Below are positions 1 to 64,000 of a stretch of DNA of 64,000 nucleotides, in pieces. The DNA comes from a virus. Position numbers and translations under genes: made by a program. The stretch lies in the IMG/VR virus record IMGVR_UViG_3300022694_000001; one strand, given 5' to 3'. The notes below the pieces were generated by a model. It did not search any database, was not told the DNA's origin, and saw nothing but the letters and a program-made list of their open reading frames with translations. Position 1 is the first letter of the stretch, and the number at the start of each line of letters is the position of its first letter.

Positions 1-100
1 CAATTCGGCCAGCTGAAAGAAACTCATCTAAATATCTAGCAGGCCGATTACCAGCCTTGGCTTGCAAATCCGAAATTCGTATTTTGCCAGGTTCACTCAT
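1..100 (-). CDS. Hypothetical protein, 5' part only (MSEPGKIRISDLQAKAGNRPARYLDEFLSAGRI...), runs off the window
   Basis: ATG at 100 overlaps the TGA of 97..1350 (ATGA coupling); frame open to position 1. Confidence 0.55.
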   Translation of the reverse strand, partial: MSEPGKIRISDLQAKAGNRPARYLDEFLSAGRI

Positions 101-1350
101 GGTGCTGGTAAAAAACCACATGGATCAGGATCACAGTCAGTTCCACTCCCCATAAAAGTTCCGCCATCGACCTCACAAGCGAATTGAGTTACATCACTAT
201 AGCAAATACCGTCTAAACAGCACGCGCCCAGGCACGGATCAGGGTCACAGGTTGTTCCATCACCCTGATAAACTCCAGTAGGATTACTTATACACTCTGC
301 TTCGCTAAGGATAAAACAACCATCACTCGTGCAACACGCGCCTGTTCCCGGCGGTGTCGTGCAAGTATCTTCTTCACACGGGACGTTATCACCCTGAAAT
401 GCTCCTTCGGCAGCGATGCACTCAGCCTCAGTTTTACAGGAGCAATCCTCACCCTCGCAGCACGCGCCTTTGCACTTGTCGGGACAGGCACCAACTACCC
501 TAACGTTCGTGAGCGTAGTTTCGCCATTGACCTCTGGCGCTAAGACTTCATCCCCGATTATCTCAGTCTCTCCTACCGCAATCGTTACAGTCTTCGGTGT
601 ATCTACCAGGTCTCCATCATCATCAGGAACGAAGTGCTCATTATATTTAATGCGAATGTCGATGTCTTGCGGACAAGCTATTGTGAATTTCGGTTTGAAT
701 TTGGAAAGGCTGTCGCTGCTTCCCCCCTCAGTAATTATATCCCGGACAGCACTGCAAGAACCTCCAAAAGTCCCCGGATATGGAACATCATTTAGATGTT
801 CAAGAAGCATCTCATCGGTGTATGGGTCAGATAGATACCAACTGCCAGAAGATACTGTGCGATAACCTTCAAAGGTGTGATCGGAATGCAACGTAGCGGA
901 TGTTGGCGATACATCCCAATCATCATCGCTCGCAAATGGCGGACTAAACCAATCCAAGCTACCATAGGTCGTTGTTGGCGGAGAGGCGTCACAATGAGTG
1001 GTAACGGTAGTGCAGTCGCCAAGGTGTGAATCAGGAAGAAAATCGCAATCAAGTGAAACATCTGGCACCAAACCAAGATGGTGCTCCATATTTGTGCATG
1101 TCTGGACTGCTCCTTCAACGTTCCCTCCACATGGGCCAACCCGCGTAACAGTGGATGTATAATCGTTTATCCCGCGCCTGAGATAATGATCAGTTTCTGT
1201 GCCATCAAAATTGAAAAATCCGCATTTTTGCACCTGAACGGAATCGCAAACTACAGAAACAGCAGGACAACACCCCGGAGCAAACAAAACCTTCTGCTCA
1301 GCAGGGTCATACAGGACCTTGCCCTCAGAATTAACTAAAACCCCGGGCAT
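97..1350 (-). CDS. Cys-rich putative virion/tail accessory protein with three C-terminal GACC repeats
   Basis: 417 aa; repeats GACCxxxxC...C...G.(F/Y)QGD...C..DxC; coupled to neighbouring genes. Confidence 0.7.
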   Translation of the reverse strand: MPGVLVNSEGKVLYDPAEQKVLFAPGCCPAVSVVCDSVQVQKCGFFNFDGTETDHYLRRGINDYTSTVTRVGPCGGNVEGAVQTCTNMEHHLGLVPDVSLDCDFLPDSHLGDCTTVTTHCDASPPTTTYGSLDWFSPPFASDDDWDVSPTSATLHSDHTFEGYRTVSSGSWYLSDPYTDEMLLEHLNDVPYPGTFGGSCSAVRDIITEGGSSDSLSKFKPKFTIACPQDIDIRIKYNEHFVPDDDGDLVDTPKTVTIAVGETEIIGDEVLAPEVNGETTLTNVRVVGACPDKCKGACCEGEDCSCKTEAECIAAEGAFQGDNVPCEEDTCTTPPGTGACCTSDGCFILSEAECISNPTGVYQGDGTTCDPDPCLGACCLDGICYSDVTQFACEVDGGTFMGSGTDCDPDPCGFLPAP

Positions 1351-2027
1351 TACGCGCAGCCTTCCCCATCACCGCACTTGGTAGCGCCGCACTCAGCAAC
1401 GCAAACGGCGATCCACTTTTGATTGCCGTCCGATGAATCGAAACCCCAGATCCAGTTTTTGTCTTCGTCGAGTCCTGTGGTGGGAAGCACTTCGAATACT
1501 ATGTCGCCGCAGATTTCGTTGGTCGGGGTGACAACCGGTGTGGCTCCGGAGCTATCAACTTTTACGTGGCCTATTGTTTTGTAGGCAATGCCACCGGCGT
1601 TGTCTGGCGTGGCTGCGCCGTTGTTGAGCGAGACGCTGGTAATGGTTCCAGTGGATTGGTCTAGTGTGCATTCAGCCCAGATTTCGTCGCCATCGGCTAC
1701 TTCTAACTGATAAGTGTCGCCGCTAGGCATTCCGCTGGGGTCGATGCCGTCGCTGTTGGGATCGTAAACTACGCCGTCGAGGATGAGCACCAGCGCGGTG
1801 CCTGGTTCGCTGGCATCGGAGAGACGGAAGGAGAAACGAACGCCATCTGCCGGATCAGCCCTGCCTGCGCGATCAGCGTCAACTGCCCATACTTTGCCGT
1901 CTGCGCCGACGATTCGCGCGGTCCTTGGCGATTTACTGGCCGGAACGTGGTCGGCGGCCCTGTGGATTTGTTGCAAGCCGCGAATGTGCGGCGGCGCATG
2001 TGACCAATTTGAGGGTTGCCAGGGCAT
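1350..2027 (-). CDS. Hypothetical protein, probably structural (beta-rich)
   Basis: 225-aa ORF whose stop overlaps the start of 97..1350. Confidence 0.7.
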   Translation of the reverse strand: MPWQPSNWSHAPPHIRGLQQIHRAADHVPASKSPRTARIVGADGKVWAVDADRAGRADPADGVRFSFRLSDASEPGTALVLILDGVVYDPNSDGIDPSGMPSGDTYQLEVADGDEIWAECTLDQSTGTITSVSLNNGAATPDNAGGIAYKTIGHVKVDSSGATPVVTPTNEICGDIVFEVLPTTGLDEDKNWIWGFDSSDGNQKWIAVCVAECGATKCGDGEGCA

Positions 2028-2043
2028 TTTAGGGAACCTTTTT

Positions 2044-2073
2044 AACCACGAATGGACACTAATTTACACGAAT
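2044..2073 (+). repeat. CACGAAT-type ~10-bp-period repeat, left arm of a 30-bp inverted repeat
   Basis: aaccacgaatggacactaatttacacgaat; 27/30 identical to the reverse complement of 2277..2306. Confidence 0.8.
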
Positions 2074-2298
2074 AGCTGATTTCCCGGATGGCACGGATTT
2101 TGGTTTAGGAACACCGAGTAGGCTGTTTTGTTGGATAGGGATCGCTTCTGGATGCTCACGCCGATCAACAATATTTCCGTTCGACAGACACCCGCCAAAA
2201 CCAGCTTTGACTACCTCGCGGATCTTACACAAAGCATCCACCTTGGGTTGATCTTCGGGTCTGATCGCCTTCAGAGATTCGTGTTTATTCGTGTCCAT
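2059..2298 (-). CDS. Small hypothetical protein (79 aa) between inverted repeats
   Basis: ATG overlaps the end of the glycosyltransferase; the N-terminus MDTNKHE is encoded by the repeat. Confidence 0.5.
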   Translation of the reverse strand: MDTNKHESLKAIRPEDQPKVDALCKIREVVKAGFGGCLSNGNIVDRREHPEAIPIQQNSLLGVPKPKSVPSGKSAIRVN

Positions 2299-2306
2299 TC
2301 GTGGTT
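2277..2306 (-). repeat. CACGAAT-type repeat, right arm of the inverted repeat
   Basis: Reverse complement reads aaccacgaatggacacgaataaacacgaat. Confidence 0.8.
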
Positions 2307-3391
2307 TTCTTTAAGAGGTCTGCCCACCAAGGCCAGCAGGCATCGGGGTTGCCGTGGCCTGTGGTGACGAGCTGCGCGTAAGCCTGGCTGGCGATGGCGC
2401 GCCGCATGTTTGGGTAAAAGGCCAGTTCGCTGGCGCGGAAAGCGGCTTCATCGGGTGAATCGACCAGAAAACCGGTTTCTTTGTCGGTGATCAGTTCTTT
2501 GGCGCCGCCGCGGTTATCGGCTATGACCACTACGCCGGCAGCCTGCGCTTCGAGCATAATGCGACCCAAAGCTTCTTCCCATTGGTAATCGCACACGTGC
2601 ACAAGCACATGGCTACGGGCGTAAAGCTCCGACAGCGTTTGGCTGTCGTGTATGTGCTGGTGCAACGTGACGTTGAGTTCGTTGTGCCATTTACAGGAAT
2701 TATCGGTTGCCGTTGGGTCGCCTACTTTTGCGGCGGCTTCCGGGCCGAACCCGGCAATTTCGATCTGGACGCTGGCGCCCGCGGGCGCGGTGACACCGCA
2801 AAACATGCGCCACGTGTCGGGATGCCATTTATCGGGGTCGTCCCGGCAGATTTTCAGGGCGCGAAATGTTTTGTCGTCGCGCTCGGTTCTGAAACGCAGT
2901 GGCAGATAGCGGCTTTTGGTGTTGATGAAAGCTTTGTAACCTGAGCGGGCTTTAACGGCTTTATGAGCGCGCCGGGCGATGATGGGGCCGAGTTTGTCTG
3001 CCAACGCGCGGCTTTGAAAAAAAAACTCGTCGATTAAGCCTTCCCGGTGCGCGGCGATCTCGTCGTCGGTGGCGTAGTGCATACAATCGGAGTAAACGAA
3101 ATAACCGGGGCGATCGTTATTTTCCCGGATGAGCGGGAACAGGCGGACGCCTTCACCGAAAGACATGAGGACCTGGCACTCTTTGAACATGCCCGGTGTG
3201 TACTGAACCAGTGTTACGCCAAGTTTGTCCCGGAGATAATCGGCAGCGGGGTTGCCGTGGTCAATGATCGGATCGCCCGGCGGCACGATCATGCGCACAG
3301 GGACTTTGCGCGAGCGCAATAGCTCGATGGCGCCTAATATCTCGGTGCCGCAGCCGCCGCATTGGTGGACGATGCCGAAGAAGTTGATCAT
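2285..3391 (-). CDS. Glycosyltransferase, GT-B fold / GT4-like
   Basis: Motif EEALGRIMLEAQAAGVVVIADNRGGAKELITDKETGFLVD (E-x7-E); ORF open from 3466, likely start MINFFG at 3391. Confidence 0.85.
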   Translation of the reverse strand: MINFFGIVHQCGGCGTEILGAIELLRSRKVPVRMIVPPGDPIIDHGNPAADYLRDKLGVTLVQYTPGMFKECQVLMSFGEGVRLFPLIRENNDRPGYFVYSDCMHYATDDEIAAHREGLIDEFFFQSRALADKLGPIIARRAHKAVKARSGYKAFINTKSRYLPLRFRTERDDKTFRALKICRDDPDKWHPDTWRMFCGVTAPAGASVQIEIAGFGPEAAAKVGDPTATDNSCKWHNELNVTLHQHIHDSQTLSELYARSHVLVHVCDYQWEEALGRIMLEAQAAGVVVIADNRGGAKELITDKETGFLVDSPDEAAFRASELAFYPNMRRAIASQAYAQLVTTGHGNPDACWPWWADLLKKTTNGHE

Positions 3392-3446
3392 CCTGCTTTG
3401 CCAAGGCTTCGCAGGACGAAGGAGATCGTCCAATGTTGAATTAAGA

Positions 3447-4172
3447 TCATGTGGGAACGCCTTCAAAGAACAGGCCGCCGGCTACGGGGATTTCCATTTG
3501 GAAGTCTACGGACACGTCTTCGTAGCGTGTTGAAACTTCCGGGGCAGGATTTTCGGTGGTAGTGGAAGTGCGGCTGCCGTGCGTGGTGCTGGTGGTGCGG
3601 GTCGGATCGGTGTGGGTGGTTTGCCTGCTACTGGAACCGCTTTCAGAGGCTGAGCCGCTGCTAGAAGTGGACGTGGAATGGGAACCACTGCGACTGCCGG
3701 AACTGGATCGGCTTGAACTGGTGCTGCTAGAATGCGTGCCGCTGCGACTAGAGGACGCACTGCGACTGCTCGATGTGCTGGCGCTATGCGTTCCGCTACG
3801 CGAACCGGTGCCACTACGCGACGACGATGTGCTTGCGCTGTGCGTCCCGCTACGCGAACCTGTTCCGCTGCGACTGCTCGACGTACTGGCGCTGTGTGTG
3901 CCACTGCGTGAGCCGGTGCCACTACGCGATGACGATGTGCTGGCACTATGCGTCCCGCTGCGGCTTGAACTGGTGCTGCGACTGCCTGACGTGCTGGCGC
4001 TGTGCGTGGTAGCGCGGCTGGTGCTTCCGCTGCGGCTGCTGGACGTGCTACGGGTGCCGCTGCGGCTACCGGTGGCTGAGCGCGTAGAGGATTGGCTTGT
4101 CGAATGGCTAGATGAACTGTTTTCCGATGTGCCGTGCTCAGTTCTGCGTTGGTATAGACGGTAATCAGCCAT
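3447..4172 (-). CDS. Ser/Thr-rich low-complexity repeat protein
   Basis: 241 aa, five 18-aa repeats SSSRSGTGSRSGTHSAST, unique termini, coupled to 4172..4993. Confidence 0.75.
   Translation of the reverse strand: MADYRLYQRRTEHGTSENSSSSHSTSQSSTRSATGSRSGTRSTSSSRSGSTSRATTHSASTSGSRSTSSSRSGTHSASTSSSRSGTGSRSGTHSASTSSSRSGTGSRSGTHSASTSSSRSGTGSRSGTHSASTSSSRSASSSRSGTHSSSTSSSRSSSGSRSGSHSTSTSSSGSASESGSSSRQTTHTDPTRTTSTTHGSRTSTTTENPAPEVSTRYEDVSVDFQMEIPVAGGLFFEGVPT
3739..4008. repeat. Five tandem 54-bp coding repeats
   Basis: Units start at 3739, 3793, 3847, 3901, 3955. Confidence 0.85.
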
Positions 4173-4993
4173 TATAGGGGTGGTTCCTCGTAATAAAGGG
4201 TTTCGACGTTAGCGCCGCCCGTAACATGATAGGTTACCTGGTCGCCGGCGGACGAACCGCTTTCGGACGACGATTCATCGTGCGTCTCTGAATCCTCGCT
4301 GGTGCTGGTCTCGCTTGAGCTCTGGGTTTCGCCGCCGCCGTCGCCACCGGCGGTTTCAGAGTTTTCTGCGCCTGTAGAATTGTCAGCGGATTGCTCACCG
4401 CCGCTGGAAGCGCCTTCGTCGCTGGATTGGTTGCTTTCAGCGGATTCTTCGCCGCCGCTGGAAGCACCCTCGTCGCTGGATTGGTTGCTTTCAGCCGATT
4501 GCTCGCCTCCGCTGGACGCGCCTTCATCGCTGGATTGGTTAGTTTCGCTGGATTGCTCGCCGCCGGCGGTAGCTGAGTTATCGATGCCACCGCTTTGTTC
4601 GATGGAAGAATCGCCGCCTGCAGCGGATCCCGATTCGACGCCGGCACTGGCCTCGCTGCTTTGGTCGGTGCCGGTGTTGATGCCGTTATCAGTTGAGTTA
4701 CGGGTGGAAGCGGTCACACCGGATTCGACACTGGTGGAAACGACGCCTTCGCGGACTTCGTAAACGGTGGAAGGATCGTCAACGGTGACGCGGACAATGG
4801 GGCCGGAGCGGGACGTGGAACTGATGCGGGTAAGATCGTCTTTGCGAATGATAGCTTCGCCGGAGATGCGAATGGTGGCAGGCTCGAGGACTTGCAGAAT
4901 GTTATCGTCCCGCGTTTTGCGCAGGCCCACGCGTGTTTTATAGCAAAGCTGCGCGATAAAATCGGGCAGATCATTTAGATGAATCTTTGCCAC
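4172..4993 (-). CDS. Ser/Gly/Glu-rich repeat protein
   Basis: 273 aa, globular N-terminus then 18-aa repeats SNQSSDEGASSGGEQSAE; GTG start. Confidence 0.75.
   Translation of the reverse strand: MAKIHLNDLPDFIAQLCYKTRVGLRKTRDDNILQVLEPATIRISGEAIIRKDDLTRISSTSRSGPIVRVTVDDPSTVYEVREGVVSTSVESGVTASTRNSTDNGINTGTDQSSEASAGVESGSAAGGDSSIEQSGGIDNSATAGGEQSSETNQSSDEGASSGGEQSAESNQSSDEGASSGGEESAESNQSSDEGASSGGEQSADNSTGAENSETAGGDGGGETQSSSETSTSEDSETHDESSSESGSSAGDQVTYHVTGGANVETLYYEEPPL
4386..4547. repeat. Three tandem 54-bp coding repeats
   Basis: Units start at 4386, 4440, 4494. Confidence 0.85.
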
Positions 4994-5014
4994 CTTGGGA
5001 AGTGAGCGTAGTTT

Positions 5015-5031
5015 GACAGCGGAGCGCAGTC
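5015..5031 (-). promoter_or_regulatory. Palindromic operator/promoter motif, copy 1 (leftward promoter)
   Basis: GACAGC-ggagc-GCAGTC; minus strand reads TTGACT-17-TACGCT upstream of the 4993 GTG. Confidence 0.75.
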
Positions 5032-5062
5032 AATAGAGAATGGAAAGGCTAGGAATGAAGAA

Positions 5063-5093
5063 AACGCTCAAACGCCGAACGTCCAACGCTCAA
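5063..5093. repeat. AACGYYS heptamer array (intergenic)
   Basis: aacgctc a aacgccg aacgtcc aacgctc aa. Confidence 0.75.
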
Positions 5094-5116
5094 TTTGAGA
5101 AAGATACTATGCTCTT

Positions 5117-5133
5117 GACAGCGGTTAGCTGTC
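5117..5133 (+). promoter_or_regulatory. Palindromic operator/promoter motif, copy 2
   Basis: ttGACAGC-ggtta-GCTGTC. Confidence 0.75.
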
Positions 5134-5152
5134 GTGAGAAACAGCTTTGCTA

Positions 5153-5548
5153 ATGAAAGCGTTTCCGCGGTCGAACAGGATTTTTCGGCACGCGTTTGCG
5201 TTTGCGTTTGATGATGCGCCTAGCGTCTGGCTGGGGGTTGGTTACACCCTGGCTTCGCACAAGATTTCGTTGAACACCAACGATGCGACAAGTGATAAAA
5301 CGCTGCCGCAGTTGACGGACGCCAAGGCTAACGCAACCACGGGCGACATTCGGACAGTGGCGTTTGCGATAGCGGAAGCGTTGTTTCAGGCGTGGCTGGC
5401 ACAGGGAGCCGGTGGGCAGCCACGAAACATGGTTATTCGCCGGAGCGCGAGCAGCGCAGGCACCAACGACACTGTTACCTACACCTACCAGTTGCAGTTC
5501 ACGCTGGACCCGAGCGGGACGTACACTGTAGATGATGAGCCGGCGTAA
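5153..5548 (+). CDS. Hypothetical protein, possibly structural
   Basis: ATG 20 nt after motif copy 2; C-terminal beta strand TYTYQLQFTLD. Confidence 0.65.
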   Translation: MKAFPRSNRIFRHAFAFAFDDAPSVWLGVGYTLASHKISLNTNDATSDKTLPQLTDAKANATTGDIRTVAFAIAEALFQAWLAQGAGGQPRNMVIRRSASSAGTNDTVTYTYQLQFTLDPSGTYTVDDEPA

Positions 5549-5559
5549 TGGCGGAAGAA

Positions 5560-5582
5560 AACGCCGAACGCCGAACGCTCAA
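5560..5582. repeat. AACGYYS heptamer array
   Basis: aacgccg aacgccg aacgctc aa. Confidence 0.7.
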
Positions 5583-5598
5583 TGTAGAATAACAGAAA

Positions 5599-5694
5599 AT
5601 GACAATAAAAGGGATAGCAATAGCGTTTGGGGTGATTTTGCTCGTCATTTTCTTTCTTTGTTTTCTTTTCCTTTTTTTGCCTAGTGGATTGTGA
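5599..5694 (+). CDS. Small single-TM peptide (31 aa)
   Basis: MTIKGIAIAFGVILLVIFFLCFLFLFLPSGL; below the ORF-track cutoff. Confidence 0.4.
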   Translation: MTIKGIAIAFGVILLVIFFLCFLFLFLPSGL

Positions 5695-5737
5695 ACGCAG
5701 GCAACTGAGACGGTCGCGCTACCTTAAACTTGGCATT

Positions 5738-5754
5738 GACAGCGTTTCGCAGTC
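5738..5754 (+). promoter_or_regulatory. Palindromic operator/promoter motif, copy 3
   Basis: ttGACAGC-gtttc-GCAGTC; TTGACA-17-TAAGCG; ATG at 5772. Confidence 0.75.
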
Positions 5755-5771
5755 GTGGTAAGCGCGAGAAC

Positions 5772-6092
5772 ATGATGAAACATTTGCTTCGCTGGCTGCT
5801 GATTCTTTCGATTGTGCCGTTGGTGGCTTACGCTGCCACAATTTATGTGGGGCCGCAGACGGACGGTTATCACATCGGGCTACAGTCGCATGACCGTGTG
5901 GGATTCCGCGGGGCAAAGCCTGTGGGCAAACCGATCATTACCGGTACGGCAACCGCAGACATTATCGCGGCGCTGGCAGCGCAGGGGCTTCTGGCCACGG
6001 CCACGCCAACCTCCACGGCCACTGCAACCTCTACGGCGACCTCAACGGCCACAGCGACCTCAACGGCAACCGCGACTGCGACCGCGCCTTAA
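5772..6092 (+). CDS. Head decoration/fibre-like protein with signal-peptide-like N-terminus and (TA/TS)n tail
   Basis: MMKHLLRWLLILSIVPLVAYA, then GFRGAKPV...IIAALAAQGLL, then TATPTSTATAT... Confidence 0.65.
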   Translation: MMKHLLRWLLILSIVPLVAYAATIYVGPQTDGYHIGLQSHDRVGFRGAKPVGKPIITGTATADIIAALAAQGLLATATPTSTATATSTATSTATATSTATATATAP

Positions 6093-6132
6093 CCACGTAA
6101 AGGCGCTTGCGCGCCCGCGTGGCAAGGGACGC

Positions 6133-6228
6133 ATGTTTGCAGCGATGAAGTGGGTTGGTGACGTTTTTTGGATAGTGCTTGGGATTCTGTCGATCCTATT
6201 CATTTTCTACACTTTGCTGTTTTCGTAA
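6133..6228 (+). CDS. Small single-TM peptide (31 aa)
   Basis: MFAAMKWVGDVFWIVLGILSILFIFYTLLFS. Confidence 0.4.
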   Translation: MFAAMKWVGDVFWIVLGILSILFIFYTLLFS

Positions 6229-6290
6229 CACTGCTTCGCTGAAGCTACGTAGGGGTACCCGCGCTCCTGTCGTTCCTGTTTTTCTTTGTT

Positions 6291-6307
6291 GACAGCGTTT
6301 CGCTGTC
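6291..6307 (+). promoter_or_regulatory. Palindromic operator/promoter motif, copy 4
   Basis: ttGACAGC-gtttc-GCTGTC directly upstream of the scaffold gene. Confidence 0.8.
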
Positions 6308-6312
6308 GTGAT

Positions 6313-7647
6313 ATGCCGCAGTCTCAAATGGATGAGACTCAAACCTCTGGCGAAAGCCGGGGCGAGCAATCTTCTGGTCAAACGGCGGGCGAGAGTCAAT
6401 CGCAAGCGGCTGGTGAAGTGAAGGCTGAAGATACGGCGCATAGCGCCGTGGCTACAGCGGGAACTGAATCGGGTGCTGCCACTGCGTCTGAGAAATCAAC
6501 GACACCACAACAGGGCGAAGCTGAGGGGGAACGCGGCGAGGGCGCTGCGGCTACGGCGGCGAAGCCTGAGCGGTCCAAGACCGCAGTGGGTGTGGAAGAT
6601 TATGAACGGATGAAGGCGGATGCGCTTAGTCCGAAGCCAGCAACTACGGGTCCGGCTGTTGTTTCCGGTGGCGAAAGCCCTGGGAAAACAGAGGAGCAGA
6701 AAACGTCCAACGCTGAACTTCCAACGTCGAACGCCCAAGTAGAAGAGCCGCCTAAAGGCGGGACTCCGAGCGAGGCTCAGGGCGAAGGCGGCGGCGAGGA
6801 GGAGAATAAACTTCCTGATCGGGTTCGGCTGGGCGGGCTTTCGGATGCGGACAAGGGGCACATAGTGGCGGCGAAAGCGATCGCTACGGCTGAAAAGATT
6901 CCGTTTGCGGATGCGTTATTTCGCGTGACTGGAAAGGCGACGGCGAAAGCTGAAGGCGCTACGGGTAGCGAAACGGCTACAGAGACGGCAGCGACGACGG
7001 AGGGTGCATCGAGAACGGTTGAGCAAATCCAGGCGGATATTGCGGCAAAAAAGGCGGAGAAGAAAGACGCGGCCGCGCAGCTTGATCTGAGTAGGACGGC
7101 TGAAATCGATGATGAACTGGATACGTTGCGCGACGAACTCGGTATGGCCCGCAGGGCGGTTGAGGAAGCGAACTGGCTGGCTGAGAACGAACGGCAAACG
7201 CAGTTTCAGACATCGGTGCGCGATTCCAAGAAGCGCCTGCTGGAAGCGTATCCGGACGCGGCAGACGATAACAGCGCGCTCTCGAAAGAAATGCTGGCCA
7301 TCGCAGACGTGATGGAGCAGCAGAATAATCCGCTGGTCTATGAGGCGGACGCGCCGTTTAAGATTGGGCAGATGGCTGCGAACAAGCGCGGGATACCGCC
7401 CCAGAGCGGACCAAGTAAGAAAGAATCTTCCACACCTGCTGCGGGAACACGGGCCGCGGCACCTGCCAAGCCGCAAGGCGTAAGGCAGGAAGCAGTGGTG
7501 TCCAAACCCGCAGGCGGACCGGCAGCAGCCGGGAGCGCCCGCACAACCAGCGGGGGGAACGGACAGACTGCTATTGACCCTGAAAAAATCAGGACGGTGG
7601 AAGATTACGAAGCGGTGAAGGCCGAAGTAACCGGCGCGCGCAGATAA
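6313..7647 (+). CDS. Putative capsid scaffolding protein
   Basis: Acidic, low-complexity N-half plus coiled coil, immediately upstream of the major capsid gene; start 6313 or 6328. Confidence 0.7.
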   Translation: MPQSQMDETQTSGESRGEQSSGQTAGESQSQAAGEVKAEDTAHSAVATAGTESGAATASEKSTTPQQGEAEGERGEGAAATAAKPERSKTAVGVEDYERMKADALSPKPATTGPAVVSGGESPGKTEEQKTSNAELPTSNAQVEEPPKGGTPSEAQGEGGGEEENKLPDRVRLGGLSDADKGHIVAAKAIATAEKIPFADALFRVTGKATAKAEGATGSETATETAATTEGASRTVEQIQADIAAKKAEKKDAAAQLDLSRTAEIDDELDTLRDELGMARRAVEEANWLAENERQTQFQTSVRDSKKRLLEAYPDAADDNSALSKEMLAIADVMEQQNNPLVYEADAPFKIGQMAANKRGIPPQSGPSKKESSTPAAGTRAAAPAKPQGVRQEAVVSKPAGGPAAAGSARTTSGGNGQTAIDPEKIRTVEDYEAVKAEVTGARR

Positions 7648-7730
7648 GTCTTTTCATTCGTTTTCCGGCGCACCTGAGCGGGTGGGCCAGGTCGATCAGC
7701 ACAAGACCAATTCTCTCATTCAGAGAAACA

Positions 7731-7757
7731 TCCTGCTTCGCCAAAGGCTTCGCAGGA
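7731..7757. repeat. REP-like hairpin TCCTGC...GCAGGA
   Basis: tcctgcttcgccaaaggcttcgcagga; near-identical copy at 3391..3416, relatives at 6231..6253 and 60653..60678. Confidence 0.65.
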
Positions 7758-7775
7758 CTACGGGAGAACAAACTT

Positions 7776-9386
7776 ATGAAAACGATCAGAACTTATGGCG
7801 GATGGCTGCTCATGGCCGTCTGCTTTGTGGCAGCGAGCTACGCGCATGGGATAGGCCGCATCGTAGCGGATGCGGTTCCGTTTCTACCGTTGCTCGGGAC
7901 GGTATTTTACGAGGCGAACAACACAGGCACGGCGTTAGCTGCCATGTCACCGGAGGATGTCCGGAAGCTGTGGCAGGCAGGCGTGGATGTGTTCGAACAA
8001 TCGAGCGATTACTTCAAAGATTTCGAAGGTGAGGGGGTGATGTCTTTGATTGATACAGTCACGGACACCAGTAAGGGCAAGGGCCAATCGATTCGGTTCA
8101 CGGTGCAAAGCGGGTTCTACGATGAGCCGCACCTTGGCGAAGAACTCTTTGAGACCAAGGACGATTACGAAGAGATCCTAATCGACGGCAACGATCTTGA
8201 AGTGGATTGGGTGCGTCACGCATACCGATACACAGAGCGCATGGAAGAAGTAATGGGTATGCGCGGTGAGATCGTGAACGGCACGAACGAAGAGCTTGGC
8301 AAATGGTTCGGGCGCCTCAAAACCGAGCAGATGTTTATGATGTTCCGTGAAAAACTGCCGGCAGTGAATACGCTCTACGGCGGGAGTCACGCGCAAAACA
8401 CGCTGGTTAGCGCCGATTCGCTTAACTGGAACTCGATCGTGCTCACCGGTTACATTCAGAAGCGCATGGGTGGCGCGCCGGCAAAAGTCGGCAGCATCAA
8501 AGGGCAACCGGTGTTCAAGAACGTGGTGGTCGCGCCGAGCGACGTACTGGCCAGCTTGGAAGTGGACCCTGAGTTTCGCCAGATTTTGCGCGAGACCAAG
8601 GATGAAGACGCGGCCAAACTGCTCTTTAGCGGTGGCTGGGCCAATGTGCGCGGGCACATCATCTCTGAGTACACGCCGATCGATCACGACGGAGAAGGCG
8701 CGGTAGGCAGCCCGCTCAATGGGAAAGCGTTCCTGGGCGTAGCGATTACTGCCGGCACGGCCGTGTTCGACATTAAAGGCGGCGGAAATGCGACTAGCGC
8801 GGCGAAGACCAAAAAGAAATACTTCAAGTATTTTCCTGGTTACGCCTATCGGTTCCTGCTCTCGGACATTCTCTCTGTGAGCAGCGCGGAGAAGTATTTG
8901 CTGATCATCAATCCGCCGGATGCCGTAACCGACCCGAACAAGGTGGGCATGTATGCCTACACGGTCGGGAACAATGGTAACAAGATCACGATTACAAAGC
9001 GGCTGGGATCCGCTGCCAGTGTCGCGCGGGTCACAACGCTTGGTAACGTGACCTGGAACACGGGCGTATGGCTGGCAGGCGCGGACGGGTTTGCCGGGCA
9101 CACCGATGACCATCCCGAAGGCGCGTTGATTCTTCCCTGTAACGCGAACGGGCAACCGTTTGCGGATGTGCTGATGCTCGGTGCGCGCTGCGCACGGCGC
9201 GGTTACGGAAAATACCGTAACAAGCGGATGAGCGACCAGCACGAGGGCGGGTTCATCCAGGAGAATTACATTGTGAGCGTGTTCGGTCAGGCGCCGCGTA
9301 AGGACCGCTTGCAGCGTGTGCCCGGCGCCTTCCGGATCCGCGTCGCGGTCAATTACCCTGGCGTGCCGCTACCGGTGATCGTCTAA
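7776..9386 (+). CDS. Major capsid protein, N4-gp56/DUF4043-like
   Basis: RKLWQAGVD...SLIDTVTDTSKGKGQSIRFTV...GEELFE...EEILIDGNDLEVDWVRHA matches the N4-gp56 N-terminal pattern as I recall it; position after scaffold. Confidence 0.85.
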   Translation: MKTIRTYGGWLLMAVCFVAASYAHGIGRIVADAVPFLPLLGTVFYEANNTGTALAAMSPEDVRKLWQAGVDVFEQSSDYFKDFEGEGVMSLIDTVTDTSKGKGQSIRFTVQSGFYDEPHLGEELFETKDDYEEILIDGNDLEVDWVRHAYRYTERMEEVMGMRGEIVNGTNEELGKWFGRLKTEQMFMMFREKLPAVNTLYGGSHAQNTLVSADSLNWNSIVLTGYIQKRMGGAPAKVGSIKGQPVFKNVVVAPSDVLASLEVDPEFRQILRETKDEDAAKLLFSGGWANVRGHIISEYTPIDHDGEGAVGSPLNGKAFLGVAITAGTAVFDIKGGGNATSAAKTKKKYFKYFPGYAYRFLLSDILSVSSAEKYLLIINPPDAVTDPNKVGMYAYTVGNNGNKITITKRLGSAASVARVTTLGNVTWNTGVWLAGADGFAGHTDDHPEGALILPCNANGQPFADVLMLGARCARRGYGKYRNKRMSDQHEGGFIQENYIVSVFGQAPRKDRLQRVPGAFRIRVAVNYPGVPLPVIV

Positions 9387-9408
9387 AGCTGTTTCGTGGG
9401 TTGCTACA

Positions 9409-9443
9409 CCGGGGGCCGCCTTGGGGTGTTGGGCGGCTCCCGG
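9409..9443. terminator. GC-rich hairpin after the capsid gene (possible terminator or stabiliser; no U-tract)
   Basis: 12-bp stem ccgggggccgcc/ggcggctcccgg with an 11-nt loop. Confidence 0.4.
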
Positions 9444-9469
9444 AAAGCAGCGTTAGAAACAGCAAACCT

Positions 9470-9913
9470 ATGAATACAGAACATAATCAGTACATCGTTA
9501 CCCTTCGGTGGCCTAGCGCGCGGCCGGTGCCGAAATATGGGCAGTTCACTTGGAACGCGAACCTGCACCGGTTGGTGTGGCGCAATGAGATCGCGGAAAC
9601 GCTTGGGCAACTGGCGGAGCTGGTGAACCAGGCGGTGGCGTTCGTTAAAGATCAGCGCAACGACATGCTCTTTGTGGAAGTCGTGCCGGTGCCGAAGGTG
9701 GAGATTCCGAAGGAAGCAGAGAAGATAGAAGATGGGAGTTCAGAGATGGGGGAAACACTGACGCTTGGCCGCGTACCAATCAGTGAGTGCAAGCTGCAAC
9801 CGCAGGTGATTACACTTCAAGAGCAGATTACAGAACCCCAACTGCCACCCGCGCAGCCGACCCTCGCTGAGAAGATGGAGATGGCTGGGTTGCCGCGCAG
9901 GCAACCGGAATAA
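9470..9913 (+). CDS. Hypothetical protein
   Basis: ORF open from 9401; likely start MNTEHNQ at 9470. Confidence 0.65.
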   Translation: MNTEHNQYIVTLRWPSARPVPKYGQFTWNANLHRLVWRNEIAETLGQLAELVNQAVAFVKDQRNDMLFVEVVPVPKVEIPKEAEKIEDGSSEMGETLTLGRVPISECKLQPQVITLQEQITEPQLPPAQPTLAEKMEMAGLPRRQPE

Positions 9914-9919
9914 CCAACC

Positions 9920-10702
9920 ATGACGTTGGCGGACGCATATTCGAATTTGTTGAAGGTGTTCGGGATGCCGAACCCGGCTAACGCTCCGGATTTTATGCCG
10001 TCGATCATTCTCAATGAGATCAATGCCACGCTGCAGATGATGCAGGCCGGTGGCGAAGATTTTTTTACCCGGGAAGCCTTGGAAGTGGCGCTGGTCACTG
10101 GCCAGGCTGCGTATGATCTGGACGATGACATACAAAGCATCATCAGTCCGGCGCGGTTGTCGGATGACGAATTGCCGCTGCGGAAACTAACTACGCACGG
10201 GCAGCTCGTGCAGTTTGGCCAACTTTTCATGGGCAGGTTGAATAACGACGTGCCAAACGGTCGCCCGCTTGCCTATTTTTTGGATCCGGGGCGCCTTGTG
10301 CCAGATGGCGATGGCGGGGAGAACGTTATGATTACGGTGAACCTGGCGCCGGCGCCGGATTCAACGTTGGCAGATGCGAACGTTAAGTTGCTACTGGAAG
10401 TGATGAAAGAACCGGGAGCAATCAGCGCAGAGGATCTTGAGGACGCGTTAGACGAACCGCCCGATCCGGAGTTGGTGCTCCCTTGCCCGCACAAGTACGT
10501 GGAAAGCATTTTTCTGCCGATCGCGCGTTACAATCTCACGCACAGCTTTTTGTTTTACGATAAGGAGAAGAAACCGCAGTACGAGAGCGATTACGAGCGT
10601 GCACTGCGCGTGCTGGGAGTAGCTGACCCGCGGCGGCCGAAGCCTGTTGAATCGCGCGATGAAGCCTTGTCGAATCCGAAACCACAGATGGCCGCCAAAT
10701 GA
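9920..10702 (+). CDS. Putative head-tail adaptor / tail tubular protein
   Basis: LNEINATL...VTGQAAYDLDDDI...GRPLAYF...PAPD pattern typical of podoviral neck proteins; position. Confidence 0.65.
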   Translation: MTLADAYSNLLKVFGMPNPANAPDFMPSIILNEINATLQMMQAGGEDFFTREALEVALVTGQAAYDLDDDIQSIISPARLSDDELPLRKLTTHGQLVQFGQLFMGRLNNDVPNGRPLAYFLDPGRLVPDGDGGENVMITVNLAPAPDSTLADANVKLLLEVMKEPGAISAEDLEDALDEPPDPELVLPCPHKYVESIFLPIARYNLTHSFLFYDKEKKPQYESDYERALRVLGVADPRRPKPVESRDEALSNPKPQMAAK

Positions 10703-11637
10703 ACACCTTAGAATTATCGCAGCGGTTAGGGCGCAATCTGCGGGTGGAAGATTCCACCGATTTGCCGGCGGCCGCCGCGCTGGATGTGCTTAGCGCCATT
10801 AACGCCGGGGTAAGCTGTTTTTACAAGTATCTAGCCAGCGCGTATCGGCAGACCACGTTGAGCGTGGTGTTGCGCGCGCCGGAGATGATAACAGGCGTGA
10901 CGTTTGCGGCCAGGTACAGCAGGAACCTGTCCGGGGACACGTTTGAAGATCGGCAGCGCGGTTGCACGGTGCGCTTTAACACCGGCGCGGACAACGAAAT
11001 CACAGGGCGGAACACAGTGTTAGACGATTGGCTGGAAGACACGCTTACTGTGGATGCCACAGTGTATCACGACGCGGTTGGCCTCGAGTATGTGATTAAG
11101 CGCATCATAGGCGACGTGCGGATTTACCTCGGGAACGGTCGCAGGGCCGTGCGGGTTCTAATGAGAGACGAACGTCTCCGGCGCGGTTATTGGAATGTGT
11201 CTCCATACGGACCTGGGGAAGCAGGCATTTGGGACATTTACGGGTTTACCAACGCGAGCACGATTGGGTGTCCGCGGTATTATTACATTGACCCGGTAGG
11301 GGCAAGCCAGGGGGGCGATCCGCAGTTTTATCTGCGCGTGTTGCCGTTGCCTGACATCGATTACACGGTGCGCTTTGAAGCTGAGCTAGGGCCGCGCAAG
11401 ATCACGTTTGGCGAGCTGAAGCAGGCTGTGCGCGTCCCGGTCGCGGAAGATTACGCCGAAGACATGCTGGTGCCGCTTTGCGAAGCGCAACTGACCAGGA
11501 GCAGATTTTGGGCGGACGCTGACAGCAAAAAAGACGTGCTGGCAAAAGCTGAGGAAGTGAAAACGCGGGAATTGGCAATGGTAGCGCCGGAGGTCGGGAT
11601 GCGCTGGAACCAGGTTGGAACGCCGGCGGGATTTTAA
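10699..11637 (+). CDS. Second putative neck/adaptor protein
   Basis: LSAINAG...GCPRYYYID...LRVLPLPDIDYTVRFE pattern; coupled to previous gene. Confidence 0.6.
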   Translation: MNTLELSQRLGRNLRVEDSTDLPAAAALDVLSAINAGVSCFYKYLASAYRQTTLSVVLRAPEMITGVTFAARYSRNLSGDTFEDRQRGCTVRFNTGADNEITGRNTVLDDWLEDTLTVDATVYHDAVGLEYVIKRIIGDVRIYLGNGRRAVRVLMRDERLRRGYWNVSPYGPGEAGIWDIYGFTNASTIGCPRYYYIDPVGASQGGDPQFYLRVLPLPDIDYTVRFEAELGPRKITFGELKQAVRVPVAEDYAEDMLVPLCEAQLTRSRFWADADSKKDVLAKAEEVKTRELAMVAPEVGMRWNQVGTPAGF

Positions 11638-11638
11638 A

Positions 11639-11992
11639 ATGAACGCACGAGTAGTTAACGCGGATACGCAACTGGCGATGGTGCCGCTTGCGGATGAAGT
11701 GCTGGTGCCCGCGGGCACGCCGGCGGCTCCGCAGGCTTCTCCTAACTTGTTGTTCGTGTGGGAGGTTAGCTCGCTTAAAGGCACGCCGCCGTCGTTGTGC
11801 TCGGAAGTGGACACGTTTTATCTGCCAACAAAGGCGATGCGAGAGATCGTGGCGGAAGTTGGCGAGTCGCATCAACGGCAGACCTACCAGTTGCTCGGAG
11901 GCGCTGCTGATCCGGATGACGATGGCCAGGGGGAACCGCATGATTACGATGCTGATAGAAATGATCGGCACTGGGAAAGGGTTGGCTCATAA
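11639..11992 (+). CDS. Hypothetical protein
   Basis: ATG 11639 directly after previous stop. Confidence 0.6.
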   Translation: MNARVVNADTQLAMVPLADEVLVPAGTPAAPQASPNLLFVWEVSSLKGTPPSLCSEVDTFYLPTKAMREIVAEVGESHQRQTYQLLGGAADPDDDGQGEPHDYDADRNDRHWERVGS

Positions 11993-14554
11993 ATGAAGCA
12001 AACGCCGAACACTCAACGTCGAACGTCCAACGCTCAATGGAAGATGGTTTGGTGTGTGACTGCGTTTCTATGTCACTTGTCGCTTGTCACTGCTTTTGCG
12101 GAAGGGACTGAGCCTCTTTTACTCGGTACAAAGACGCACAGGATAATTTCGCCGCTTACGATTGACTTCGGCGGCGTGACCATCCTTAATTTCCCAAGCT
12201 CTGGTTTGAATTTCACGCAGTCGCTGGTGAACAACAGCGGCACGGTCACGCTGGTAAACGATTCATTGGCCCCTGGGAACTCGAAGTATTACGGGACGAA
12301 CGGGAGCGGGACACGCGGGTATTTCAACCTTCCATCTAGCGGTGGCATCGGCGGCAGCATCGCCGATCAGCAGGTCGCGTTTGGAAACGGGGCGGACACC
12401 ATAACAGGGAGCGATACTTTTAAGTTTATCTCAGGTTTATTGAACGCTCCGGCGTCAGTGACGCTTCATTCCACCGGCGACAGCGACGATCCCGTCACGC
12501 ATCCATACACAATGTTGAACTCAGGTATCTATGTCACGGACGCGAACGGCGAAGAAGTGTTCAGGCTTTGGGCGAGCGATCCCAATGCTGGTAGCCATGT
12601 GAATGATGCTCAAAATCTGTATCTAGGTTTCCAAGCGGGTTATTCGCAGCCGTCTCCTGACCTTAATGAGGATGCAGGATATAGTAATATCGGAATTGGT
12701 TGGCAGTCGATGTATTCTGTTATTGATGGGTCAGAAAATACAGCTTTAGGTGTGATAGCATTGCAACAAAATACCATAGGTAGCAGTAATACCGCCATTG
12801 GTTACGCAGCATTAAACAGTAATATCGACGGCACCAGTAATGTAGCAGTTGGTGAAGATGCACTGGCTAGTAATCTAAATGGCAACCACAATACAGGAAT
12901 TGGTTTCTCATCGGGAAATGTTGACGGAGATAACAACACCTTTGTTGGCTATAATGCCACTGCCTTGTCTGATGGATTGTCCAATGTCATCGCCGTTGGA
13001 AACGCAGTCACTGTTTCAACTAGTAACACCTTCGTTGGCGGAAATGATGCTGTCGGCGATGCTTGGTTTGGTGGTCAGAATGTCGGCAACGCAATTCTGC
13101 ACGGCATCGGAACAGGCATAACCGGCTTAACGACCGCCAACGTCGCAGATTCAAGCAATAAACGTTACGTCACCGACGCACAACTAACTGTATTAGGAAA
13201 CACCAGCGGCACAAACACCGGCGATCAAACTAGCGTCGTCGGCATCACGGGGACGAAAGCCCAGTTCGACACTGCTCTTACTGACGGCAATTTTCTTTAT
13301 GTCGGCGACGTGAGCCAATACACGGACGAGTTAGCGCAGGATGCGGTGGGCGCGATGATTGATTCGTCGCTTAATTACGTTGACGTCACGCCACTCCTGC
13401 AAAGGGCAGCACTTACCGGAGCGATAACGGCGTCTGCTGGTTCAAACACGACGGCACTCGGATCGTTCAACACGGCGCAATTAAACACAGCGTTGTCAGA
13501 TAATGACATCGCCACGGGCGGCGGAACCGCTACGGGGACAAACACTGGGGACCAAACGAGCATTGTTGGCATCACGGGATCACTTTCTGAGTTCAATACA
13601 GCTTTAACCGGGGCAGATTTTGCAACAGGCGGCGGCACAGTAACGGGCGCGAGCAGTGGGACGAACACCGGCGACCAAACTTTGGTCGGACTCGGCGGCG
13701 TGCCAACGAGCCGCGCACTAACGATTGGCGGAACGGCACTGGATTTGAGCGCGGATCGGTCGTGGCTGGGCAATGTTACTAATGACGCGCAAACGAAGGC
13801 GGCAATCGTCCCGAATACCGCCCCAAGCGCAGGTCAACTTCCTATCGGCAACGCTGGGGGCTCGGCTTACGCGCCAGTATCGCTGTCTGGCCCGGTGTCA
13901 ATCACGTCTGCCGGCGTCACGTCGGTGGGGACACTGAACCAAAATACGACCGGAAGCGCGGCGACCTTAACAACCGGCCGCACAATCGCGACTACCGGAG
14001 ATGTAACATACACTTCCGGTTCATTTAATGGTTCTGACAATGTGACCGGCACCGCAACCGTAGCCAATGTTCCAGCAACAGCTACTTTCGGAAGTGATCT
14101 TGCGACTGCCCCATTGAACACTGGCGGCTGGACTGAATATCACGTTTCTGGTTCTAACTACACCAATTCCACGAATGGATTTACGGACATTTTGGTTTCA
14201 GGAACACTTCAAAATTCTACGCTGTATGAATGGGAATTTGGGTTTCAGGCGCAATGTAATGGTGCTGGTGGTTTTGCGTTTACCTTGCATGGAGCTGGAA
14301 CAGGAAGCGCGGCTGTGGGCGCAGGTGTCGGTTTAGTAGGAAATAACGCAGCTTTCGCTATAACAGCCGTTGACGTAGCTGGGCCAACCGCAGGGACTGC
14401 AACCACGAAATTAACAGGGTGGCTTAGGGGGTTTATGACTACGACCAGCACTGGCACATCAACACTCTCGATCCAAGCCAAGTCCATTACCAACACCCAA
14501 ACCACTACCGTTTACATCGGCGGCGTATTAAGAGTCAGAAAGGCTGGAACATGA
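11993..14554 (+). CDS. Tail fibre / adhesin-like protein
   Basis: 853 aa, G/S/T/N-rich; NTA(I/L)G beta-roll repeats and repeated GTNTGDQT; N-terminus encoded by a heptamer array then a signal-peptide-like stretch. Confidence 0.75.
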   Translation: MKQTPNTQRRTSNAQWKMVWCVTAFLCHLSLVTAFAEGTEPLLLGTKTHRIISPLTIDFGGVTILNFPSSGLNFTQSLVNNSGTVTLVNDSLAPGNSKYYGTNGSGTRGYFNLPSSGGIGGSIADQQVAFGNGADTITGSDTFKFISGLLNAPASVTLHSTGDSDDPVTHPYTMLNSGIYVTDANGEEVFRLWASDPNAGSHVNDAQNLYLGFQAGYSQPSPDLNEDAGYSNIGIGWQSMYSVIDGSENTALGVIALQQNTIGSSNTAIGYAALNSNIDGTSNVAVGEDALASNLNGNHNTGIGFSSGNVDGDNNTFVGYNATALSDGLSNVIAVGNAVTVSTSNTFVGGNDAVGDAWFGGQNVGNAILHGIGTGITGLTTANVADSSNKRYVTDAQLTVLGNTSGTNTGDQTSVVGITGTKAQFDTALTDGNFLYVGDVSQYTDELAQDAVGAMIDSSLNYVDVTPLLQRAALTGAITASAGSNTTALGSFNTAQLNTALSDNDIATGGGTATGTNTGDQTSIVGITGSLSEFNTALTGADFATGGGTVTGASSGTNTGDQTLVGLGGVPTSRALTIGGTALDLSADRSWLGNVTNDAQTKAAIVPNTAPSAGQLPIGNAGGSAYAPVSLSGPVSITSAGVTSVGTLNQNTTGSAATLTTGRTIATTGDVTYTSGSFNGSDNVTGTATVANVPATATFGSDLATAPLNTGGWTEYHVSGSNYTNSTNGFTDILVSGTLQNSTLYEWEFGFQAQCNGAGGFAFTLHGAGTGSAAVGAGVGLVGNNAAFAITAVDVAGPTAGTATTKLTGWLRGFMTTTSTGTSTLSIQAKSITNTQTTTVYIGGVLRVRKAGT
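12001..12037. repeat. AACGYYS heptamer array inside the fibre gene 5' end
   Basis: aacgccg aacactc aacgtcg aacgtcc aacgctc aa. Confidence 0.75.
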
Positions 14555-14952
14555 AACTAGAGGCTATTGACCGGGGGGAATACAAGCTTTGGGGTATCAC
14601 GGCGAACGCAACTCCAAAAGTCCTGACCTTCGATTCAAACAGTGTAACCAGCACCAATCAAATTGCCGTGCCAGCCGCGAGCGGCATGGGGTTTTTGGCG
14701 GAGGTAATAGGTCTCTCCGGCGCAATCGTGTTTCGGCAAAGGATCAAAGGCACAATTAAAACGACTGGCGGCACGACCGCGCTGGTGGGCAGCAACATAG
14801 TGAGCGACAAATGGGCCGATGCCGGTGCAAGCACATGGGCGGCCACGGCGATAGCCGATAATGTGAACAAGGCTCTAAAGATCACGGTTACGGGCCAGGC
14901 AGGGACCTCGATTAACTGGTTCGCTCTTGTTGTCACTTTGGAGGTTGCATGA
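14551..14952 (+). CDS. Beta-rich fibre-associated protein
   Basis: 133 aa, ATGA-coupled to the fibre gene. Confidence 0.65.
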   Translation: MKLEAIDRGEYKLWGITANATPKVLTFDSNSVTSTNQIAVPAASGMGFLAEVIGLSGAIVFRQRIKGTIKTTGGTTALVGSNIVSDKWADAGASTWAATAIADNVNKALKITVTGQAGTSINWFALVVTLEVA

Positions 14953-15027
14953 CAGCGCCAATACAGCACTCGTGCACATTTGGAGATTGAAAATGAAAGG
15001 TTTCAACCATCCTCTTTAATTGTTCCG

Positions 15028-15369
15028 ATGAATAATCACGAGCGGCAAGTGTGGTTTATCAAGTGGGCCATTCGGGTTTCCGTCGTTCTCGGTATTGTGT
15101 TCATCGTGGTCGTGCTGTTTTTCTTTACAGGGTTTACTGTTAAGTGGCTGATCTCGATTAAGACGAAAGCAGAAAACGCAACCACTCAAGCCGTCGAGAA
15201 CACCACTGCTATCCAAGAAAACAGCGATGACATACAGGAGTTGCAAGAAGCCAGCCCGGCGCCTACCGCTACGGCAACGCCGCGAGTTACGGCTGGTCGA
15301 TCAGAGAGGCAGCATAATAAACCGAAACCTCGGCAGCGTTCCTGGCTGGAAAGACTATTCAGGCCGTGA
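15028..15369 (+). CDS. Single-TM protein with coiled coil (spanin-like candidate)
   Basis: TM segment VSVVLGIVFIVVVLFFF, then a coiled-coil and Pro/Thr segment. Confidence 0.55.
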   Translation: MNNHERQVWFIKWAIRVSVVLGIVFIVVVLFFFTGFTVKWLISIKTKAENATTQAVENTTAIQENSDDIQELQEASPAPTATATPRVTAGRSERQHNKPKPRQRSWLERLFRP

Positions 15370-15866
15370 TCGCCTACCTAATCTATCACTGGAAGATCTT
15401 GCCAGTAGCGATAACGCTATGGGTGGCGGCAGCGTTGTTGGCGGTCGAGTCGTCGCTAACGCCTTGGATATTCGGGGCGCTTGTGCCAATCGGAATTTTC
15501 ATCTTGGGCGTGTTGGGTGCGATCTTGAAAGCGGCGTGGACGATTCAAGGGCGCATGAGTACGATGGAAGCGCAGGTGTCGCCGCTCTGGTCGGCTTTCC
15601 AGCAAACGGTAGCAAAGAGCTTACATAATCCCGAAATCCGAGACAAAGAGGCTGACGACCTGATCGACGACTTGGAACACCGGATGACCCCCGCGAAGAT
15701 GGAACGGCTCAGAGTGCTGATGACCGCGCGCGCTGCCGACCCATCCCGTGGCGAACAGGAGCGCAAGCGCGCAGAGCTACTATTGTTCATCATGTCACAG
15801 ATTAAGGAAGAGAACATAAAAAAGGCGGTCACACCCGCGATGAAAAACGGTAACACAATAAAATGA
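15366..15866 (+). CDS. Membrane protein, lysis region
   Basis: Two N-terminal TM segments plus coiled coil. Confidence 0.6.
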   Translation: MIAYLIYHWKILPVAITLWVAAALLAVESSLTPWIFGALVPIGIFILGVLGAILKAAWTIQGRMSTMEAQVSPLWSAFQQTVAKSLHNPEIRDKEADDLIDDLEHRMTPAKMERLRVLMTARAADPSRGEQERKRAELLLFIMSQIKEENIKKAVTPAMKNGNTIK

Positions 15867-16201
15867 GTAAACTATTCGGAGCAAATTGGCAGACAACACT
15901 ATGGGGCGGCATCTTCGCGCTCTCAACGGCAATCGCTACAAGTCCGGCGCTTGTAGAATTTCTACCTGACGCCATTGAGGGATGGGTGCGAGGGTTAGCT
16001 GGAGTAATTGTCGCGGTGTCGGGATTGAAATTCGCTAAAGAAGCAAAATCCAAGGACGTGACAGGCGGTGTGGTGCAACAGACCGCAAGCGGAGCGCCAG
16101 CAGCTAAAGGAACGCAGGACATGGTGGACCTAACTGTAAAGGCAACAGAAGAATCTGGCGAGAAGGTTCCCGACAACCTCAAGACGCCTCCACCAAATTA
16201 G
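15863..16201 (+). CDS. Putative holin
   Basis: NWQTTLWGG...two TM segments...KFAKEAKSKDVTG resembles small phage holins. Confidence 0.55.
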   Translation: MSKLFGANWQTTLWGGIFALSTAIATSPALVEFLPDAIEGWVRGLAGVIVAVSGLKFAKEAKSKDVTGGVVQQTASGAPAAKGTQDMVDLTVKATEESGEKVPDNLKTPPPN

Positions 16202-16249
16202 ATGATTTCTTGTCAGTAAACCAAAACCAAAAACGAAAGGAAAAAAAGT

Positions 16250-16471
16250 ATGACGCTAATTTTAATGGTAATCGCTTGTGTGTGTCTGTTGCTTCAGGCG
16301 CTGCAGGTAAACATCAAACGGATCGAGATTGGCTGGCTGGGGCTGTTTTTTTGGTGCCTGGCGGTGACGCTCCCGATGTTGCTCTCCGGGCAAGTTACGC
16401 CGCTCTACGTTCTGGTGGTGGTGCTGGTGATCGTCGTATTGGTGGTATTCTACCGGAGGCCGAGAGCATGA
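16250..16471 (+). CDS. Small multi-TM protein (holin-like candidate)
   Basis: 73 aa, almost entirely hydrophobic with a basic C-terminus. Confidence 0.55.
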   Translation: MTLILMVIACVCLLLQALQVNIKRIEIGWLGLFFWCLAVTLPMLLSGQVTPLYVLVVVLVIVVLVVFYRRPRA

Positions 16472-16641
16472 GCGCCAAGGGTACTACGAAGAAGAAGAAA
16501 TCACGCCGTGGAAAACAGCATCCGGCGCACGCCGCGAGTTTTGCGAACATTGCCAAAGACTTAAAGCAGTTGCCTGGGTATTACGGCGCCGCGGCGGTAT
16601 TTGAAAAGGAAGCGAACCGGCTGCGGGGCATAGTGCGATAG
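16468..16641 (+). CDS. Small basic protein
   Basis: MSAKGTTKKKKSRRGK..., ATGA-coupled. Confidence 0.5.
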   Translation: MSAKGTTKKKKSRRGKQHPAHAASFANIAKDLKQLPGYYGAAAVFEKEANRLRGIVR

Positions 16642-16646
16642 GTATT

Positions 16647-16663
16647 GACAGCGAAACGCTGTC
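16647..16663 (+). promoter_or_regulatory. Palindromic operator/promoter motif, copy 5
   Basis: ttGACAGC-gaaac-GCTGTC. Confidence 0.8.
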
Positions 16664-16692
16664 AGTGGATAAAGCGAAAGGTGATTCAGTTT

Positions 16693-17316
16693 ATGAAAAA
16701 GAGACCGAAATGGGTTGCGCTGGGAATTGTGGCTGCGCTCTGGGCTGCGGCCGCCGTGACCGCACTGGCTACAGATGGCAGCGTGAAGGACACGACCGCC
16801 ACGGATAACGGCACGAGTAAGGCTGCGGTTTTTAAGACGCAACTGGTCACGGATCCAATCGGCGGGAAACGTGCCAATGTGCCGTATGTGCGTTTGGATG
16901 CGCCGATCGATCTTGACGGGGCCACGGTCAATTTCGATTTAACCGATGTCACCGCCGCGCCCGGGGCGACGCCCAGTCCGAGCCCGGCCAACGCGTTGAT
17001 TGTGCAAGGTATCGCCGGTGGCACAGCTTTGCCTGTTAATACCGGTGGCTGGAGCGTTTCGCATAAAGCTACTAATGCCACGACGACGGCGAAATCTGGC
17101 GCGGGCGTGTTGCACGCGATAACGATCAACACCAAGGGAGCCAGCTCGAATACGATCACGGTTTACGATAATACGGCCGGGAGCGGGACCGTGATGGCAG
17201 TGATCGATTCGACAGCGAGCGTCGGCACGCTGATCTATGACGCTTCGTTCGCTACTGGTCTCACGGTGGTTACGGCAACCGGCACGGCGCCGGATATTAC
17301 GGTCACATACCGGTGA
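16693..17316 (+). CDS. Virion decoration-like beta protein with signal-peptide-like N-terminus
   Basis: MKKRPKWVALGIVAALWAAAAVTALA; C-terminal KSGAGVLHAITIN...ITVYDNTAGSG...FATGLTV. Confidence 0.65.
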   Translation: MKKRPKWVALGIVAALWAAAAVTALATDGSVKDTTATDNGTSKAAVFKTQLVTDPIGGKRANVPYVRLDAPIDLDGATVNFDLTDVTAAPGATPSPSPANALIVQGIAGGTALPVNTGGWSVSHKATNATTTAKSGAGVLHAITINTKGASSNTITVYDNTAGSGTVMAVIDSTASVGTLIYDASFATGLTVVTATGTAPDITVTYR

Positions 17317-17345
17317 ACAAAAACAACGAAAGGAAACCAAAAACC

Positions 17346-17798
17346 ATGAAAATAAAAAAATACATACCATTAGGCGTTGCGATTGCGGGGTCGTGGCTAC
17401 TTGCTACGGCAACGTTAATCGGGCCGAGTGGTTGCCAGAGTTACCCGTGGCCATCAGGTCAGCCATCGCTGACAGAAGCGTCCACGGATCAGGTGATTCT
17501 GCGAGCCGAACAGACCGCGCAAACTGCACGGTTGACGTTCGACACGCTGGTCACATTGGAACGCCAAAACGACGCGTTTCTCAGGCAAGTTAATCCGGCG
17601 ATTCATGCTTATGCGAACAAACTGCGCGCGCATGGACTCGATTGGGTTGACTCGCTTCGAGCGGCTACGAGAACGTTCAAGGCCAACCGCACAGCGGAAA
17701 ACCAAGCGAACCTAACCACGTGGTTAGCGACGCTCACAAACGCAATAACCGAAACAAACAAGTACATTGCAGAAGCCAAGAAAGTAAGCCAACCATGA
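17346..17798 (+). CDS. Putative lipoprotein (lysis region)
   Basis: MKIKKYIPLGVAIAGSWLLATATLIGPSGC lipobox-like cysteine. Confidence 0.6.
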   Translation: MKIKKYIPLGVAIAGSWLLATATLIGPSGCQSYPWPSGQPSLTEASTDQVILRAEQTAQTARLTFDTLVTLERQNDAFLRQVNPAIHAYANKLRAHGLDWVDSLRAATRTFKANRTAENQANLTTWLATLTNAITETNKYIAEAKKVSQP

Positions 17799-17998
17799 CA
17801 TCGATTGTAGCACTAATACTCAAGTATCTACCGTACCTCATCACTGCGTCAGCATCGGTTCCGCAAATCATCACTTTTCTTGCGCAACTGAAGGAAATCT
17901 TCAAACGCGAGAAAATCTGGACACCGGAACAGGAAGCCGAGTTTGATGCGAAGACGACAGCGATGCGCAGCAAACCTGAGTGGCAGATCATCGACTGA
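17795..17998 (+). CDS. Small hypothetical protein
   Basis: ATGA-coupled; amphipathic. Confidence 0.55.
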   Translation: MTSIVALILKYLPYLITASASVPQIITFLAQLKEIFKREKIWTPEQEAEFDAKTTAMRSKPEWQIID

Positions 17999-18081
17999 TG
18001 CTGCGAATCATCGCAACCGTTATCATTGTGGTTCTGTTGCTTACAGCCGTCTTTGGTATGATCGGTCAATGTTTAGGATGA
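17998..18081 (+). CDS. 27-aa TM peptide
   Basis: MLRIIATVIIVVLLLTAVFGMIGQCLG; start overlaps previous stop. Confidence 0.4.
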   Translation: MLRIIATVIIVVLLLTAVFGMIGQCLG

Positions 18082-18158
18082 GAACGGCGTACTATCCGGT
18101 TTTCGGACTGCTATCGAGTGTCGTCCTGATCGTGATTGTTAAATGTCTTTCTGGGTAA
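18078..18158 (+). CDS. 26-aa TM peptide
   Basis: MRTAYYPVFGLLSSVVLIVIVKCLSG; ATGA-coupled. Confidence 0.4.
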   Translation: MRTAYYPVFGLLSSVVLIVIVKCLSG

Positions 18159-18165
18159 CATAGAC

Positions 18166-18363
18166 ATGCCAACGCAGCGCAAGGTAAATCTGCCCGAAAT
18201 GACTTTACGATTTGTTAGGCGCAGTAGATTTAATAATTCCTCGCAGAGTATTTTACTGGTCCTACAACAAAAGGTCTGTGGCGAATGGTGCGATGTGACA
18301 ATTGAGGAAGAAGATTATCCGTTACCCTATGGTCCGACAAACAGGGGCCGTCTAAGAAAATGA
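18166..18363 (+). CDS. Small hypothetical protein
   Basis: ATG 18166; stop overlaps ATG 18360. Confidence 0.5.
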   Translation: MPTQRKVNLPEMTLRFVRRSRFNNSSQSILLVLQQKVCGEWCDVTIEEEDYPLPYGPTNRGRLRK

Positions 18364-18410
18364 ATCTCACCGACGAACTACGCGCCGAATACATCCGGCT
18401 TTTCAAATGA
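18360..18410 (+). pseudogene. 16-codon remnant resembling the N-terminus of a lysozyme-family endolysin
   Basis: MNLTDELRAEYIRLFK*, coupled on both sides by ATGA overlaps. Confidence 0.35.
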
Positions 18411-18928
18411 AACTAATGTTCACCCATCGCAGTGCAGAGAACGCGGGCTACATCTATTACGCTAATGTCATTCTCGATGACACGCGTATCCTCAACGGGA
18501 AACCGTGTTACTTCTGGTTTGGCGACGCTGACAACGACGTGGATGGCGCTCCGTACTGGCACGAGGATCAGTACGGCCAAGCTGGAACTCGCTGGACGTA
18601 TAACGGAAAGCCTATCAATGGGGATGTGATTCCTTACATCGTTGTACCGCCGCAAGTGATCAAAATGACACCTGAAATTGTGGGCGGATGTATCGGTTCG
18701 ATGTACTACAAGGACAAAGAAGTAGCTTGCGTGGTTGGCGATTCCGGTCCTACCAGCAAGATCGGGGAAGCGAGCCCTGCCGCGCTGCGCGCTCTAGGGT
18801 TGCCGGCGCCACACAACGGTAACGGTGGTCTGGATACTCAGGAGATTCTGTACAGAATTTGGCCGGGCGTCAAAAGCGTATTGCAAATAAACGGTCAAAC
18901 CTACGCATTCGAACTACAACCCTCATAA
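18407..18928 (+). CDS. GH75 (chitosanase-like) glycoside hydrolase, candidate endolysin
   Basis: DADNDVDGAP...IPYIVVPP...VVGDSGP...IGEASPA motifs. Confidence 0.7.
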   Translation: MKLMFTHRSAENAGYIYYANVILDDTRILNGKPCYFWFGDADNDVDGAPYWHEDQYGQAGTRWTYNGKPINGDVIPYIVVPPQVIKMTPEIVGGCIGSMYYKDKEVACVVGDSGPTSKIGEASPAALRALGLPAPHNGNGGLDTQEILYRIWPGVKSVLQINGQTYAFELQPS

Positions 18929-19530
18929 TGTTTGACGTTGCGAAAGAAATCACGGGACAGACTTTGGGACGACTGATAGTTCTAAAGCGTAGCGGAACTG
19001 CCAAAGGCAGGGCGATGTGGGAATGCCTATGCGATTGTGGGAATAAAATCGTAATCAGTGGTCACGGACTACGAAGCGGTAACGCCAAGTCATGCGGCTG
19101 CTGGCAACGCGATTGGGCGAAGATCAACTGCGCGAAGATGCATCAACTACCGCACGGATCATTGAAACACGGCGAAGCGATGGTAGGAAAGAAAACCGCG
19201 CGATGGCTGATGTTTCAAGGAGCAAAGAGCCGTGCAAGGCGTGACGGTGTTGACTTCAGTATTTCACTGAATGACATCAAGATACCTACTCATTGTCCAG
19301 TTTTGGGCGTTTCTATAGAACGGCATGTCGGAGGACGTGGCCCTGCTCGAAATAGCCCTACGCTTGATCGTATTTCCGCTTCAGATGGATACGTGAAGGA
19401 TAATGTTCGCGTCGTTAGTCATCGCGCAAACCGTCTAAAAGCAGACGCGAACTCGGATGAATTGAGCGCAATCTTGCGTGATTTGATTATGATTGAGCAG
19501 GAGGAAGTTGACCACTTATGCCGAAGCTGA
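18928..19530 (+). CDS. HNH-type homing endonuclease
   Basis: GRLIV...WECLCDCG...SGNAKSCGC domain plus CPVLG...SPTLDRI...GYVKDNVRVVSHRANRLK. Confidence 0.8.
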   Translation: MFDVAKEITGQTLGRLIVLKRSGTAKGRAMWECLCDCGNKIVISGHGLRSGNAKSCGCWQRDWAKINCAKMHQLPHGSLKHGEAMVGKKTARWLMFQGAKSRARRDGVDFSISLNDIKIPTHCPVLGVSIERHVGGRGPARNSPTLDRISASDGYVKDNVRVVSHRANRLKADANSDELSAILRDLIMIEQEEVDHLCRS

Positions 19531-19545
19531 TTCAGGAAGTCTAGT

Positions 19546-19761
19546 TTGCCCTGCAACACTCATAACGACGACGAGGATTCGGTGTCGCGTGCGCGTTTTC
19601 TCATGTCGCCGTGGAACGTGCGCGAGGCTCGGAGGCGCAGGCGCAATGACAGGCTGTGGATTGCGTTGGCCGTCATTGTGTTCGCGGTTGTGGAACTCAT
19701 TTTGATTTACGCGTTTGCCCTCCAGTGCGGCTGGATCGGGAGCGTAGCGCTGCCAGGGTAG
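19546..19761 (+). CDS. Small TM protein
   Basis: RLWIALAVIVFAVVELILIYAFAL TM segment. Confidence 0.45.
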   Translation: MPCNTHNDDEDSVSRARFLMSPWNVREARRRRRNDRLWIALAVIVFAVVELILIYAFALQCGWIGSVALPG

Positions 19762-20152
19762 CTTCGCGCAGCCGCAACACGTGGCCCATGCCGCGGAGTT
19801 CTGCCACGGGTAGCATGGTTTCAAGGCAACGGCGCAACACGTCGGCGTGCAACAAGTAGCGATCGCGCTGGCTCATGCGCTCATGGATCTCGCGCAATGT
19901 TTTGGCGATTGCTTTGGACGTGCGCACGGTCATCATGGCGTCAAGGGTGTGATCGCCCACTGGCCGGAGGAGGCGCACTTTGCCGGCGTGCGCCAGGAGG
20001 GCAGCGGCTTCCATGCTGTAGCGCAGCACGTCGGCTTCCGGCATTTCGCACGCCTTGCAGATTCTATTGACGGCTTTCCGCAGTCGTTGCGGGACGCGCG
20101 GCGCGAATTTCACACTGAGGTCCGGTTTGTGCTGGCGTGTCATGGCCGACAA
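19697..20152 (-). CDS. Tandem ribbon-helix-helix-like regulator
   Basis: Two units: VKFAPRVPQRLRKAVNRIC...EADVLRY and MMTVRTSKAIAKTLREI...HADVLRRCLE. Confidence 0.6.
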   Translation of the reverse strand: MSAMTRQHKPDLSVKFAPRVPQRLRKAVNRICKACEMPEADVLRYSMEAAALLAHAGKVRLLRPVGDHTLDAMMTVRTSKAIAKTLREIHERMSQRDRYLLHADVLRRCLETMLPVAELRGMGHVLRLREATLAALRSRSSRTGGQTRKSK

Positions 20153-20346
20153 TATTTTATTTGTTTCTTGGGAAGCGCCTGCAATCCTTCATTCGTGGAC
20201 TCTTCGGGGGTTTCCATTATACGCTGGAGCCTTTGAAGAGCCGCGTCTTCGAGCCATTTAGACGCGGACTCGCGGCGAAGTTTTGCAGCGGCTGCAATCT
20301 TTTTGATCACTTCCGTGTCCATACTGACACTCTTCGGAACCTTCAT
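20140..20346 (-). CDS. Ribbon-helix-helix (Arc/CopG-like) repressor
   Basis: KSVSMDTEVIKKIAAAAKLRRESASKWLEDAALQRL. Confidence 0.75.
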   Translation of the reverse strand: MKVPKSVSMDTEVIKKIAAAAKLRRESASKWLEDAALQRLQRIMETPEESTNEGLQALPKKQIKYCRP

Positions 20347-20376
20347 TTTGCTGAATTTTCTAATAATTTAATCAAA

Positions 20377-20396
20377 TCGCAAGTTTTTTCTTGCGA
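20377..20396. promoter_or_regulatory. Operator-like palindrome between the divergent RHH genes
   Basis: TCGCAAG-tttttt-CTTGCGA; contains -35-like TTGCGA on both strands. Confidence 0.65.
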
Positions 20397-20400
20397 AGTC

Positions 20401-20417
20401 TTATTAAGAGTTAATAA
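20401..20417. promoter_or_regulatory. Second operator-like palindrome over the -10 region
   Basis: TTATTAA-gag-TTAATAA. Confidence 0.55.
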
Positions 20418-20428
20418 TCCACATTTAT

Positions 20429-20629
20429 ATGGCACAGACTCCGGAAGCTAATGCGAGAACGAAAAAGCGAGGTAGACCGCAGATGATGCAGTCGCCAGCA
20501 ACGACCAGCATTAGTGTCGAAAAAAAGCTACTTCAAAGGATTCAAAAAATTGCGTATGCAGGGCGGCAATCTGTGAGTCAATGGCTGACTGACGCAGCGA
20601 TGGAGCGATTATCGCGTGAGAACAGATGA
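20429..20629 (+). CDS. RHH regulator with AT-hook-like RGRP (Cro-like position)
   Basis: KKRGRP...TSISVEKKLLQRIQKIAYAGRQSVSQWLTDAAMERL; paralog of 20140..20346. Confidence 0.75.
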   Translation: MAQTPEANARTKKRGRPQMMQSPATTSISVEKKLLQRIQKIAYAGRQSVSQWLTDAAMERLSRENR

Positions 20630-21096
20630 TTGATTACGCTAATCTTCCAAACGTAGCTAATCTGCCGACTGTCGAAATCCCGGCACGAACAGAAAACATT
20701 CGCGGAATGTCGCGACGCGAAAAACAAAATTACGCGCACAATGAATTATCTAGGGCACGCCGGAAACGTTTAGTGCTGATTGGTCCGTGCGCGATGTGCG
20801 GTTCGGATGAGAAAATTCAAGGACATCACCCGAGCTACGATCATCCTAGGCTAATTGTCTGGCTCTGCCCGAAGTGCCACGGGGCGATTCACCGAAAGCA
20901 TAAAGTCCCGATCAATCTTTCGATACGGGCTGACATCACTTTGGCGATTAAGGTACACGTAACGGCGCATCCTGAATGTGGATTCCGCAATGTTTCCGAA
21001 CTTACCGAGAATCTATGGATTTCTTACCTGCGGCGCAAAGGGGCCAAACTCCCGACACTTTTCAAGCAATCCAGCAATGGGAAGGCGCGTAAGTGA
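20626..21096 (+). CDS. HNH-like nuclease with C-terminal RHH-like segment
   Basis: CAMCG...IQGHHPSYDHPRLIVWLCPKCHGAIH. Confidence 0.65.
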   Translation: MIDYANLPNVANLPTVEIPARTENIRGMSRREKQNYAHNELSRARRKRLVLIGPCAMCGSDEKIQGHHPSYDHPRLIVWLCPKCHGAIHRKHKVPINLSIRADITLAIKVHVTAHPECGFRNVSELTENLWISYLRRKGAKLPTLFKQSSNGKARK

Positions 21097-21488
21097 ACGT
21101 GTTCGATGAACTGGCTACGGTGGGCGTCCCTGCGCCTACGGATGCTCTGCACGTGGGGAGCAAAGCCGAAGCTGAAAAGGTGAGCCGGATGGATTGCCGT
21201 GAGATGCAGCCCGATGAGAAATACGTGTTTTTAACCTGCCAGATCGGGAAGCAAGGGTTTGGCCGGTTTCATTTGAAAGCGTTCGGTGCGACGTGGAACG
21301 CGGCGCTGATGATGCTCTGGATGGCGGGAGCGATCAAAAAACCAATTTCAGCCGGAAATAATAAACGGCGTCCAACCGTTGCGCATACTGGGGAAGCAAA
21401 GGAGCCGGGGAGAAATCCGAGCTCGCCGGCTGAAAATCTTTCGCAGGAAGAAATCGAACACCTGCCGTACCAAATAGCGCGCAAATGA
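21093..21488 (+). CDS. Hypothetical early protein
   Basis: Coupled ORF in early operon. Confidence 0.55.
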   Translation: MNVFDELATVGVPAPTDALHVGSKAEAEKVSRMDCREMQPDEKYVFLTCQIGKQGFGRFHLKAFGATWNAALMMLWMAGAIKKPISAGNNKRRPTVAHTGEAKEPGRNPSSPAENLSQEEIEHLPYQIARK

Positions 21489-21685
21489 AAGCTGATAAGG
21501 CGATACGATTTTTGCAGAGACTGTGCGCCGCTCGCTTCGGAAACAAACGCGGCCAGGATTCCAGTGGTGAAGCTACGCTTTATATCGGGTGCGATCATGT
21601 GGAGTTGACCAACAACGAGTCAGTGATTTCAGCGCGCGGTCCGGCGCAGGTGGCGCGGGTGTTGAGAAGGAGGCGGCGGAAATGA
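21485..21685 (+). CDS. Hypothetical protein
   Basis: ATGA-coupled. Confidence 0.5.
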   Translation: MKADKAIRFLQRLCAARFGNKRGQDSSGEATLYIGCDHVELTNNESVISARGPAQVARVLRRRRRK

Positions 21686-21894
21686 AAGATCAAAGAGAAA
21701 ACGTCCAACGCTCAACGCTGAACGTCCAACGTCGAATGGAAGAGCGTGGACTCGAACTGCTTTACTGGACGTGCCGCTGCCACGGTTTCCGTTACTGCTA
21801 TCCGGGTGCGTGTATGCACACCGACGAATCCAATTTAATACCGTCACACGAGATTTTTAGCGGCGGAACGACAGCGAAAGGCAGTCGAAAATGA
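21682..21894 (+). CDS. Small Cys-containing protein with N-terminal heptamer array (21700..21736)
   Basis: SD-like aggagg upstream; ENVQRSTLNVQRR encoded by AACGYYS x5. Confidence 0.5.
   Translation: MKDQRENVQRSTLNVQRRMEERGLELLYWTCRCHGFRYCYPGACMHTDESNLIPSHEIFSGGTTAKGSRK
21870..21886 (+). promoter_or_regulatory. Palindromic motif, copy 6
   Basis: GACAGC-gaaag-GCAGTC, 5 nt before ATG 21891. Confidence 0.65.
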
Positions 21895-22289
21895 CACCTT
21901 GCACCGGAAATCATTCACTGAAGGCGCCCTGCGACGATCCGGACTGCCCGAAGAGCAGGAAGGTGGTGCCGATGGAGCCGGAGACGCCCATGGCCAAGAC
22001 CGAACCGGACAATGTGATGGTGACGCTGGTTATTCTGCTGGCGCGGTTCCTGGGGCTTGTTCAACGCACGCTTGGCCGGCTGCAGACGCGACTGCTCACG
22101 ATCGCGCAATCGTGGGGTTGGCAACCAGATTCGCGTTACGCCGCACTCATGTTGCAAAAACGGCAGGTGGCATTGTCCATCCGCGAAGGGATGCGGGAAG
22201 TAACGCGGCGCGAGGCGCGGTTGAAAGAACAACTCAGCGAAGAGACGACTCGCAAAAAGCGGTTCACCAAAACTTATCCTAGCGAATGA
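21891..22289 (+). CDS. Hypothetical protein
   Basis: Coupled ORF. Confidence 0.55.
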   Translation: MTPCTGNHSLKAPCDDPDCPKSRKVVPMEPETPMAKTEPDNVMVTLVILLARFLGLVQRTLGRLQTRLLTIAQSWGWQPDSRYAALMLQKRQVALSIREGMREVTRREARLKEQLSEETTRKKRFTKTYPSE

Positions 22290-22480
22290 ACGGTTTTGCT
22301 TTCAAGGCTTCAATAACGCAGTCCTGCGGCAAGAACCGCTATCCGGACCGGAAGGCGGCGCAATCGCAGTTGAACATTTCAATGCGGAAGCGTGGGCGGC
22401 ACGGCCGCGCGGAATCGCTGCGGGCGTATCCGTGCCCGAATTGTCACGGCTGGCACATTACAAAGCGAACATCACCATGA
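22286..22480 (+). CDS. Small Zn-ribbon protein
   Basis: CGKNRY...RAYPCPNCHGWHIT. Confidence 0.65.
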   Translation: MNGFAFKASITQSCGKNRYPDRKAAQSQLNISMRKRGRHGRAESLRAYPCPNCHGWHITKRTSP

Positions 22481-22782
22481 ACTTTCTAACGAGCGATCTG
22501 GCTGGCGTGGTGGCGCTGATCTTGGCTGTGCTCACTTATCTTATCACGCGACAGGCGCTAAAGAATCGGAAGCTGAAAAAGCGGCTCAAAATTGCGCTGC
22601 GCGATTGCATGGCCTTTTGCGAGATCGAACAAACGTTTTGCCAGATGCTCTTCGAAATGCACGGAGTCGCTACGTTCGAAATGAAACGCGCGGTGCGCAC
22701 CAAGCTCCGGTTACAGCACGTCAATACTCCCAGCGAACTGGCTACGCCGGTGCAACTGGAACGTGAATTGGAACGTCTATGA
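22477..22782 (+). CDS. Membrane-anchored hypothetical protein
   Basis: N-terminal TM segment; ATGA-coupled. Confidence 0.55.
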   Translation: MNFLTSDLAGVVALILAVLTYLITRQALKNRKLKKRLKIALRDCMAFCEIEQTFCQMLFEMHGVATFEMKRAVRTKLRLQHVNTPSELATPVQLERELERL

Positions 22783-23090
22783 GCACAAAAACAAAAATAG
22801 AAGATAAAGCCGTCGCGGCGGCACTTTCTGAGATTCGAGAGAAACTCGATACGGTCGAGAACTACATGATTTGGCTGATTACACCTGATCAGCGTTTCCG
22901 TATCGGTCAGCGGGTAAAGTGGAGTCGGCGCGCCCACAAAAGAGGCTTTCCGAAAAGGAAATGCGCGCAGAAAGGCGTTATAAAATCGATCGATGGGTTC
23001 AGCGTCGTCGTGCAATTAGACGGCTTAAAGCAGCCTCGCTCCTATCATCACGCGTTCTTCAATCCCATCAATGGATCAAAATTGTTCTGA
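22779..23090 (+). CDS. Hypothetical protein (SH3-like C-terminus)
   Basis: FRIGQRVKW...GVIKSIDGFSVVVQLDG. Confidence 0.6.
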   Translation: MSTKTKIEDKAVAAALSEIREKLDTVENYMIWLITPDQRFRIGQRVKWSRRAHKRGFPKRKCAQKGVIKSIDGFSVVVQLDGLKQPRSYHHAFFNPINGSKLF

Positions 23091-23185
23091 TTAACCGAAA
23101 CAACTCTATGTCAAAACAAGAAGTAGCAACCCAACCGCCGCCTAACAGAGATAACCAGCTCTCATAACCCTAAAGGAGTAATTAT

Positions 23186-24358
23186 ATGAACAACGAAAAC
23201 GCACAAGAAGGACAATACGAAATCGTAACCACCACACCCACCGCGCTCGAATCAATGGAGCGTGCTGGAATAGATATGCAGATTTCCACAGCGAAGCGAT
23301 ACCCGCGCAGTCTCGCCGTCGTGAAAAAGCGGATGCTCGATCTAGCGACTCTAGACCAAGAAACCGCTGCGAGTTGTTTTTACCGGCTGAATCGACAAGG
23401 GCGAAATATCGAAGGTCCAACGATTCGCCTTGCCGAAATCGCTGTCAGTTCATTCGGAAACCTTCGGTACGGGGCTCGTGTCATTTCAAACGACAAAAAG
23501 GTTATCACGGCACAAGGCTACTGCTTCGATCTTGAATCTAATGTGATGAGTCAGGTCGAAGTGCAGCGGCGCATCACAGACAAAAACGGCAATACTTACT
23601 CCGACGATATGCAGGTTGTCACTGGCAACGCTGCTTGCGCTATAGCGGCGCGTAATGCCGTGTTCAAAGTCGTGCCGTTCGCTTTCATAAAGCCGATATT
23701 CTCGGCAGCGAAGAAAGCGGCTGTTGGCGACATCAAAACGTTAGTGGAGCGCCGAACCACAATGCTTAAAACCTTCGCGGCGCTAGGCGTCAATGAGAAA
23801 AGAGTGCTGGCCGTACTTGGTAAAAACGGTCTCGAGGAAATTGGGTTGGCTGAATTGGAAATCCTGATCGGATTACACAACGCAATCGAAGACAAAGAGC
23901 AAACCGTCGAGGAAGCGTTTCCGTCTGTCATAATCGAACGCGCGAAAATCAACGGCAACGCTGCCGCTACGGCAACTCCGCCATCGGACCCAGCGCCGAC
24001 GGGCGAGAAATCGGCTAATCCAAAGGGCCGTAAGAGAGCGCAACAGCCACAAGCTCAAACGCCCAACGCGGCAACTGAGCCCCCTGTCAATGGCGCAACG
24101 TCCTCCGAAGCCTTGGCGAAGGAGGATGAATCACTCGCCGTGCAGGTCGCCGTGAAGTTGAAAGAAGGCGGCTACGATGAATCGGAGTTGGTAGAGCTGG
24201 CCATCGCTAACAACTGGTGCGAGACCACCACCAAAAACCTTTCGCAGATCAGTGAGACGAATCTGCAGGTATTCGTCGATAACTGGCAATCAACGGTCAC
24301 TGAGTTGGACAGCCAACGCGCGGATAAAGCGAAGAAAGAAAAAAGTCCACTGGATTGA
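23186..24358 (+). CDS. Putative single-strand annealing/recombination protein
   Basis: SD aaggag; IDMQISTAKRYPRS...CFYRL...IEGPTIRLAE...FGNL family; acidic C-tail; near exonuclease (function inferred). Confidence 0.6.
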   Translation: MNNENAQEGQYEIVTTTPTALESMERAGIDMQISTAKRYPRSLAVVKKRMLDLATLDQETAASCFYRLNRQGRNIEGPTIRLAEIAVSSFGNLRYGARVISNDKKVITAQGYCFDLESNVMSQVEVQRRITDKNGNTYSDDMQVVTGNAACAIAARNAVFKVVPFAFIKPIFSAAKKAAVGDIKTLVERRTTMLKTFAALGVNEKRVLAVLGKNGLEEIGLAELEILIGLHNAIEDKEQTVEEAFPSVIIERAKINGNAAATATPPSDPAPTGEKSANPKGRKRAQQPQAQTPNAATEPPVNGATSSEALAKEDESLAVQVAVKLKEGGYDESELVELAIANNWCETTTKNLSQISETNLQVFVDNWQSTVTELDSQRADKAKKEKSPLD

Positions 24359-24382
24359 GGGAACCTTAAACCCACGAAACAA

Positions 24383-25096
24383 ATGAGCGCAATATACTCC
24401 AAAGCGCCGGAAGAAGTGTCCGAGCGCGCCAAGCCGTTGCTTGAAAAACATCACTTCGAACTGTTCAACCACGAACTGAAAATCGATTTCATTTTCGCTA
24501 ACGCGTCGGTGGACGATGCCGGGGCGCCGAGCGGGCCTGCCGTGTCGCACAACGGCTACCCGGCAGCAGCAGTGGCGCGGATCCTGTCAATTAAAGACCG
24601 GGTGATGGGCCGGGGCGATTGCGAGATTGTCATCGATGCGGATCGCTGGCCGGTTTACTCCGACGAGGAAAAAGACGCGCTACTCGATCACGAGCTAGAA
24701 CACTTTCAGATTGCCGTGGACAAATACGGCGCGCCGAAGCTGGACGACATTCACCGGCCGAAACTCAAACTGAAGAAACACGATCACCAGTTTGGATGGT
24801 TTGATAATATCGCGCGGCGCTATGGCCTGGCATCGGGCGAAGTGCGCCAGTTCCAGATGCTCTGTTACGATGAGAGCGGCCAGTATTATCTGCCTCACAT
24901 AGGCGTTGGCGATCACGACAGAGTTAAGCAGTCAATTCGCGCGCTGATGCCGCCGCGTCCGGAGCCAGAGCAGAAGATCGGGCAAATCGCAAAAAGATTC
25001 GTGAAGAACATTCGGAAGAGTATCGCCAAGGGCGAGATCGGTTCTGTCACGATCAGCACGCCTGGCATGGAGCCTGTCGAGATCAAAGGCGAGTAA
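24383..25096 (+). CDS. Putative phage metallopeptidase
   Basis: ALLDHELEH (HExxH) plus HDHQFGWF. Confidence 0.75.
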   Translation: MSAIYSKAPEEVSERAKPLLEKHHFELFNHELKIDFIFANASVDDAGAPSGPAVSHNGYPAAAVARILSIKDRVMGRGDCEIVIDADRWPVYSDEEKDALLDHELEHFQIAVDKYGAPKLDDIHRPKLKLKKHDHQFGWFDNIARRYGLASGEVRQFQMLCYDESGQYYLPHIGVGDHDRVKQSIRALMPPRPEPEQKIGQIAKRFVKNIRKSIAKGEIGSVTISTPGMEPVEIKGE

Positions 25097-25103
25097 CAAT
25101 CTC

Positions 25104-25607
25104 GTGCTGTCCTTGGAATTAACGCCGGAACAGTCGGCTCGATTTTGGAAGAAAGTCGATAAAATCGGTTTCTCTGGTTGTTGGATTTGGACAGGCGCTG
25201 TTCGTCGTGACGGCTATGGACTGTTCGCGCTGAAACCGGGTATCAGGTTAAGCAGTCACCGAATTTCATTCCTTTTGGCGGGTGGTCTCCTGTCAGATGA
25301 GAAGCCATGCGTTTTACATCGTTGTGATGTTAGACTTTGCGTAAATCCAGATCATTTATTTGCTGGCAGTTTCTCGGATAATAGTCGGGACATGGCCGCA
25401 AAGGGGCGGCATCCATCGACGCTGTATCCAGAAAAATATCGCGGCGAAAATAACGGTAATGCGCGTCTTTGCGCGCAGGACATTCTCGATATTAGGCAGC
25501 GGTATTCGGAGGGTTGTATTAGTTACGCTGGGCTTGGCCGAGAATATGGCGTTCCGAAGTCACACATCTCTCGCATCATTCTTAGGAAGGCTTGGACGCA
25601 CATATGA
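25104..25607 (+). CDS. HNH homing endonuclease
   Basis: FWKKVDK...CWIWTG...VLHRCDVRLCVNPDHLFAGSFSDN. Confidence 0.85.
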   Translation: MLSLELTPEQSARFWKKVDKIGFSGCWIWTGAVRRDGYGLFALKPGIRLSSHRISFLLAGGLLSDEKPCVLHRCDVRLCVNPDHLFAGSFSDNSRDMAAKGRHPSTLYPEKYRGENNGNARLCAQDILDIRQRYSEGCISYAGLGREYGVPKSHISRIILRKAWTHI

Positions 25608-26797
25608 GACCTGTTACTAGCGCCAGTAACATCGACCGGCGCCGGCAATGCCCCGGCAGTGAGCGGATGGAAGCTGGTTTTACGGACGAAGATTCGAAGG
25701 AATCTCGCGAAGGCACACTCCTGCATAAACTCGATGCTGATCCGTCGCTTGATCGATCAAAACTGAAACCAAATCAGCGCGACCTACTGGAAACGGCTGC
25801 ACGGCTGGATGAAGTGATTTTTGAAGCAGTGGACCGGCAGTTTGGCGTCGGTGATCTGAAACACACTAAGGCTTGGCATATGGGTAGGGTAATGGGTGGC
25901 CGGGAGCGAACAATGTTTTTACATAGGGGCATTAAGTCGCTCTTCCCAGGCACGTGCGATCTGTGGGCCTATTTCCCGGATAAGAAGCTGCTGGTCATCA
26001 TCGATAAGAAGTTTGGATATAAAGAACAGACTTTTGCTGCTGCCAATATGCAGTTGCGCGCTTACGCAGTAATGGGAGCTGAGCAGCACGATGTCGAGCA
26101 TTGTGTTGTGGCTATTACCCAACCGCGGCTGGAGTTTAAAAAACGCCTAACGATGGCGGTTTACGGCCGGGACGAGATCAAAGCGTCACGGGAGCAGTTG
26201 TATGAAATTTGGGACAACTCCAAAAAGCCGGACGCGCCGTTGGTCGTTGGCGAAGAGCAATGCCGCTATTGCAAGGCCAAAGACCACGGAATCTGCCCGG
26301 CTTACAACGCAGCGGTGAAGGATGGATTGGCCATTATCCCGTCACCCACTGGGAATGAAACAGTTGCAGCCCGTGAGTCGAGAATTGAACAGGCGGCGGC
26401 TCAGGCCAGCGACCCCGAACTAGCAGAAGTATACAGAGCTATCCAGCTAGCGGGATTTGCCAAAGACCCAGTGTCCGATGAGATCCGACGTCGCATACAG
26501 GCTGGCGGAATGCCGGGGTTCCGACTGGGCAAAGCAAAGGATATGCGCAACGTGATCGACGTAGCGGCTGCGGTGGAGCGTTTGGAATCGGCTGGCATCG
26601 CAAAGGAAAAGATCATGGCCTGCTGTTCGATGTCGCTTGGCGACGATGGCGGGATTGCCGAAGTCTGGCGCGATACCAAGGGCGGCACCTGGAAAGCCGC
26701 CAAAGACGGCATCAACGCACTCTTAGGCGATGCGATTGAGCATAGCACGTCGCGGCCATCGATCGAGAAGGTGAAGGAGGCGCTGCCGGAGCGATGA
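25604..26797 (+). CDS. DUF2800-like PD-(D/E)XK (Cas4-like) exonuclease
   Basis: CPGS...EGTLLH...GTCD...IIDKKFG...NMQLRAYA...QPR...GEEQCRYCKAKDHGICP. Confidence 0.8.
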   Translation: MRPVTSASNIDRRRQCPGSERMEAGFTDEDSKESREGTLLHKLDADPSLDRSKLKPNQRDLLETAARLDEVIFEAVDRQFGVGDLKHTKAWHMGRVMGGRERTMFLHRGIKSLFPGTCDLWAYFPDKKLLVIIDKKFGYKEQTFAAANMQLRAYAVMGAEQHDVEHCVVAITQPRLEFKKRLTMAVYGRDEIKASREQLYEIWDNSKKPDAPLVVGEEQCRYCKAKDHGICPAYNAAVKDGLAIIPSPTGNETVAARESRIEQAAAQASDPELAEVYRAIQLAGFAKDPVSDEIRRRIQAGGMPGFRLGKAKDMRNVIDVAAAVERLESAGIAKEKIMACCSMSLGDDGGIAEVWRDTKGGTWKAAKDGINALLGDAIEHSTSRPSIEKVKEALPER

Positions 26798-28587
26798 GCG
26801 CTCAATTAAGAGTGTTGCACGGCAACGCGCTGGAAAAGCTCCGGGAGTTGCCGGATGAGAGCGTTCATTGCATCGTGAGCAGCCCTCCATACTGGGGTTT
26901 ACGCGATTACAAATTGCCGCCGGTTATTTGGCCGCGTAAAACTGATGATTCAGCCACGCGGCTTTGTCGGCATAAATGGGGCGCGAACGGCAGGGCATAT
27001 CATCCCGGCCAAGTCGAGCAAACGAAGTGGAAATCGGCTGACGCAGCGGGGGCAGGACAAAACGCGCACAGTGGCGCTTTCTGTGCGAAATGCGGGGCGT
27101 GGCGGGGATCGCTTGGGCTGGAGCCGACGCCGGAGCTCTACGTGGAACATTTGGTGGCCGTCTTACGCGAGGCGAAACGGGTTTTGCGTAAGGATGGGAC
27201 GCTCTGGCTGAATCTGGGGGATAGTTACGTTTCAAGCGCGCAAGGAACGATGGGTGATCCGTTACATCAACGAGGCGTGTTGGCTGGTGTATCAGAGCGA
27301 CGGGCGTTGGCATCGAAGCATTTTAGGAACAAGGTGCCTAGTCTTAAATCAGGCGATCTTGTCGGGATTCCGTGGCGGGTTGTATTCGCGCTGCAAGCTG
27401 ATGGCTGGTGGCATCGCCGGGACAATATCTGGTTCAAGCCGAATCCGATGCCGGAAAGCGTGAATGGCTGGCGGTGGGAGAAGCACCGCGTAAAAGTCCA
27501 GCCATCGACTCGATACGATTGCGGTAAGAATTTCGCTCACGCGCATTCGACGCCTCAGTCGGCTGGACTCACGCGGGCTGCCCGTGAAGGTCGCGTCGAT
27601 CATCTAGCGGAGTATGCAGATTGTCTTGGCTGCGAGAAGTGCGCGCCGAATGGCGGATTGATTTTGCGGAAGGGGAACTGGCGGTGCACGACGAGCCATG
27701 AATACGTGTTTCAGTTTTCCAAGAGCGCGTCTTATTTTTGCGATGCGGAAGCGGCAAGAGAGCGGCAGCAATCCGAACCGAAGGCTTGTGGCAGAAACTC
27801 GCGAGAGTTTGTCGACCGCGACGTGGCGCATCTGCGTCGGAGCGGAAACAAAGAGCGATTCCGCTCTCGGCTAAATAATCATCTCGGCAGTGGCGTGCCT
27901 TGGACTGGATTCGCGGGCAATCGAAACCGGCGCTCGGTGTGGACTGCGGACGGTGAGAATCCGCTGCTTTGGTGGTTAGGCGAGAAGTATCCGGACGTTG
28001 CGATTGAGTTTTTGGAGCAGGCAATTGCGATGGAGGATGTGTGGCGCATTGCGACTGCGCCGTATCCTGAAGCGCATTTTGCTACGTTCCCGCCGGCGTT
28101 GGTGCGGCCGATTATTCTAGCGGCAACGAGTCCGAAAGTCTGTGCTGAATGCGGGGCGCCGTACGCGCCGGTAATCGAGCGCGGTGAGCCGCGGCGGGAA
28201 CAGCAAATCGCGTGCGGTAGCGATAAGGATGGAACATACACCGGCGAAGCGACAAAAGATTTCTTGAGCAATAGTGCGGAAGACGCAAGCGCGGTTAAGG
28301 CGCGAATCCTAGCCGGGATGGTGGAGAAGCGCGTAATCGGTTATCGCGCGACGTGCGGATGCAACTGCGCTGAGACAGCGCGCGCTACAGTACTCGATCC
28401 GTTTGGCGGCTCTGGAACGGTCGGGCAAGTCGCGCTCGAGGCTGGGCGCGCCGCGATCCTGATTGAATTGGCTGAGCATTATCTGCCGCTCATCGCGAAA
28501 CGCTGCGGTGAACTCCTACCACTCGGATTCGCTTCCACGATTCAACCCTTAAACGCTTCAACGAACATTTTATGCCGAAAAACATAG
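26794..28587 (+). CDS. DNA amino-methyltransferase (beta class, SPPY: likely N4-cytosine) with large insertions
   Basis: SSPPYWG (motif IV), HFATFPP, VLDPFGGSGT (motif I). Confidence 0.85.
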   Translation: MSAQLRVLHGNALEKLRELPDESVHCIVSSPPYWGLRDYKLPPVIWPRKTDDSATRLCRHKWGANGRAYHPGQVEQTKWKSADAAGAGQNAHSGAFCAKCGAWRGSLGLEPTPELYVEHLVAVLREAKRVLRKDGTLWLNLGDSYVSSAQGTMGDPLHQRGVLAGVSERRALASKHFRNKVPSLKSGDLVGIPWRVVFALQADGWWHRRDNIWFKPNPMPESVNGWRWEKHRVKVQPSTRYDCGKNFAHAHSTPQSAGLTRAAREGRVDHLAEYADCLGCEKCAPNGGLILRKGNWRCTTSHEYVFQFSKSASYFCDAEAARERQQSEPKACGRNSREFVDRDVAHLRRSGNKERFRSRLNNHLGSGVPWTGFAGNRNRRSVWTADGENPLLWWLGEKYPDVAIEFLEQAIAMEDVWRIATAPYPEAHFATFPPALVRPIILAATSPKVCAECGAPYAPVIERGEPRREQQIACGSDKDGTYTGEATKDFLSNSAEDASAVKARILAGMVEKRVIGYRATCGCNCAETARATVLDPFGGSGTVGQVALEAGRAAILIELAEHYLPLIAKRCGELLPLGFASTIQPLNASTNILCRKT

Positions 28588-29189
28588 GCGAACAGGCAGC
28601 TTATCCGCTCTCATGGCCGACGGGTTGGCCTCGACACAAAACGCGAACGCACTCGCGATTCGGCAGGTTTAATAGGCCGCCGACTGTCGCCCAAGCGCGC
28701 GATGCCATTCTTACTGAATTGAGCAGGATAAACATCGGTGATTGGAATGTTGTCATTTCGACCAATTTACCTCTTCGACGCGACGGATTGCCTTACAGCG
28801 ATCGCAGCCAACCAGAAGATACCGGCGCATCAGTCTGGTGGAAGCGGAAAGAAAAGCAGTACGTCATGGCGTGCGACAAGTACAACACCGTCGGCGACAA
28901 CCTATGGGCGATCGCTAAAACCATCGAAGCAACGCGCGGAATCGAGCGTTGGGGATCTGTTACGGCGGAGCAGGCTTTCTCCGGTTACACGACGCTAGTG
29001 GAAAAGACTGGCCCGAGTTGCTGGGAAACGCTGGATATTTCGATAGACGCAACCGAGCAGCAAATTCTCGACGCCTACCGGCGTAAAGCGCGCGAGACGC
29101 ACCCCGATAACGGTGGCTCAAGTGAAGCGTTCTCCGCTGTGGTAGCAGCTAAAGACATCGCGCTGGCAACACGGAGGCAAGCAGCATGA
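28572..29189 (+). CDS. J-domain-containing phage protein
   Basis: C-terminal YRRKARETHPDNGG (HPD motif). Confidence 0.8.
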   Translation: MPKNIGEQAAYPLSWPTGWPRHKTRTHSRFGRFNRPPTVAQARDAILTELSRINIGDWNVVISTNLPLRRDGLPYSDRSQPEDTGASVWWKRKEKQYVMACDKYNTVGDNLWAIAKTIEATRGIERWGSVTAEQAFSGYTTLVEKTGPSCWETLDISIDATEQQILDAYRRKARETHPDNGGSSEAFSAVVAAKDIALATRRQAA

Positions 29190-29962
29190 GCGCGAACAGC
29201 AAAATTCAGTGGTGCCATCACACGCACAATCCGTGGCTAGGATGCCGTAAGGTGGCGCCGGAGTGCGACAACTGTTACATCGTGCATCAGACTCCGTTGC
29301 GCGTTCGAAACATCGTGCATGGCTCCGAACGGCATAGATGCGCCGAGAGCACCCTGCGACAGCCGTTCTCATGGAATCGAAAGGCCATCAAAGCAGGAGA
29401 GCGGCATCGCGTGTTTTGCCTGAGTTTAGGCGATTGGGCGGACGGCGAAGTATCGGATGAATGGCGAGACCATCTTTTCAAAGTTATCACACTGACGCCG
29501 CAACTGGACTGGTTGCTTTTAACGAAACGACCGAAGCTCGCGTTACGCTATCTCGATAGCAGATTTGTTCCTTTGAATGTCTGGATGGGCGTTTCGGCCG
29601 GCGTAGATCCTGAACCGATTTTCGATATTCCGGCACGGATTCACTTCCTAAGCTGCGAGCCGATGTTGCGCCCTATGGACGAAAAACACGCCGAACGATT
29701 CAGTTGGATCATATTCGGAGGCGAAAGTGATCCCGGGGGCAATGCCCGTTTGTGCTACGTACGATGGATTCTAGACGGAGTTGGATTTTGCTTAAAGCAC
29801 GGAATACCAGCGTTTGTGAAACAGCTAGGCGCAAAGCCATATTATCTAGCAGAAATCCTTAAATTGAAGGATTCGCATGGCGGCGATCCGGATGAGTGGC
29901 CGGAAGAGTTGCGAGGTTTTCTTGTCCGTGAATTTCCAAAGCCTACGGAGGCCGCAATATGA
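29186..29962 (+). CDS. DUF5131 / phage Gp37-Gp68 family protein
   Basis: SKIQW...TLNPW-like HNPWLGCRKVAPECDNCY, LLTKRP, FLSCEPML, WIIFGGES, AFVKQLG. Confidence 0.85.
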   Translation: MSANSKIQWCHHTHNPWLGCRKVAPECDNCYIVHQTPLRVRNIVHGSERHRCAESTLRQPFSWNRKAIKAGERHRVFCLSLGDWADGEVSDEWRDHLFKVITLTPQLDWLLLTKRPKLALRYLDSRFVPLNVWMGVSAGVDPEPIFDIPARIHFLSCEPMLRPMDEKHAERFSWIIFGGESDPGGNARLCYVRWILDGVGFCLKHGIPAFVKQLGAKPYYLAEILKLKDSHGGDPDEWPEELRGFLVREFPKPTEAAI

Positions 29963-30153
29963 CTACCATAATCGGTTGGCCGCGCTTCATGCCCACTGAT
30001 TGGGCGATGGTGTACGTCGGCGGGCAGACCATCTTTGATGATTTGAAGGCTAAAGACCTTCTCAAAGCCCGCGTGCAAAGGAAAGGATTAACGCGCTACG
30101 ACCGTGTGGAATTAGATGATGCGCTCGATAAATGGGAGGGATTCTCGGAGTGA
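29959..30153 (+). CDS. Putative excisionase / recombination directionality factor
   Basis: 64-aa winged-helix-like (...TRYDRVELDDALD) near the integrase. Confidence 0.55.
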   Translation: MTTIIGWPRFMPTDWAMVYVGGQTIFDDLKAKDLLKARVQRKGLTRYDRVELDDALDKWEGFSE

Positions 30154-30410
30154 ACTCACTAACTCTTAAATGGGGTACAGTTAAGGGCTGGAATCTTGAC
30201 TCACCAGAGGCGCAAGCTGCCCTGCAAAAATGGGCTGACTTCGGTCATTCAGTAAGTGCTGCGTGTCAGCACGACACTCCGGAACAGAAACAAGCTCTTT
30301 TGGAAGCCATCGACCACATGGATGAAATCTACTTGGATTGGGACGGGAAATATGTGTCCCGGGAAGAAGCCAAGGAATACGTGCGTAATTACGGCAAGGC
30401 TACTGCATGA
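30132..30410 (+). CDS. Hypothetical protein
   Basis: 92-aa ORF convergent on the integrase. Confidence 0.6.
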   Translation: MGGILGVNSLTLKWGTVKGWNLDSPEAQAALQKWADFGHSVSAACQHDTPEQKQALLEAIDHMDEIYLDWDGKYVSREEAKEYVRNYGKATA

Positions 30411-31462
30411 AAGGCTTTATCCAGAGCGCCGCGGCGCGGTCGCAGTTTGGCGTAGGTGCGCTGGTACGTGCGAAGGTCTATTCCCATCCACGTGCAAATC
30501 TCAAAATCGCTCGGACCGCCCAGCATAGGGTCCATCGATGCCAGCAAACTAGCGAATGTATGTCGCATGATGTGCGGTGTTACCCAGGCGCATTTCTGTT
30601 CTTTCATGTAGAGCGTGAACGGCCGCTTGAAATCGTAGCGATACCGGTTTTTTCCGTGCTTGTTTTCCGGATGCAACATGAACGGCTCCTGCAGGCCGTA
30701 ATCATCCCGCAGGAACGTTTGGAAATCACTCGTCAACGGAATCGTGCGCTCTTCCAAATCTTTGAAATTGATCGTCGGCGTCTTGCGCAAGTGCAGGTGC
30801 CCGCGTTTCAGGTCGAACCACCAAGGCACCGATTCAACTATCTCAAGCGCGCGCAGGCCGGTGTGAAACCCGCAGTAGAGCACGTATTTCAGATCGGCGC
30901 GCGGACATTCACTAATGAGTTTCGCCACCAGTTCAAGCGAGCAAAAGTCTTTGCGAGCCGCACGCGGCGGCGTTTCCACCTTTACCAGGATACAAGGATT
31001 CTCGCGCGCCAAGTGTTCGGTCACGCACCAGTTAAAGAAGCTGCGCACCGTCATGTAATTGCCGTAGGCAGTCTGGGCGTTGAGCGAGCGCAGCCGCATC
31101 TGATAAAACTTGCGGATATGCTCGCTGGTTACACGCTCCGGAGTGAGCTTTCCGACGTAATCGGAAAACTGGCGCAGCGTGTAAATCTTAGAATCAGCCG
31201 TGCGCCGGGCCCAGCCTTTGCGGGCACCACGTTCGCGCGCTGCGGCCATGTCGCGCACGAATCGGTCAACGCAGTTAATCAACAGCAGGCCAGACGTGAT
31301 TGTTGGCGAATGGCGGATCTGCGCGGCCTTGCGAATCGCAGTCGCCAGGTCCGCAGTGTTAAGCGAGAAAAATTTGCGCTTTTTATCCTTCTGATGGCTA
31401 AACCAGTACAGATTCCCGCGCTTATAGATGCCGCGGGTAAGCCGTTTGTCGCTGACTGTCAC
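30389..31462 (-). CDS. int: Tyrosine integrase
   Basis: HTGLRALEI (R), HIMRHTFAS (HxxR), terminal Tyr; N-terminal arm-binding-like GIYKRGNLYW. Confidence 0.9.
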   Translation of the reverse strand: MTVSDKRLTRGIYKRGNLYWFSHQKDKKRKFFSLNTADLATAIRKAAQIRHSPTITSGLLLINCVDRFVRDMAAARERGARKGWARRTADSKIYTLRQFSDYVGKLTPERVTSEHIRKFYQMRLRSLNAQTAYGNYMTVRSFFNWCVTEHLARENPCILVKVETPPRAARKDFCSLELVAKLISECPRADLKYVLYCGFHTGLRALEIVESVPWWFDLKRGHLHLRKTPTINFKDLEERTIPLTSDFQTFLRDDYGLQEPFMLHPENKHGKNRYRYDFKRPFTLYMKEQKCAWVTPHIMRHTFASLLASMDPMLGGPSDFEICTWMGIDLRTYQRTYAKLRPRRGALDKAFHAVALP

Positions 31463-31484
31463 ATTTTTAGTGTCACATTTTTAG
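31457..31484. repeat. Tandem 14-bp repeat, putative integrase arm sites (left)
   Basis: TGTCACATTTTTAG x2 at 31457 and 31471. Confidence 0.75.
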
Positions 31485-31527
31485 GTGTTTCTTTTGGCCT
31501 GTGCAAGTCTCTACAGGGTAAACTCAC

Positions 31528-31572
31528 CGGAGCCTACGGGGCTCGAACCCGCAACCTCCGCCGTGACAGGGC
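31528..31572 (-). mobile_element. attP core: 3' half of tRNA-Asp(GTC)
   Basis: Minus strand gccCTGTCACggcggaggttgcgggTTCGAGCcccgtaggctccg = anticodon loop, T-arm and acceptor 3' strand; no 5' half. Confidence 0.85.
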
Positions 31573-31590
31573 TGTGGTCTGCATAGGTGT

Positions 31591-31611
31591 TGTCACACCG
31601 TTTTTGTCACA
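31591..31611. repeat. Putative arm sites (right)
   Basis: TGTCACA at 31591 and 31605, again 14 bp apart. Confidence 0.7.
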
Positions 31612-31635
31612 CTTTGATGACGAAAGGGGCGAACC

Positions 31636-31947
31636 GTGAAGCATTGGGTTTCACTTTGGCGGGTGCCGCCGCCGGCAAACCAGGTCATCAGCGTCCGGCA
31701 TGGATCTTCTGTCTGTTTTGCGGCTTATTCCAGGGTACTGGACCAGTGGTTCTTGATCGCTAATGGTAGCGAGGAGGAGATAGCCGCCCCGGAGATGTGG
31801 TTTTGTGATGATGAATACGCGGCGCAACATCAGATCAACGGCGCCGTGGAACCGCAGCGCGAGCGCGTGTCGCTGCGGGTAGATCGTCGGCCACGGCAAC
31901 TACAGTTATTTGGTGACAGCGTTTCGCTGTCTGGGAGAGCGGCGTGA
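31636..31947 (+). CDS. Hypothetical protein
   Basis: SD-like gaaagggg, GTG start. Confidence 0.55.
   Translation: MKHWVSLWRVPPPANQVISVRHGSSVCFAAYSRVLDQWFLIANGSEEEIAAPEMWFCDDEYAAQHQINGAVEPQRERVSLRVDRRPRQLQLFGDSVSLSGRAA
31915..31931 (+). promoter_or_regulatory. Palindromic motif, copy 7
   Basis: gtGACAGC-gtttc-GCTGTC, 13 nt before GTG 31944. Confidence 0.7.
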
Positions 31948-32378
31948 ATAAATTTCATCGTGGCAATAGCTCGGATGGCAAACACTACTGGCTCACGCCA
32001 CCGGAGCTGTATGCGGATCTGGACGCTGAATTTGATTTCGATTTCGACCCGTGCCCTTATCCCGTGCCTGATGGCTTCGATGGGCTGACGTGTGAATGGG
32101 GGCAACGAAATTATGTCAATCCTCCGTTTGGATCGATCACGCATGAAGGCCGTAAAAAGGGGCCGACAGCGTGGATGAAGAAGGCCATCGCTGAGCAGTC
32201 TAAGGGGAAGCTGTCGGTCGTAGTGTATCCAATAGACAAATGGGTTTTGATGATGCTGAAAGCCATCGGTGTGACAGAGGTTCGCAATCTCGGCGATGTG
32301 CGGTGGCTTTCGTGCGAGGATGGCTTGCCCGGGCTTGGAACGGGGCGCCATATCGCGGCTTTCGTTCTGAGACCTTAA
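31944..32378 (+). CDS. Phage Dam-like N6-adenine methyltransferase (short)
   Basis: WLTPPE...FDFDPCP...DGL...YVNPPFG. Confidence 0.75.
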   Translation: MNKFHRGNSSDGKHYWLTPPELYADLDAEFDFDFDPCPYPVPDGFDGLTCEWGQRNYVNPPFGSITHEGRKKGPTAWMKKAIAEQSKGKLSVVVYPIDKWVLMMLKAIGVTEVRNLGDVRWLSCEDGLPGLGTGRHIAAFVLRP

Positions 32379-32386
32379 AAATCGTC

Positions 32387-33931
32387 ATGCCAAAATCCCC
32401 GGACGAAATCAGGCAGGATCTTGAGCGCCGAGAACGACAGCGTTCGGCTGTCGCCAAGCCCGCCGATAACGGGGCACAGGCTGCTCACACGCCACGCCAG
32501 AAGGCGCAACGCGCTTCCGCCTGGTCAGGAGAGCGGCCAACTCGTTCACGGGCATCTACGGGCGTTTCGCAAGACATTCACCGGACCCCGCCGCACTCGG
32601 TCGAAGCTGAGCAAGGCGTGATTGGATCGATGTTACTTTCGCCGCGGGACACCATTGCTGAAGTGGTGGCCCAGGTGAATGAGAATTACTTCTACGTGCC
32701 TGCGCACGTCACGATCTACAACGCGTTGGTCAAAATGTGGGATTCGTCTCAAGCCATTGATATGATCACGCTTACAGAGTATCTCCGTAACGTGGGTCAG
32801 CTTGAGGCTGTAGGTGGGCCAGCTTTCTTGGCGCATGTCCAAACGTTCGTTCCGACAGCCGCAAACGTCCTCTATTACGTCGGGATTGTCATCGATAAGT
32901 TCCTTTTGCGGCAGATGATCGCCGGCGCCACAGAGACCGTGCGACGCGCTTACGAAGAGCAGGATGAAGTCAGGCTGTTACTGGACGACGTAGAGCAGCG
33001 GTTTATCTCGATCGGCGACACAGTGACTTCGGTCAGCGTCACGTCCATGAAGGATAATGTCATGCACGCGATCGAGGTCATCGAAAGCGCGCACGAACGT
33101 AAGGGCATCACAGGACTTTCAACCGGCTTCGTCGAGTTTGACCGGATGACCAACGGTTTGCAGCCGTCTGAAATGATCGTGATCGCGGGGCGGCCGAGCA
33201 TGGGGAAAACCGGACTCTGCATGAACATCGTGGAACACGTAGCACTGGTGAACAAAACGGCAGTGGGCGTGTTCAGTCTTGAAATGAGCACCAATCAGTT
33301 GACCCAGCGCCTATTGTGTTCCCGGGCTCGCGTCAATTCGCAGAAGGTCCGCGATGGTTTTCTATCAGAGCGCGATTTTCCGGCTCTAACTGCGGCAGCA
33401 TCTAAATTTGGGGAAGCTCCAATCTACATCGACGACAGCTCGAGCATGAGCATCCTTGAACTGCGTGCCAAGGCTCGCCGGCTAAAGTCGCGTTACGATA
33501 TTGGATTGGTCGTTGTCGATTATCTACAGCTGTTGTCCTCAATGTCGAAGCGCGGCCAGGAGAATCGACAGGTGGAAGTCTCTGAGATTTCTAAGGGGCT
33601 AAAAAGTCTGGCCAAGGAGTTAAAGCTACCTGTATTGGTCGCCGCGCAGCTTAACCGGCAACCAGAGGGCCGCTACCACGGCAAGCCGCGTCTGAGCGAT
33701 CTTCGCGAGTCAGGATCCATCGAGCAGGATAGCGATACCGTTTGTTTGCTCACACGCCCTGAAGTTTACGAGGATGACCAGGAGCTTAGGCATGAAATGG
33801 CCGGCGAAGCCGAGCTTATCATTGCCAAACAACGCAATGGGCCAACTGGCGAAGTGTACCTTACTTTTATCAAGGAATTCACGCGCTTCGAGACGCGAGC
33901 GCGCAACATTGGAATAGAGGAGGAGTTTTGA
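32387..33931 (+). CDS. dnaB: Replicative DNA helicase
   Basis: PPHSVEAEQ, GRPSMGKT, FSLEM, VVDYLQL, AQLNR, DLRESGSIEQD, KQRNGPTG. Confidence 0.95.
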   Translation: MPKSPDEIRQDLERRERQRSAVAKPADNGAQAAHTPRQKAQRASAWSGERPTRSRASTGVSQDIHRTPPHSVEAEQGVIGSMLLSPRDTIAEVVAQVNENYFYVPAHVTIYNALVKMWDSSQAIDMITLTEYLRNVGQLEAVGGPAFLAHVQTFVPTAANVLYYVGIVIDKFLLRQMIAGATETVRRAYEEQDEVRLLLDDVEQRFISIGDTVTSVSVTSMKDNVMHAIEVIESAHERKGITGLSTGFVEFDRMTNGLQPSEMIVIAGRPSMGKTGLCMNIVEHVALVNKTAVGVFSLEMSTNQLTQRLLCSRARVNSQKVRDGFLSERDFPALTAAASKFGEAPIYIDDSSSMSILELRAKARRLKSRYDIGLVVVDYLQLLSSMSKRGQENRQVEVSEISKGLKSLAKELKLPVLVAAQLNRQPEGRYHGKPRLSDLRESGSIEQDSDTVCLLTRPEVYEDDQELRHEMAGEAELIIAKQRNGPTGEVYLTFIKEFTRFETRARNIGIEEEF

Positions 33932-34629
33932 ACACCGAAGTATATCAGGAAATAGCGCAAGTAGCGCGCGAACAGGAGCTAGCCGCAAATGAAAAGAAGG
34001 CTGTCGCAATGACGCGCGTTTGCCTTTGGTATTTGAAAGAACAACGTCGTGCTATTCAAGATAGTAAAGGTGATAACGCTATTCCTGCTTATCTGAACCG
34101 CTGCATTGACAAACTCTCATGCTTTGAGCCAGCCGCACAACCGCAGCGTAGTGAGCAATGCACCTGCGATAACGCATCTGGACTACATTGGGGTAGATGT
34201 CCGTTGAACGTTAAGCTGCTACCAGCTACGGACGACAAGTGTTGGATATGGAAAGGTTCATTAAATAGCAATGGGTATGGGCAGCTAAAAGTATCAGGCA
34301 AGTGGAAAGCCGCCCATCGTGTCTCATGGGAAGCGTTTAAGGGAGCAATTCCAGATGGGAAATTCGTGTGTCACAAATGTGATACTCCGGCTTGCGTGAA
34401 TCCACGCCACCTGTTTCTTGGAACACACTCCGAAAACATTAAGGACTCTTACAACAAGGGCAGAAGTAATCAACGCGGAGAGCGCAACGGGAATTGCAAG
34501 CTAAACCAAACCCAAGTCCAAGAAATACGATCATCTACGGAATCTTGCCGTGTTCTGTCCGAACGCTTCGGGGTTGGGAAATCCCAAATCGCAAATATAA
34601 AGAAAGGACTCAAATGGACGAATCTTTGA
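33928..34629 (+). CDS. HNH endonuclease fused to an unrelated N-terminal segment
   Basis: CWIWKG...AHRVSWE...VCHKCDTPACVNPRHLFLGTHSEN. Confidence 0.8.
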   Translation: MNTEVYQEIAQVAREQELAANEKKAVAMTRVCLWYLKEQRRAIQDSKGDNAIPAYLNRCIDKLSCFEPAAQPQRSEQCTCDNASGLHWGRCPLNVKLLPATDDKCWIWKGSLNSNGYGQLKVSGKWKAAHRVSWEAFKGAIPDGKFVCHKCDTPACVNPRHLFLGTHSENIKDSYNKGRSNQRGERNGNCKLNQTQVQEIRSSTESCRVLSERFGVGKSQIANIKKGLKWTNL

Positions 34630-35024
34630 AGCAGGCGTGGACACCGGAATATGTCGCTGGTCTAATGGCGCGTTCGCCGCTGGAAAGTAGAGAAGCATCG
34701 ATTCTTAGAGGCTACGGGGTGGTATCATACGCCCACAACGCCGCACTCGCCGCCGAGCGTGAGAAACGCCCCACCCTAAGATGGGAACACGGCAATGCGG
34801 AGGATCAACTTCTCGCAGCACAGGCGGCGATAGAGAGGCACAATGAACTGAATTGGAATACCTGTGACGTAATAGAATTTGACCTCTCACTACTCCACGC
34901 CCACGACGAACAGGTGCGAAAGCCGCTGGTGGAGGCGCTGGAGCAGATTGCCGAAAATGACACGATTGGCAGCTTTGAAGCGTGTAATCTCGCTGCCGAC
35001 GCGCTGGCAAAGGTGAAGCCATGA
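34614..35024 (+). CDS. Hypothetical protein
   Basis: SD gaaagga before ATG 34614. Confidence 0.55.
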   Translation: MDESLKQAWTPEYVAGLMARSPLESREASILRGYGVVSYAHNAALAAEREKRPTLRWEHGNAEDQLLAAQAAIERHNELNWNTCDVIEFDLSLLHAHDEQVRKPLVEALEQIAENDTIGSFEACNLAADALAKVKP

Positions 35025-35203
35025 AACGTCGCTGGCGACCTATCCCGTTACAGGGTTTCATCCACACTTGCTGCACCTGCGGAGCAAAGCATGATGTCGA
35101 TGTGCGCCTGCACCGCGGCGTATTGGACTTCCGTTGGACACCAATAATTACCCCCAAGAGGAGGAAGACTAAGCTCAAAAACGCACGCAATGATGCCAAG
35201 TGA
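35021..35203 (+). CDS. Small Cys-containing protein
   Basis: HTCCTCGAKH; ATGA-coupled. Confidence 0.5.
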   Translation: MKRRWRPIPLQGFIHTCCTCGAKHDVDVRLHRGVLDFRWTPIITPKRRKTKLKNARNDAK

Positions 35204-35218
35204 CAGAGAAACGCAGTC
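35202..35218. promoter_or_regulatory. Palindromic motif, one-mismatch copy upstream of the replication gene
   Basis: GACAGa-gaaac-GCAGTC. Confidence 0.5.
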
Positions 35219-35267
35219 AAAGCAACTTGACACGGTTGACACGCCGTGATTACCGTAGCGAAACTAT

Positions 35268-35942
35268 ATGCCATACGTCAAAATTGATACCGGAATCCTT
35301 AATTCAACGCTGTGGTTCGAGAAGATGTGTCGTGACGTTTTTCTTACCGCCTTATTCATGGCCGAACCCTTCACGACAGACAAAGAAATGGAGCAGATCG
35401 AAGTTCAGTCTCTCAACAAAACAGGGTGGAAAATTCCGCCTGGTTTATACGGCTTCGTTCATGCCGCTGGCATAGGTATTTTACGTCGCGCGTTGATTGA
35501 CAATGAAGATGCGGGACTTACTGCGCTCGAACAACTTGGGAGTCCAGAGAACACAAGCCGAAGTCAGGACTTTGAAGGCAGGCGTTTGGTCCGAGTTGAT
35601 GGTGGATATTTGGTCCTAAATTACTTCAAATATCGCGACCGCGATTACACCGCCGCCACTCGCTCAAAACGATACAGAGAACGCCTCAAACGTCACACCG
35701 TTGCGTCACAGGAACACACCGTGGCGACACGTAACATCACGCATGCAGTAAGCATAAGCAATAAAGAGAAATCTATAAAGAGAAAAAACCTCGTAAGCCA
35801 AGAACAAGAAAACCCAGACCCACATTACTCCGAAACTCCACAGGTCTTGTCAGAAGAACAAAAAGATGCAAATCGAAAACGTCTCTCCGATCTCTGCAAA
35901 CCACTCATCCAGAAACTCAAAGCCGGTGAGAAAATCGAATGA
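35268..35942 (+). CDS. Putative replication initiator
   Basis: YVKIDTGILNSTLW...VDGGYLVLNYFKYR...RSKRYRERLK pattern of phage replication proteins. Confidence 0.7.
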   Translation: MPYVKIDTGILNSTLWFEKMCRDVFLTALFMAEPFTTDKEMEQIEVQSLNKTGWKIPPGLYGFVHAAGIGILRRALIDNEDAGLTALEQLGSPENTSRSQDFEGRRLVRVDGGYLVLNYFKYRDRDYTAATRSKRYRERLKRHTVASQEHTVATRNITHAVSISNKEKSIKRKNLVSQEQENPDPHYSETPQVLSEEQKDANRKRLSDLCKPLIQKLKAGEKIE

Positions 35943-36145
35943 GCCTCAAAGAGATTATCAAACCGCACATCGAAGCCATGAAGCATCGTGAGCAAAACGA
36001 GATGAGACTTCGTGATGAGGCGATCATTCGCTATGACCGCATTTTTAAAGAACGCCGCGAACTCGAAGACTTCATTGATCGCTTGGATGAGCAATCAGAG
36101 TCGATTGTTGAAAAAATGAGATCATTGGCCGGAGAACCATTGTGA
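35939..36145 (+). CDS. Small coiled-coil protein
   Basis: ATGA-coupled. Confidence 0.5.
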   Translation: MSLKEIIKPHIEAMKHREQNEMRLRDEAIIRYDRIFKERRELEDFIDRLDEQSESIVEKMRSLAGEPL

Positions 36146-36717
36146 GCCTCCAACAACTCATCGAACAGGCGAATAAAGAGAATAAAGGTAGCGGCTTCGT
36201 CAGAGAGAAGATGGCCAGATATAATGTGACAAAGCCAAAAAAGGGCGATCCTGACGCGCGCGCGGGCCTGCGCATCGGTCAAGAGGCACGCAAAAGTAAC
36301 GCGAAGATGGTAAAAATCCCAAAAGTGATTCGGACGCTCTTGGATGCCATGAACGACGACGATCTTGACCAAGTGGCCAGGGTGTGGCGCGAGGCAATGA
36401 ACGCGACGCAACAACGCTGGATCGATCAAGGAAAAGATGAAAGTGGCCGGGCCCAAGGTTACGTAGACGAGACTCCGGACCACAAGACGCGATTGGCGGC
36501 CGCGAACATGGTTGCAGCCTACAAGGAAGGGTTGCCGGTGCAGCGCCAGATCCGATTAGACGCGCATTTCGACGAGTTGAGTGATGTGGTGGAGCGATTC
36601 AAGCGATCGCCGGCGGCTCAGGATTTCGTTCGGCGCATGGCTGCAGGCCAGGTTCAAAAATCGGGGGGTGAAAAGCCGGTGGAAAATGCGAGGGAGATCG
36701 AGCCCAGCGAAGGGTAA
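36142..36717 (+). CDS. Putative terminase small subunit
   Basis: PDHKTRLAAANMVAAYKEGLPVQRQ helical pattern; upstream of large terminase (inferred). Confidence 0.5.
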   Translation: MSLQQLIEQANKENKGSGFVREKMARYNVTKPKKGDPDARAGLRIGQEARKSNAKMVKIPKVIRTLLDAMNDDDLDQVARVWREAMNATQQRWIDQGKDESGRAQGYVDETPDHKTRLAAANMVAAYKEGLPVQRQIRLDAHFDELSDVVERFKRSPAAQDFVRRMAAGQVQKSGGEKPVENAREIEPSEG

Positions 36718-36954
36718 TCATTTTTGGAGCCTTTAATGAAGATAACTGATGACGCTGGCCAAGTTGGTTTGTAATGGCTCAGTGATGAAAACAACACGGT
36801 TAGAATACGAGGACGGTGACTGTTCCGAGTCTGCGGATGATCTTCGAGAGTTTTTCACTCCCGAAGAGCGACGCACAATCGACGTTAGCGATTACATATC
36901 ATCCATGACTAAACGTGGCGACTGGCGCGACCCAAGCGAAATCAGGATGGGCGC

Positions 36955-37152
36955 ATGAAGCCGAGTTACCCAAACATGAGCAACGAGGAGTTTAAGGACC
37001 GCATCAAAGCGATCTGCGGTCCGGCGCCAAAGGCTGACCGGCCTTGCGTGCGCAAACCCACTGACCGCGGCTACCATCCGCCACCGACGGCTGTATGGGT
37101 TGAGAACTCGACTATGTGTGTGCTCTACGGTCCACCGAAGGAGGCAGTATGA
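36955..37152 (+). CDS. Hypothetical protein
   Basis: Coupled small ORF. Confidence 0.45.
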   Translation: MKPSYPNMSNEEFKDRIKAICGPAPKADRPCVRKPTDRGYHPPPTAVWVENSTMCVLYGPPKEAV

Positions 37153-37385
37153 GTCCAACCGCGCACGAAATGGAACTTGAACCAGAGCCACCGGACCCGA
37201 GCGAGCTATGCCCGGTCTGCGGCAAGCTGGACTGCGTATGTCCGGCTGACAGCGAAAAGCAGTCGCTTGAGAAGACGTTTTACCGTGACGGTTCGCGCGA
37301 GATCGGGAAAGAGGATGCAATCACTCGTTCCGACATTCAAACCACTGGCGAGAAGATCCCCTTCTTCCGAAGGAGGAAGCAATGA
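37149..37385 (+). CDS. Small Cys-containing protein
   Basis: CPVCGKLDCVC; SD ggagg. Confidence 0.5.
   Translation: MSPTAHEMELEPEPPDPSELCPVCGKLDCVCPADSEKQSLEKTFYRDGSREIGKEDAITRSDIQTTGEKIPFFRRRKQ
37248..37264 (+). promoter_or_regulatory. Palindromic motif, copy 8 (intragenic)
   Basis: GACAGC-gaaaa-GCAGTC. Confidence 0.6.
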
Positions 37386-37615
37386 ACAAAACCTATCTGG
37401 GTGATGGCGTTTACGCTGCCATAGAGAATGGCATGATTAAACTCACGACCGAGAACGGCATCTCTCCAACGAACACGATCTATCTTGAGCCGCAGGTTTA
37501 CGACTCCCTCACGAAATGGGTGGCTCACATCAGTGAACAGGCGACAGAGGAACGCAGGCGTCCGCATGAGGCCAGGGGGTCAAGTGCGTCCAATGCTTGC
37601 TTTGGCGCGTTATGA
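37382..37615 (+). CDS. Hypothetical protein
   Basis: KTYLGDGVYA...NTIYLEPQV conserved-looking phage peptide; SD aggagg. Confidence 0.65.
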   Translation: MNKTYLGDGVYAAIENGMIKLTTENGISPTNTIYLEPQVYDSLTKWVAHISEQATEERRRPHEARGSSASNACFGAL

Positions 37616-38214
37616 AGCGCGTGGCCCTTTACTATCGGGTCTCGACTTACGAGCAATCTGTTGATTCGCAGGCATTGACGTTACGCGAGTATTGCCGGCG
37701 CCGGGGGTGGTCTGAGATCAGGGAGTATTCGGATACTGTGAGCGGCGCGAAGTTTAGCCGTAAAGGACTGGACAAACTGATGGCCGACGTGCGCCGGCGT
37801 AGCGTCGATGCAGTGCTTTGCGTGAAACTGGACAGACTTGGGCGATCGTTACCGCATTTGGCGCAGTTGGTAGGAGAATTAACATCGCATCGTGTGGCTT
37901 TGATTTGTCCGGAGCAAGGCATCGACACGAGCGAAGAAAATCCGGCTGGCAGATTACAGATGCACGTACTGATGGCTATTGCGGAGTTTGAACGGGAGTT
38001 GATCAGGGATCGGACCAGGGCTGGGTTACAAATGGCGCTGGCTCGAGGGGTAAAGCTGGGGCGCCGAAAATTTGAGATGACGATTGATCGCAAGATAATT
38101 CTGGCCAACTGGCGAGAGGGTCGCGGGAACGGGAATGGGTGCACGATCGAGAGCTTGTCGAAAGAGCTTGGCTGCTCGGTCGGAACGGCGCACGCATTGG
38201 CGAAGGAACCATGA
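37612..38214 (+). CDS. Small serine recombinase (resolvase/invertase)
   Basis: ALYYRVST (catalytic Ser), VKLDRLGRS, C-terminal HTH. Confidence 0.9.
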   Translation: MKRVALYYRVSTYEQSVDSQALTLREYCRRRGWSEIREYSDTVSGAKFSRKGLDKLMADVRRRSVDAVLCVKLDRLGRSLPHLAQLVGELTSHRVALICPEQGIDTSEENPAGRLQMHVLMAIAEFERELIRDRTRAGLQMALARGVKLGRRKFEMTIDRKIILANWREGRGNGNGCTIESLSKELGCSVGTAHALAKEP

Positions 38215-38384
38215 GTCTTCACGAAACAAACCAGCTTCGTAAATGGAGTAAAGAAAACCGTGGTAGCGGATCGCGGCGACGCGCTCCGATGTGTGGTCTT
38301 TGCGGTAAACGCCACCGATATGAGGTCCCATGTAAACAAACGCGGACCAACCCAGAACTTCTTGACAGCGAAAAGCAGTCGTGA
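38211..38384 (+). CDS. Small Zn-finger-like protein
   Basis: CGLCGKRH...C. Confidence 0.45.
   Translation: MSLHETNQLRKWSKENRGSGSRRRAPMCGLCGKRHRYEVPCKQTRTNPELLDSEKQS
38364..38380 (+). promoter_or_regulatory. Palindromic motif, copy 9
   Basis: ttGACAGC-gaaaa-GCAGTC upstream of the terminase operon. Confidence 0.75.
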
Positions 38385-38400
38385 TTGACTGCGTAGCGTT

Positions 38401-38622
38401 ATGGCAAGATTCATCGTTTCTCGTGATACCCGGTCCAAGGTTGCCGTTGAAGCTGACGACGCGCAGAAGGCGCAGGAGATGGTGAAAACAGGCAAGGGCG
38501 ACGTGATCGACTACGACGAGACGTTTCGCGCGTCGGCGGACAAACGGCCGTTGACAGCATTGCCGACTGAACCGCCAGGTGTGGCGCCCGATGTGGTGCC
38601 CAAGACGGCTTTGCGTAAGTAA
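38401..38622 (+). CDS. Small hypothetical protein
   Basis: ATG 21 nt after motif copy 9. Confidence 0.6.
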   Translation: MARFIVSRDTRSKVAVEADDAQKAQEMVKTGKGDVIDYDETFRASADKRPLTALPTEPPGVAPDVVPKTALRK

Positions 38623-38629
38623 GGCCAGG

Positions 38630-40444
38630 ATGCCAGCGGCAGCCACGGACGAGCGCGAGATTGTTCTTGAGGCGTTAAAGCTCAATCGCGCGGCGAGCTT
38701 CGAAGTGCTTGGGGCGATAAAGCCGAAGGTTGGTCCGATCATTGAGGCACCAGAATTACAGGCCAATTACCTGCAGCGACTGGAGAGCGAAGTTGTCGAG
38801 CATTGCCTGGTCAACGAGATTCCGTGTCGCATCATCAAATTAAAACCACGGCAGAAAGGCAGCTCTACGTTTTCGGTGTGGAATTTGTTTTGCCACTGCG
38901 GGGATTCACAGAGTAACGCGGCGATCATCGGGAGCACGCACACGCAGGGCGACAATCTGATGAAGATGTTGCGGGTGTATGCCGAGCACAACAAAACGAA
39001 GAACCCGTGTCGGGTGATTGATCGGTTCGCGGACTGGGCGAACGGGAGCATGTGCGACCAGTTGACGGCGAAGAACAAGGAAGCCGGTCGGTCCGGCACG
39101 TATCAAGTGGTGATTGTGACCGAGTATGCGCGTTGGGCTGAGGAAGGCGTAGCGAACGCGGCCGACGTGTTATCGGGGTTAATCAAGACGGTGGCCGATT
39201 CGCCATTTACGCTGATCGAGATTGAGAGCACGGCGAATGGCGCAAGTGGAGATTTCTACCAGCGTTGGACTGACGCGATTACGTTCGAAGAATTGAAGGC
39301 TGGGAAGCAAGGGTATGTGCGCGTGTTCGCGGCATGGTGGCAGTTCAAAGATTCGCGGCGGGATCCGGCGAAGGAAGCCGACCAGGAGCAGTGCATACCT
39401 CCGGATAAAGTCGAGGAAGTCCGACAGAAATTTAACTTGGACGACTGGCAGATTGCGTGGATGCAATGGGCGTGTCGCGAGGAGTGCAAAAAGGATTTCG
39501 ACGTTTTCTGTGAGGAATATCCGTTTGACGCGGAGAGCGCGTTTCGCGTGAGTGGCCGGCGCCGGTTCAACATCCGCAATTTAGAGGCGATGAAAGAGCG
39601 GGCACGCAGTTTCAGTCCGGCGTTTGGGATATTGGACAGCTTTAAGGACGGGAACCAGGAGAAAGTGGTGTGGCGTCCGTGTTCGGTGGAAGAGTGCCGG
39701 GTACTACGATGGGAGCAACCGAAAGTCGGTGCGAAATATCTGCTTTCGGCTGACACGATGACTGGTGAGACGCAGGTTAGCGGGAAAGATCCTGACAACC
39801 ACGGGGTAGGCGTGATTCGGGCCGGGATGATTCAGCAAGGCGTGGGATGGGTGCCGCCGCGGTTGGTGGCGCGGTTAGTGGACGATTACAGCGAATGGGA
39901 GCGCAACAAACGTTACGCGTTACGATGGGACATCGACGTGTTGGAAGAACAAGTCTGGCGACTGGCCGCCTATTACGGCAACTGCATGATCGTGCCGGAG
40001 ATCAACATGGACCGCGGGTTAGTGGAACTGTTGAAGTTGAGGACTGGGGCGCGGCTGTACGAAGAGGAACGTTTTAACCGCCGTGAGCAGACCAAAACGA
40101 AAATGCTGGGTTGGCGGACGGACCAGCACACGCGCGAAATGATGATTGAGAACCTGGCGCGGGCGATACGCGAGCAGGGCAGGCCCGGGGAAGGCGTGGA
40201 CATTTTCTGCGAGATTACGTTGAGCGAGCTACGCGATTTCGTGGTGAAAATGAACGGGCGCAGTGAAGCGATGGCTGGCCGGCACGACGACACAGTGCTT
40301 CAAATGGCGATTGGGTTGATGTGCATTAACGCGGCGACGACGTATGCGCAGCAGCGAATCGAGATCGCGTTGCCGCGGGAATTACAGTTACTGGAAAAGA
40401 TGGAGCGCAGCCAGGAGAACGAGGCGTTAGCGATGAAATGGTGA
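38630..40444 (+). CDS. terL: Terminase large subunit
   Basis: IIKLKPRQKGSST (Walker A), IEIESTANG, LLSADTMTG, GRHDDTVLQMAIG. Confidence 0.9.
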   Translation: MPAAATDEREIVLEALKLNRAASFEVLGAIKPKVGPIIEAPELQANYLQRLESEVVEHCLVNEIPCRIIKLKPRQKGSSTFSVWNLFCHCGDSQSNAAIIGSTHTQGDNLMKMLRVYAEHNKTKNPCRVIDRFADWANGSMCDQLTAKNKEAGRSGTYQVVIVTEYARWAEEGVANAADVLSGLIKTVADSPFTLIEIESTANGASGDFYQRWTDAITFEELKAGKQGYVRVFAAWWQFKDSRRDPAKEADQEQCIPPDKVEEVRQKFNLDDWQIAWMQWACREECKKDFDVFCEEYPFDAESAFRVSGRRRFNIRNLEAMKERARSFSPAFGILDSFKDGNQEKVVWRPCSVEECRVLRWEQPKVGAKYLLSADTMTGETQVSGKDPDNHGVGVIRAGMIQQGVGWVPPRLVARLVDDYSEWERNKRYALRWDIDVLEEQVWRLAAYYGNCMIVPEINMDRGLVELLKLRTGARLYEEERFNRREQTKTKMLGWRTDQHTREMMIENLARAIREQGRPGEGVDIFCEITLSELRDFVVKMNGRSEAMAGRHDDTVLQMAIGLMCINAATTYAQQRIEIALPRELQLLEKMERSQENEALAMKW

Positions 40445-40450
40445 AGGTCT

Positions 40451-40639
40451 ATGGGATTTCCCATAAACATCAAAAATCTGTCTGATGACTGGCCGGCTGG
40501 AAGTTTTGACGAGAAAGGAAACATAACCGGCACGGGTGCTCGGGCGCTGCATGAAGAACTTTGGCGTCAGTCTGGCATGACGGCTGATGAGATAATTGCG
40601 ACTTGGAATGAAAAATCTGATCCTGACGACCAATGGTGA
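40451..40639 (+). CDS. Small hypothetical protein
   Basis: 62-aa ORF after terL. Confidence 0.45.
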   Translation: MGFPINIKNLSDDWPAGSFDEKGNITGTGARALHEELWRQSGMTADEIIATWNEKSDPDDQW

Positions 40640-40932
40640 AGACGGCGTTGCCGACATTATTCTCCCGGATTCGAGAGTTTCAAGCGGCGGCTATTGGTCA
40701 GGGACGGAAAACAGGCATCATCAGGGCTATATCACTGTCATTCCTGAATCGAGATACATTGATGAGCCGTATTATGGTCGCCCAAAACTAAGTGCCGCTG
40801 CCGAGCGCGCTCAATACGATCGCGTTCACTTCGCTCCAAAATCAAAGGTTGAGAAGAAGCCACCACGCCCATTGATTCAATGGGCGCGAGGACGGCGGCC
40901 GACGGCTGCTGATGTTTGGAGTCACTGAATCC

Positions 40933-41277
40933 ATGAGAAATGCGCGTAAGATCAACACCGGGTTCAAAGCGGCAGCAATCATGCCGCCACTGCCGGCAAC
41001 CGAGGTCGAGGAGTGGCTTGCTAATCAGCCACAGATTCAACAGGCAATCCGCGTCATGTACGAGAGAAGCGGAGCAATCATCTGGGATGATGAAAGAAAG
41101 ACCTGGCATGGTAAAGATTGGTTTCCGGGTCTAAGGGTAGTCGTGAAAGCTCGTTCTAAGGGGTGGACGTGGGCTTCCACAAACGGTGTTGACAGCCAAA
41201 GGCCGACGACGGAAACGCGCGGAACCATTATAGGGGAGAAGATTCGACAGGCACACCAGCGACTGAAACCTGCTTGA
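40933..41277 (+). CDS. Hypothetical protein
   Basis: ORF open from 40912; likely ATG 40933. Confidence 0.5.
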   Translation: MRNARKINTGFKAAAIMPPLPATEVEEWLANQPQIQQAIRVMYERSGAIIWDDERKTWHGKDWFPGLRVVVKARSKGWTWASTNGVDSQRPTTETRGTIIGEKIRQAHQRLKPA

Positions 41278-41292
41278 CAGCCAAAGGCAGTC
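41276..41292 (+). promoter_or_regulatory. Palindromic motif, copy 10
   Basis: ttGACAGC-caaag-GCAGTC; TTGACA-17-TAACGA. Confidence 0.75.
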
Positions 41293-41312
41293 GGCTTAAC
41301 GAATCAAGCTAT

Positions 41313-41489
41313 ATGAGCAAAAAAGCATCGACAGCGAAACCGAAGGCAGCGAAAAAGGCAGTGAAGAAAAAAAGTTCCACGGGGAACACGGTCACGCCGG
41401 CGGCGGACATCCCGATTACCCCGAGCAAGACGCCTTATCGTGACATAAACGAAGCGGACCACCAGCAGCAGATCGAAGCCAAAGCCTAA
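41313..41489 (+). CDS. Small Lys-rich (histone-like) protein
   Basis: MSKKASTAKPKAAKKAVKKKSS. Confidence 0.55.
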   Translation: MSKKASTAKPKAAKKAVKKKSSTGNTVTPAADIPITPSKTPYRDINEADHQQQIEAKA

Positions 41490-41493
41490 GTTT

Positions 41494-41802
41494 TCAGTAT
41501 CTGGTGGTAACTTTGCCCGTCCAGCGGTCGAGGATAACGATGCGACTGGGGCCGCGGGATTTGTCTATCATGGCGTGGTAACGGTGGGTGACACTATAGA
41601 TCAGGGCAAAAGCGATGATGGCCACGGCGATAATGAGTGCGCGCGAGTTCTCTTTTAGGAAGGCAACCACTGTGGCGGGGTGTAGCACCGGTTCTGGACT
41701 GGCGCAAACGAATCGTGATTGACAGCGAACCGCTGTCGTGATAGTCGCGTTTACATGCCCGAACCGAACGAAGACGAGCTGAGGAAGCATCCAGCTTACC
41801 AA
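41494..41802 (-). CDS. Small membrane protein on the opposite strand (start uncertain)
   Basis: TM ALIIAVAIIAFALIY plus IVILDRWTGKV. Confidence 0.5.
   Translation of the reverse strand: MVSWMLPQLVFVRFGHVNATITTAVRCQSRFVCASPEPVLHPATVVAFLKENSRALIIAVAIIAFALIYSVTHRYHAMIDKSRGPSRIVILDRWTGKVTTRY
41721..41737 (+). promoter_or_regulatory. Palindromic motif, copy 11
   Basis: ttGACAGC-gaacc-GCTGTC; TTGACA-17-TAGTCG; ATG 41755. Confidence 0.8.
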
Positions 41803-42903
41803 TTAGCGATGCGCGATGCTTCAAGCGGCGCCGTTGACCCACAGAAATTCGGACCACCGGCAGCACTTGGGGCTACTGCAACGCCGACAGCGACCGCCAC
41901 GGCATCGCCGCCGACTGGCGCTACGACGGGCACGACTCCCAGAATAAACCCGCCGGCATCACGTCTCGGTCCAGTTGCGCAGGCAGCGGCTGGCGGACTG
42001 GCAGGTATTCCGCGGCAGGCTCCGGTTGGTGTTGTTGATCGTCCTCCTCCGGTGGGACCGCCTGGAACCGCGCAGCTTTCTCGGATTCTGACTGCGAAGG
42101 CGGCGGGTCAACCGTATGTAGAAGGTGGCCGCGTGAACAATCAGCCTGCCGGAACGGCTGGGATGGATTTCAATACGAACACTGGCGATTGGATCCCTAA
42201 GAGCACAGTTGGAACGATCAATGGGCAACCGGCCAGTGAAGCCATTGCCGCCGCGCGGGCGCGTAACGTTGAGCGACGTGCGCAAATAGCTGGAGCTGCT
42301 GGTGCGTTGCCGCGAGTGCAAACTGCCGGTCCGACGCCTCCAGTTGGCGGGACACAGGCGGTAAAGATCATACCGACTTCCTACTACGCGAAAGGCGGGA
42401 TGGTCCGTCGTCCGGTGATGCGTATGCAGGACGGCGGAATAGTGGACACGATCAGGGATCGAAACCGCGACATATCATCGTTGACAAACGACGGCGACTT
42501 TCCTGCGGCGGCTCAACCTAGCCCGACTCCTACACCAACTCCGCTGGCGTCGGCTCCTCCGGTAACAGGGCAAGAAGCAGCCGCCGTTGATCGCACTATA
42601 GTTGCTGCGGACAAATTCGCCACGGTTGCTCGAGGAGACTTCGACAGGCGTGCTAGAACGTATGCCGGCGGCGGAAAGGTTGCCGGGCCACCGGTAAAAC
42701 GGGACGTGGTTCCGGCGATGCTCACGCCTGGGGAAGCGGTGTTGAACTCGAACCAGCAACAGGCGGTTCGTATAATGCCAAATTTCCGCGATCAGATGAG
42801 TCCTGATGAAGCGGACGCGATGGATAAAATGAATCTGCCGCGAATGCGAACGAGAAATCAGAAGGCTATCAATCCGGTAAACAGATTCGCTAAAGCAGCA
42901 TGA
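41755..42903 (+). CDS. Putative internal virion (ejection) protein
   Basis: YAKGGMV / MQDGGIV / YAGGGKV repeats and DVVPAMLTPGEAVLN, as in phage DNA-delivery proteins. Confidence 0.7.
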   Translation: MPEPNEDELRKHPAYQLAMRDASSGAVDPQKFGPPAALGATATPTATATASPPTGATTGTTPRINPPASRLGPVAQAAAGGLAGIPRQAPVGVVDRPPPVGPPGTAQLSRILTAKAAGQPYVEGGRVNNQPAGTAGMDFNTNTGDWIPKSTVGTINGQPASEAIAAARARNVERRAQIAGAAGALPRVQTAGPTPPVGGTQAVKIIPTSYYAKGGMVRRPVMRMQDGGIVDTIRDRNRDISSLTNDGDFPAAAQPSPTPTPTPLASAPPVTGQEAAAVDRTIVAADKFATVARGDFDRRARTYAGGGKVAGPPVKRDVVPAMLTPGEAVLNSNQQQAVRIMPNFRDQMSPDEADAMDKMNLPRMRTRNQKAINPVNRFAKAA

Positions 42904-42904
42904 G

Positions 42905-45900
42905 ATGGCTGATGAGAATGACGAGCAGCAGCCAGAGCCGCCGGTAATCAACCGGGAGATCGGTCAGAATCCCCTAGTTCCGAGCGCGCCGGCAGACGCC
43001 GAAGAGGCCGCGCCGTTATCGTCGTTCATTCCTCCGGATCAACCTGCGCCACGGGTAATCGTGTTACCGCGGCCACGGCGACAAGGACCGTTGTATCCGC
43101 GCGACAGAATCAATCCGAGTTGGCATCCGAGGGATCGGGCGCCGAAGTACGGGCGTGCTGTAGATCAATTTGATGAAGCGGCCATGTACCGCGAGCAGCA
43201 TCCAGTCGAACGGGATCCAGAGACGGGTGCACTGCGACCGATGCGCGCTGATCAATATCGTCCCGGAAAAAACGTCATTAGTTACGACCAGCAGGGGCGC
43301 CCGAAACCCTTCGATATAGAGGACATGTACCGTGAGGAACAGGGGCAACGGACGAAATTAAACCGTGAAGCCGCGCAGACGTTAAAAGAAGCGCATGTTC
43401 AACTCGAGCGAGATCCGGACACGGGGGTAGTTAGCCCGGTACGCGACGATTCCGGCAACATTCAATATCGTCCGGGGAAAGGCGCGGTCAGTTACGACCA
43501 GCAAGGGCGCGCCATTCAAACACAGTACGACACCAGCGGTCCGAAGCAGGTGGAATTGGATAAGGACTCGGAGATTGGGCCAATCGAAGGGCGACCGCCT
43601 AACGAGCTTTACAAGCAGAACAAGTATTCCCCTTTTGAATACGTCGGCACGATTGATGAAGGCCTGAAACATTCGGACAAGAACATTCAGCAGGCTGCAC
43701 AAACGGCAAAATTGAAGCTGGAACACCGATTGCACGCCGCGGTGGCTAACGACCTGGGCCAGACAGTCAGCGAGCAATCGTTAGTGGTCCAGGGAAAGAT
43801 CAGCGATTTCAAGAGTAAGGGGAAATTACTCGGGCAGTTGAGTCAGCAACTCGATAATTTCGACGCTGAACATCCGGGCATTACCGAAACGGAAGGCGGT
43901 TTTCTGGGGATGGGCGCGCGGCCTAGTCAGACGGCGACAACGTTGCAGGCGCAAAAGGCTGATTTGCAAAAGCAGATCGAAGATTTACAAGGGCAAGGCT
44001 ATTCGACGGACCCGAAGGCGGTAACTGAGTTCACAAAAACCGATCGTGAATCGTTGGCGGCAACGCGCGCGGTGCACGGGGAGTGGTCGTCTGGCACACC
44101 GAAGGAACCCGGCGATTTTGACAGGCTGATTGACAGGCGCAAAGCGATCTTGGCCGAGCAAGGCGTTGACGTGGGCGAAGATCCAATTTTGCAATCGCTT
44201 GAGAAACGGCGCGCGGAGCTTGGGGTTGGAGCGCCGACACCGAAAGATCACGCGGCGGAGGATGAACTGCGCAAAGACGCTACGTTTGGGCCGTTACTGC
44301 AGGAGCGCGACCAGTTGCACTCCGCGCATGAGGCTGCCAGCAACGAGTTGCAAGGTATTCAGGACGAATACGACAAAGTGATCGGTCCGGTCCGCGAACG
44401 ATTGCGCGTGGGCCAGGCGCAGATCGCGCCGATACAAGCCGAAGTCGAGGCTTACAGCCACAAACTCGATCAGGTGCTAGGGATGCCGACGCCAGCGGCG
44501 GGCGACGAACAGGCGCTTGCGGCGCGTGAAGCTGAGTGGAGCACTCGAATCTCGCAGTTGACCGATCCGCGACAAAAAGCGCGGGTGCAAACAGTGTTGA
44601 ACGCTCTGGAGCCTGCAAAACAGCAACTCAGGATGGCGCAAGCGCAGTTGCAACCGGTGCAGGATACGCATGACGCGCTGGTAGAAGAGAACCAGCGGAT
44701 GATCGCGGACCGCCATGCGCAATTTGAGAACGAGTTGGGGCCGCAGAGAGAGGATCTGCAGGCGCGAATGGGTGCTGCGCATCAGCAACGGACCGTGACT
44801 GAGGCTGTGCGTAAAAGCGATGTGCTCGCAAACGTGCTTGGGCCGTTAATGGTGAACCCTAACGACCCAGGGTTTACGCCGTCGTTAGTCCAATCGATTC
44901 AAGAAAATTTAGATCGCCGGAAGCAGGAAGCGATCAAGTCTTGGGATTTTGAGCCAAACGATTTCGAGCGGGAATTATTCGGTGCGCCGTTTCGCATGGT
45001 CGGGGAAGGCTTAAAAGGCTTCGCGCATCTCTCTGAAGGTTTGTTAAAGCTGTTCCCGCAGGAAAAGAACGTTTCTGATCACGAGCAACACGCGGTCTTA
45101 ACCCGATGGGTGGCTGACCAACTTCTGAAAGTGCCAGGGGTGCTTTCGACGCCGCAAAGCGAGAAATCGTTAGCCGGCAAGGCTGGTGGATTTATCGGGG
45201 GCGTTGCTGGCGCAGTCGGCGCGGGGTTAATCGACCCGGCGATATTGGTGCCACAGTTTTTCGGTCAAGGTGTCAACGGTCAGATGGAAGCGGCGAAGCA
45301 AGCGGGAGCTGACGACGCGACGGCGCTAAAGGCTGGTGTTCTCGGTGGCACAATCAACGCGCTTCTGGCAATTCCGTTCGAAGGATTCGGTAAGGCGCTC
45401 ACGGAGACGTTTGGCAGCGCGAAACAGAGCGCGATTCAGAAAGCGTTAAAGGAATCATACGAGCGCGGAGGCGCGGAAGCTGTTGCCAATGATTTAACGA
45501 TTCTGCGTAACTCGATGATAAAAACCGCCGGGCGGTCCGCGTTTCAAAAGACTGCCGTGGATGCGTTGCAGCCCATCATTGAAGAAATCACCAAAACACC
45601 GTTGCAACGGGCGGGACAGGTTGGAATCGAAGTGCTAAAAGATAGCGCGCTTTTTGCCGGCGTTCAGGCAGCTCAAAACGCGGTTACAAAGACGTACAAT
45701 CCGGACACCGGGCTTTTCGAGAATGTTCCGACAGCGGCCTTTGAAGGCGGAGTGCTTGGGGCGTTCTTTGGTGGGTTACGGCAGGTTGGCCGGGCGCAAA
45801 AGGCTGGGGCGGCACGTGAAGAAATTGCGACTGGCTTGGCGAAACAGGCGCGTGCTGGCGAAGTGCAGCCGATGGGTGTGGAGAGAGCTTTGCCGGAGAC

Positions 45901-48900
45901 GGGGGTTACGGAGGGGCCGACCGAAACGCATGAACAGGCTTCTCGTAATGCTGGGGTTAGTCCGGTTGAAGGTGTTGATGAAGCGGGCCAAGGGCCAGGA
46001 CCGATCGAACAGGCGCACGGCGAGATAAACAATCTTGTGGTGCCGGATGTGTCGCCGGCTGTGAATACGGCGACGCAACATGCGTTGCGCGGGCTGATCA
46101 AAATTGCCAACGGCGAATCGATGGAAGCGTTGACCACGGCAGAAAAGGCGGCGGTGAACGCAAAGACGACCGATGGATTGCCTCGAGTTGTGATGGTGAA
46201 AAGGGCTGACGGCAAACAACAGCCGGTTATCACGGACGCGACGCTCGAACGGATCCGGCAGATTGCGCCGGTTACTGCACAAGTGATGCCGCAGAGCGAG
46301 GGTGAGCAACGGCAGCGGATACTTAATCCTGTTGAAGAAATAACGCCGGAATCTGGTTCAGTTGAAAAGGGAGAGATTCAACCAAACAAGAAAACTCCTG
46401 AGATTTCTCAACCGAGCTTCGAAGTGGCCATTGAGCGGCCGAGTGGCGAAGTGGAGACGCGGACGGTGCAGGCTGCGAGTGCAGAGGCCGCAAAGGGACA
46501 GGTCGCTGGTTCAATTTCTCCCGGACAGGGGATGGTGCGCGATGTTTCCGAAGTTCCACAGGCGATGTCCGGTTTTGTCCCCTTAGATGAGGGGCAAAAA
46601 ATGGACACGGCTACAGCCTTGTCGGATGAGATGGTGGGCCAGGTGCGGGAGCAGGCTGGCCGCGAGCTCCAACCGGAAGAGGAGCAGGCGGTGCGCGGTA
46701 TCGCGGAACGCGTTACGCCTGCGATTGAGAAGTTTCGAGGGGCGTTCAGTTCGATTCAGGCCACGCTTGAGCCGCGGGGGTCGATGGGTGCGTTCACGAC
46801 TATTCCCGAAGGTAAATTAGTGCTTTCGCTGCCGGACATTGTGCGGCACGCGCAGGAATGGGGCGAGCCGGAAGGTCCGGACCTGGTTGTTGAACAGGAA
46901 GCGATTCATGCGGTCGCGGACCAACTGCATCAGCAGGGCAAGATCGATCCGGAAGGTATTGCGCGCGATATGCCCGCTGAACTGCGGGAGCATGTGGCCG
47001 GCGTTTACAACCCGGACGTTCCGATGGAGGAGCGGAATGATCTCGAGGACGGCCACGAATTTTTGCGCTTACTGGTGCAACACCAGTTGAGAGTGGACGA
47101 AGGCAAAGTGGTCGATGCCGACGGGAAAGTAATCACCGAAAACTTGTCGCCTGGCTTTATCGCACGGATCCGGCAGGCGTTGGTGCGCTTGTTCGAAGTG
47201 TTTCGGGACATGGCGAAACGGCTCGGGGAGATGGGCGCGAAACCGGAGTACGTCGAGCAGGTGCAAAAAGCGCGGGATTTAATCGTTACCCGATTAAGAG
47301 AAGTTGACGCTGGCAGCCGCGGTGCGTATGAGACAACCAATGGCGGTAAGACGGCTCAGGTCAAAGGTAAAGGTGGTAAAGCTCCCGCAGAACGATCTGT
47401 GGAAGGGGAATTACGTGTCGAGCCTAAGCCGACAGCAGGCCAGGGACAAGTTGCGGGTGCTGGTGTTGGTGGAGCAGTTGGACAACCACATGGAGTCATG
47501 TCGGCTGCGACGAAAACTCTTACTGGCCAGGCTGGATCAGGTGCCGGAGCGGAACTGACCTCCAAGGAGATCGCTCAGGCGGCAATCGCGATTGGTGCTC
47601 CTCGGGATAAGATTACAAAACCGTGGTGGGATAAGGTCGGCAATAAGCACGTTCTCTCTCAGGGTGGGCGCTCGGTGAACGTGGCGTATGTTGCCCAGGA
47701 AGCCAGCAAGGGGCGCACGTCGCATGACGCGCTGGGTAATGCGTCGTCCGGTTACGATCTGAGTTTGCAGCCGCGTGACCGGAGCTTGGCGCAGTACCGG
47801 AAGCAATCGCAAAATATCGCGCAGAATTTGGACTTTGCGCAGGCGGCTTTCTTTCCCGAAACGACTACGCCGGCGACGACGGGCGACATCGGCGCGCCAG
47901 TGATGACGCCTACGGGAGACACGCTGATTGGGAACGGACGCGAGATAGGGATTAAAGCTGCGTACGCTGCGAACAGCCCGCAGGCGCGCGCTTACAAGCG
48001 AGATTTTGTGCATAACGCTGCCAGGTTCGGGATTGACCCTGCCGCTGTGATGAAGATGCGGCAGCCGGTGTTGAAACGGGTGATTCTGGATGATTTGCCG
48101 AAGGACGAGCTGATCAGGCTCAGCCAGGAATCCAATGAAGGCGTGGCGATGGGTGTGAACGCGACTGAGATCGCGAATCGCGACGCGACGCGGCTGACTC
48201 CTGAGATACTTTCCGAGTTTGATCCGAATTACGCGCTGGACGCGGCGAAGAATCGCGGGTTTTTGCGGAGTTACCTGCAGAACGTGGTCAGCGGCGCGGG
48301 CGCGAACGAGGCAAATATCAACTGGCCGGACCTTGCGCGGCGGGTGCGCGCTGCGGTGTTCACGTATGCGTATGGCGCGGATGAAGCGGGTCGGGCCGCG
48401 CTCGAGCGGTTACAAGGCGAAGACTCGAGCCGCAAAATCACGGACGGGCTTTTAACGGTGGCGCCGATCGTGGCTCGGATGAAGGCCGATATTGCCAGTG
48501 GCGATTTGTTTCCGCTGGATATTTCTCCGGAAATCGCGCGGGCGGTCCAGGATATTTCGGAGGCGCTTCGGGACAGGCCGAAAGGACAGAGCGCGAGCGT
48601 GGCGTTGGATGGGCTTGTTGCGCAGGGCGAGTTAATTCCGGCAGGCGACGCGCCTGCCCTACAACAATCGGTTCGTGATTTTGTGATTGCGAACCGCGGG
48701 AACCGGGCGGCGATCGAGGAGGCGTTGAGCAATTACGTCGAATCGGTGTATGAGATTGGGAATCCGAAGCAGCCGAACTTGTTTGGTGAACAGGCGGGAG
48801 AAGAATCGGATCGGACGCAACTTTGGAATTTAGCGACCAAGCCAGAAGCGATTGCGCCGAAGACAGAGCAGAGAGAACTTGCTGCGCAAGCTCTCAGAAG

Positions 48901-51900
48901 TCGGATGTCAGAGGACAGAGGGCAGCTTACGCCTCTGGATCACGTGATTCATCGGAAACTACGTGCCGGAAAGAGCGTGGAAACGGTCGCGAAAGAACAC
49001 GGCATGAAAGTGGAGCATGTCGAGCGGACTTATGACCGGGTGAATCGATCCCAGGAAATTCGAACTCTCCTATCACAACAAACATTTCGATCTGAAACCG
49101 ATGCTTTTGCTGCGGCAGAGAAGGCTAAACCGAGTTTCGATCAGACATTGGAAGACGTAGCTAAGGCTACCGGGGCGCGCGCAATGACTACGCCAATCAA
49201 GAGCAGGGAGCGCGCTGCGGCGAAGGTGGCGGCAGATTACAGGGGCGATTGGAGCAAGATCAAAGATTTGGTTCGCGGAACGATTGTGGTGCGCGATCTC
49301 GACCAGGCGAAGGCAGTCGTCGGAGCGTTGGCGCAACGGTTCGGAGTGGAACCCAAGCGTGACTTCAATCAGCCGTTACAGAGCGGCTACAGGGACGCTT
49401 TGTTTAATCCGATTATCAATGGCTACGTCGCCGAGATTCAGGTTCATATCGAACCGATCATTCACGCGAAAAGCACGTCGCACACATTTTACAAAAGACA
49501 TCAAGAAATTCAGCGCGCTGCGCAGGTAGAAAATCGTGCGTTAAACAGCCAGGAACTTCGGACTATCGAGCGTCTTAATATGGCGCAGCAGAGAATTTAC
49601 GCGGCGGCTTTCGGCAACATCTCGGGAGAGATCAGTTCGACGGCATCTGAAGGCTTGCAAGGAAAGGCACCGACCGATTTGATTTCTTCTGGCGTTATTG
49701 GTCGCGGAGAATCGCCGTCGAAAGCCCAAGCGGTCCCGTCCTTATCTACCACGATTCCGAAGCCGGCGGGGGCTTCCATGAAGGATTTAGCGTCGGGGAA
49801 GGCGGCGATTGCTTCTTCGTCTGTCATTCCACCTTCTCTTACACCGACTGGTGGTGTTCGTCATCAAGAAGTTTTGCTGGCGCAGAAACTCAAAGACACT
49901 GGGACGCTAGACCTATTCGGGGATTACGTGGGCGCGTTGCCGGCGGCGGCGAAAGCGAGTAAACCGGCGCTCAAACGCGAGGTTGAAAAGGATGTGCCGA
50001 GCCTTGCGGAGAGCGGGGCGGCGCTGAGCAATCTTTTTGAGTTGGCGCAGCCGGGGAAGACCTATGAGGTTTCTAACCCAGTCCAATTCCCGAAAGTTCT
50101 TTCGGCTACGAGATACAGTGACTCGACTGTTGCGAAGGTGGCACATAACTATGTTACCCACCAAACGGAATACGGATACCGTGTCGAGCTAGAGGATGGG
50201 CGTCAGTGGATCGGTTCGGCCAAGAATCGAGACGCAGCCATCACGAAAGCGCAATACGAGTTTCGAAAAACGTTGACGGAAGCGCCTGCGGCGGGTATTC
50301 CACAGGCAAATGAAGACGCAGTTCGAAAAACCGCCAGAGCTAACCGAAAAGCGAAGGTTGGCACTGAGACAGCAACCGGAGTGGATGACTTGTTTTCGCT
50401 CCTGGCTGAACAGCACGGATCCGAGCGAGATACGGGATTGGCTGGGGGGGTCGTACAAGACGCTATTGGAGCACCTGGACGAACTGACGTGGCGGGTGCT
50501 GGCGATCTACCTGGACACGAAACAGACGCCGGACGACCTGGCGGAAGCGTTACGGCAGGAGATACCGATGGAGGACGAGGACTCGCAGAACCCACTGACA
50601 CCGGAGGAAACGCAGCGCCTAGTGAAACTGGCGGAAAGCGCACACTTCCCAAGTTAGTTAGTCGGCCCGCGGACCCGAACGCTCGGAATTACGTCATTCC
50701 GCGCGACACAAAAGAGATTGCTCCACGCGGAGCGATGGCCAAACTGCGCGCCAATCAGGACGCGATCAAGTTACTGAAACAGATCGAGACCGAACAGCGT
50801 CTCGCGACTCCTGAAGAAAAATCGCAACTGGTCAAGTATTCGGGTTGGGGCGCGCTCTCCCAGGCGTTCGATGACGCAAAGGCGGATCGAATTGCCGCTG
50901 GTGAGATCTCGGAACTGAATACCGAGCTGCAACGTTATCGTGGCTACCAGGAGAGGAATCGCGAGTCCAGTTATTACAGCGGCGAGATTGGGCGACTAGA
51001 AAAAGACATCCGCAGCCTTGAAAGCTGGCAAAGCAAGTGGGGCGACATTCACTCCGAACTAAAGTCGATGCTCACCCCGGACGAATACAAGCGCGCGATG
51101 CGAAGCACGATCAACGCGCATTATACCTCTCCAGAGATGATCAAGTCCATGTGGGACATTGCCGCGCATCTCGGATTCAAGGGCGGTAACGTGCTCGAGC
51201 CCGGCGCCGGTATCGGTCATTTCTTTGGGCTTATGCCGGAAGAGCTTTTATCCCGGTCCAGTCTTCATGCAGTAGAGCTCGACGACATTAGCGGCCGGTT
51301 GACCAAGATGCTTTATCCGGAGGCCGACGTGCAAATCACTGGCTTCCAAAACGCGGACATCGCCGATGGGTCAGTGGACCTGTCGATTTCAAATGTGCCT
51401 TTCGCGAATGTGCCGGTCACGGACAAGGCGATGGAACTCTCCGGCGGGCCTACGGATAACCTGCACGATTATTTCCTGGCCAACATGATCAAGAAGTTGC
51501 GCCCCGGCGGATTAAACATCGCTATTACAAGCGCGTTCACGATGGACAAGGGCGCGAGCGAAAACCGAAAATGGATGGCAGACCGCGCGGACCTGGTAGC
51601 GGCGTTCCGGTTGCCGAACAACGCTTTCAAGGCCAATGCAGGCACGGATGTGGTGACTGATATTTTGGTGTTTCGCAAAAAAGATGGACAGATTTTTCCG
51701 CACGCGAAGGATTGGACGATGCTGGATAACGCTACGACACAAAAAGGCGATCCGATTCGGGTAAACCAATATTTCGCGCAGCATCCACAGGATATTCTTG
51801 GGTTCCTGGCAGACGACGGCGAGATGTTCGCGCACGGCGCCGGCGAAAAAGAGATGACGGTGCACGCGGACCCAAACCGGCCGCCTGCGGTGGCGCTGGA

Positions 51901-54900
51901 GCAAGCCATTGACAATTTACCGAAGGACATCGCAGGCGACGGGAACGCGGCCGAAGTGCGCAGCAACGATCCGACCATCTCGAAGATGGGGAATATCGTG
52001 GAGAAAGACGGCAAGTATTTCTTCCACGGGCAAGCGGAGCCGGACGAGGCGTTGAATGATCCTAAGAACGCGAAGCGAGTTCGAAAGTTTATTGAGACGC
52101 GCGACGTTTTGAATGAGCAGTACCGGCTGGAACTGGATCCGGAAGCGACCGACGAAGATGTTGAAGCTAATCGTCGGATGTTGAACGCGCGTTACGATTC
52201 GTTCACCGCCGATTTCAGTAATTTTCATACTCCGAAAAACAAAGGGCTATTCATTGACGATCCGGATTGGTTCCGGTTGGCCGGCGCGGAGACACCGATT
52301 CAGGTTTCAGGCGGCGTTAAAGAGATGTTGTCGATTTTGGACGGCAAAAAGAGCCGACAATTTACAAAGGCCGACGTGTTCAAGAAACGCGTGCTTACGC
52401 CGATCATTGAACCCACGAAAGCTGACAGTCTAGAAGACGCTTTCGGAATGAGTCTCGGTTGGCGCGGTCGCGTGGACCTTGGCTACATTTCGGATTTAAC
52501 CGGCCAAAGCCGGGAACAAGTGGAACAAGGATTGGTCGCATCCGGCATCGTGGTGCGCGACCCAGAAAACGGGCAACTTCAATCTCGCGAGCAATACCTG
52601 GCTGGCAATGTGCGTAAGAAACTCGACATCGCTAAAGCCGCAGGCCCGGATTACGAGCGCAACGCTCAAATGCTAGAGGCGGTTCAACCGGAGGACGTGC
52701 CAATCGACGAAATCCGGTTCAAGATCGGCGCGACATGGGTGCCAGTGGACGCTTACCAGCAATTCCTGAGCACGATCGGGATTGAGTTACCCATTGAATA
52801 CCACACAGCTCTCGCCGGCGGGCGCGACTTTTACACCGTAGGCTTGCGTGATTACCGTGCGACCGGTGTAGCGCACAAAGATTTCAGGACAGACCAGGTG
52901 AGTGTGCCTGAGTTGATGGACTCGATGCTGAACATGAAGCGCATCGAGGTTCTCCACACCGACAAGGATCGAAAGGGTGATACCGATGAAGGCGCAACTA
53001 TGGCGGCTAGGGATGCGGGTAAACGGTTGAGTGACGCTTTTGTGGCTTACGCGAAAGGCAATGCGGAGCTTGGTCCGCGGCTCGCGCAAATCTATAACCG
53101 CGAGGCGAACGGGTTCGCGCAACGGACGTATGACGGACAATTCCTTACTCTCCCGTGGAAAAATAAGGATTTCGATCTTTTCCCCGACAAAAAGAACGTC
53201 ATTTGGCGCGCGATACAAGATCGATATGCACTAATTGCGTGGGGCGTTGGCGGCGGCAAAACAGTGATTGCGGCCGGGATCGCGCTTGAATTGCGTCGCC
53301 TCAAACTAGCGTTAAAGCCGATGGTGGTGGTGCACAACTCCACGCTGGAGCAGTACGCCGACGAGATTGCGGTGATTGCGCCGAGCGCCCGGGTATTGAT
53401 CGGACGCAAAGACGAACTCTCTGGCGCGAAACGGAAAGAGTTCCTGATGCGAATTGCTGCCGGCGACTGGGACGCGGTAGTTATCGCGCATAGCACCTTC
53501 GGATTGATCGAAGACGACCCAGTGTTTCAGACAAAACACATGGAATCGCTCGTGGACGAAGCGATGCAGAGTTTAACGGATCGCGGATACAACTCAGTCT
53601 CGGATGCCAAGAAATCGCGCGAACCCAGTGTGAAGCAACTAGTCAAGATGATCGAGCAGCTTGAGACGAAGATTCAGGCACTTTCCGAGCGAAAAACCGA
53701 CACGGGCCTCTTGAATTTCCAACAACTCGGCGTGGACGCGCTGATCGTGGATGAAGTGCACAAGTTTAAGAAAATGCCGTTCTCGACCAAGCTGGACGTA
53801 AAAGGCATCGACAGCGGCATGAGCCAGCGCGGTTACGCCATGTTGCTCCGAGCCAGGTCAATTCAGGAGCGTAACGGCGGCAAAAACGTGTTCTCGATGA
53901 CTGGCACGCCAGTCACGAATACGCTGGGGGAAATCTGGAACCAGGTAAGACTGGTGGCGCCGCATCTCCTGAAAGAATACGGCGTTGAAACGTTCGATCA
54001 ATTCGTCAGCAAGTTTGCCGAGGTCGAGACGATCAGCGAAGCCGGCCCGAGCGGTGAACGCAAGATGGTGGAGCGCCTATCGAAGATCGTAAACCTGCCT
54101 GAGTGGTCCACATTTTTCCGGCAAGCTGCCGACGTGAAACTGGGCGACGACATGGTGGTAAAGAATCGTCCGGGCATCAAAGGAGGCGGCGGACAACTGA
54201 TCGCGCTGGAGCGCACACCTGGCACGGCCGCGTGGGTTAATTATATCCGCAACGTGCTCGAAGGGTTCAAAGAGCTAAAATACGACGATTTTAAGGATAA
54301 TAAGAGCCTGTTTGCTGTGCCGGTGCAGGCTTACATCGCGAGCCGAGCCGCAGCGATCGACATTCGGTTGATCGAACCGCGCGCCAAAGATGAGTCGGGC
54401 AGTAAGGCTAACAGGGCGGTTCGCGGCATAATCAAACTCTATCGAGAGACCACGCCATACAACGGGACACAGGTGATCTTCTCCGACTCGTTCAACCAAG
54501 TCAAAACCAGTTTGTTTGATGCCGTGGTGCCACGGTCGAATCTCAACCTAGAGCTCGACCCCAGTAAACCGCCAGGAACGACATTTAATCTTTACGAAGA
54601 CATCAAGGCGAAACTGATAGCTCTCGGCGTGCCGGCGGAAGAAATCGCGATTGTTGCCGACAAAGAATTTGATAATGCCAAGCGAAAAAAATCACTCTTC
54701 GAGGATGTGAATAAGGGCAAGGTTCGCATCGTGATGGGCAGCACGGAGAAACTCGGCACCGGCGTCAACATGCAGGAGCGGATGCTTGCGGCGTGGAACC
54801 TGGACGTTCCGTGGACAGCCGCAGGGTTAGAGCAACGCGACGGGCGCGTGTATCGGCAAGGCAATGTGCACGCGGAGATGGGCGTACCCGTGGAATTGAC

Positions 54901-57900
54901 GCGGTTGGGAATGAAAGACACGCTGGATGAATCGCTCTGGAAAATTATTGAGCGCAAACTGCGGATCCAGAAACAGGCGTTAAGCGGTAAGATCGTGGGG
55001 CGCGAACTCGAAGAGATGAGCGATGTCCTGAGTCTCGCGGAGCAAGCCTCGATTTTAAGCGGCCCATACGGAGCCGAGAGTTTCGAGCTGGATAGCCGGA
55101 TTCGGGAATTAGAAGGGAGCCGGGCCGGGCACGACCGTCAAGTTGCAAACCGAGATTCGGAGATCAGGTCGTCGAAAGAATGGCTGCGCCAGCAGGAAGC
55201 CGAAGAGGCGCGGTCTGAGCCGGCGATGCAGTTAATGGCAAAACTCGGTGAGCGCGTCTCGAAAGACGGTGCTCAGATCACGGTAGATGGCGATTCGTTT
55301 GAGACTAAGACGGCGATGGTGGAGCGTGTGAACGCGTTATTGGACGCGGAGAAAAACAAACCGACCAACGAAAAAAGCAAAGCCATTTTCTCAGTGGCGG
55401 TCAACGGCGTTCCGGTGCGGTTGGATGTTACTCCTACAGAATATGACGAATGGGATGTTGCGGGTGTAGAAAGCAAGAGGGTAACGAAACCGTCCGCGCA
55501 GTTCGATCTGATGGCGACGGATTCCAATAGCCCGAAATTCGGGCGCGTAACCAGCGCGGCGACGCTGTTGGCGCGCCTCGAGGAATTAAGCGGGACGGTG
55601 GACGGAATCAGGGAAGGCCGAAAGAATAACACGGCGCGATTACGGCAACTGGCCGAGATGCAGCAATTGGGTAAATGGCCGTTTAAAGAGGAATACCAGA
55701 GAGCACTTGCGCGACAGAAAGAGCTTTTGAAGCTGATGCGCGGGGAAGAACTCAAAAAAACAGGAGAAGGAGAAGAAACGCCGAACGCTCAACGCCCAAC
55801 GCCCAACGCTCAACCGGCAGAATTGCGAGCACAGGCGACGGCGGATGCTGCCAAGACGCCGGCGGAACGGTTTAAGGATGCGTGGCCGTTGGCTGAATCG
55901 ATTGCACGCTCGTATTCGAATATCCCCGGCGTGACGCTGAAGGACGTGGAGCAACATGCCCGGATTGCTCTGGTGCGCGCGGCGCGTGAGTTTGATCCTG
56001 CTCGCGGGGCCGCAATGGACACGTTTGCGCGCAAAGTGGTCGGGAATGAGTTGCGCAGTCTTTACGGCAGGCAGATGCGAACGGCGGGGCGGGAATCGAC
56101 GGTGCTGGATGTTCCCGTCTCCGCCGAAGGCTCTGCCGCGGTTTCACAAAAAGAAAACATCGTCGGGCCGAGCGATGTTCGGGCGGACGTGGCGCGGACT
56201 GAGGCGACACAAATGCTTTCGACCGCGATTGACGAGTTGCCGGACAAAATGCGAGACGTGATGAATGGAATCTTGTCCGGGAAAGAGACGCTGGGCGAGA
56301 TCGGGGAACGGCTTGGCGGATTACCGAAACAAGCCGTAGGCCGGCTGGCGAGTGCGGCTATGCGCCGGTTGAAAGGGAAACTTGGTGAGAAAGGCGTTTC
56401 TGGTGTGACGGATCTGTTGAGTCAGGAAACGACCACGGATAACACGGATACGGAGAAAAAGACGTTATCGGATTTCTTGGCGAAGCATGATGCGTCGAAG
56501 GGCACCGTTCCCGCTAAAAAGATAGCTGAGCCGACTAGGAGGAATGTTAAGTTAGCTGAGAAGCTCGGAAATCAATCAACGAGAGACTCGTCTGTTGTTC
56601 CTAATTTTCGGCCTGTGGAGCAGGAAATCGCGATTGGAAGGGCTTATGGCTACAGCGATAACGACATCGCAGCATACTTGCAGCGCAATTACGTGGATCG
56701 AATACCCGAACGTGTTGCGCAAACGTCTGTAGGCGTTCGACCACCGCAGGAGCTAATTGACAAGTATCCAGAGTTAAAACACGCCATTAAAGTTTCCGAG
56801 AAATATGGGCATTTAGTGAAACTCAGCGAGCAACTGGAACTACTGAGTCAGGTCGTCGAGGATGAAGTGAAGCTGTCTGAATCGGCTGATCCGGTGGCGT
56901 CGTTCATGGAGCTTATGCGGGATGATCCGGTTGAGAAGTTGCGCGGTATAAAAGGCATTGGGCGGCCTGATCTGGCGCTGGGCGCGGAGCCTGCCATGCG
57001 GCCGGTGCACGAGTTTCATACTGCCACGGCTACGCCGCAAAAACTGGATGATTGGGACAAACAAGGCGAAGCGATTTTGCGCAGCCGCGGCGACAAATTG
57101 CCAGCGGATGTTACTAAACGTTGGCTGGATGGCTCAGTGCTCGAGCCCGCGGAAGTGCGCGCGACACAGCAATATCTCATCGAAAAACAGGGGCAACCGA
57201 AGACGCCAGAGGAACAACGCGGGTATGACGCGTTGGCGTACGCTTATACCAAGATCGGGGAAGCGACCGCACGGGCGTTGTCTGCGCGCCGTGATCCGTT
57301 CAAAACGCCGGAGGAGAGGAACCGTGAATTTATCGGGAAAGCTCTTGTGCATTTGTCGGCTACTGAAGATCGCGAACTGGACGCGATTGCCGATCACAAG
57401 GAGAAAGTGGCGCGCTTGGAGCAGATCGTTCAGGGGCGACGCACTCAGATCAACGCGGCGCTGGAGCATGTCGCCGGAAAGGGCGTGACGATTGACGATA
57501 TTTTGTCCGGCGGCACGGAATTGCGGTTAAAAGGCGCCAAAATGATCGAGAATCAGATGGCGGGTTACGGCGAATCGGAAAAGAAAGTGATCAAGCTGGC
57601 GCAGACCGGGGCGCGCAGCGCTGCGGAGATTGCGAAAGCGACAGGGCTCAGCGTCAAACAGGTCAACGACATCAACGACCAGTTCGTATCCGATCTGGAA
57701 ACGAAATTGATGGCTAAGACTCGGGCCGGGGCGACGCTTGAGAATTTGGATGCGCAGCAGATTGCACTTTTGGCGCAGGAGACGGAACGGCGGCCAGGGG
57801 CCTCCGCTACAGTATCCGAAGACGTTGCTCGCGCTGAGGCGCGAAAAATGATCAAGGCGATGGGGTTTGTGGCGAGCAAGGATTTGGGCACGATGAAAGT

Positions 57901-60097
57901 GGTTAGGCGGAAGCGATCGAAATTGTTTATTCCTCCTTCGCCAAGACCTGCGGCCGACACGGCCGCCCCTACACCTGGTGAGTTGCCTACGGGACAAGAG
58001 ACGCAGGCTCCGATGATGTTTGGCGGTGAGCGCAGTCCGGTGGCGCCGCGCGAAGGTGAGTTGCCGCGTCCGGCAGGACAGCAAGCGCCTTACACCGGAC
58101 GCGTGCTGGGGCAGATCGGGTTGCCGCTTTATCAGGAAATGATGATTCGTAAAGGAGCGGACATGAGTGAGCCGACTGACGTGGCGCGGCTTGGGAACGT
58201 GATTCACGCGGCAACGAGCGGGAACGCGTTCGACATGGTTTATGAAGCGTGGATTAACAACATTCTTTCGGGGCCGGCTACGCACATGGCGAACATTACC
58301 GGCAACGCGGTCTCTACGGCGTGGGATTTTAGTTTACAACGCGGTTTGGAGTCGTTGGTGAACCTGGCTTATCGCGACGCGGATTCGGCGCAGCTCGGGG
58401 AGTTTAAGCATATCGTGAACGGCATTGTGCCGGGGTTGCGTCGCGGGTTGTCGATCGCGGTCAAGGCGTGGGGCGCAGAAGCCGATTTCTTCCGGAACGA
58501 CGTGCTCAATGAGCAGGTGGAAATGTTCCAGGACTTCGAGAAAGGATCAGGCGGCGCTCTTGGTCCTGCTATTCCCGGCCGGACCGGACGCGTGATCAGG
58601 ATGCCGGGACGCGCGCTGATGTTCATGGACGCGGCGTTCAAGGGGTTAATCGGGCAAATGGAAGCAGGCGCGGTCGCGTATCGGATCGCGAAGCGCGAAG
58701 GGTTGACCGGCGACGCGATGGCCACGCGTATGAACGAACTGGTCGCCACACCGAACAGCGAAGCGTGGCAGCGCGCAGTGGATAAAGCTGTAAACCTCAC
58801 GTTCCAAGATCAGATGCGAACCAAAGAAGAGGGCGGCAACCCGTTTGAGAACGCCGTTGCGCGGTTTAACCAGATGCGGACCGGCAGCCATTTGCTGGGG
58901 TTCTTTTTCCCGTTTATCCGGACGCCATACAACATTTTCAAGATGGGCCTGCGCAAAACGCCATTGGGCAGCGCGAACATGGCCTGGCGCTTTTCGAAAG
59001 CGGGTTTTTACCGGTTCAAGGATGGCAAGCCGATGTTCGAAAGCTACGATAAAGGCGAGCAGGTGAGGCATTTGGCGGAGCAATTGATCGCATGGGCGAC
59101 GTTCGCTGCGCTCTGGGCGGCGACGACCGGCGATGATGACGATGACAAAAAAGCGTTGCTCTTTACCGGGTCCACGCCGGTAACGGAAGTAAGGCGCAGT
59201 GAACGCGAGTTGAGGACGCGGTTGCACGGCGGGCAGTACCAGATTCGGGTAGGCGGCCGCAACGGTGTTTACATCAATTACGGGCGTTATGAGCCGTTCG
59301 CGACGGTGATCGGGACTGTGGTGGACGCGATTACGAACCTCAAAAAGATCAAGCGCGGCCAGACGCTCGGTGAAAGTCTGGACGCGATGTACGGTTATTT
59401 TCTGGCACAGGCGAAATCGAAAACGTTTTTACAGGGGTTTGCCGAGATTGCGGACTCGCTCGAGAGCGGCGGTGGCGTTAGGGGTGGCATCACTGAGGCG
59501 GGCAAAAAGATGTTGTTAAGCGCGCTAGTGCCGAATCTCGTCAGGCAACCGTTACGCAACCTCGATGAATGGGTGCGCGACACGAAAGGCGCTGCACCCA
59601 TTTACCAGATGCTTCCCGCGGGTTCGTTAGCGGAAAGGAAAGCTGATCTGTGGGGGCGCGACGTGCAAAAGAGCGGAAACATCTTCAGCAGGTTATTCCT
59701 GGCGACCGGGACAAAGGTTGAGCCGGACGCGCAAAAGGTAGATTTGCTGTTGCAGAATTGGGTTCATCAAAACCCGGGTGGGGCGCGCGAATTGAGCGTG
59801 CCGTCGAGCGCGATCAACAGGACGTACAAGGACGCGATCGGTAAAGAAGCGCAAATGACACCCGAGCAGTTTCACCGGTTTACGGTGGACTCCGGGAAAC
59901 TGGCGCTAACTCGGTTACGGGGGAAATTCACGCAACGTCAGATCGATCATCCGAAGGCGGAAGATGTGAAGATGATTCGGGGCGCGCTGGAAGATGCGCG
60001 GCGTGAAGTGAAAGAGCGGATGTTTCCGGCGGGACCACGCGGCTTCGGGCATCCACGGCAGGCGATTAACTTACGCGAAGTGATGTGGGCCGCATGA
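42905..60097 (+). CDS. 5730-aa polyvalent virion protein: ejection-like N-terminus, degenerate zincin, ddrB-type ParB, HTH, RelA/SpoT-like, DarB-like N6-MTase + SNF2 helicase, sigma-70-like, HTH, internal-virion C-terminus
   Basis: EQEAIHAV; YDLSLQPRDR...LIGNGR; KSRERAAAK/DLVRG/GYRD/EIQ; VLEPGAGIGHF, SNVPF; GVGGGKT, DEVHKFK, STEKLGTGVNMQ, EQRDGRVYRQGN; FDPARG and region-4 HTH; AWINNILSGPATH. Confidence 0.9.
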   Translation: MADENDEQQPEPPVINREIGQNPLVPSAPADAEEAAPLSSFIPPDQPAPRVIVLPRPRRQGPLYPRDRINPSWHPRDRAPKYGRAVDQFDEAAMYREQHPVERDPETGALRPMRADQYRPGKNVISYDQQGRPKPFDIEDMYREEQGQRTKLNREAAQTLKEAHVQLERDPDTGVVSPVRDDSGNIQYRPGKGAVSYDQQGRAIQTQYDTSGPKQVELDKDSEIGPIEGRPPNELYKQNKYSPFEYVGTIDEGLKHSDKNIQQAAQTAKLKLEHRLHAAVANDLGQTVSEQSLVVQGKISDFKSKGKLLGQLSQQLDNFDAEHPGITETEGGFLGMGARPSQTATTLQAQKADLQKQIEDLQGQGYSTDPKAVTEFTKTDRESLAATRAVHGEWSSGTPKEPGDFDRLIDRRKAILAEQGVDVGEDPILQSLEKRRAELGVGAPTPKDHAAEDELRKDATFGPLLQERDQLHSAHEAASNELQGIQDEYDKVIGPVRERLRVGQAQIAPIQAEVEAYSHKLDQVLGMPTPAAGDEQALAAREAEWSTRISQLTDPRQKARVQTVLNALEPAKQQLRMAQAQLQPVQDTHDALVEENQRMIADRHAQFENELGPQREDLQARMGAAHQQRTVTEAVRKSDVLANVLGPLMVNPNDPGFTPSLVQSIQENLDRRKQEAIKSWDFEPNDFERELFGAPFRMVGEGLKGFAHLSEGLLKLFPQEKNVSDHEQHAVLTRWVADQLLKVPGVLSTPQSEKSLAGKAGGFIGGVAGAVGAGLIDPAILVPQFFGQGVNGQMEAAKQAGADDATALKAGVLGGTINALLAIPFEGFGKALTETFGSAKQSAIQKALKESYERGGAEAVANDLTILRNSMIKTAGRSAFQKTAVDALQPIIEEITKTPLQRAGQVGIEVLKDSALFAGVQAAQNAVTKTYNPDTGLFENVPTAAFEGGVLGAFFGGLRQVGRAQKAGAAREEIATGLAKQARAGEVQPMGVERALPETGVTEGPTETHEQASRNAGVSPVEGVDEAGQGPGPIEQAHGEINNLVVPDVSPAVNTATQHALRGLIKIANGESMEALTTAEKAAVNAKTTDGLPRVVMVKRADGKQQPVITDATLERIRQIAPVTAQVMPQSEGEQRQRILNPVEEITPESGSVEKGEIQPNKKTPEISQPSFEVAIERPSGEVETRTVQAASAEAAKGQVAGSISPGQGMVRDVSEVPQAMSGFVPLDEGQKMDTATALSDEMVGQVREQAGRELQPEEEQAVRGIAERVTPAIEKFRGAFSSIQATLEPRGSMGAFTTIPEGKLVLSLPDIVRHAQEWGEPEGPDLVVEQEAIHAVADQLHQQGKIDPEGIARDMPAELREHVAGVYNPDVPMEERNDLEDGHEFLRLLVQHQLRVDEGKVVDADGKVITENLSPGFIARIRQALVRLFEVFRDMAKRLGEMGAKPEYVEQVQKARDLIVTRLREVDAGSRGAYETTNGGKTAQVKGKGGKAPAERSVEGELRVEPKPTAGQGQVAGAGVGGAVGQPHGVMSAATKTLTGQAGSGAGAELTSKEIAQAAIAIGAPRDKITKPWWDKVGNKHVLSQGGRSVNVAYVAQEASKGRTSHDALGNASSGYDLSLQPRDRSLAQYRKQSQNIAQNLDFAQAAFFPETTTPATTGDIGAPVMTPTGDTLIGNGREIGIKAAYAANSPQARAYKRDFVHNAARFGIDPAAVMKMRQPVLKRVILDDLPKDELIRLSQESNEGVAMGVNATEIANRDATRLTPEILSEFDPNYALDAAKNRGFLRSYLQNVVSGAGANEANINWPDLARRVRAAVFTYAYGADEAGRAALERLQGEDSSRKITDGLLTVAPIVARMKADIASGDLFPLDISPEIARAVQDISEALRDRPKGQSASVALDGLVAQGELIPAGDAPALQQSVRDFVIANRGNRAAIEEALSNYVESVYEIGNPKQPNLFGEQAGEESDRTQLWNLATKPEAIAPKTEQRELAAQALRSRMSEDRGQLTPLDHVIHRKLRAGKSVETVAKEHGMKVEHVERTYDRVNRSQEIRTLLSQQTFRSETDAFAAAEKAKPSFDQTLEDVAKATGARAMTTPIKSRERAAAKVAADYRGDWSKIKDLVRGTIVVRDLDQAKAVVGALAQRFGVEPKRDFNQPLQSGYRDALFNPIINGYVAEIQVHIEPIIHAKSTSHTFYKRHQEIQRAAQVENRALNSQELRTIERLNMAQQRIYAAAFGNISGEISSTASEGLQGKAPTDLISSGVIGRGESPSKAQAVPSLSTTIPKPAGASMKDLASGKAAIASSSVIPPSLTPTGGVRHQEVLLAQKLKDTGTLDLFGDYVGALPAAAKASKPALKREVEKDVPSLAESGAALSNLFELAQPGKTYEVSNPVQFPKVLSATRYSDSTVAKVAHNYVTHQTEYGYRVELEDGRQWIGSAKNRDAAITKAQYEFRKTLTEAPAAGIPQANEDAVRKTARANRKAKVGTETATGVDDLFSLLAEQHGSERDTGLAGGVVQDAIGAPGRTDVAGAGDLPGHETDAGRPGGSVTAGDTDGGRGLAEPTDTGGNAAPSETGGKRTLPKLVSRPADPNARNYVIPRDTKEIAPRGAMAKLRANQDAIKLLKQIETEQRLATPEEKSQLVKYSGWGALSQAFDDAKADRIAAGEISELNTELQRYRGYQERNRESSYYSGEIGRLEKDIRSLESWQSKWGDIHSELKSMLTPDEYKRAMRSTINAHYTSPEMIKSMWDIAAHLGFKGGNVLEPGAGIGHFFGLMPEELLSRSSLHAVELDDISGRLTKMLYPEADVQITGFQNADIADGSVDLSISNVPFANVPVTDKAMELSGGPTDNLHDYFLANMIKKLRPGGLNIAITSAFTMDKGASENRKWMADRADLVAAFRLPNNAFKANAGTDVVTDILVFRKKDGQIFPHAKDWTMLDNATTQKGDPIRVNQYFAQHPQDILGFLADDGEMFAHGAGEKEMTVHADPNRPPAVALEQAIDNLPKDIAGDGNAAEVRSNDPTISKMGNIVEKDGKYFFHGQAEPDEALNDPKNAKRVRKFIETRDVLNEQYRLELDPEATDEDVEANRRMLNARYDSFTADFSNFHTPKNKGLFIDDPDWFRLAGAETPIQVSGGVKEMLSILDGKKSRQFTKADVFKKRVLTPIIEPTKADSLEDAFGMSLGWRGRVDLGYISDLTGQSREQVEQGLVASGIVVRDPENGQLQSREQYLAGNVRKKLDIAKAAGPDYERNAQMLEAVQPEDVPIDEIRFKIGATWVPVDAYQQFLSTIGIELPIEYHTALAGGRDFYTVGLRDYRATGVAHKDFRTDQVSVPELMDSMLNMKRIEVLHTDKDRKGDTDEGATMAARDAGKRLSDAFVAYAKGNAELGPRLAQIYNREANGFAQRTYDGQFLTLPWKNKDFDLFPDKKNVIWRAIQDRYALIAWGVGGGKTVIAAGIALELRRLKLALKPMVVVHNSTLEQYADEIAVIAPSARVLIGRKDELSGAKRKEFLMRIAAGDWDAVVIAHSTFGLIEDDPVFQTKHMESLVDEAMQSLTDRGYNSVSDAKKSREPSVKQLVKMIEQLETKIQALSERKTDTGLLNFQQLGVDALIVDEVHKFKKMPFSTKLDVKGIDSGMSQRGYAMLLRARSIQERNGGKNVFSMTGTPVTNTLGEIWNQVRLVAPHLLKEYGVETFDQFVSKFAEVETISEAGPSGERKMVERLSKIVNLPEWSTFFRQAADVKLGDDMVVKNRPGIKGGGGQLIALERTPGTAAWVNYIRNVLEGFKELKYDDFKDNKSLFAVPVQAYIASRAAAIDIRLIEPRAKDESGSKANRAVRGIIKLYRETTPYNGTQVIFSDSFNQVKTSLFDAVVPRSNLNLELDPSKPPGTTFNLYEDIKAKLIALGVPAEEIAIVADKEFDNAKRKKSLFEDVNKGKVRIVMGSTEKLGTGVNMQERMLAAWNLDVPWTAAGLEQRDGRVYRQGNVHAEMGVPVELTRLGMKDTLDESLWKIIERKLRIQKQALSGKIVGRELEEMSDVLSLAEQASILSGPYGAESFELDSRIRELEGSRAGHDRQVANRDSEIRSSKEWLRQQEAEEARSEPAMQLMAKLGERVSKDGAQITVDGDSFETKTAMVERVNALLDAEKNKPTNEKSKAIFSVAVNGVPVRLDVTPTEYDEWDVAGVESKRVTKPSAQFDLMATDSNSPKFGRVTSAATLLARLEELSGTVDGIREGRKNNTARLRQLAEMQQLGKWPFKEEYQRALARQKELLKLMRGEELKKTGEGEETPNAQRPTPNAQPAELRAQATADAAKTPAERFKDAWPLAESIARSYSNIPGVTLKDVEQHARIALVRAAREFDPARGAAMDTFARKVVGNELRSLYGRQMRTAGRESTVLDVPVSAEGSAAVSQKENIVGPSDVRADVARTEATQMLSTAIDELPDKMRDVMNGILSGKETLGEIGERLGGLPKQAVGRLASAAMRRLKGKLGEKGVSGVTDLLSQETTTDNTDTEKKTLSDFLAKHDASKGTVPAKKIAEPTRRNVKLAEKLGNQSTRDSSVVPNFRPVEQEIAIGRAYGYSDNDIAAYLQRNYVDRIPERVAQTSVGVRPPQELIDKYPELKHAIKVSEKYGHLVKLSEQLELLSQVVEDEVKLSESADPVASFMELMRDDPVEKLRGIKGIGRPDLALGAEPAMRPVHEFHTATATPQKLDDWDKQGEAILRSRGDKLPADVTKRWLDGSVLEPAEVRATQQYLIEKQGQPKTPEEQRGYDALAYAYTKIGEATARALSARRDPFKTPEERNREFIGKALVHLSATEDRELDAIADHKEKVARLEQIVQGRRTQINAALEHVAGKGVTIDDILSGGTELRLKGAKMIENQMAGYGESEKKVIKLAQTGARSAAEIAKATGLSVKQVNDINDQFVSDLETKLMAKTRAGATLENLDAQQIALLAQETERRPGASATVSEDVARAEARKMIKAMGFVASKDLGTMKVVRRKRSKLFIPPSPRPAADTAAPTPGELPTGQETQAPMMFGGERSPVAPREGELPRPAGQQAPYTGRVLGQIGLPLYQEMMIRKGADMSEPTDVARLGNVIHAATSGNAFDMVYEAWINNILSGPATHMANITGNAVSTAWDFSLQRGLESLVNLAYRDADSAQLGEFKHIVNGIVPGLRRGLSIAVKAWGAEADFFRNDVLNEQVEMFQDFEKGSGGALGPAIPGRTGRVIRMPGRALMFMDAAFKGLIGQMEAGAVAYRIAKREGLTGDAMATRMNELVATPNSEAWQRAVDKAVNLTFQDQMRTKEEGGNPFENAVARFNQMRTGSHLLGFFFPFIRTPYNIFKMGLRKTPLGSANMAWRFSKAGFYRFKDGKPMFESYDKGEQVRHLAEQLIAWATFAALWAATTGDDDDDKKALLFTGSTPVTEVRRSERELRTRLHGGQYQIRVGGRNGVYINYGRYEPFATVIGTVVDAITNLKKIKRGQTLGESLDAMYGYFLAQAKSKTFLQGFAEIADSLESGGGVRGGITEAGKKMLLSALVPNLVRQPLRNLDEWVRDTKGAAPIYQMLPAGSLAERKADLWGRDVQKSGNIFSRLFLATGTKVEPDAQKVDLLLQNWVHQNPGGARELSVPSSAINRTYKDAIGKEAQMTPEQFHRFTVDSGKLALTRLRGKFTQRQIDHPKAEDVKMIRGALEDARREVKERMFPAGPRGFGHPRQAINLREVMWAA
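47328..47558 (+). CDS. Nested +1-frame ORF inside the giant gene (76 aa)
   Basis: MRQPMAVRRLRSKVKVVKLPQNDLWKG...KLRVLVLVEQLDNHMESCRLRRKLLLARLD; third positions GC-rich in this frame, A/T-rich in the main frame. Confidence 0.5.
   Translation: MRQPMAVRRLRSKVKVVKLPQNDLWKGNYVSSLSRQQARDKLRVLVLVEQLDNHMESCRLRRKLLLARLDQVPERN
49597..49827 (-). CDS. Nested antisense gene behind the RelA/SpoT-like domain (76 aa), candidate immunity protein
   Basis: MTDEEAIAAFPDAKSFMEAPAGFGIVVDKDGTAWAFDGDSPRPITPEEIK...; purine-rich aagagaaggtgga before ATG; sense frame here is S/A/G/P-rich. Confidence 0.6.
   Translation of the reverse strand: MTDEEAIAAFPDAKSFMEAPAGFGIVVDKDGTAWAFDGDSPRPITPEEIKSVGAFPCKPSDAVELISPEMLPKAAA
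50310..50657 (+). CDS. Nested +1-frame ORF inside the giant gene (115 aa, or 90 aa from ATG 50385)
   Basis: ...IRDWLGGSYKTLLEHLDELTWRVLAIYLDTKQTPDDLAEALRQEIPMEDEDSQNPLTPEETQRLVKLAES; codons ctg gac gaa ctg acg tgg cgg gtg ctg gcg atc tac. Confidence 0.6.
   Translation: MKTQFEKPPELTEKRRLALRQQPEWMTCFRSWLNSTDPSEIRDWLGGSYKTLLEHLDELTWRVLAIYLDTKQTPDDLAEALRQEIPMEDEDSQNPLTPEETQRLVKLAESAHFPS
55777..55813. repeat. AACGYYS heptamer array inside the giant ORF
   Basis: aacgccg aacgctc aacgccc aacgccc aacgctc aa (TPNAQRPTPNAQ). Confidence 0.75.
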
Positions 60098-60258
60098 AAA
60101 AGTTAGCAGTGGTTTATCTATGGTGTCTTCCATTCGTATGCTTTGCCGCCGCAGCCTTCATATTCATTAGATCGGAAACGATTCTGGAAAAGGTAGCAGT
60201 ATTCGTCATTCTAGTTGGGGGTCTCAATGCGTTGCTTATGGCACGAACGGTAAGATAA
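60094..60258 (+). CDS. Small two-TM protein (54 aa)
   Basis: MKKLAVVYLWCLPFVCFAAAAFIFIRSETILEKVAVFVILVGGLNALLMARTVR; ATGA-coupled to the giant ORF. Confidence 0.5.
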   Translation: MKKLAVVYLWCLPFVCFAAAAFIFIRSETILEKVAVFVILVGGLNALLMARTVR

Positions 60259-60264
60259 AAATGT

Positions 60265-60281
60265 GACAGCGGAAAGCAGTC
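60265..60281 (+). promoter_or_regulatory. Palindromic motif, copy 12
   Basis: gtGACAGC-ggaaa-GCAGTC; GTGACA-17-TATAAA; ATG 60297. Confidence 0.75.
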
Positions 60282-60296
60282 CGGCTATAAAGCGAC

Positions 60297-60524
60297 ATGG
60301 GCGCTGATCAACAGACGTGGGACTATGGCGTGAAGTTCACCGGCAAGAAAAGCAAGCCGTTGACGCCGCTGGAGCGGGCGCACGACCACGACCTGAAGCT
60401 CGACAGCCGGGACAAGCGTTGGCGGTGCGCGTGCGGCTACGCGCTGGGCGACGGGCGCGAGAAGTTTCTGGCGCGATGCCCGTTGTTGGGAGTCAATAAT
60501 CCGGAACCGCAGCCAAGCCGTTAG
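60297..60524 (+). CDS. Small Zn-finger-like protein
   Basis: H..D...WRCACG...CP. Confidence 0.55.
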   Translation: MGADQQTWDYGVKFTGKKSKPLTPLERAHDHDLKLDSRDKRWRCACGYALGDGREKFLARCPLLGVNNPEPQPSR

Positions 60525-60536
60525 ATTTTTGTTTAC

Positions 60537-60553
60537 GACAGCGTTTCGCAGTC
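60537..60553 (+). promoter_or_regulatory. Palindromic motif, copy 13
   Basis: GACAGC-gtttc-GCAGTC inside TTTACG-17-TATAAC, upstream of a tRNA-like sequence. Confidence 0.75.
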
Positions 60554-60576
60554 GTATAACATCGGGGCAATGATGA

Positions 60577-60652
60577 AGCTGGGTGGAGAAGTGGCAAGGC
60601 GTGAGCCTCATAAACTCAAAACCGCGGGTTCGATTCCCGCCCCTGCAATCCA
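60577..60652 (+). tRNA. Degenerate tRNA-Met(CAT)-like RNA
   Basis: T-arm gcggg-TTCGATT-cccgc is perfect; anticodon loop ctCATaa with 4/5 stem pairs; acceptor 5/7 pairs; D-stem unpaired; ends ...gcaaTCCA. Confidence 0.5.
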
Positions 60653-61002
60653 CCTTTGCCAAGGCTACGGCGGACAGGCCATTTTCGACGAAGCCGAAGA
60701 GCACCGTCGCGATCTTGAATACGAAAGCGTGCGCGATTGGTACAGCCTCTACGAGCCACAGAATGAGGATGAGCAATGACCTGGCATCAAGGCATGGTCC
60801 TCCTTCAACTGCTGACCCTCGTGGGAGTGGTGATGTGCGCGTGTCTCATTTCCAGCATCCGACGATGAAAGTTGTAAATGCCGATTGATCCTTATTTCAC
60901 CAGTGGGCACAAGGCGGAAATAATTCGGCCTACGGACAGGTATCTGGCTCGTGTGCGGTATCGGTCGAGCAGGTTTTCTAAGGATCATCCGAGTAGGAAA
61001 GC

Positions 61003-61030
61003 AACCACGGATTTCACGGATGGCACGGAT
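61003..61030. repeat. CACGGAT nonamer repeat
   Basis: aaccacggatttcacggatggcacggat; relatives at about 2078..2100 and 56432..56451. Confidence 0.65.
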
Positions 61031-61066
61031 AAGAAAGAGACCCCATCCGTGGGTTAGTGGGCTACT

Positions 61067-61816
61067 TTGAATGAGCTACATCTATTTGCAGGAGCAGGGG
61101 GAGGAATCCTTGGCGGAATCCTTCTCGGACATACCTGCGTGTGTGCTGTCGAGATTGAACCTTATTGCCGACAGGTATTACTCCAACGGCAACGGGACGG
61201 AATCTTGCCAAAGTTCCCGATCTGGGATGATGTCCGAACTTTCGATGGAAAACCGTGGCGAGGGAAAGTCGATGTCGTCTGCGGTGGCTTCCCCTGCCAA
61301 GACATCAGCGAGGCTGGCACGCGACGAGGAATATGTGGCCATCGAAGCTCCCTATGGATCGAAATGGCGCGTATTGTCCGAGAAATTAAACCGCGTTTCG
61401 TGTTCATCGAAAACAGCCGGAGAATTATTCAGTCAGGAATGGGAAGAGTTCTCAGCGACTTGGCCCAAATGGGGTATGATGCGCGCTGGGGTCTTGTGGG
61501 AGCATCCAGCGCCGGTGCTCCGCAAGGGCGGGAAAGGTTCTGGATGGTGGCCGACTCCAACGGCTTCGGATTCGATCCGCTGCCGGAAATGGCCGGAGTG
61601 GTTGGCTCGCCATCGGGACAAGCAACATTCACATGGAACGGGAGGAGCGTCGGGTATCTTCGAGGTCGCAGCCAGCGAGTTTTCCCGGCTACCGAAAGTG
61701 ACTTTCTCGGAGTGGCTGAACGGCATCCCAGAGAAATGGTTGAACCATTCCGAGCCTCTGGAAATCTACAAGTTCCGGCAGTGGTTAAACTCGCTTGGGA
61801 GACACTAGCAGCATGA
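61067..61816 (+). CDS. dcm: C5-cytosine DNA methyltransferase, alpha chain (motifs I-VIII and X)
   Basis: LHLFAGAGG, GGFPCQD, FIENS, GAPQGRERFW, RASGNLQVP. Confidence 0.9.
   Translation: MNELHLFAGAGGGILGGILLGHTCVCAVEIEPYCRQVLLQRQRDGILPKFPIWDDVRTFDGKPWRGKVDVVCGGFPCQDISEAGTRRGICGHRSSLWIEMARIVREIKPRFVFIENSRRIIQSGMGRVLSDLAQMGYDARWGLVGASSAGAPQGRERFWMVADSNGFGFDPLPEMAGVVGSPSGQATFTWNGRSVGYLRGRSQRVFPATESDFLGVAERHPREMVEPFRASGNLQVPAVVKLAWETLAA
61071..61808 (+). CDS. Overlapping +1-frame beta chain of the C5 methyltransferase
   Basis: WWPTPTASD...FSEWLNGIPEKW (motif IX-like) in the alternative frame. Confidence 0.7.
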   Translation: MSYIYLQEQGEESLAESFSDIPACVLSRLNLIADRYYSNGNGTESCQSSRSGMMSELSMENRGEGKSMSSAVASPAKTSARLARDEEYVAIEAPYGSKWRVLSEKLNRVSCSSKTAGELFSQEWEEFSATWPKWGMMRAGVLWEHPAPVLRKGGKGSGWWPTPTASDSIRCRKWPEWLARHRDKQHSHGTGGASGIFEVAASEFSRLPKVTFSEWLNGIPEKWLNHSEPLEIYKFRQWLNSLGRH

Positions 61817-62100
61817 AGAAAAAAATTGTCGCGCCGGTTTATCCGAAATTTATCGGGCCTGATGGCGCTGGGGTGACTGCGGTCCAGGCGGAACTTGATT
61901 ACGAAGGGCGCAAGGCGCTTGGCCGGTTTTGTAATAGGATTGTGCAAAAGACGTTTTCGAACCAGGGAACGTTTGTGTCCACGCCGGAGGGCGACGTGCA
62001 GGTGAACACTGGCGATTGGGTGATTAAGACCGGGGACGGGTTTCGGGTGGAAGGCGATCCGGTTTTTCGGGAGCACTATGAGGAAGTGACCGCGGAATGA
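61813..62100 (+). CDS. Hypothetical protein
   Basis: TPEGDVQVNTGDWVIK...VFREHYEE conserved-looking phage pattern. Confidence 0.65.
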   Translation: MKKKIVAPVYPKFIGPDGAGVTAVQAELDYEGRKALGRFCNRIVQKTFSNQGTFVSTPEGDVQVNTGDWVIKTGDGFRVEGDPVFREHYEEVTAE

Positions 62101-62456
62101 CGATGACACCTGAAGCCCAACGAATAGCAATCGCGGAAGCGTGCCGCATTTCTCAAATCCGCACGAGCGGTAGATGGGAAGTTACAGACCCGCCAGAAAA
62201 CCCTCGCATCCTTGTCGGTATGAACCAATCTAGAATCGTTGCTGTCCCCGACTACCTAAACGACCTCAATGCCATGCACGAAGCGGAGAAGATATTCGTG
62301 ACTCACGGAAATCCACATCGAGTTGCCTATAAACACGCACTCATGGACGTGGCTGGTGCGGACGATTGGTCTTTAATTCACGCCACCGCTGCTCAACGCG
62401 CAGAAGCCTTCCTGCGAACACTTGGACTGTGGAAAGATAGCCCACACGCGGAATGA
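62097..62456 (+). CDS. Phage hypothetical (ABA-sandwich-like)
   Basis: IAIAEACR...PDYLNDLNAMHEAEK...ATAAQRAEAFL. Confidence 0.65.
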   Translation: MTMTPEAQRIAIAEACRISQIRTSGRWEVTDPPENPRILVGMNQSRIVAVPDYLNDLNAMHEAEKIFVTHGNPHRVAYKHALMDVAGADDWSLIHATAAQRAEAFLRTLGLWKDSPHAE

Positions 62457-62842
62457 CGATGACTTTATCTCTGGATGAAAAACGCCTCCGAGCCATGTTC
62501 CCAAGAGCAAGCGCCGATTTTATTAAAGCCAACAATCCGGTTGGTGCTGCACGGGTATCTAACGCCGTCGTTAAACGCGATGCACCACAAGCATTGGACG
62601 GTGGCGTATCGGCAGAAGGAAACGGCAAGGCGCGCGCTCGTGTGCGCATTACACGATTCGCTTGCCGCTTGCTTGACGAAGACAACCTCAGTGGAGGCGT
62701 CAAGCCGTTACTCGACAGCATTAAGCAGGCTGGTCTTATCGAAGACGATTCGCCGGAGTGCATCGAATTGTGTGTGCGCCAGGAGAAAGTGACTAACAAG
62801 GTGCATGAGCGGACGGAAGTGGAGATTGAGTGGGATGAATAA
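62453..62842 (+). CDS. RusA-like Holliday junction resolvase (catalytic half)
   Basis: RVRITRF...LLDEDNL..GVKPLLDSI...LIEDDS. Confidence 0.75.
   Translation: MTMTLSLDEKRLRAMFPRASADFIKANNPVGAARVSNAVVKRDAPQALDGGVSAEGNGKARARVRITRFACRLLDEDNLSGGVKPLLDSIKQAGLIEDDSPECIELCVRQEKVTNKVHERTEVEIEWDE
62475..62792 (+). CDS. Overlapping +1-frame ORF carrying a RusA-like N-terminal segment
   Basis: IRLVLHGYLTPSLNAMHHKHWTVAYRQKETARRAL. Confidence 0.45.
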   Translation: MKNASEPCSQEQAPILLKPTIRLVLHGYLTPSLNAMHHKHWTVAYRQKETARRALVCALHDSLAACLTKTTSVEASSRYSTALSRLVLSKTIRRSASNCVCARRK

Positions 62843-63104
62843 GAAGGCAAATACCGTTTGTATAGAGTGTGGCCACGAAATGAAACTCAAGTATGAGGAC
62901 GTGTGGGGCAAAATCGTGCGCTGCACATCCTGCACTGCAGTAATCTTAAACGGCCTGCATCTGCCACCGCCGAAATATCCTACTGAAGCGGAGAGACGGC
63001 GGAAGCTGAAGCTTGGGGTGCCGTTTATTAGCCGGCGCGAACTGCTCGAGACTGCGCGGGCTTTGAGTGATCGCGATGATGAAATGCAGGCTTATGACGA
63101 TTGA
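62835..63104 (+). CDS. Zn-ribbon protein
   Basis: CIECG...CTSC. Confidence 0.55.
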   Translation: MNKKANTVCIECGHEMKLKYEDVWGKIVRCTSCTAVILNGLHLPPPKYPTEAERRRKLKLGVPFISRRELLETARALSDRDDEMQAYDD

Positions 63105-63339
63105 AACGCACACACAAACCGAAAACGAAACGACTAGCAGCTTTCAGAAAGGCTACTTCAACGTCGTGGCTGGCATGGCGTGCATTTTAATTTCGATAAT
63201 AAACATCGTTCAAGACAAAGCACCTGAATGGATGGTGCTGGGGGTTTTGGCTGGCCTATTCAGCATCTTGGCCGCGCCAGTAATTAGACGCGCGATAGCT
63301 CAACAACTCCGGGTGATCGCGAATTGGTTAAACTGCTAA
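63094..63339 (+). CDS. Small two-TM membrane protein
   Basis: Two hydrophobic segments. Confidence 0.55.
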   Translation: MTIETHTQTENETTSSFQKGYFNVVAGMACILISIINIVQDKAPEWMVLGVLAGLFSILAAPVIRRAIAQQLRVIANWLNC

Positions 63340-63341
63340 CA

Positions 63342-64000
63342 ATGGCTACTCAAAACGATAAATCGCAGACGCAACAGTTCGTGGATCGGTTGCCGGAAAC
63401 GCCACAGGACGAGGAGCAGGCTAATAAGCCGCGGATGCCGTTCAAGACTTCGTATGTGCTTGATCGCCTTCAGGAAGATGAATTGTGCCGGTATGTGTCG
63501 GACGCGGTGGAGCAGATGTCGAAACAGCTCGGGCGCGATGATGTGCTCGATGACGCGAGCGCGGGCAGCGGTGCGTGGGGCCAGGGCGTTGCGCCGGGGA
63601 AGATCCGGAAACGCGGCGGCGCTTCCAAGGTTGAAAGTTGGATGGGGAAACGGGCGCGATACACTGCGCGTTACGAGAATAATGTGGATGATCGGGTTGA
63701 ACCGAAAACGCTTTTTGAGCACTCGAATCTTACGGCGTCGTTGTCGCAGCGGATTGTACGACAGATGGTGGCTCGGGCTGTGGCGTTCTTTTTCGGGCAA
63801 CCGGATGACACTGATTGGTTCACCACTGAAGCGGTGGGCGAAGAGGACCAGGTACTGGCGGACAAGATTAAGAAACATTCCAGGTGGAAAGTGGACCAGT
63901 GCCAATCGAAAAAGACTTTGGTCAACTCATTTGAGTATGCCTTTGTGCGCGGCGAGGCGGTGGTGAAACCGACGCATCAACAGCGGTTCCAGATTTACAA
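63342..64000 (+). CDS. Putative portal protein, 5' part (runs off the window)
   Basis: Open frame from ATG 63342 to the window end: ...HSNLTASLSQRIVRQMVARAVAFFFG...FTTEAVGEEDQVLADKIKK..., P22-like portal pattern; absent from the ORF track because no stop. Confidence 0.65.
   Translation, partial: MATQNDKSQTQQFVDRLPETPQDEEQANKPRMPFKTSYVLDRLQEDELCRYVSDAVEQMSKQLGRDDVLDDASAGSGAWGQGVAPGKIRKRGGASKVESWMGKRARYTARYENNVDDRVEPKTLFEHSNLTASLSQRIVRQMVARAVAFFFGQPDDTDWFTTEAVGEEDQVLADKIKKHSRWKVDQCQSKKTLVNSFEYAFVRGEAVVKPTHQQRFQIY

What the first reader, a model, noticed from the sequence alone, without database searches (positions are those of the whole stretch)
5015..60553. Genome-wide 17-bp palindrome GACAGC-N5-GCWGTC fused to sigma70 -35 boxes (phage regulon)
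Seen: 13 copies (5015, 5117, 5738, 6291, 16647, 21870, 31915, 37248, 38364, 41276, 41721, 60265, 60537), a one-mismatch copy (35202) and partial copies (41191, 41330). Most are preceded by TT/GT giving TTGACA/GTGACA, so the palindrome covers the -35 and spacer. Copy 1 works leftward (TTGACT-17-TACGCT). The copies lie before structural, packaging and tRNA-like genes. Inference: a dimeric regulator controls all these promoters; the RHH proteins at 19697-20629 are candidates.
Basis: partly seen in the sequence, partly recalled or inferred. Interest (0 to 1): 0.75.

Follow-up and report, generated by a model that had tools for sequence, protein, structure and literature searches.

The report
Phage promoter-operator palindrome for leaderless genes
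An uncultured phage starts most of its gene blocks, and a tRNA gene, from one repeated 17-letter mirror-image DNA word that overlaps an ordinary promoter placed so that messages begin almost at the start codon. The word is most likely also the docking site of one phage regulator, which is a familiar kind of circuit with a new sequence.

Summary
GACAGC-N5-GCWGTC occurs 15 times in the window, against 0.04 expected. A 65%-identical relative, IMG/VR contig G001, has 12 more copies.

The full consensus is tTGACAGCG-nnn-cGCwGTCgTG. All eight asymmetric copies face the direction of the genes. With TTGACA as the -35 box, a TG and a weak TAnnnn -10 box follow at the correct spacing. An ORF-opening ATG then lies 15-23 nt after the motif (P about 2e-9 in the window, 7e-9 in G001). 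The messages are therefore leaderless or nearly so.

Two copies drive tRNA-Met genes, which argues for a role in transcription rather than translation. More distant relatives keep the TTGAC-to-ATG geometry at orthologous operons but lack the palindrome. The palindrome is therefore a lineage-specific overlay, most likely an operator for a dimeric phage regulator.

The best candidate regulator, though unproven, is a 148-aa RHH-like protein (19697-20143, minus strand). It is conserved only where the palindrome occurs. The sigma domain inside the 5730-aa virion protein is an unlikely reader. This scan has found similar promoter-operator palindromes in several other uncultured phages, so this is a new member of a known kind.

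The parts
2631..2647 (.). Perfect palindrome copy inside the minus-strand glycosyltransferase gene (2285-3466). No TT prefix and no start codon behind it, so it is an operator-only copy.
5015..5031 (.). Copy in the only divergent intergenic region. Rightward it reads TTGACA-17-GAGAAT. Leftward it reads TTGACT-17-TACGCT, then 11 nt to the GTG at 4993. It is possibly bidirectional.
5117..5133 (+). Promoter-type copy (TTGACA). The ATG at 5153, which opens a 131-aa ORF, is 19 nt after the motif.
5738..5754 (+). Promoter-type copy. The ATG at 5772 (106 aa) is 17 nt after the motif.
6291..6307 (+). Promoter-type copy heading the structural block: a 439-aa ORF from the ATG at 6328, then the major head gene at 7776-9386. 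A terminator-like hairpin at 6249-6270 lies just upstream. The orthologous site in G001 is at 41059.
16647..16663 (+). Promoter-type copy. The ATG at 16693 (207 aa) is 29 nt after the motif and has an SD-like AAAGG; a GTG lies at 17 nt.
20069..20085 (+). One-mismatch copy (TTGACGGC..GCAGTC) inside the 5' part of the 148-aa RHH-like gene. An equivalent copy lies at the orthologous place in G001 (reverse-complement coordinate 57634).
21870..21886 (+). Copy at the 3' end of ORF 21589-21894, 4 nt before the ATG at 21891. It has no TT prefix and is too close to act as that gene's promoter.
31915..31931 (+). Perfect palindrome copy (GTGACA) 12 nt before the GTG at 31944 (144 aa). Its promoter role is uncertain.
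32436..32452 (.). Perfect palindrome copy inside the N-terminal part of the DnaB ORF (32240-33931). No start codon lies behind it.
35202..35218 (+). One-mismatch copy (GACAGA) just upstream of a TTGACA unit at 35227 that lies 41 nt before the ATG at 35268.
37248..37264 (+). Copy inside ORF 37116-37385. Its 17-mer is identical to that at 38364. It is not placed as a promoter.
38364..38380 (+). Promoter-type copy heading the packaging block: the ATG at 38401 (73 aa), then the terminase at 38579-40444. At the orthologous G001 site (6196), only the motif and the start codon are conserved.
41276..41292 (+). Promoter-type copy. The ATG at 41313 (58 aa) is 20 nt after the motif.
41721..41737 (+). Promoter-type copy. 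The ATG at 41755 (382 aa) is 17 nt after the motif. The 5730-aa polyvalent protein gene (42905-60097) follows directly.
60265..60281 (+). Promoter-type copy (GTGACA-17-TATAAA). The ATG at 60297 (75 aa) is 15 nt after the motif.
60537..60553 (+). Copy 23 nt upstream of the tRNA-Met gene (60577-60648). The -10-like TAACAT lies at the expected place.
19697..20143 (-). 148-aa RHH-like protein, the best candidate for the palindrome-binding regulator. It is 49% identical to a G001 protein and absent from G002, G003 and G005.
55886..56374 (+). Sigma-70 family domain (regions 2 and 4) inside the 5730-aa protein. It was considered as the motif reader and judged unlikely.

Best explanation
The motif is a combined promoter and operator. 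Its left arm, with the preceding TT, forms a consensus -35 box (TTGACA). This is read by the host's primary sigma factor. A TG and a weak TAnnnn -10 box follow 14 and 17 nt later. Transcription then starts at, or within a few nt of, the ATG or the tRNA 5' end, so the messages are leaderless or nearly so. These steps are inferred from geometry and no transcript ends were mapped. The two arms, GAC-GC(G) and (C)GC-GTC, are centred 11 bp apart and span about -33 to -17. They are most likely bound by a dimeric phage DNA-binding protein that competes with sigma region 4. Such a protein would repress all motif-bearing gene blocks together, and it would also bind the extra copies inside genes. The most plausible binder is the 148-aa RHH-like protein encoded at 19697-20143 on the minus strand. 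Its own gene contains a near-consensus copy, which would allow autoregulation. The identity of the binder is the weakest step.
For: - **Enrichment:** 15 sites against 0.04 expected, with 12 more in relative G001.
- **Direction:** all 8 asymmetric (GCAGTC) sites lie on the + strand, the direction of the genes.
- **Promoter features:** TT or GT precedes 10 of 15 sites, and TG lies at +2/+3 after the motif, which is the extended -10 position.
- **Spacing to starts:** an ORF-opening ATG lies 15-23 nt after the motif at 7 of 15 window sites and 6 of 12 G001 sites. The background is 1.4-1.7% of positions, giving P = 2e-9 and 7e-9.
- **No Shine-Dalgarno:** no SD sequence lies between the motif and the ATG at the eight sites read by eye, while several internal genes carry GGAG-type SDs.
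- **tRNA genes:** copies sit 23 nt and 16 nt upstream of tRNA-Met genes in the window and in L038. This supports a role in transcription rather than translation.
- **Orthologous conservation:** in the intergenic region before the terminase block, only the motif and the start codon are conserved.
- **Lineage-specific overlay:** G002 and G003 (terminase 40% identical) have TTGAC[AG] 35-37 nt before the ATG of the orthologous portal-like gene but no palindrome.
- **Not only a promoter:** copies at 2631, 21870, 32436 and 37248 lack promoter placement, so the palindrome itself is the selected unit.
- **Candidate regulator:** the 148-aa protein is present in the window and G001 and absent from G002, G003 and G005. 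Its N-terminus is highly conserved. It gives a weak RHH match to VapB26, and its predicted secondary structure is compatible with an RHH fold. A near-consensus site lies inside the gene in both phages.
Against: - No binding or transcript data exist.
- The -10 hexamers lack the usual T at the last position. The generic sigma70 scan flags only site 5015, so the host sigma's preference is assumed.
- The 148-aa protein has no significant Pfam hit and a poor structure model, with pLDDT 46.
- The near-consensus site inside its gene may be kept by the conserved peptide RLRxAV rather than by binding.
- Only two full genomes carry the palindrome, so the presence/absence pattern is thin.
- In L037 an apparently related promoter keeps TTGACAGCGAAACGC but has lost the right arm. 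The promoter can therefore exist without a full dyad.
- One repressor on all gene classes implies lysogeny or global silencing, and no integrase was found in the window.
Confidence: 0.6

Rival explanations
1. The motif is a phage-specific promoter read by the sigma-70 family domain embedded in the 5730-aa virion protein. That domain would be delivered with the DNA or made early, and it would direct host core RNA polymerase to all phage operons.
For: A genuine sigma domain is present: Pfam r2 and r4 and TIGR02937 at 47.8 bits against a cut-off of 42.9. It is conserved in G001 at 44% identity. The gene lies in the operon headed by motif copy 41721. The -10 hexamers are non-canonical.
Against: - TTGACA plus TG is the signature of a primary sigma factor. 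No region 3 was detected between the domain's regions 2 and 4, and region 3 is the part that reads TG.
- In the alignment to RpoS, the positions of the -35-reading residues in region 4.2 and of the aromatic melting residues in region 2.3 are not conserved (read against textbook sigma70 residues).
- G002 has the sigma domain (34% identity, in a 6075-aa ORF) but no palindrome. G003 has no detectable sigma domain yet keeps the TTGAC-to-ATG geometry.
- A monomeric sigma does not explain the right arm, because the two arms are too close (11 bp) to serve as -35 and -10.
Confidence: 0.1
2. This is a plain family of strong host-type promoters with no dedicated regulator. The conserved spacer would reflect common descent or copying of one promoter cassette, or a DNA-shape optimum for RNA polymerase.
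For: The left arm and centre are better conserved than the right arm: position 7 is G in 14 of 15 sites, while position 11 is C in only 8 of 15. L037 keeps TTGACAGCGAAACGC without the right arm.
Against: The flanks and the central 3 nt vary freely, while both arms stay fixed across two genomes that are only about 65% identical. Copies also exist inside genes without TT, without a -10 box and without a downstream start. A promoter-only model does not predict this, with 0.04 copies expected by chance.
Confidence: 0.12
3. The palindrome acts as a hairpin or cruciform. It could be an N4-type single-stranded DNA hairpin promoter for a virion RNA polymerase, or an RNA stem-loop for processing, stability or translation control, just upstream of start codons.
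For: The 7-3-7 format (GACAGCG-nnn-CGCTGTC) can form a stem of about -9 kcal/mol. The window encodes a giant virion protein, as phage N4 does.
Against: - Eight of 15 copies carry an A-A mismatch in the middle of the stem, which weakens it to about -4 kcal/mol. The mismatch is never compensated.
- Position 11 often fails to pair with position 7.
- If TTGACA is the -35 box, the motif is not transcribed from its own promoter.
- No RNA polymerase domain was detected in the giant protein.
- No U-run follows the motif.
Confidence: 0.05
4. The copies serve mainly as short homology patches for recombination that shuffles gene modules, as proposed for T4 promoter-stem-loop cassettes and for the Cluster O repeats.
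For: The copies sit at module boundaries. The window and G001 share few genes between conserved motif sites. Identical 17-mers lie on both sides of the resolvase gene, at 37248 and 38364. Cluster O phages show deletions between such repeats (PMC4351075).
Against: Homology between the window and G001 continues past site 37248, so that site is not a breakpoint. Seventeen bp is very short for homologous recombination. This role would be a by-product and does not explain the fixed distance to start codons.
Confidence: 0.05

Closest known systems
Cluster O mycobacteriophage 17-bp repeats, TGTTCGG-NNN-CCGAACA (PMC4351075)
   Same: The format is the same: two 7-bp inverted arms around an A/T-rich 3-bp centre, mostly TTT or AAA. 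There are tens of copies across one phage genome, both between and inside genes, and the copies are conserved within the cluster. Those phages also have predicted leaderless promoters.
   Different: The sequence is different. The Cluster O repeats show no clear orientation and are mostly not at promoters, and the authors doubted a transcriptional role. Here the left arm is fused to TTGACA, the asymmetric copies follow gene direction, and the start codon lies at a fixed distance.
Mycobacteriophage L5 / Cluster A immunity repressor with operators and 'stoperators' (PMC9283540)
   Same: More than twenty copies of one repressor site are spread over the phage genome, in promoters and in short intergenic gaps. 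Their orientation correlates with the direction of transcription.
   Different: L5 sites are asymmetric 13-mers bound by a monomer. Here the site is a dyad, which implies a dimer. Most copies here are placed as promoters rather than as elongation blocks.
Lambdoid / 434-type dyad operators overlapping early promoters (textbook knowledge)
   Same: An operator of about 17 bp with two-fold symmetry overlaps the -35 box and spacer, so a bound dimer excludes RNA polymerase.
   Different: Lambdoid operators occur only at two or three early promoters. Here the same operator sits on structural, packaging, replication, virion-protein and tRNA units.
phiC31 conserved inverted repeats bound by the c repressor, and the RK2 KorA/KorB global regulons (from my own knowledge; not found in the paper library)
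   Same: One palindromic operator is repeated at many operon promoters of a mobile element, giving global control by one protein.
   Different: The sequences and proteins are unrelated. The comparison is recalled from memory and was not tested.
Promoters of phage-encoded sigma factors (T4 gp55, SPO1 gp28, phiEco32 gp36; from my own knowledge)
   Same: A phage-borne sigma-70 family domain and a repeated promoter word occur in the same genome.
   Different: Those promoters differ from the host consensus. Here the -35 box is the host consensus, and relatives with and without the sigma domain share the same promoter geometry.

Membership tests
Sigma70/SigA-type promoter giving leaderless mRNA | -35 hexamer close to TTGACA | tested here: met
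   TTGACA at 8 sites and GTGACA at 2 sites, of 15. The same holds in G001.
Sigma70/SigA-type promoter giving leaderless mRNA | -10 hexamer TAnnnT placed 16-18 bp after the -35 box, optionally with TG one base upstream | tested here: inconclusive
   TA is present at the right place, and TG lies at +2/+3 after the motif in most promoter-type copies. The final T is not conserved. The generic scan reports only site 5015.
Sigma70/SigA-type promoter giving leaderless mRNA | Start codon at the predicted transcript start, with no Shine-Dalgarno sequence | tested here: met
   The ATG lies 15-23 nt after the motif, P = 2e-9 and 7e-9. No SD sequence occurs in that stretch.
Sigma70/SigA-type promoter giving leaderless mRNA | Mapped transcription start site | not testable with these tools
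   No transcript data are available, and the host is unknown.
Phage repressor-operator regulon (dyad operator bound by a dimer) | Repeated site with two-fold symmetry, conserved among relatives | tested here: met
Phage repressor-operator regulon (dyad operator bound by a dimer) | Site overlaps core promoter elements | tested here: met
   By geometry, the motif spans about -33 to -17.
Phage repressor-operator regulon (dyad operator bound by a dimer) | A cognate DNA-binding protein encoded by the phage and shown to bind the site | not testable with these tools
   There is only a candidate, the 148-aa RHH-like protein.
N4-type hairpin promoters | Stable 5-7 bp hairpin with a 3-nt loop, kept by compensatory change | tested here: not met
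   There is an A-A mismatch in 8 of 15 copies, with no compensation.
N4-type hairpin promoters | Virion-packaged single-subunit RNA polymerase | tested here: not met
   Pfam was scanned over the whole giant ORF (residues 1-5000, 5001-5730). NCBIfam was scanned over residues 1-3100, the sigma region and 5001-5730. These scans found ParB, helicase and sigma domains but no polymerase. A very divergent polymerase could be missed.
Promoter class of a phage-encoded sigma factor | Presence of the promoter word tracks presence of the sigma factor | tested here: not met
   G002 has the sigma domain but no palindrome. G003 has no detected sigma domain yet keeps the same TTGAC-to-ATG geometry.

The most novel reading that the evidence does not exclude
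The palindrome is the docking site for a factor delivered in the virion, either a DNA-binding module or the sigma domain cut out of the 5730-aa polyvalent protein. The phage would then control all of its leaderless promoters from the moment of DNA entry, before any phage gene is expressed.
Probability: 0.08. Interest if true: 0.8.

Novelty: new member of a known kind. Interest (0 to 1): 0.4.

Why it matters
The motif gives a ready-made transcription map of an uncultured phage whose proteins are mostly unknown: its operon heads, its direction of transcription and its likely leaderless start codons. It also defines a small, testable regulon of one 17-bp site and a short list of candidate binders. 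That regulon could serve as a compact repressible promoter system. It extends the promoter-operator palindrome with leaderless starts beyond actinophages. The host here is unknown, and one terminase relative lies in a Verrucomicrobiota MAG. The contrast with relatives that keep the promoter but lack the dyad shows how an operator layer can be added to an existing promoter set.

Tried and rejected
- **Whole-genome and host scan:** no genome is held for this window.
- **blastn against INPHARED phages:** part of the giant gene gave no match.
- **Strict pattern in IMG/VR:** apart from G001, only single hits occurred on unrelated contigs, as expected by chance.
- **Other palindromes in distant relatives:** G002, G003, G005 and L022-L028 have none over-represented.
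- **Terminase search of metagenome contigs:** only two short contigs were found.
- **Homologues of the 148-aa protein:** four were found, all on short contigs. IMG/VR holds only G001.
- **AlphaFold model of the 148-aa protein:** confidence was too low (pLDDT 46) for a fold search. Pfam gave nothing significant.
- **Resolvase cassette idea:** the resolvase gene lies between the identical 17-mers at 37248 and 38364. The idea that it was inserted by recombination between them was dropped, because homology with G001 runs through 37248.
- **Right arm as a -10 or -35 box of a second promoter:** rejected on spacing.
- **phiC31 paper:** a search for the conserved-inverted-repeat paper in the library found nothing usable.
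Full report
**Observation.** An exact search for GACAGC-N5-GCWGTC finds 15 sites in the 64-kb window, against 0.04 expected from dinucleotide shuffles. Two more exact copies, at 2631 and 32436, were missed. With one mismatch allowed, 20069, 24917, 35202 and 62714 are added. A weight matrix built from the exact sites finds 22 sites in the window at a threshold that gives 0-2 in shuffled sequence.

The aligned sites give the consensus tTGACAGCG-nnn-cGCwGTCgTG. All eight asymmetric copies (GCAGTC) are on the + strand, which is the direction of nearly all genes from 5 kb onward.

**What the window is.** It is a phage. The identified genes are:
- a major head protein (7776-9386), a tail spike (11993-14554), a terminase (38579-40444) and an exonuclease;
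- a DnaB helicase, a DNA methylase and a glycosyltransferase;
- an SU10-type adaptor, HNH endonucleases and a small resolvase;
- a 5730-aa ORF (42905-60097) with ddrB-ParB, SNF2-helicase and sigma-70 r2/r4 domains. This matches the 'polyvalent protein' type described by Iyer et al. and cited in PMC7824862.

No whole genome is held for the window, and INPHARED has no nucleotide match.

**Promoter geometry.**
- TT precedes 8 copies and GT precedes 2, giving TTGACA or GTGACA.
- Counting 17 nt from that hexamer reaches a TAnnnn hexamer 5-10 nt after the motif. The conserved TG at +2/+3 after the motif falls exactly at the extended -10 position.
- An ATG that opens an ORF of at least 50 aa lies 15-23 nt after the motif at 7 of 15 window sites and 6 of 12 sites in the relative. 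The background is 1.4-1.7% of positions, giving binomial P of 2e-9 and 7e-9.
- This is where a transcript from such a promoter would begin. The stretch contains no Shine-Dalgarno sequence at the eight sites read by eye, while several internal genes have GGAG-type sites. The messages are therefore predicted to be leaderless or to have leaders of a few nucleotides.
- Site 60537 lies 23 nt upstream of a tRNA-Met gene. In the related contig L038, a variant copy (GCCGTC) lies 16 nt upstream of another tRNA-Met, so the predicted start coincides with the tRNA 5' end. The motif therefore acts in transcription, not translation.
- Copy 5015 sits in the only divergent intergenic region and is the only copy flanked by TT on the left and AA on the right. 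It reads TTGACA-17-GAGAAT rightward. Leftward it reads TTGACT-17-TACGCT, 11 nt before the GTG at 4993.

**Relatives.**
- The IMG/VR contig IMGVR_UViG_3300046462_000310 (G001, 69.7 kb) is syntenic but circularly permuted relative to the window. Its terminase is 64% identical and its nucleotide identity is about 65% in conserved genes. It has 12 exact copies in the same orientation.
- In the orthologous intergenic region before the terminase block, only the motif and the start codon are conserved.
- Two short metagenome contigs are equally close by terminase (63-65% identical) and carry related sites. L038 has TTGACAGCGAAAAGCCGTC. L037 has TTGACAGCGAAACGC with a degenerate right arm, at the distance before an ATG that fits a leaderless start.
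- More distant phages G002, G003 and G005 (terminase 29-40% identical) have no copy and no other over-represented palindrome.
- Even so, G002 and G003 have TTGAC[AG] 35-37 nt before the ATG of the orthologous portal-like gene and of other long ORFs.
- The -35-to-ATG geometry is therefore shared by the whole group, and the dyad is an overlay found only in the window's lineage.

**What reads the dyad.** Sigma needs only the left arm. The right arm is nevertheless fixed across two genomes that differ at a third of their positions. Copies also exist inside genes with no TT, no -10 box and no start behind them: 2631, 21870, 32436 and 37248. This points to a protein that recognises both arms, which are centred 11 bp apart, so a dimer. 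A site spanning about -33 to -17 would exclude sigma region 4, so repression is the simplest effect.

The variable base in the right arm (A, T, or C in relatives) is mirrored by an invariant A in the left arm. This fits two overlapping constraints: the protein is indifferent at that position, while sigma requires the A of TTGACA.

**Candidate regulator.**
- Three RHH-type genes lie at 19697-20629: a 148-aa gene and a 68-aa gene on the minus strand, and a 66-aa gene on the plus strand. The 82-bp spacer between the two small genes holds a different palindrome, TCGCAAG-N6-CTTGCGA.
- Only the 148-aa protein is conserved in G001 (49% identity), and it is absent from G002, G003 and G005.
- Its few homologues share a nearly invariant N-terminus.
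- A profile of these homologues gives one weak hit, E = 0.45, to the RHH antitoxin VapB26.
- A near-consensus copy (TTGACGGC..GCAGTC) lies inside the gene in both phages. The conserved peptide RLRxAV could also explain that copy.
- The structure model is poor, with pLDDT 46. The assignment is a lead, not a result.

**The sigma domain.** It is genuine: TIGR02937 scores 47.8 bits against a cut-off of 42.9.
- No region 3 was detected, and region 3 is what reads TG.
- In the alignment with RpoS, the positions that read TTGACA and that melt the -10 box in primary sigma factors are not conserved.
- G002 has the domain without the palindrome, and G003 lacks a detectable domain yet keeps the promoter geometry.

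**Hairpin models.** Eight of 15 copies have an uncompensated A-A mismatch that weakens the stem from about -9 to about -4 kcal/mol. No RNA polymerase domain was found in the scans of the giant protein.

**Comparison with known systems.**
- The format (7-3-7 with a TTT or AAA centre, tens of copies, both between and inside genes) matches the Cluster O mycobacteriophage repeats. Their function is unknown, and they are not tied to promoters (PMC4351075).
- Genome-wide repressor sites whose orientation follows transcription are known from L5-type stoperators, which are asymmetric and bound by a monomer (PMC9283540).
- Dyad operators over the -35 box and spacer are classical in lambdoid phages.
- This scan has already reported similar palindromic promoter-operator units with leaderless starts in several other uncultured phages.

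This is therefore a new member of a known kind. Three points are less common. The same unit heads structural, packaging, replication, virion-protein and tRNA genes. The host is unknown and may not be an actinobacterium: a relative's terminase lies in a Chthoniobacterales MAG, and one of the sigma domain's many weak sub-threshold matches is to a Planctomycetaceae-specific subfamily model. Finally, relatives show the promoter without the operator.

**Limits.**
- No transcript or binding data exist.
- Only two full genomes carry the dyad.

Noticed in passing
window 5069-5090, 6707-6735, 11999-12034, 21705-21733, 55775-55810; G001 (reverse complement) 16256-16291, 16667-16688: A second repeat family occurs on the + strand only: 35-45 nt made of (C/G)AACG(C/T)(C/T) units, lying inside ORFs. 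In a fixed register every copy reads T(S/P)NAQ-like peptides, and at most copies that register is the host ORF's own frame. The antisense RNA folds at -12 to -20 kcal/mol through G-U pairs, against -3.5 to -7 for the sense strand. At least three of the antisense hairpins are followed by a U-run. They look like strand-specific terminators of leftward (antisense) transcription.
   Followed up: partly
window 47304-47558 and 50273-50657: Inside the giant gene there are two units, TTGACG-17-TATGAG-7-ATG and TTGACG-17-TATTCC-8-ATG. They open +1-frame ORFs of 72 and 115 aa. They have the same leaderless promoter geometry as the motif sites but no palindrome.
   Followed up: partly
window 60577-60648; L038 637-714; L021 3187-3263: The window, L038 and G001 each carry a tRNA-Met (CAT) gene. 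By eye, the window and L038 copies have a mismatch at acceptor pair 1-72 (C-A in L038), which is a feature of bacterial initiator tRNAs. This would be interesting for a phage that seems to rely on leaderless messages. The anticodon-stem rule was not checked properly.
   Followed up: partly
window 19697-20629: This region has a switch-like layout: a 68-aa and a 148-aa RHH-type gene run leftward and a 66-aa RHH gene runs rightward. The 82-bp A/T-rich spacer between them holds TCGCAAG-N6-CTTGCGA. G001 has the same layout but with unrelated small proteins.
   Followed up: partly
window 42905-60097: The 5730-aa polyvalent protein has ddrB-ParB (residues 1588-1726), SNF2-type helicase (3438-3986) and sigma-70 r2/r4 (4328-4490) domains. 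G001 has a 4407-aa version and G002 a 6075-aa version, both sharing the sigma and C-terminal parts.
   Followed up: partly
window 37597-38214: A small serine recombinase (resolvase N-terminal domain, 205 aa) lies between two identical 17-mer motif copies, at 37248 and 38364. It is absent from G001. Weak relatives occur in G003 and G005.
   Followed up: partly
L022 (JACSRX010000032.1): A terminase 51% identical to the window's lies on a 26.9-kb contig of a Chthoniobacterales (Verrucomicrobiota) MAG. This is the only hint of a host found. It was not checked whether that contig is a prophage or a binning artefact.
   Followed up: no

Follow-up and report, generated by a model that had tools for sequence, protein, structure and literature searches.

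A recurrent L-x-[S/A]-Q peptide at the module borders of a giant phage ejection protein, a candidate site of cleavage

We analysed a stretch of 64,000 nucleotides (the window) from the IMG/VR virus record IMGVR_UViG_3300022694_000001, which encodes a giant protein in which a short peptide, L-x-[S/A]-Q, recurs. As judged from its relatives, this peptide is located at module borders and is selected at the peptide level. We propose that the L-x-[S/A]-Q peptides would be the sites where a polyvalent protein delivered by the virion is cut into its modules, a reading in which our belief and our doubt are about equal. Polyvalent proteins of phages are frequent in metagenomes, and how they deploy their modules is still to be explained; it has been suggested that they are processed, but with no site named, and we found no published account of such peptides at the junctions of giant phage proteins. 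With a junction peptide defined, the processing question becomes directly testable. It also gives a rule for parsing module borders in thousands of giant uncharacterised phage proteins. If the protein is cut, the exact mature forms of its effectors are predicted, for example a sigma factor of 197 residues, and slots between paired sites would account for the gain and loss of effectors.

A single open reading frame of the + strand (P0001, 42905..60097; 5730 amino acids, a chain of about 630 kDa) contains all the sites considered below. It lies between the terminase gene (38579..40444) and the scaffold and capsid genes. From its Pfam and PHROG domains and its 33 homologues of 3,300-6,800 amino acids, we identify it as a polyvalent ejection protein of a short-tailed phage. 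Among the signature domains of the polyvalent class it carries PF18763, while PF18796, PF18799 and PF18760 occur in the precomputed domain lists of its homologues. Domain scans place disparate activities (ParB, Tas1-like RelA/SpoT homologue, methylase, helicase, sigma, HTH) in this one polypeptide, in the following order, all on the + strand. A ddrB-like ParB domain (residues 1588-1726, 47666..48082; PF18763, E = 3.4e-15) precedes an orphan HTH cassette with weak HTH_23 and DUF3071 matches (residues 1996-2054, 48890..49066). Then comes a Tas1-like RelA/SpoT-homologue module (residues 2059-2323, 49079..49873), which matches Tas1 (PDB 6ox6, phmmer, E = 1.2e-12) and, weakly, the Pfam RelA_SpoT model; the first-pass annotation had called it RelA/SpoT, and Tas1-like is the more precise assignment. 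The next block (residues 2328-4306, 49886..55822) combines a DarB-like N6-adenine methylase with an SNF2/ResIII helicase (ResIII, SNF2, Helicase_C) and matches the 'DarB-like antirestriction' family phrog_10089 twice, with E = 1.6e-194 and 5e-207. It is followed by a sigma-70 family module with regions 2 and 4 (residues 4311-4503, 55835..56413; PF04542, PF04545, phrog_351), an orphan cassette of 138 amino acids (residues 4508-4645, 56426..56839) and a conserved helical module ending in an HTH (residues 4650-4954, 56852..57766).

The C-terminal domain (residues 4959-5730, 57779..60097) is the most conserved part across the family of giant proteins, and it resembles internal virion protein D of the T7 type. 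It matches phrog_6651, 'internal virion protein', with E = 1.5e-9, and tblastn relates it to 'internal virion protein D' of pelagiphages and roseophages at 22-30% identity (best E = 1e-8); 11,948 library proteins match it at E<=0.001. Its AF2 model is all-helical and found no match among solved structures, and no lytic transglycosylase domain was found in the giant protein. By analogy with phi24B gp47, which is detected in virions, the giant protein is probably packed in the virion and injected.

The seven sites of the pattern L-[LRA]-[SA]-Q listed in the first-pass annotation are all present. LAAQ at residue 1992 (48878..48889) closes the conserved N-terminal/ParB block, and LLSQ at 2055 (49067..49078) borders the orphan HTH cassette, its support being confined to this role as a cassette edge. 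LLAQ at 2324 (49874..49885) comes third; LRAQ at 4307 (55823..55834) stands directly ahead of the sigma module, and LLSQ at 4504 (56414..56425) at a constant distance after sigma region 4. LLSQ at 4646 (56840..56851) and LLAQ at 4955 (57767..57778) are the last two, the latter ahead of the C-terminal ejection domain. That the motif falls between modules, and the list of modules given with it, proved essentially right. The looser matches, of which LQAQ and LVAQ were mentioned there, are real as well: there are four (LQAQ 347, LVAQ 1904, LNSQ 2213, LDAQ 4948), among which those at 1904 and 2213 fall within domains, and LDAQ (57746) lies inside the helical/HTH module, 7 residues before the seventh site. 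Codons are unlike among the seven sites, which argues for selection on the peptide and not on the DNA. The context of the motif is the end of an ordered element, then the motif, then a flexible stretch rich in Pro, Thr, Glu and Asp; after Gln, Pro is enriched 3.7-fold (it follows immediately in 21% of sites), and Thr and Glu/Asp are enriched also, as in flexible linkers.

Counted against shuffled sequence, the strict pattern occurs 7 times for 1.1 expected (p = 0.0005) and L.[SA]Q 11 times for 4.2 (p = 0.0035), but the pattern was picked post hoc and this single-protein excess would fail a correction for the search space. No other + strand reading frame of at least 150 amino acids in the window has more than one L.[SA]Q, and the scaffold, capsid protein and tailspike have 0. 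The relatives decide the matter, as the excess in one protein alone would not, and they confirm the observation. Of the 226 internal ends of BLAST blocks (33 homologues), 24% lie no more than 10 residues from one of the seven sites, against 2.6% for random site sets, and 0 of 10,000 random draws reached 24%. The five largest clusters of block ends are located at the sites 4504 (23 ends), 4307 (17), 4646 (16), 1992 (9, at 1977-2003) and 2324 (9, at 2318-2335).

We then took the 15 closest homologues, with 121 breakpoints, and scanned without bias every pattern of the form X.XX lying no more than 12 residues from a breakpoint, 1,416 patterns in all. L.AQ ranks first (30 occurrences against 3.25, p = 3e-19) and L.SQ second (22 against 2.76, p = 3e-13); these p-values overstate independence, since the motif copies of relatives have common descent. 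This result was reproduced in two separately clustered groups. Positional conservation in homologues, a check suggested with the first description of the motif, was found in the close clade: 14/14 at 4955, 14/14 at 4646, 12/13 at 4504, 9/9 at 4307, 11/12 at 1992 and 6/7 at 2324. Conservation reaches 90% or more in the columns of L, S/A and Q, whereas position 2 and the flanks differ in sequence and length. In the N-terminal 1,990 residues, block boundaries are present without the motif. In other clades, related forms of the motif are found at the borders of the sigma module, and either L.[SA]R[ARGN] (67 against 29) or L[YF][SA] (35 against 13) is enriched. Such clade-specific forms are expected if recognition co-evolves with a protease.

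Comparison of these sequences also indicates that cassettes are gained and lost between paired sites. Pairs of sites which are 5-13 residues apart in some members enclose cassettes of about 140-200 amino acids in others; such empty and filled slots are seen in P0005 against P0006, and in P0002 and P0003 against the protein described here. The 138-amino-acid cassette is absent from P0002 and P0003, where the fifth and sixth sites merge into one site. The orphan HTH cassette is found in our protein alone and has no homologue among 176 relatives; at its place, P0003 has two motif sites 13 residues apart. P0002, P0003 and P0006 also have the motif on both sides of the Tas1-like module, and non-homologous inserts are bordered in the same way, for instance the His_Phos domain of P0002.

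The mechanism we propose is the following. The conserved N-terminal part, of about 2,000 residues, carries a zincin-like domain and the ddrB-ParB domain. The C-terminal part, of about 770 residues and similar to T7 gp16, would let the chain enter the capsid and leave it by way of the tail. Between the two ends stands an exchangeable cargo, every cassette of which has the motif at its borders: HTH, Tas1-like ppApp synthetase, DarB-like methylase-helicase, sigma factor, small orphan and HTH module. A sequence-specific protease would cut at the motif or beside it and free the modules, most likely after assembly or after ejection, because no prohead protease was found in these phages. The cut may fall before Leu, a frequent preference of zincins, or between Ser/Ala and Gln, which suits a rule with Leu at P3 and a small residue at P1; a cut after Gln is disfavoured by the Pro found there. 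Iyer et al. 2017 proposed that polyvalent proteins are processed by a peptidase and cite P1 DdrB as processed prior to packaging (PMC5512222).

The protein's own zincin-like domain (residues 1250-1480, or more narrowly about 1300-1440; 46652..47344, + strand), which the first-pass annotation had overlooked, would be the most likely protease. It is supported by alignment, AF2 and Foldseek; every close relative has it, as do 71 of 135 giant relatives. Its AF2 model has a pLDDT of 92. Foldseek against AFDB gives weak matches (TM 0.3) to Peptidase MA-like (E = 1.3e-3), M48, IrrE, ATP23 and HEXXH proteins; the fold matches in PDB, thermolysin and anthrax lethal factor, are weak also, and no Pfam model matched at E <= 1. 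In the alignment, E1332, H1335, E1385 and E1412 do not vary within the family. The sequence at 1331-1335 is QEAIH, against HExxH in 15 relatives and EExxH in 47; with Gln, and in most relatives Glu, at the position of the first zinc ligand, the activity of the domain is uncertain. It is a better candidate than the proteases first named. Somewhat doubtfully, we may extend the proposal to the giant ejection proteins of short-tailed phages in general: these would be true polyproteins, with cassettes bounded by L-x-[S/A]-x whose fourth residue is clade-specific (Q here, R/G elsewhere), and an embedded atypical (H/E/Q)ExxH zincin would cut them after ejection, releasing sigma factor, ppApp synthetase and antirestriction methylase-helicase before phage genes are expressed.

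Several facts count against cutting: the missing canonical first ligand of the zincin-like domain and its weak fold matches, the Pro after Gln, the motif-free borders of the N-terminal part and the L.[SA]Q matches inside domains. Some of them would suit a peptide which is never cut, a hinge or a docking peptide for a chaperone, the portal/core or the ejection channel, which would aid packing, unfolding and module-wise threading of a protein remaining one tethered chain. The conservation and boundary data are equally compatible with this explanation, and the Pro after Gln and the passage from order to flexibility suit it. According to Iyer et al. (PMC5512222), N4 virion RNA polymerase, its metallopeptidase domain included, is packaged uncut, and plasmid polyvalent proteins also travel uncut. 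However, tethering to a membrane-embedded gp16-like domain would restrict the sigma factor, ppApp synthetase and methylase-helicase, closely paired sites fit two cuts more easily than two docking sites, and a docking peptide has no known partner, so that we consider an uncut tag unlikely. We find it very improbable that the motif is a functionless remnant of a common cassette frame, a by-product of shuffling, or due to chance. The common descent of the relatives and, by our estimate, the size of the pattern search space speak for it; yet three columns stay fixed as the flanks diverge and vary in length, the variable codons leave no DNA repeat to drive recombination, non-homologous and orphan cassettes are bordered as well, and the motif tops an unbiased scan.

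The sites could also be cut by another protease: a host enzyme after ejection, the HExxH protein at 24383, or some head protease that escaped recognition, all three named as candidates with the first description of the motif. The QEAIH of the embedded domain favours such an enzyme, and L-x-[S/A] with a variable residue after it may be akin to what Ser-Lys-type and assemblin-type proteases prefer at -3/-1. The HExxH protein is encoded in the window (24383..25096, + strand, a match to PF18894, 'phage metallopeptidase', in the replication module), but it is weakened as a candidate because its gene and the giant one are not inherited together: the former is missing from five related phage records which have the giant gene, and five phages with the closest homologues of the HExxH protein are without the giant protein's C-terminal domain. 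As for a prohead protease, none was found in the reading frames of the window, the 67,122-bp contig being about 3 kb longer, or in the five related records (two at least 98% complete), where PF04586 (Peptidase_S78) and PF00574 (ClpP-type) were searched for and are absent, the search there being confined to these two families. A host protease is a possible cutter, but motif forms which vary between clades favour an enzyme encoded by the phage over a broadly conserved one of the host. Altogether, we give the participation of another protease little credence.

The giant protein and its junction peptide can be compared with known systems. In T4 (gp21) and phiKZ (gp175), L/I-x-E and S/A/G-x-E motifs direct the cutting of many ejected internal head proteins; these phages have a gene for an assemblin-type prohead protease, and many of their head proteins carry the motif. 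Here, in contrast, an enzyme of this kind was not found, and the motif is almost restricted to one protein. The Dar antirestriction proteins of P1 are encoded by separate genes and packed in the head, P1 being a myovirus with a head protease. The methylase-helicase block matches the DarB-like family and the ddrB-type ParB domain is common to P1 DdrB, but here they are fused in a single chain, and the phage is a short-tailed one in which no head protease could be recognised. MARTX toxins and RNA-virus polyproteins offer a working analogy, with effectors in one chain freed at short linker sites by a protease of the same chain, although Pfam scans of the whole protein detect no MARTX-type cysteine protease or 3C-like protease, and host, delivery and domains are unrelated; the polyprotein analogy is made by Iyer et al. 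themselves (PMC5512222). The polyvalent proteins they describe resemble ours in uniting ddrB-ParB, methylase-helicase, a nucleotide-signalling enzyme, DNA-binding domains and a virion domain in one chain, in their predicted co-injection with DNA and in a zincin-like peptidase domain proposed as the processor. The passages of their paper that we consulted contain no cleavage motif, whereas our protein has a specific junction peptide, cassette slots and clade-specific forms, and its peptidase-like domain is atypical, (H/E/Q)ExxH. Finally, the likeness to ejection proteins of the T7 gp16 / 'internal virion protein D' kind lies in the C-terminal 700 residues or so, which match pelagiphage and roseophage proteins annotated as 'internal virion protein D' (22-30% identity), but ahead of that domain the giant protein carries about 5,000 residues of cargo.

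The first-pass annotation had picked out by eye seven tetrapeptides of the form L-[LRA]-[SA]-Q between protein modules. All seven were recovered where it had placed them, in a single open reading frame (42905..60097, + strand, 5,730 residues) whose product we call the giant protein. They lie at residues 1992, 2055, 2324, 4307, 4504, 4646 and 4955, and a looser form, L-x-[SA]-Q, adds residues 347, 1904, 2213 and 4948. In the giant protein alone, the strict pattern is observed 7 times for 1.1 expected after shuffling (p = 0.0005), and L.[SA]Q 11 times for 4.2 expected (p = 0.0035). The excess over shuffled sequence is thus present, but it proves nothing alone: the pattern was picked post hoc from the sequence, and 10^5-10^6 degenerate four-residue patterns of a comparable kind exist. 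This means that relatives were needed to decide. No other + strand ORF of the window of at least 150 aa has more than one L.[SA]Q, and the scaffold, the capsid protein and the tailspike of the window have none. Some matches in the giant protein are not at junctions, as the annotation had also noticed for LQAQ and LVAQ: LVAQ at 48614 (residue 1904), after the ParB domain, and LNSQ at 49541 (residue 2213), within the Tas1-like domain, both lie inside domains and are kept in relatives.

Our first homologue search gave 33 proteins of 3,300-6,800 residues. When the giant protein was compared to its homologues with BLAST, 24% of the 226 internal block ends fell at most 10 residues from a motif site, versus 2.6% for random sets of sites, the observed level being reached in 0 of 10,000 draws; the top five clusters of block ends are at sites 4504, 4307, 4646, 1992 and 2324. 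We also ranked every pattern of type X.XX by its enrichment at most 12 residues from 121 homology breakpoints in the 15 closest proteins. L.AQ (30 vs 3.25, p = 3e-19) headed the list of 1,416 patterns, followed by L.SQ (22 vs 2.76, p = 3e-13), and this ranking was reproduced in two separately clustered groups, new 50%-identity representatives included. Positional conservation in homologues, a check proposed with the annotation, is borne out as well: among members of the close clade, the orthologous junctions retain the motif in 14/14 cases at 4955, 14/14 at 4646, 12/13 at 4504, 9/9 at 4307, 11/12 at 1992 and 6/7 at 2324. The observation of a junction motif is confirmed, and is stronger than could be known from the one sequence.

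The junctions also behave as slots. Several relatives have pairs of sites 5-13 residues apart where others have an entire module between the equivalent sites: five residues separate LLSQ and LKSQ in the relative P0005, and about 196 occupy the same slot in P0006. In P0002 and P0003, the LLSQ following the sigma module runs directly into the downstream module; the giant protein has at this place an extra orphan domain of 138 residues (56426-56839, + strand), with LLSQ at both ends. Its 59-residue orphan HTH cassette (48890-49066, + strand), with the motif on each side, occupies a slot that in P0003 consists of two sites at a spacing of 13 residues. Neither cassette is matched by a homologue in any of 176 related proteins. 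The motif also borders non-homologous inserts, for example the histidine-phosphatase domain of P0002. Downstream of the Gln, Pro is over-represented (3.7x), and next Thr, Glu/Asp and Pro, a composition typical of flexible linkers; that of the residues preceding Leu is ordinary.

The Q-type code is characteristic of the clade of the giant protein. A scan of X.X patterns near breakpoints in the whole family (135 proteins) returned mostly Pro-rich linker patterns, L.A being eighth, and L.[SA]X is enriched over the whole protein at p < 1e-3 in only 7/135 proteins; hence, we consider this code as a feature of the clade. At the borders of the sigma module, distant clades have L-L-S-A/R, V-L-A-S-G or L-[FY]-S-G, and two forms are enriched: L.[SA]R[ARGN] within a 17-protein clade (67 vs 29 expected), L[YF][SA] within a small one (35 vs 13 expected). 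The clades may share an L-x-[S/A] core followed by a clade-specific residue, a rule that is suggestive only, because the unbiased scan outside the Q clade did not pick out L-x-[S/A]-x forms. These two enriched forms are those of the family groups P0017-P0026 and P0016/P0018, and several clades have a conserved DPNQxEFxF element after the motif preceding the sigma module.

The giant protein is a polyvalent protein as Iyer et al. 2017 (PMC5512222) use the term. It occupies the place of an ejection protein in an SU10-like phage with a short tail; for SU10 itself, the number of separate ejection proteins is five (PMC9509320). Its modules include a ddrB-type ParB domain (residues 1588-1726, + strand; Pfam, E 3.4e-15), a "DarB-like antirestriction" block (phrog_10089, E 1.6e-194 and 5e-207) with ResIII/SNF2/Helicase_C signatures and, from Pfam/PHROG scans, sigma-70 regions 2 and 4 (residues 4328-4490) and weak HTH matches (residues 1996-2058 and ~4890-4955). 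The module annotated as RelA/SpoT (49079-49873, + strand, residues 2059-2323) was rightly named and can be narrowed to a Tas1-like one, as its residues 2068-2191 match the (p)ppApp synthetase effector Tas1 (6ox6, E 1.2e-12); it would be a nucleotide-depleting enzyme of toxin type carried as phage cargo. The C-terminal domain matches phrog_6651, "internal virion protein", in the PHROG scan, and the C-terminal ~700 residues resemble "internal virion protein D" of pelagiphages and roseophages (tblastn, best E 1e-8). This region shows the strongest conservation in a very large family (11,948 library proteins at E <= 0.001); its alignment profile gave nothing meaningful against PDB sequences, and its model no Foldseek match in the PDB at E <= 0.001. 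We dropped the idea that this domain is a portal, given the match to internal virion protein D, the separate SU10-type portal gene (SU10_portal, locus L081, 30268-30899) on the contig of the relative P0015, and the ~3 kb of our own contig that the window does not cover. Nor do short "stand-alone" C-terminal proteins help as examples of a natural split: P0037 is a fragment at the edge of a contig, and is uninformative.

As to the enzyme, the HExxH protein proposed in the first-pass annotation (24383..25096) is a PF18894 "phage metallopeptidase" located among replication genes. This proposal is weakened: among records of related phages, five have the giant gene but not this protein (two of these are at least 98% complete), and the C-terminal domain of the giant protein is lacking in five phages (four at least 95% complete) that encode the closest homologues of the metallopeptidase. 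The unseen prohead protease fares no better, none being found among the ORFs of the window, which covers all but ~3 kb of the contig (67,122 bp in total), and the families Peptidase_S78 and ClpP being absent from five related records. The proposed list omitted a zincin-like domain inside the giant protein itself (residues ~1300-1440, + strand, from the family-wide alignment). Its pattern across the family is (H/E/Q)-E-x-x-H, then H/M-E-F, with E1332, H1335, E1385 and E1412 invariant; in the giant protein it reads QEAIH (46895-46909, + strand, residues 1331-1335). The first ligand position is Glu in 47 and His in 15 of 73 family members, and Gln only in the giant protein. Every close relative has the domain, as do 71/135 giant relatives. 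No Pfam model matched it at E <= 1, and its alignment profile found nothing meaningful among PDB sequences. Its AlphaFold model (pLDDT 92) has Peptidase MA-like as the best match among AlphaFold-DB clusters (E 1.3e-3), followed by several M48, IrrE-like, ATP23 and HEXXH-motif proteins, and thermolysin and anthrax lethal factor are among its weak PDB matches; the VIA-align result is dominated by a terminal helical hairpin. A predicted complex of the domain with the junction segment 4478-4525 scored 0.00, which speaks neither for nor against.

We give about an even chance to the reading in which the motif marks cutting sites, with the zincin-like domain as the most likely enzyme. A protease would cut at the motif, and the cargo modules would then separate from the ejection domain. 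The embedded zincin-like domain is the sole protease-like element co-inherited with the motif, a candidate of uncertain activity; the enzyme could instead come from the host or be a phage protease that was not recognised. Since no head protease was found, the modules would more likely be cut apart once the capsid is filled, or after ejection, than at prohead maturation. Pro directly follows Gln in 21% of motif sites, which disfavours cleavage after Gln; cleavage before Leu would fit a zincin, and cleavage between Ser/Ala and Gln would fit the constant L and S/A and the variable next residue. Of the polyprotein cleavage code originally proposed, the position at module borders stands, but cleavage itself is plausible and unproven, and the list of candidate proteases has to be revised.

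The main rival, an uncut hinge or docking tag, seems to us rather unlikely. That the motif is an inherited remnant or a product of chance we judge very improbable: conservation of at least 90% is limited to the L, S/A and Q columns of the junction alignments, position 2 varies (L, A, R, K, F, Y, M, G), and the flanks differ in sequence and length among relatives. The Leu, Ser/Ala and Gln codons are unlike among the seven sites; therefore, the constraint bears on the peptide, and we ruled out a DNA-level repeat or recombination site as the origin of the motif, the codons differing at 7/7 sites. Our literature search did not find a published description of the junction peptide. The junction site would be new; polyvalent phage proteins were already known, and Iyer et al. 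2017 (PMC5512222) had proposed that they are processed, in passages which give no site.

The structural module is SU10/Kuravirus-like, with an SU10-type adaptor (SU10_adaptor, 9920..10702) in the window and SU10_portal on the P0015 contig. The window also has a terminase (38579..40444), a scaffold-like gene (6286..7647), a major head protein (7776..9386) and a tailspike; no portal gene was recognised in it, and one could fall in the part of the contig beyond. A 394-aa ORF rich in Pro/Ala/Gly/Thr (41719-42903) stops one base ahead of the start codon of the giant gene; it has no family match and could be a further internal virion protein or not a gene at all. Five minus-strand genes (97-4993), including a group-1 glycosyltransferase (2285..3466), form a moron-island-like block upstream of the scaffold and capsid genes, antisense to the structural genes.

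Follow-up and report, generated by a model that had tools for sequence, protein, structure and literature searches.

Nested genes in phages and their hosts

Small phage genes can be embedded out of frame within a larger gene on the same strand, as are Rz1 inside Rz in lambda and E inside D in phiX174. The gene described here shares with these pairs a layout in which a small gene lies wholly inside a larger one, on the same strand and in the +1 frame, with its own start, which is putative here. It differs from them in that the host gene is polyvalent and 17 kb long, the overlap falls in a dispensable linker, the inner frame is the more constrained of the two, and free-standing copies exist. An outer-membrane spanin of the Rz1 type was rejected because lipoprotein or membrane features were not found and the host gene encodes a polyvalent protein. 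A second precedent comes from methylase genes of mycobacteriophages, where the ShiLan insertion forms an out-of-frame gene that has a start and a stop of its own and that the host frame reads through as a loop; the product of the inserted gene is a homing HNH endonuclease (PMC11855218). The out-of-frame layout within a host frame is the same, but the product here is a zipper protein of 61 to 76 aa with no enzyme motif, inherited with a clade, and a hidden homing endonuclease was rejected because neither an HNH nor another nuclease domain was found in the inner frame. The zipper gene is thus a case of the general class of nested out-of-frame genes but belongs to neither the Rz1 nor the ShiLan family.

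The host gene belongs to the DdrB-like-ParB polyvalent proteins of Iyer et al. 2017 (PMC5512222), a paper that makes no mention of overlapping or nested genes and uses "nested" only for a hairpin. Our literature search turned up no report of genes nested within those for polyvalent proteins. In phage P1 (NC_005856), iddB is annotated as a gene nested antisense within the ParB region of the ddrB-ParB gene; unlike iddB, the gene studied here is on the same strand as its host, lies upstream of ParB, and is unrelated in sequence.

A codon anomaly marks a +1-frame ORF in the linker of a giant phage gene

The window (the whole stretch of 64,000 nucleotides that was analyzed) is phage DNA encoding a major head protein, a tail spike, a DnaB-like helicase, and a terminase. 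Directly behind the terminase gene lies a giant ORF whose product carries ddrB-ParB, SNF2/helicase, and sigma-70 domains (Pfam) plus a zincin-like domain. Several conflict domains, including ddrB-ParB and SNF2, are thus joined in one chain, as in polyvalent proteins. The features referred to below are as follows.

42905 to 60097, + strand: host gene, phage polyvalent protein of 5730 aa (ORF list and domain matches)
46688 to 47314, + strand: upstream zincin-like domain of the host protein, with QEAIH at 46895-46909
47328 to 47558, + strand: nested +1-frame ORF, 76 aa from ATG, stop TGA at 47556-47558 (ORF list, codon anomaly, relatives)
47373 to 47375, + strand: GTG, alternative start giving a 61-aa product (register of the SD-led ATGs in L005, L006, and L008)
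47382 to 47393, + strand: N-terminal motif F/L-P-Q-N in the unstructured part, conserved in relatives
47427 to 47543, + strand: helix cap S-x-x-E and leucine-zipper helix, with heptad V44, L51, C58 (L in relatives), L65, V72
47529 to 47558, + strand: near-invariant C-terminal tail and stop; R68, L69, Q71, and N76 invariant among relatives
47666 to 48082, + strand: ddrB-like ParB domain of the host protein (PF18763; Pfam, aa 1588-1726, E = 8e-15)
50310 to 50657, + strand: second +1-frame nested ORF, of a different family, before the methyltransferase-helicase (codon anomaly)

The nested ORF lies wholly inside the 5730-aa ORF, in the linker between the zincin-like domain and ParB, and its stop was measured 108 nt before the Pfam ddrB-ParB match, in agreement with the "about 100 nt" of an earlier note on this DNA. 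The HExxH motif of the zincin-like domain is intact in 8 of its 15 aligned relatives, and in the window the first His is replaced (QEAIH). Fold searches with this domain gave no clear match. No sigma-70-type promoter or terminator was found at 46800-47800. A tRNA-Met gene is located shortly 3' of the giant, at 60577-60648.

Synonymous GC3 was then scored in 77-codon windows along the whole giant gene, with the host protein held fixed. The lowest window of the entire 17-kb gene was 47318-47548 (z = -5.45), which matches the ORF within ten bases. The earlier note had seen the same signature at the 50310 ORF, and the second-lowest value was indeed found there (z = -5.19). Six other long +1 stretches of the giant had z values of -2.3 to +2.4, with no such dip. 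According to the coding score, both frames were alike at the 47328 ORF, whereas the main frame was far better in the other long +1 stretches. The +1 frame is GC3-rich as claimed, with a GC content by codon position of 0.61/0.34/0.75 versus 0.63/0.43/0.63 for the host gene. The main frame, described before as G/A/V-rich, is enriched in G (23%) and A (16%) but only slightly in V (9%). Openness alone is weak evidence, because the ORF is only the eighth-longest open +1 stretch of the giant and linkers commonly leave this frame open (P = 0.015 to 0.03 in the linker of the window and 0.27 to 0.92 in relatives). Taken with the conservation described below, 47328-47558 is almost certainly a protein-coding gene, over which the main frame is only a tolerated linker whose G/A-richness is the shadow of the small gene.

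Three DNA read runs covered the nested stretch without variants. One sediment metatranscriptome had contigs at 47149-47407 and 50317-50467, over both +1 ORFs; we gave them no weight because they show neither strand nor level and DNA was possibly present.

The inner frame is conserved in one clade of giants

Searching with the ParB region as the query retrieved 25 other giants, and the DNA of 17 loci was examined. Ten relatives and the window formed one supported ParB clade (support, 98), all 11 members of which carry a +1 ORF of one family. With L030, which lies outside this clade, the family was found within a giant in 12 loci, and all 12 are open in both frames. The earlier note had stated that +1-frame stops in close relatives would speak against a gene, and none was present in any clade member. 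The family was absent from six more distant loci (L011 to L013, L015, L033, and L034). Its members share an F-P-Q-N motif, an arm of variable length, a helix cap followed by a long helix, and a tail whose last residue is Asn; the copy of the window is among the most divergent members. In every complete giant gene tested, the nested ORF was among the strongest codon anomalies.

The last 18 codons, which are gapless and anchored at the stop, could be compared without alignment. Identity was 60% for the +1 frame versus 31% for the main frame, and the best-conserved base was the main-frame wobble position (0.71 versus 0.43 in a ParB control). The stop falls at the same codon in all relatives with TAA, TAG, and TGA all used, and an invariant Arg is encoded by five different codons. 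The pN/pS ratio was 0.70 to 0.77 in the +1 frame and 1.07 to 1.24 in the main frame with either frame as the alignment guide; these values are saturated and indicate direction, not rate. The inner frame is thus the one under purifying selection. The antisense and +2 frames were rejected as coding frames because they contain stops in several loci. In the main frame of the linker, an R-G-P-P motif was seen in L002 to L009, L012 to L015, and L030, and it has been lost from the window and L010; being kept even in L012, L013, and L015, which have no nested gene, it is perhaps an older signal belonging to the giant.

The start varies more than the rest of the gene. The ATG hidden in the Y-E codons of the main frame is present at 47328, as noted before, but it is not kept among relatives. 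A clear SD with an ATG was found in L005, L006, L008, and L014, and an SD with a GTG was found in L002. In L005, L006, and L008, the ATG with its good SD stands three residues before the F-P-Q motif. GTG 47373 is in that register and is perhaps the true start in the window. The SD strength was -5.2 kcal/mol for GTG 47373, -4.9 kcal/mol for ATG 47328, and -2.7 kcal/mol for ATG 47340, with a median of -3.3 kcal/mol for the genes of the window. In the window, L009, and L010, the SD is weak and the start is nonconserved. A +1-frame stop immediately precedes the start in L004, L005, and L014.

The product is predicted to be a leucine zipper

AlphaFold2 predicted the protein of the window as a single helix (residues 35 to 69) behind an unstructured arm. 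The stretch quoted in the earlier note as helical forms this one helix, with a pLDDT of 87 to 98. Positions 44, 51, 58, 65, and 72 are hydrophobic in 91 to 100% of 35 members. Among 61 sequences, the spacing between two invariant arginines of the helix is only ever 20, 27, or 34, and the arm is free in length, from 10 to 22 residues with ten different lengths. Indels in steps of seven point to a coiled-coil register in the +1 product, because the main frame would tolerate any whole number of codons. A hydrophobic heptad on one long helix, with its register kept through indels, is what is expected of a leucine zipper or coiled coil. A bZIP transcription factor, in which a basic DNA-reading helix with an N-x7-R/K signature would precede the zipper, was rejected because the residues ahead of the helix are unstructured, rich in proline, and of variable number, and no bZIP Pfam match was obtained. 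No family member has a hydrophobic N terminus.

Single-sequence searches with the 76-aa protein gave no match in 1.84 billion representatives, nor was one found in the ESM Atlas, Pfam, PHROGs, or PDB sequences, and a search by the shape of the helix returned only generic helices (TM, 0.5 to 0.6). A predicted complex between the small protein and the region of the zincin-like domain plus ParB scored 0.00 in both runs, which counts neither way.

Neither neighboring module needs the nested gene

The earlier note had tied the nested gene to ParB in particular and suggested that each enzymatic module carries its own partner. The tie to ParB did not hold. L030 keeps the gene and has an upstream domain from inside the clade, together with a distant ParB (53 bits versus more than 600) preceded by a +1 ORF of its own, and in six loci a ParB of the same family occurs without the nested gene. 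The replacement in L030 leaves no reason to single out ParB, although it is one event and possibly reflects plain linkage. In quick trees, the presence of the gene required one change on the upstream-domain tree (support, 86), from which L011 and L013 were left out because they lack the domain, and two on the ParB tree. By this sequence comparison, the nested gene follows the upstream zincin-like domain no less closely than it follows ParB. Four loci have the same upstream domain without the nested gene, so that, given the six ParB loci without it, neither module needs it. The family was confined to one fixed junction in one giant clade and never occurred elsewhere in the loci searched.

A partner at every module was not borne out either: in the giant of the window, z < -3.5 is reached by only two +1 ORFs, and none is at the sigma module. 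What remains of this idea is that +1 genes occur in several linkers (before methyltransferase, helicase, kinase, LPD, and strawberry-notch modules), though by no means every module has one. Acidic helical +1 genes of 100 to 110 aa precede methyltransferase/strawberry-notch modules in L010 (9410-9712), L033 (8248-8577), and L014 (9440-9739). Another shared +1 family, basic and of about 55 aa, was seen in L007 (6388-6564) and L030 (7503-7670), in giants that are otherwise different. In L002 (4762-4956) and L010 (5822-6043), a second +1 ORF has its ATG right after the stop of the zipper family, like a nested two-gene operon. The same linker houses unrelated +1 ORFs in two loci where the family is absent, L033 (about 5480-5640, short and Cys-rich) and L034 (about 5520-5740, z = -6.7).

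Within the window, the third-strongest codon anomaly, at 49597-49827 on the minus strand, is an antisense ORF behind a RelA/SpoT-like domain; it is conserved, with an antisense homologue in L014 (E = 8e-21). Weaker anomalies at 48881-49111 and 56513-56743 (z = -3.3 and -3.2) have no protein-like +1 ORF.

Free-standing copies occur outside giants

The search that found free relatives used an 11-row family profile. It matched 50 clusters of separately called genes of 55 to 125 aa, one of them named from a Verrucomicrobia MAG. In L016, L019, and L041 to L048, which are Verrucomicrobiota-type contigs, the giant's frame has two stops and the nested frame is whole. Free copies start with ATG, and their pN/pS between lineages was 0.19 to 0.30 over the last 48 codons. 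They are rare, being present in 2 of 401 genomes of the order, with 2 intact and 1 broken in 355 genomes of the family, and one close pair (9 replacement and 2 silent changes) lacks purifying selection; some may therefore be drifting prophage debris. One identical free protein was present in at least four gene contexts. A tree of the small proteins gave three label changes, and the sequences are too short to place the free copies. No longer fused form of the zipper protein was found, which is a weak test. L031 was rejected as a family member because it is a chance pattern match in an unrelated gene.

The 9.5-kb contig L027 keeps the nested gene and, 3' of it, about 110 nt of the giant's frame, but no giant. 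This remnant argues that the copy came out of a giant. L027 is a satellite or a decayed prophage, a compact element with primase, DUF3987, and small and large terminase genes (31% identity to the terminase of the window).

The copy in L016 is surrounded by TIR, PLD, and DUF4062 genes. In genome G401 (L037 and L039), the copy lies within an island of AbiEii-like, NERD, and DUF3800 genes; in L037 it is tail to tail with an intact tyrosine recombinase (PF00589, E = 4e-44), one base apart, and 770 nt from a free homologue (L037:351-686, E = 8e-9) of the +1 gene before the methyltransferase in L010. The order of these two formerly nested genes is opposite to that in phage, and a third small ORF of the island is fused to the zipper family in P0032. 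We do not call the 50310 ORF of the window a homologue of L037:351-686, because the match spans only 20 residues (E = 0.002), with no profile match. Besides the intact recombinase in L037, a decayed one accompanies the copies in L019 to L026; none is present in L016, L027, or L041 to L048. The association comes from two genomes. Next to the free copy in L041, a 47-bp inverted repeat with a 93-nt spacer (1084-1270) ends 17 nt before the ATG, and homology between contigs stops at this repeat (-57). It is a possible recombination site or invertible promoter.

In Bacteroidales, the rAID arrays consist of genes co-directional behind a tyrosine recombinase that are proven T6SS immunity genes (bioRxiv 10.1101/471110). 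The loci of L037 and L019 to L026 resemble rAID-1 orphan-immunity arrays in having small captured genes beside a tyrosine recombinase on a host chromosome. They differ in that the gene is convergent with the recombinase and the cluster is short, and an immunity role is only a proposal here; two or more genes co-directional downstream of the recombinase, which define a rAID array, were not found.

What the small protein might do

We infer that the gene is likely translated from its own start on the mRNA of the giant, giving a protein of 61 to 76 aa with a loose N-terminal arm, a 35-residue zipper that probably forms a parallel dimer, and a fixed C-terminal tail that would serve for binding. As to its function, our leading proposal, held tentatively and at a little under even chances, is that the small protein serves as a stoichiometric guard for part of the giant. 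Such a guard would be made from the same message as the giant and would bind one of its modules, the upstream zincin-like domain or its helices being at least as likely a target as ParB. In the producing cell or lysogen, the guard would keep the bound module silent or in solution, and the giant would be packaged and injected without it. Nesting would couple guard and giant through module swaps, and hosts with a free copy might be partly protected when a related phage injects its giant. This role is suggested by the free copies, which a pure packaging helper leaves unexplained, by their defense-island contexts, and by the neighboring antisense nested gene.

An independent accessory function is a close rival, though on balance we consider it somewhat unlikely. 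The target of the zipper, in the host or the phage, would then have nothing to do with the giant; the zipper might act, for instance, as a dominant-negative coiled-coil decoy, with the linker as its shelter. The unrelated +1 ORFs in the same linker of L033 and L034, the second +1 ORFs of L002, L010, and L030, and the survival of the gene after ParB replacement (L030) and after loss of the whole giant (L016, L019, L027, L037, and L041 to L048) all fit such a gene; its restriction to one junction of one giant clade does not, nor do free copies that are rare and sit in variable islands. A role in virion assembly, as a chaperone or adaptor loading the giant into the head, is less probable still. 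The small helpers beside DarB/DdrB in P1 (Ulx, Hdf, and DdrA) offer a precedent, being head proteins that aid loading (PMC9024508, table), the giant lies just behind terminase, and L027, which has terminase, keeps the gene. Yet the small protein has no likeness to the P1 proteins, and chromosomal copies far from virion genes are kept at a pN/pS of 0.19 to 0.30. A more specific form of the partner idea in the earlier note, a cognate antitoxin of the ParB module, appears improbable: the gene is carried just upstream of ParB in all 11 loci of the well-supported clade (98), but it is kept in L030, where a separate +1 ORF stands before the distant ParB, is missing from six loci with the same ParB family, and occurs in free copies without ParB, so that strict co-occurrence does not hold.

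Two explanations would do away with a separate gene product. Ribosomal frameshifting into the +1 frame, yielding a shortened giant with a zipper tail, would suit the weak SD and nonconserved start of the window, L009, and L010. It is very improbable given the strong SD-led ATGs in four relatives, the stops directly before the start in three, and the ATG starts of free copies; moreover, no shared slippery site was seen and the search for longer fused forms, a weak test, found none. We give even less credence to a shadow frame of a low-complexity linker or a conserved DNA or RNA element. Frequent openness of the +1 frame in linkers (P = 0.27 to 0.92 in relatives) and the lack of a single-sequence match among 1.84 billion representatives would be expected of such a frame, but the use of as many as five codons for invariant residues, the three kinds of stop found at a single codon, indels of whole heptads only, copies kept after the main frame broke, and stops in the antisense and +2 frames would not.

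Significance for polyvalent proteins and their hosts

In all eight giants with gene calls on record, the nested gene was not called. Gene finders miss nested genes while the giant is intact, and the protein enters databases only from loci with a broken giant. Descriptions of polyvalent proteins have so far included no cognate control factor, and a concealed set of small partners would account for the ability of a phage to make several dangerous enzymes in one chain. The guard proposal could be extended, as a speculation that we rate as rather unlikely, to linker-hidden genes of virion-injected polyvalent proteins in general: these would be antidotes, which Verrucomicrobiota hosts would gather next to tyrosine recombinases and so become immune to the effectors that phages inject, in the manner of orphan-immunity arrays but directed at phages. 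The free copies, one of which lies beside a second formerly nested gene, suggest reuse by hosts, and such reuse, if true, would represent a new source of anti-phage genes.
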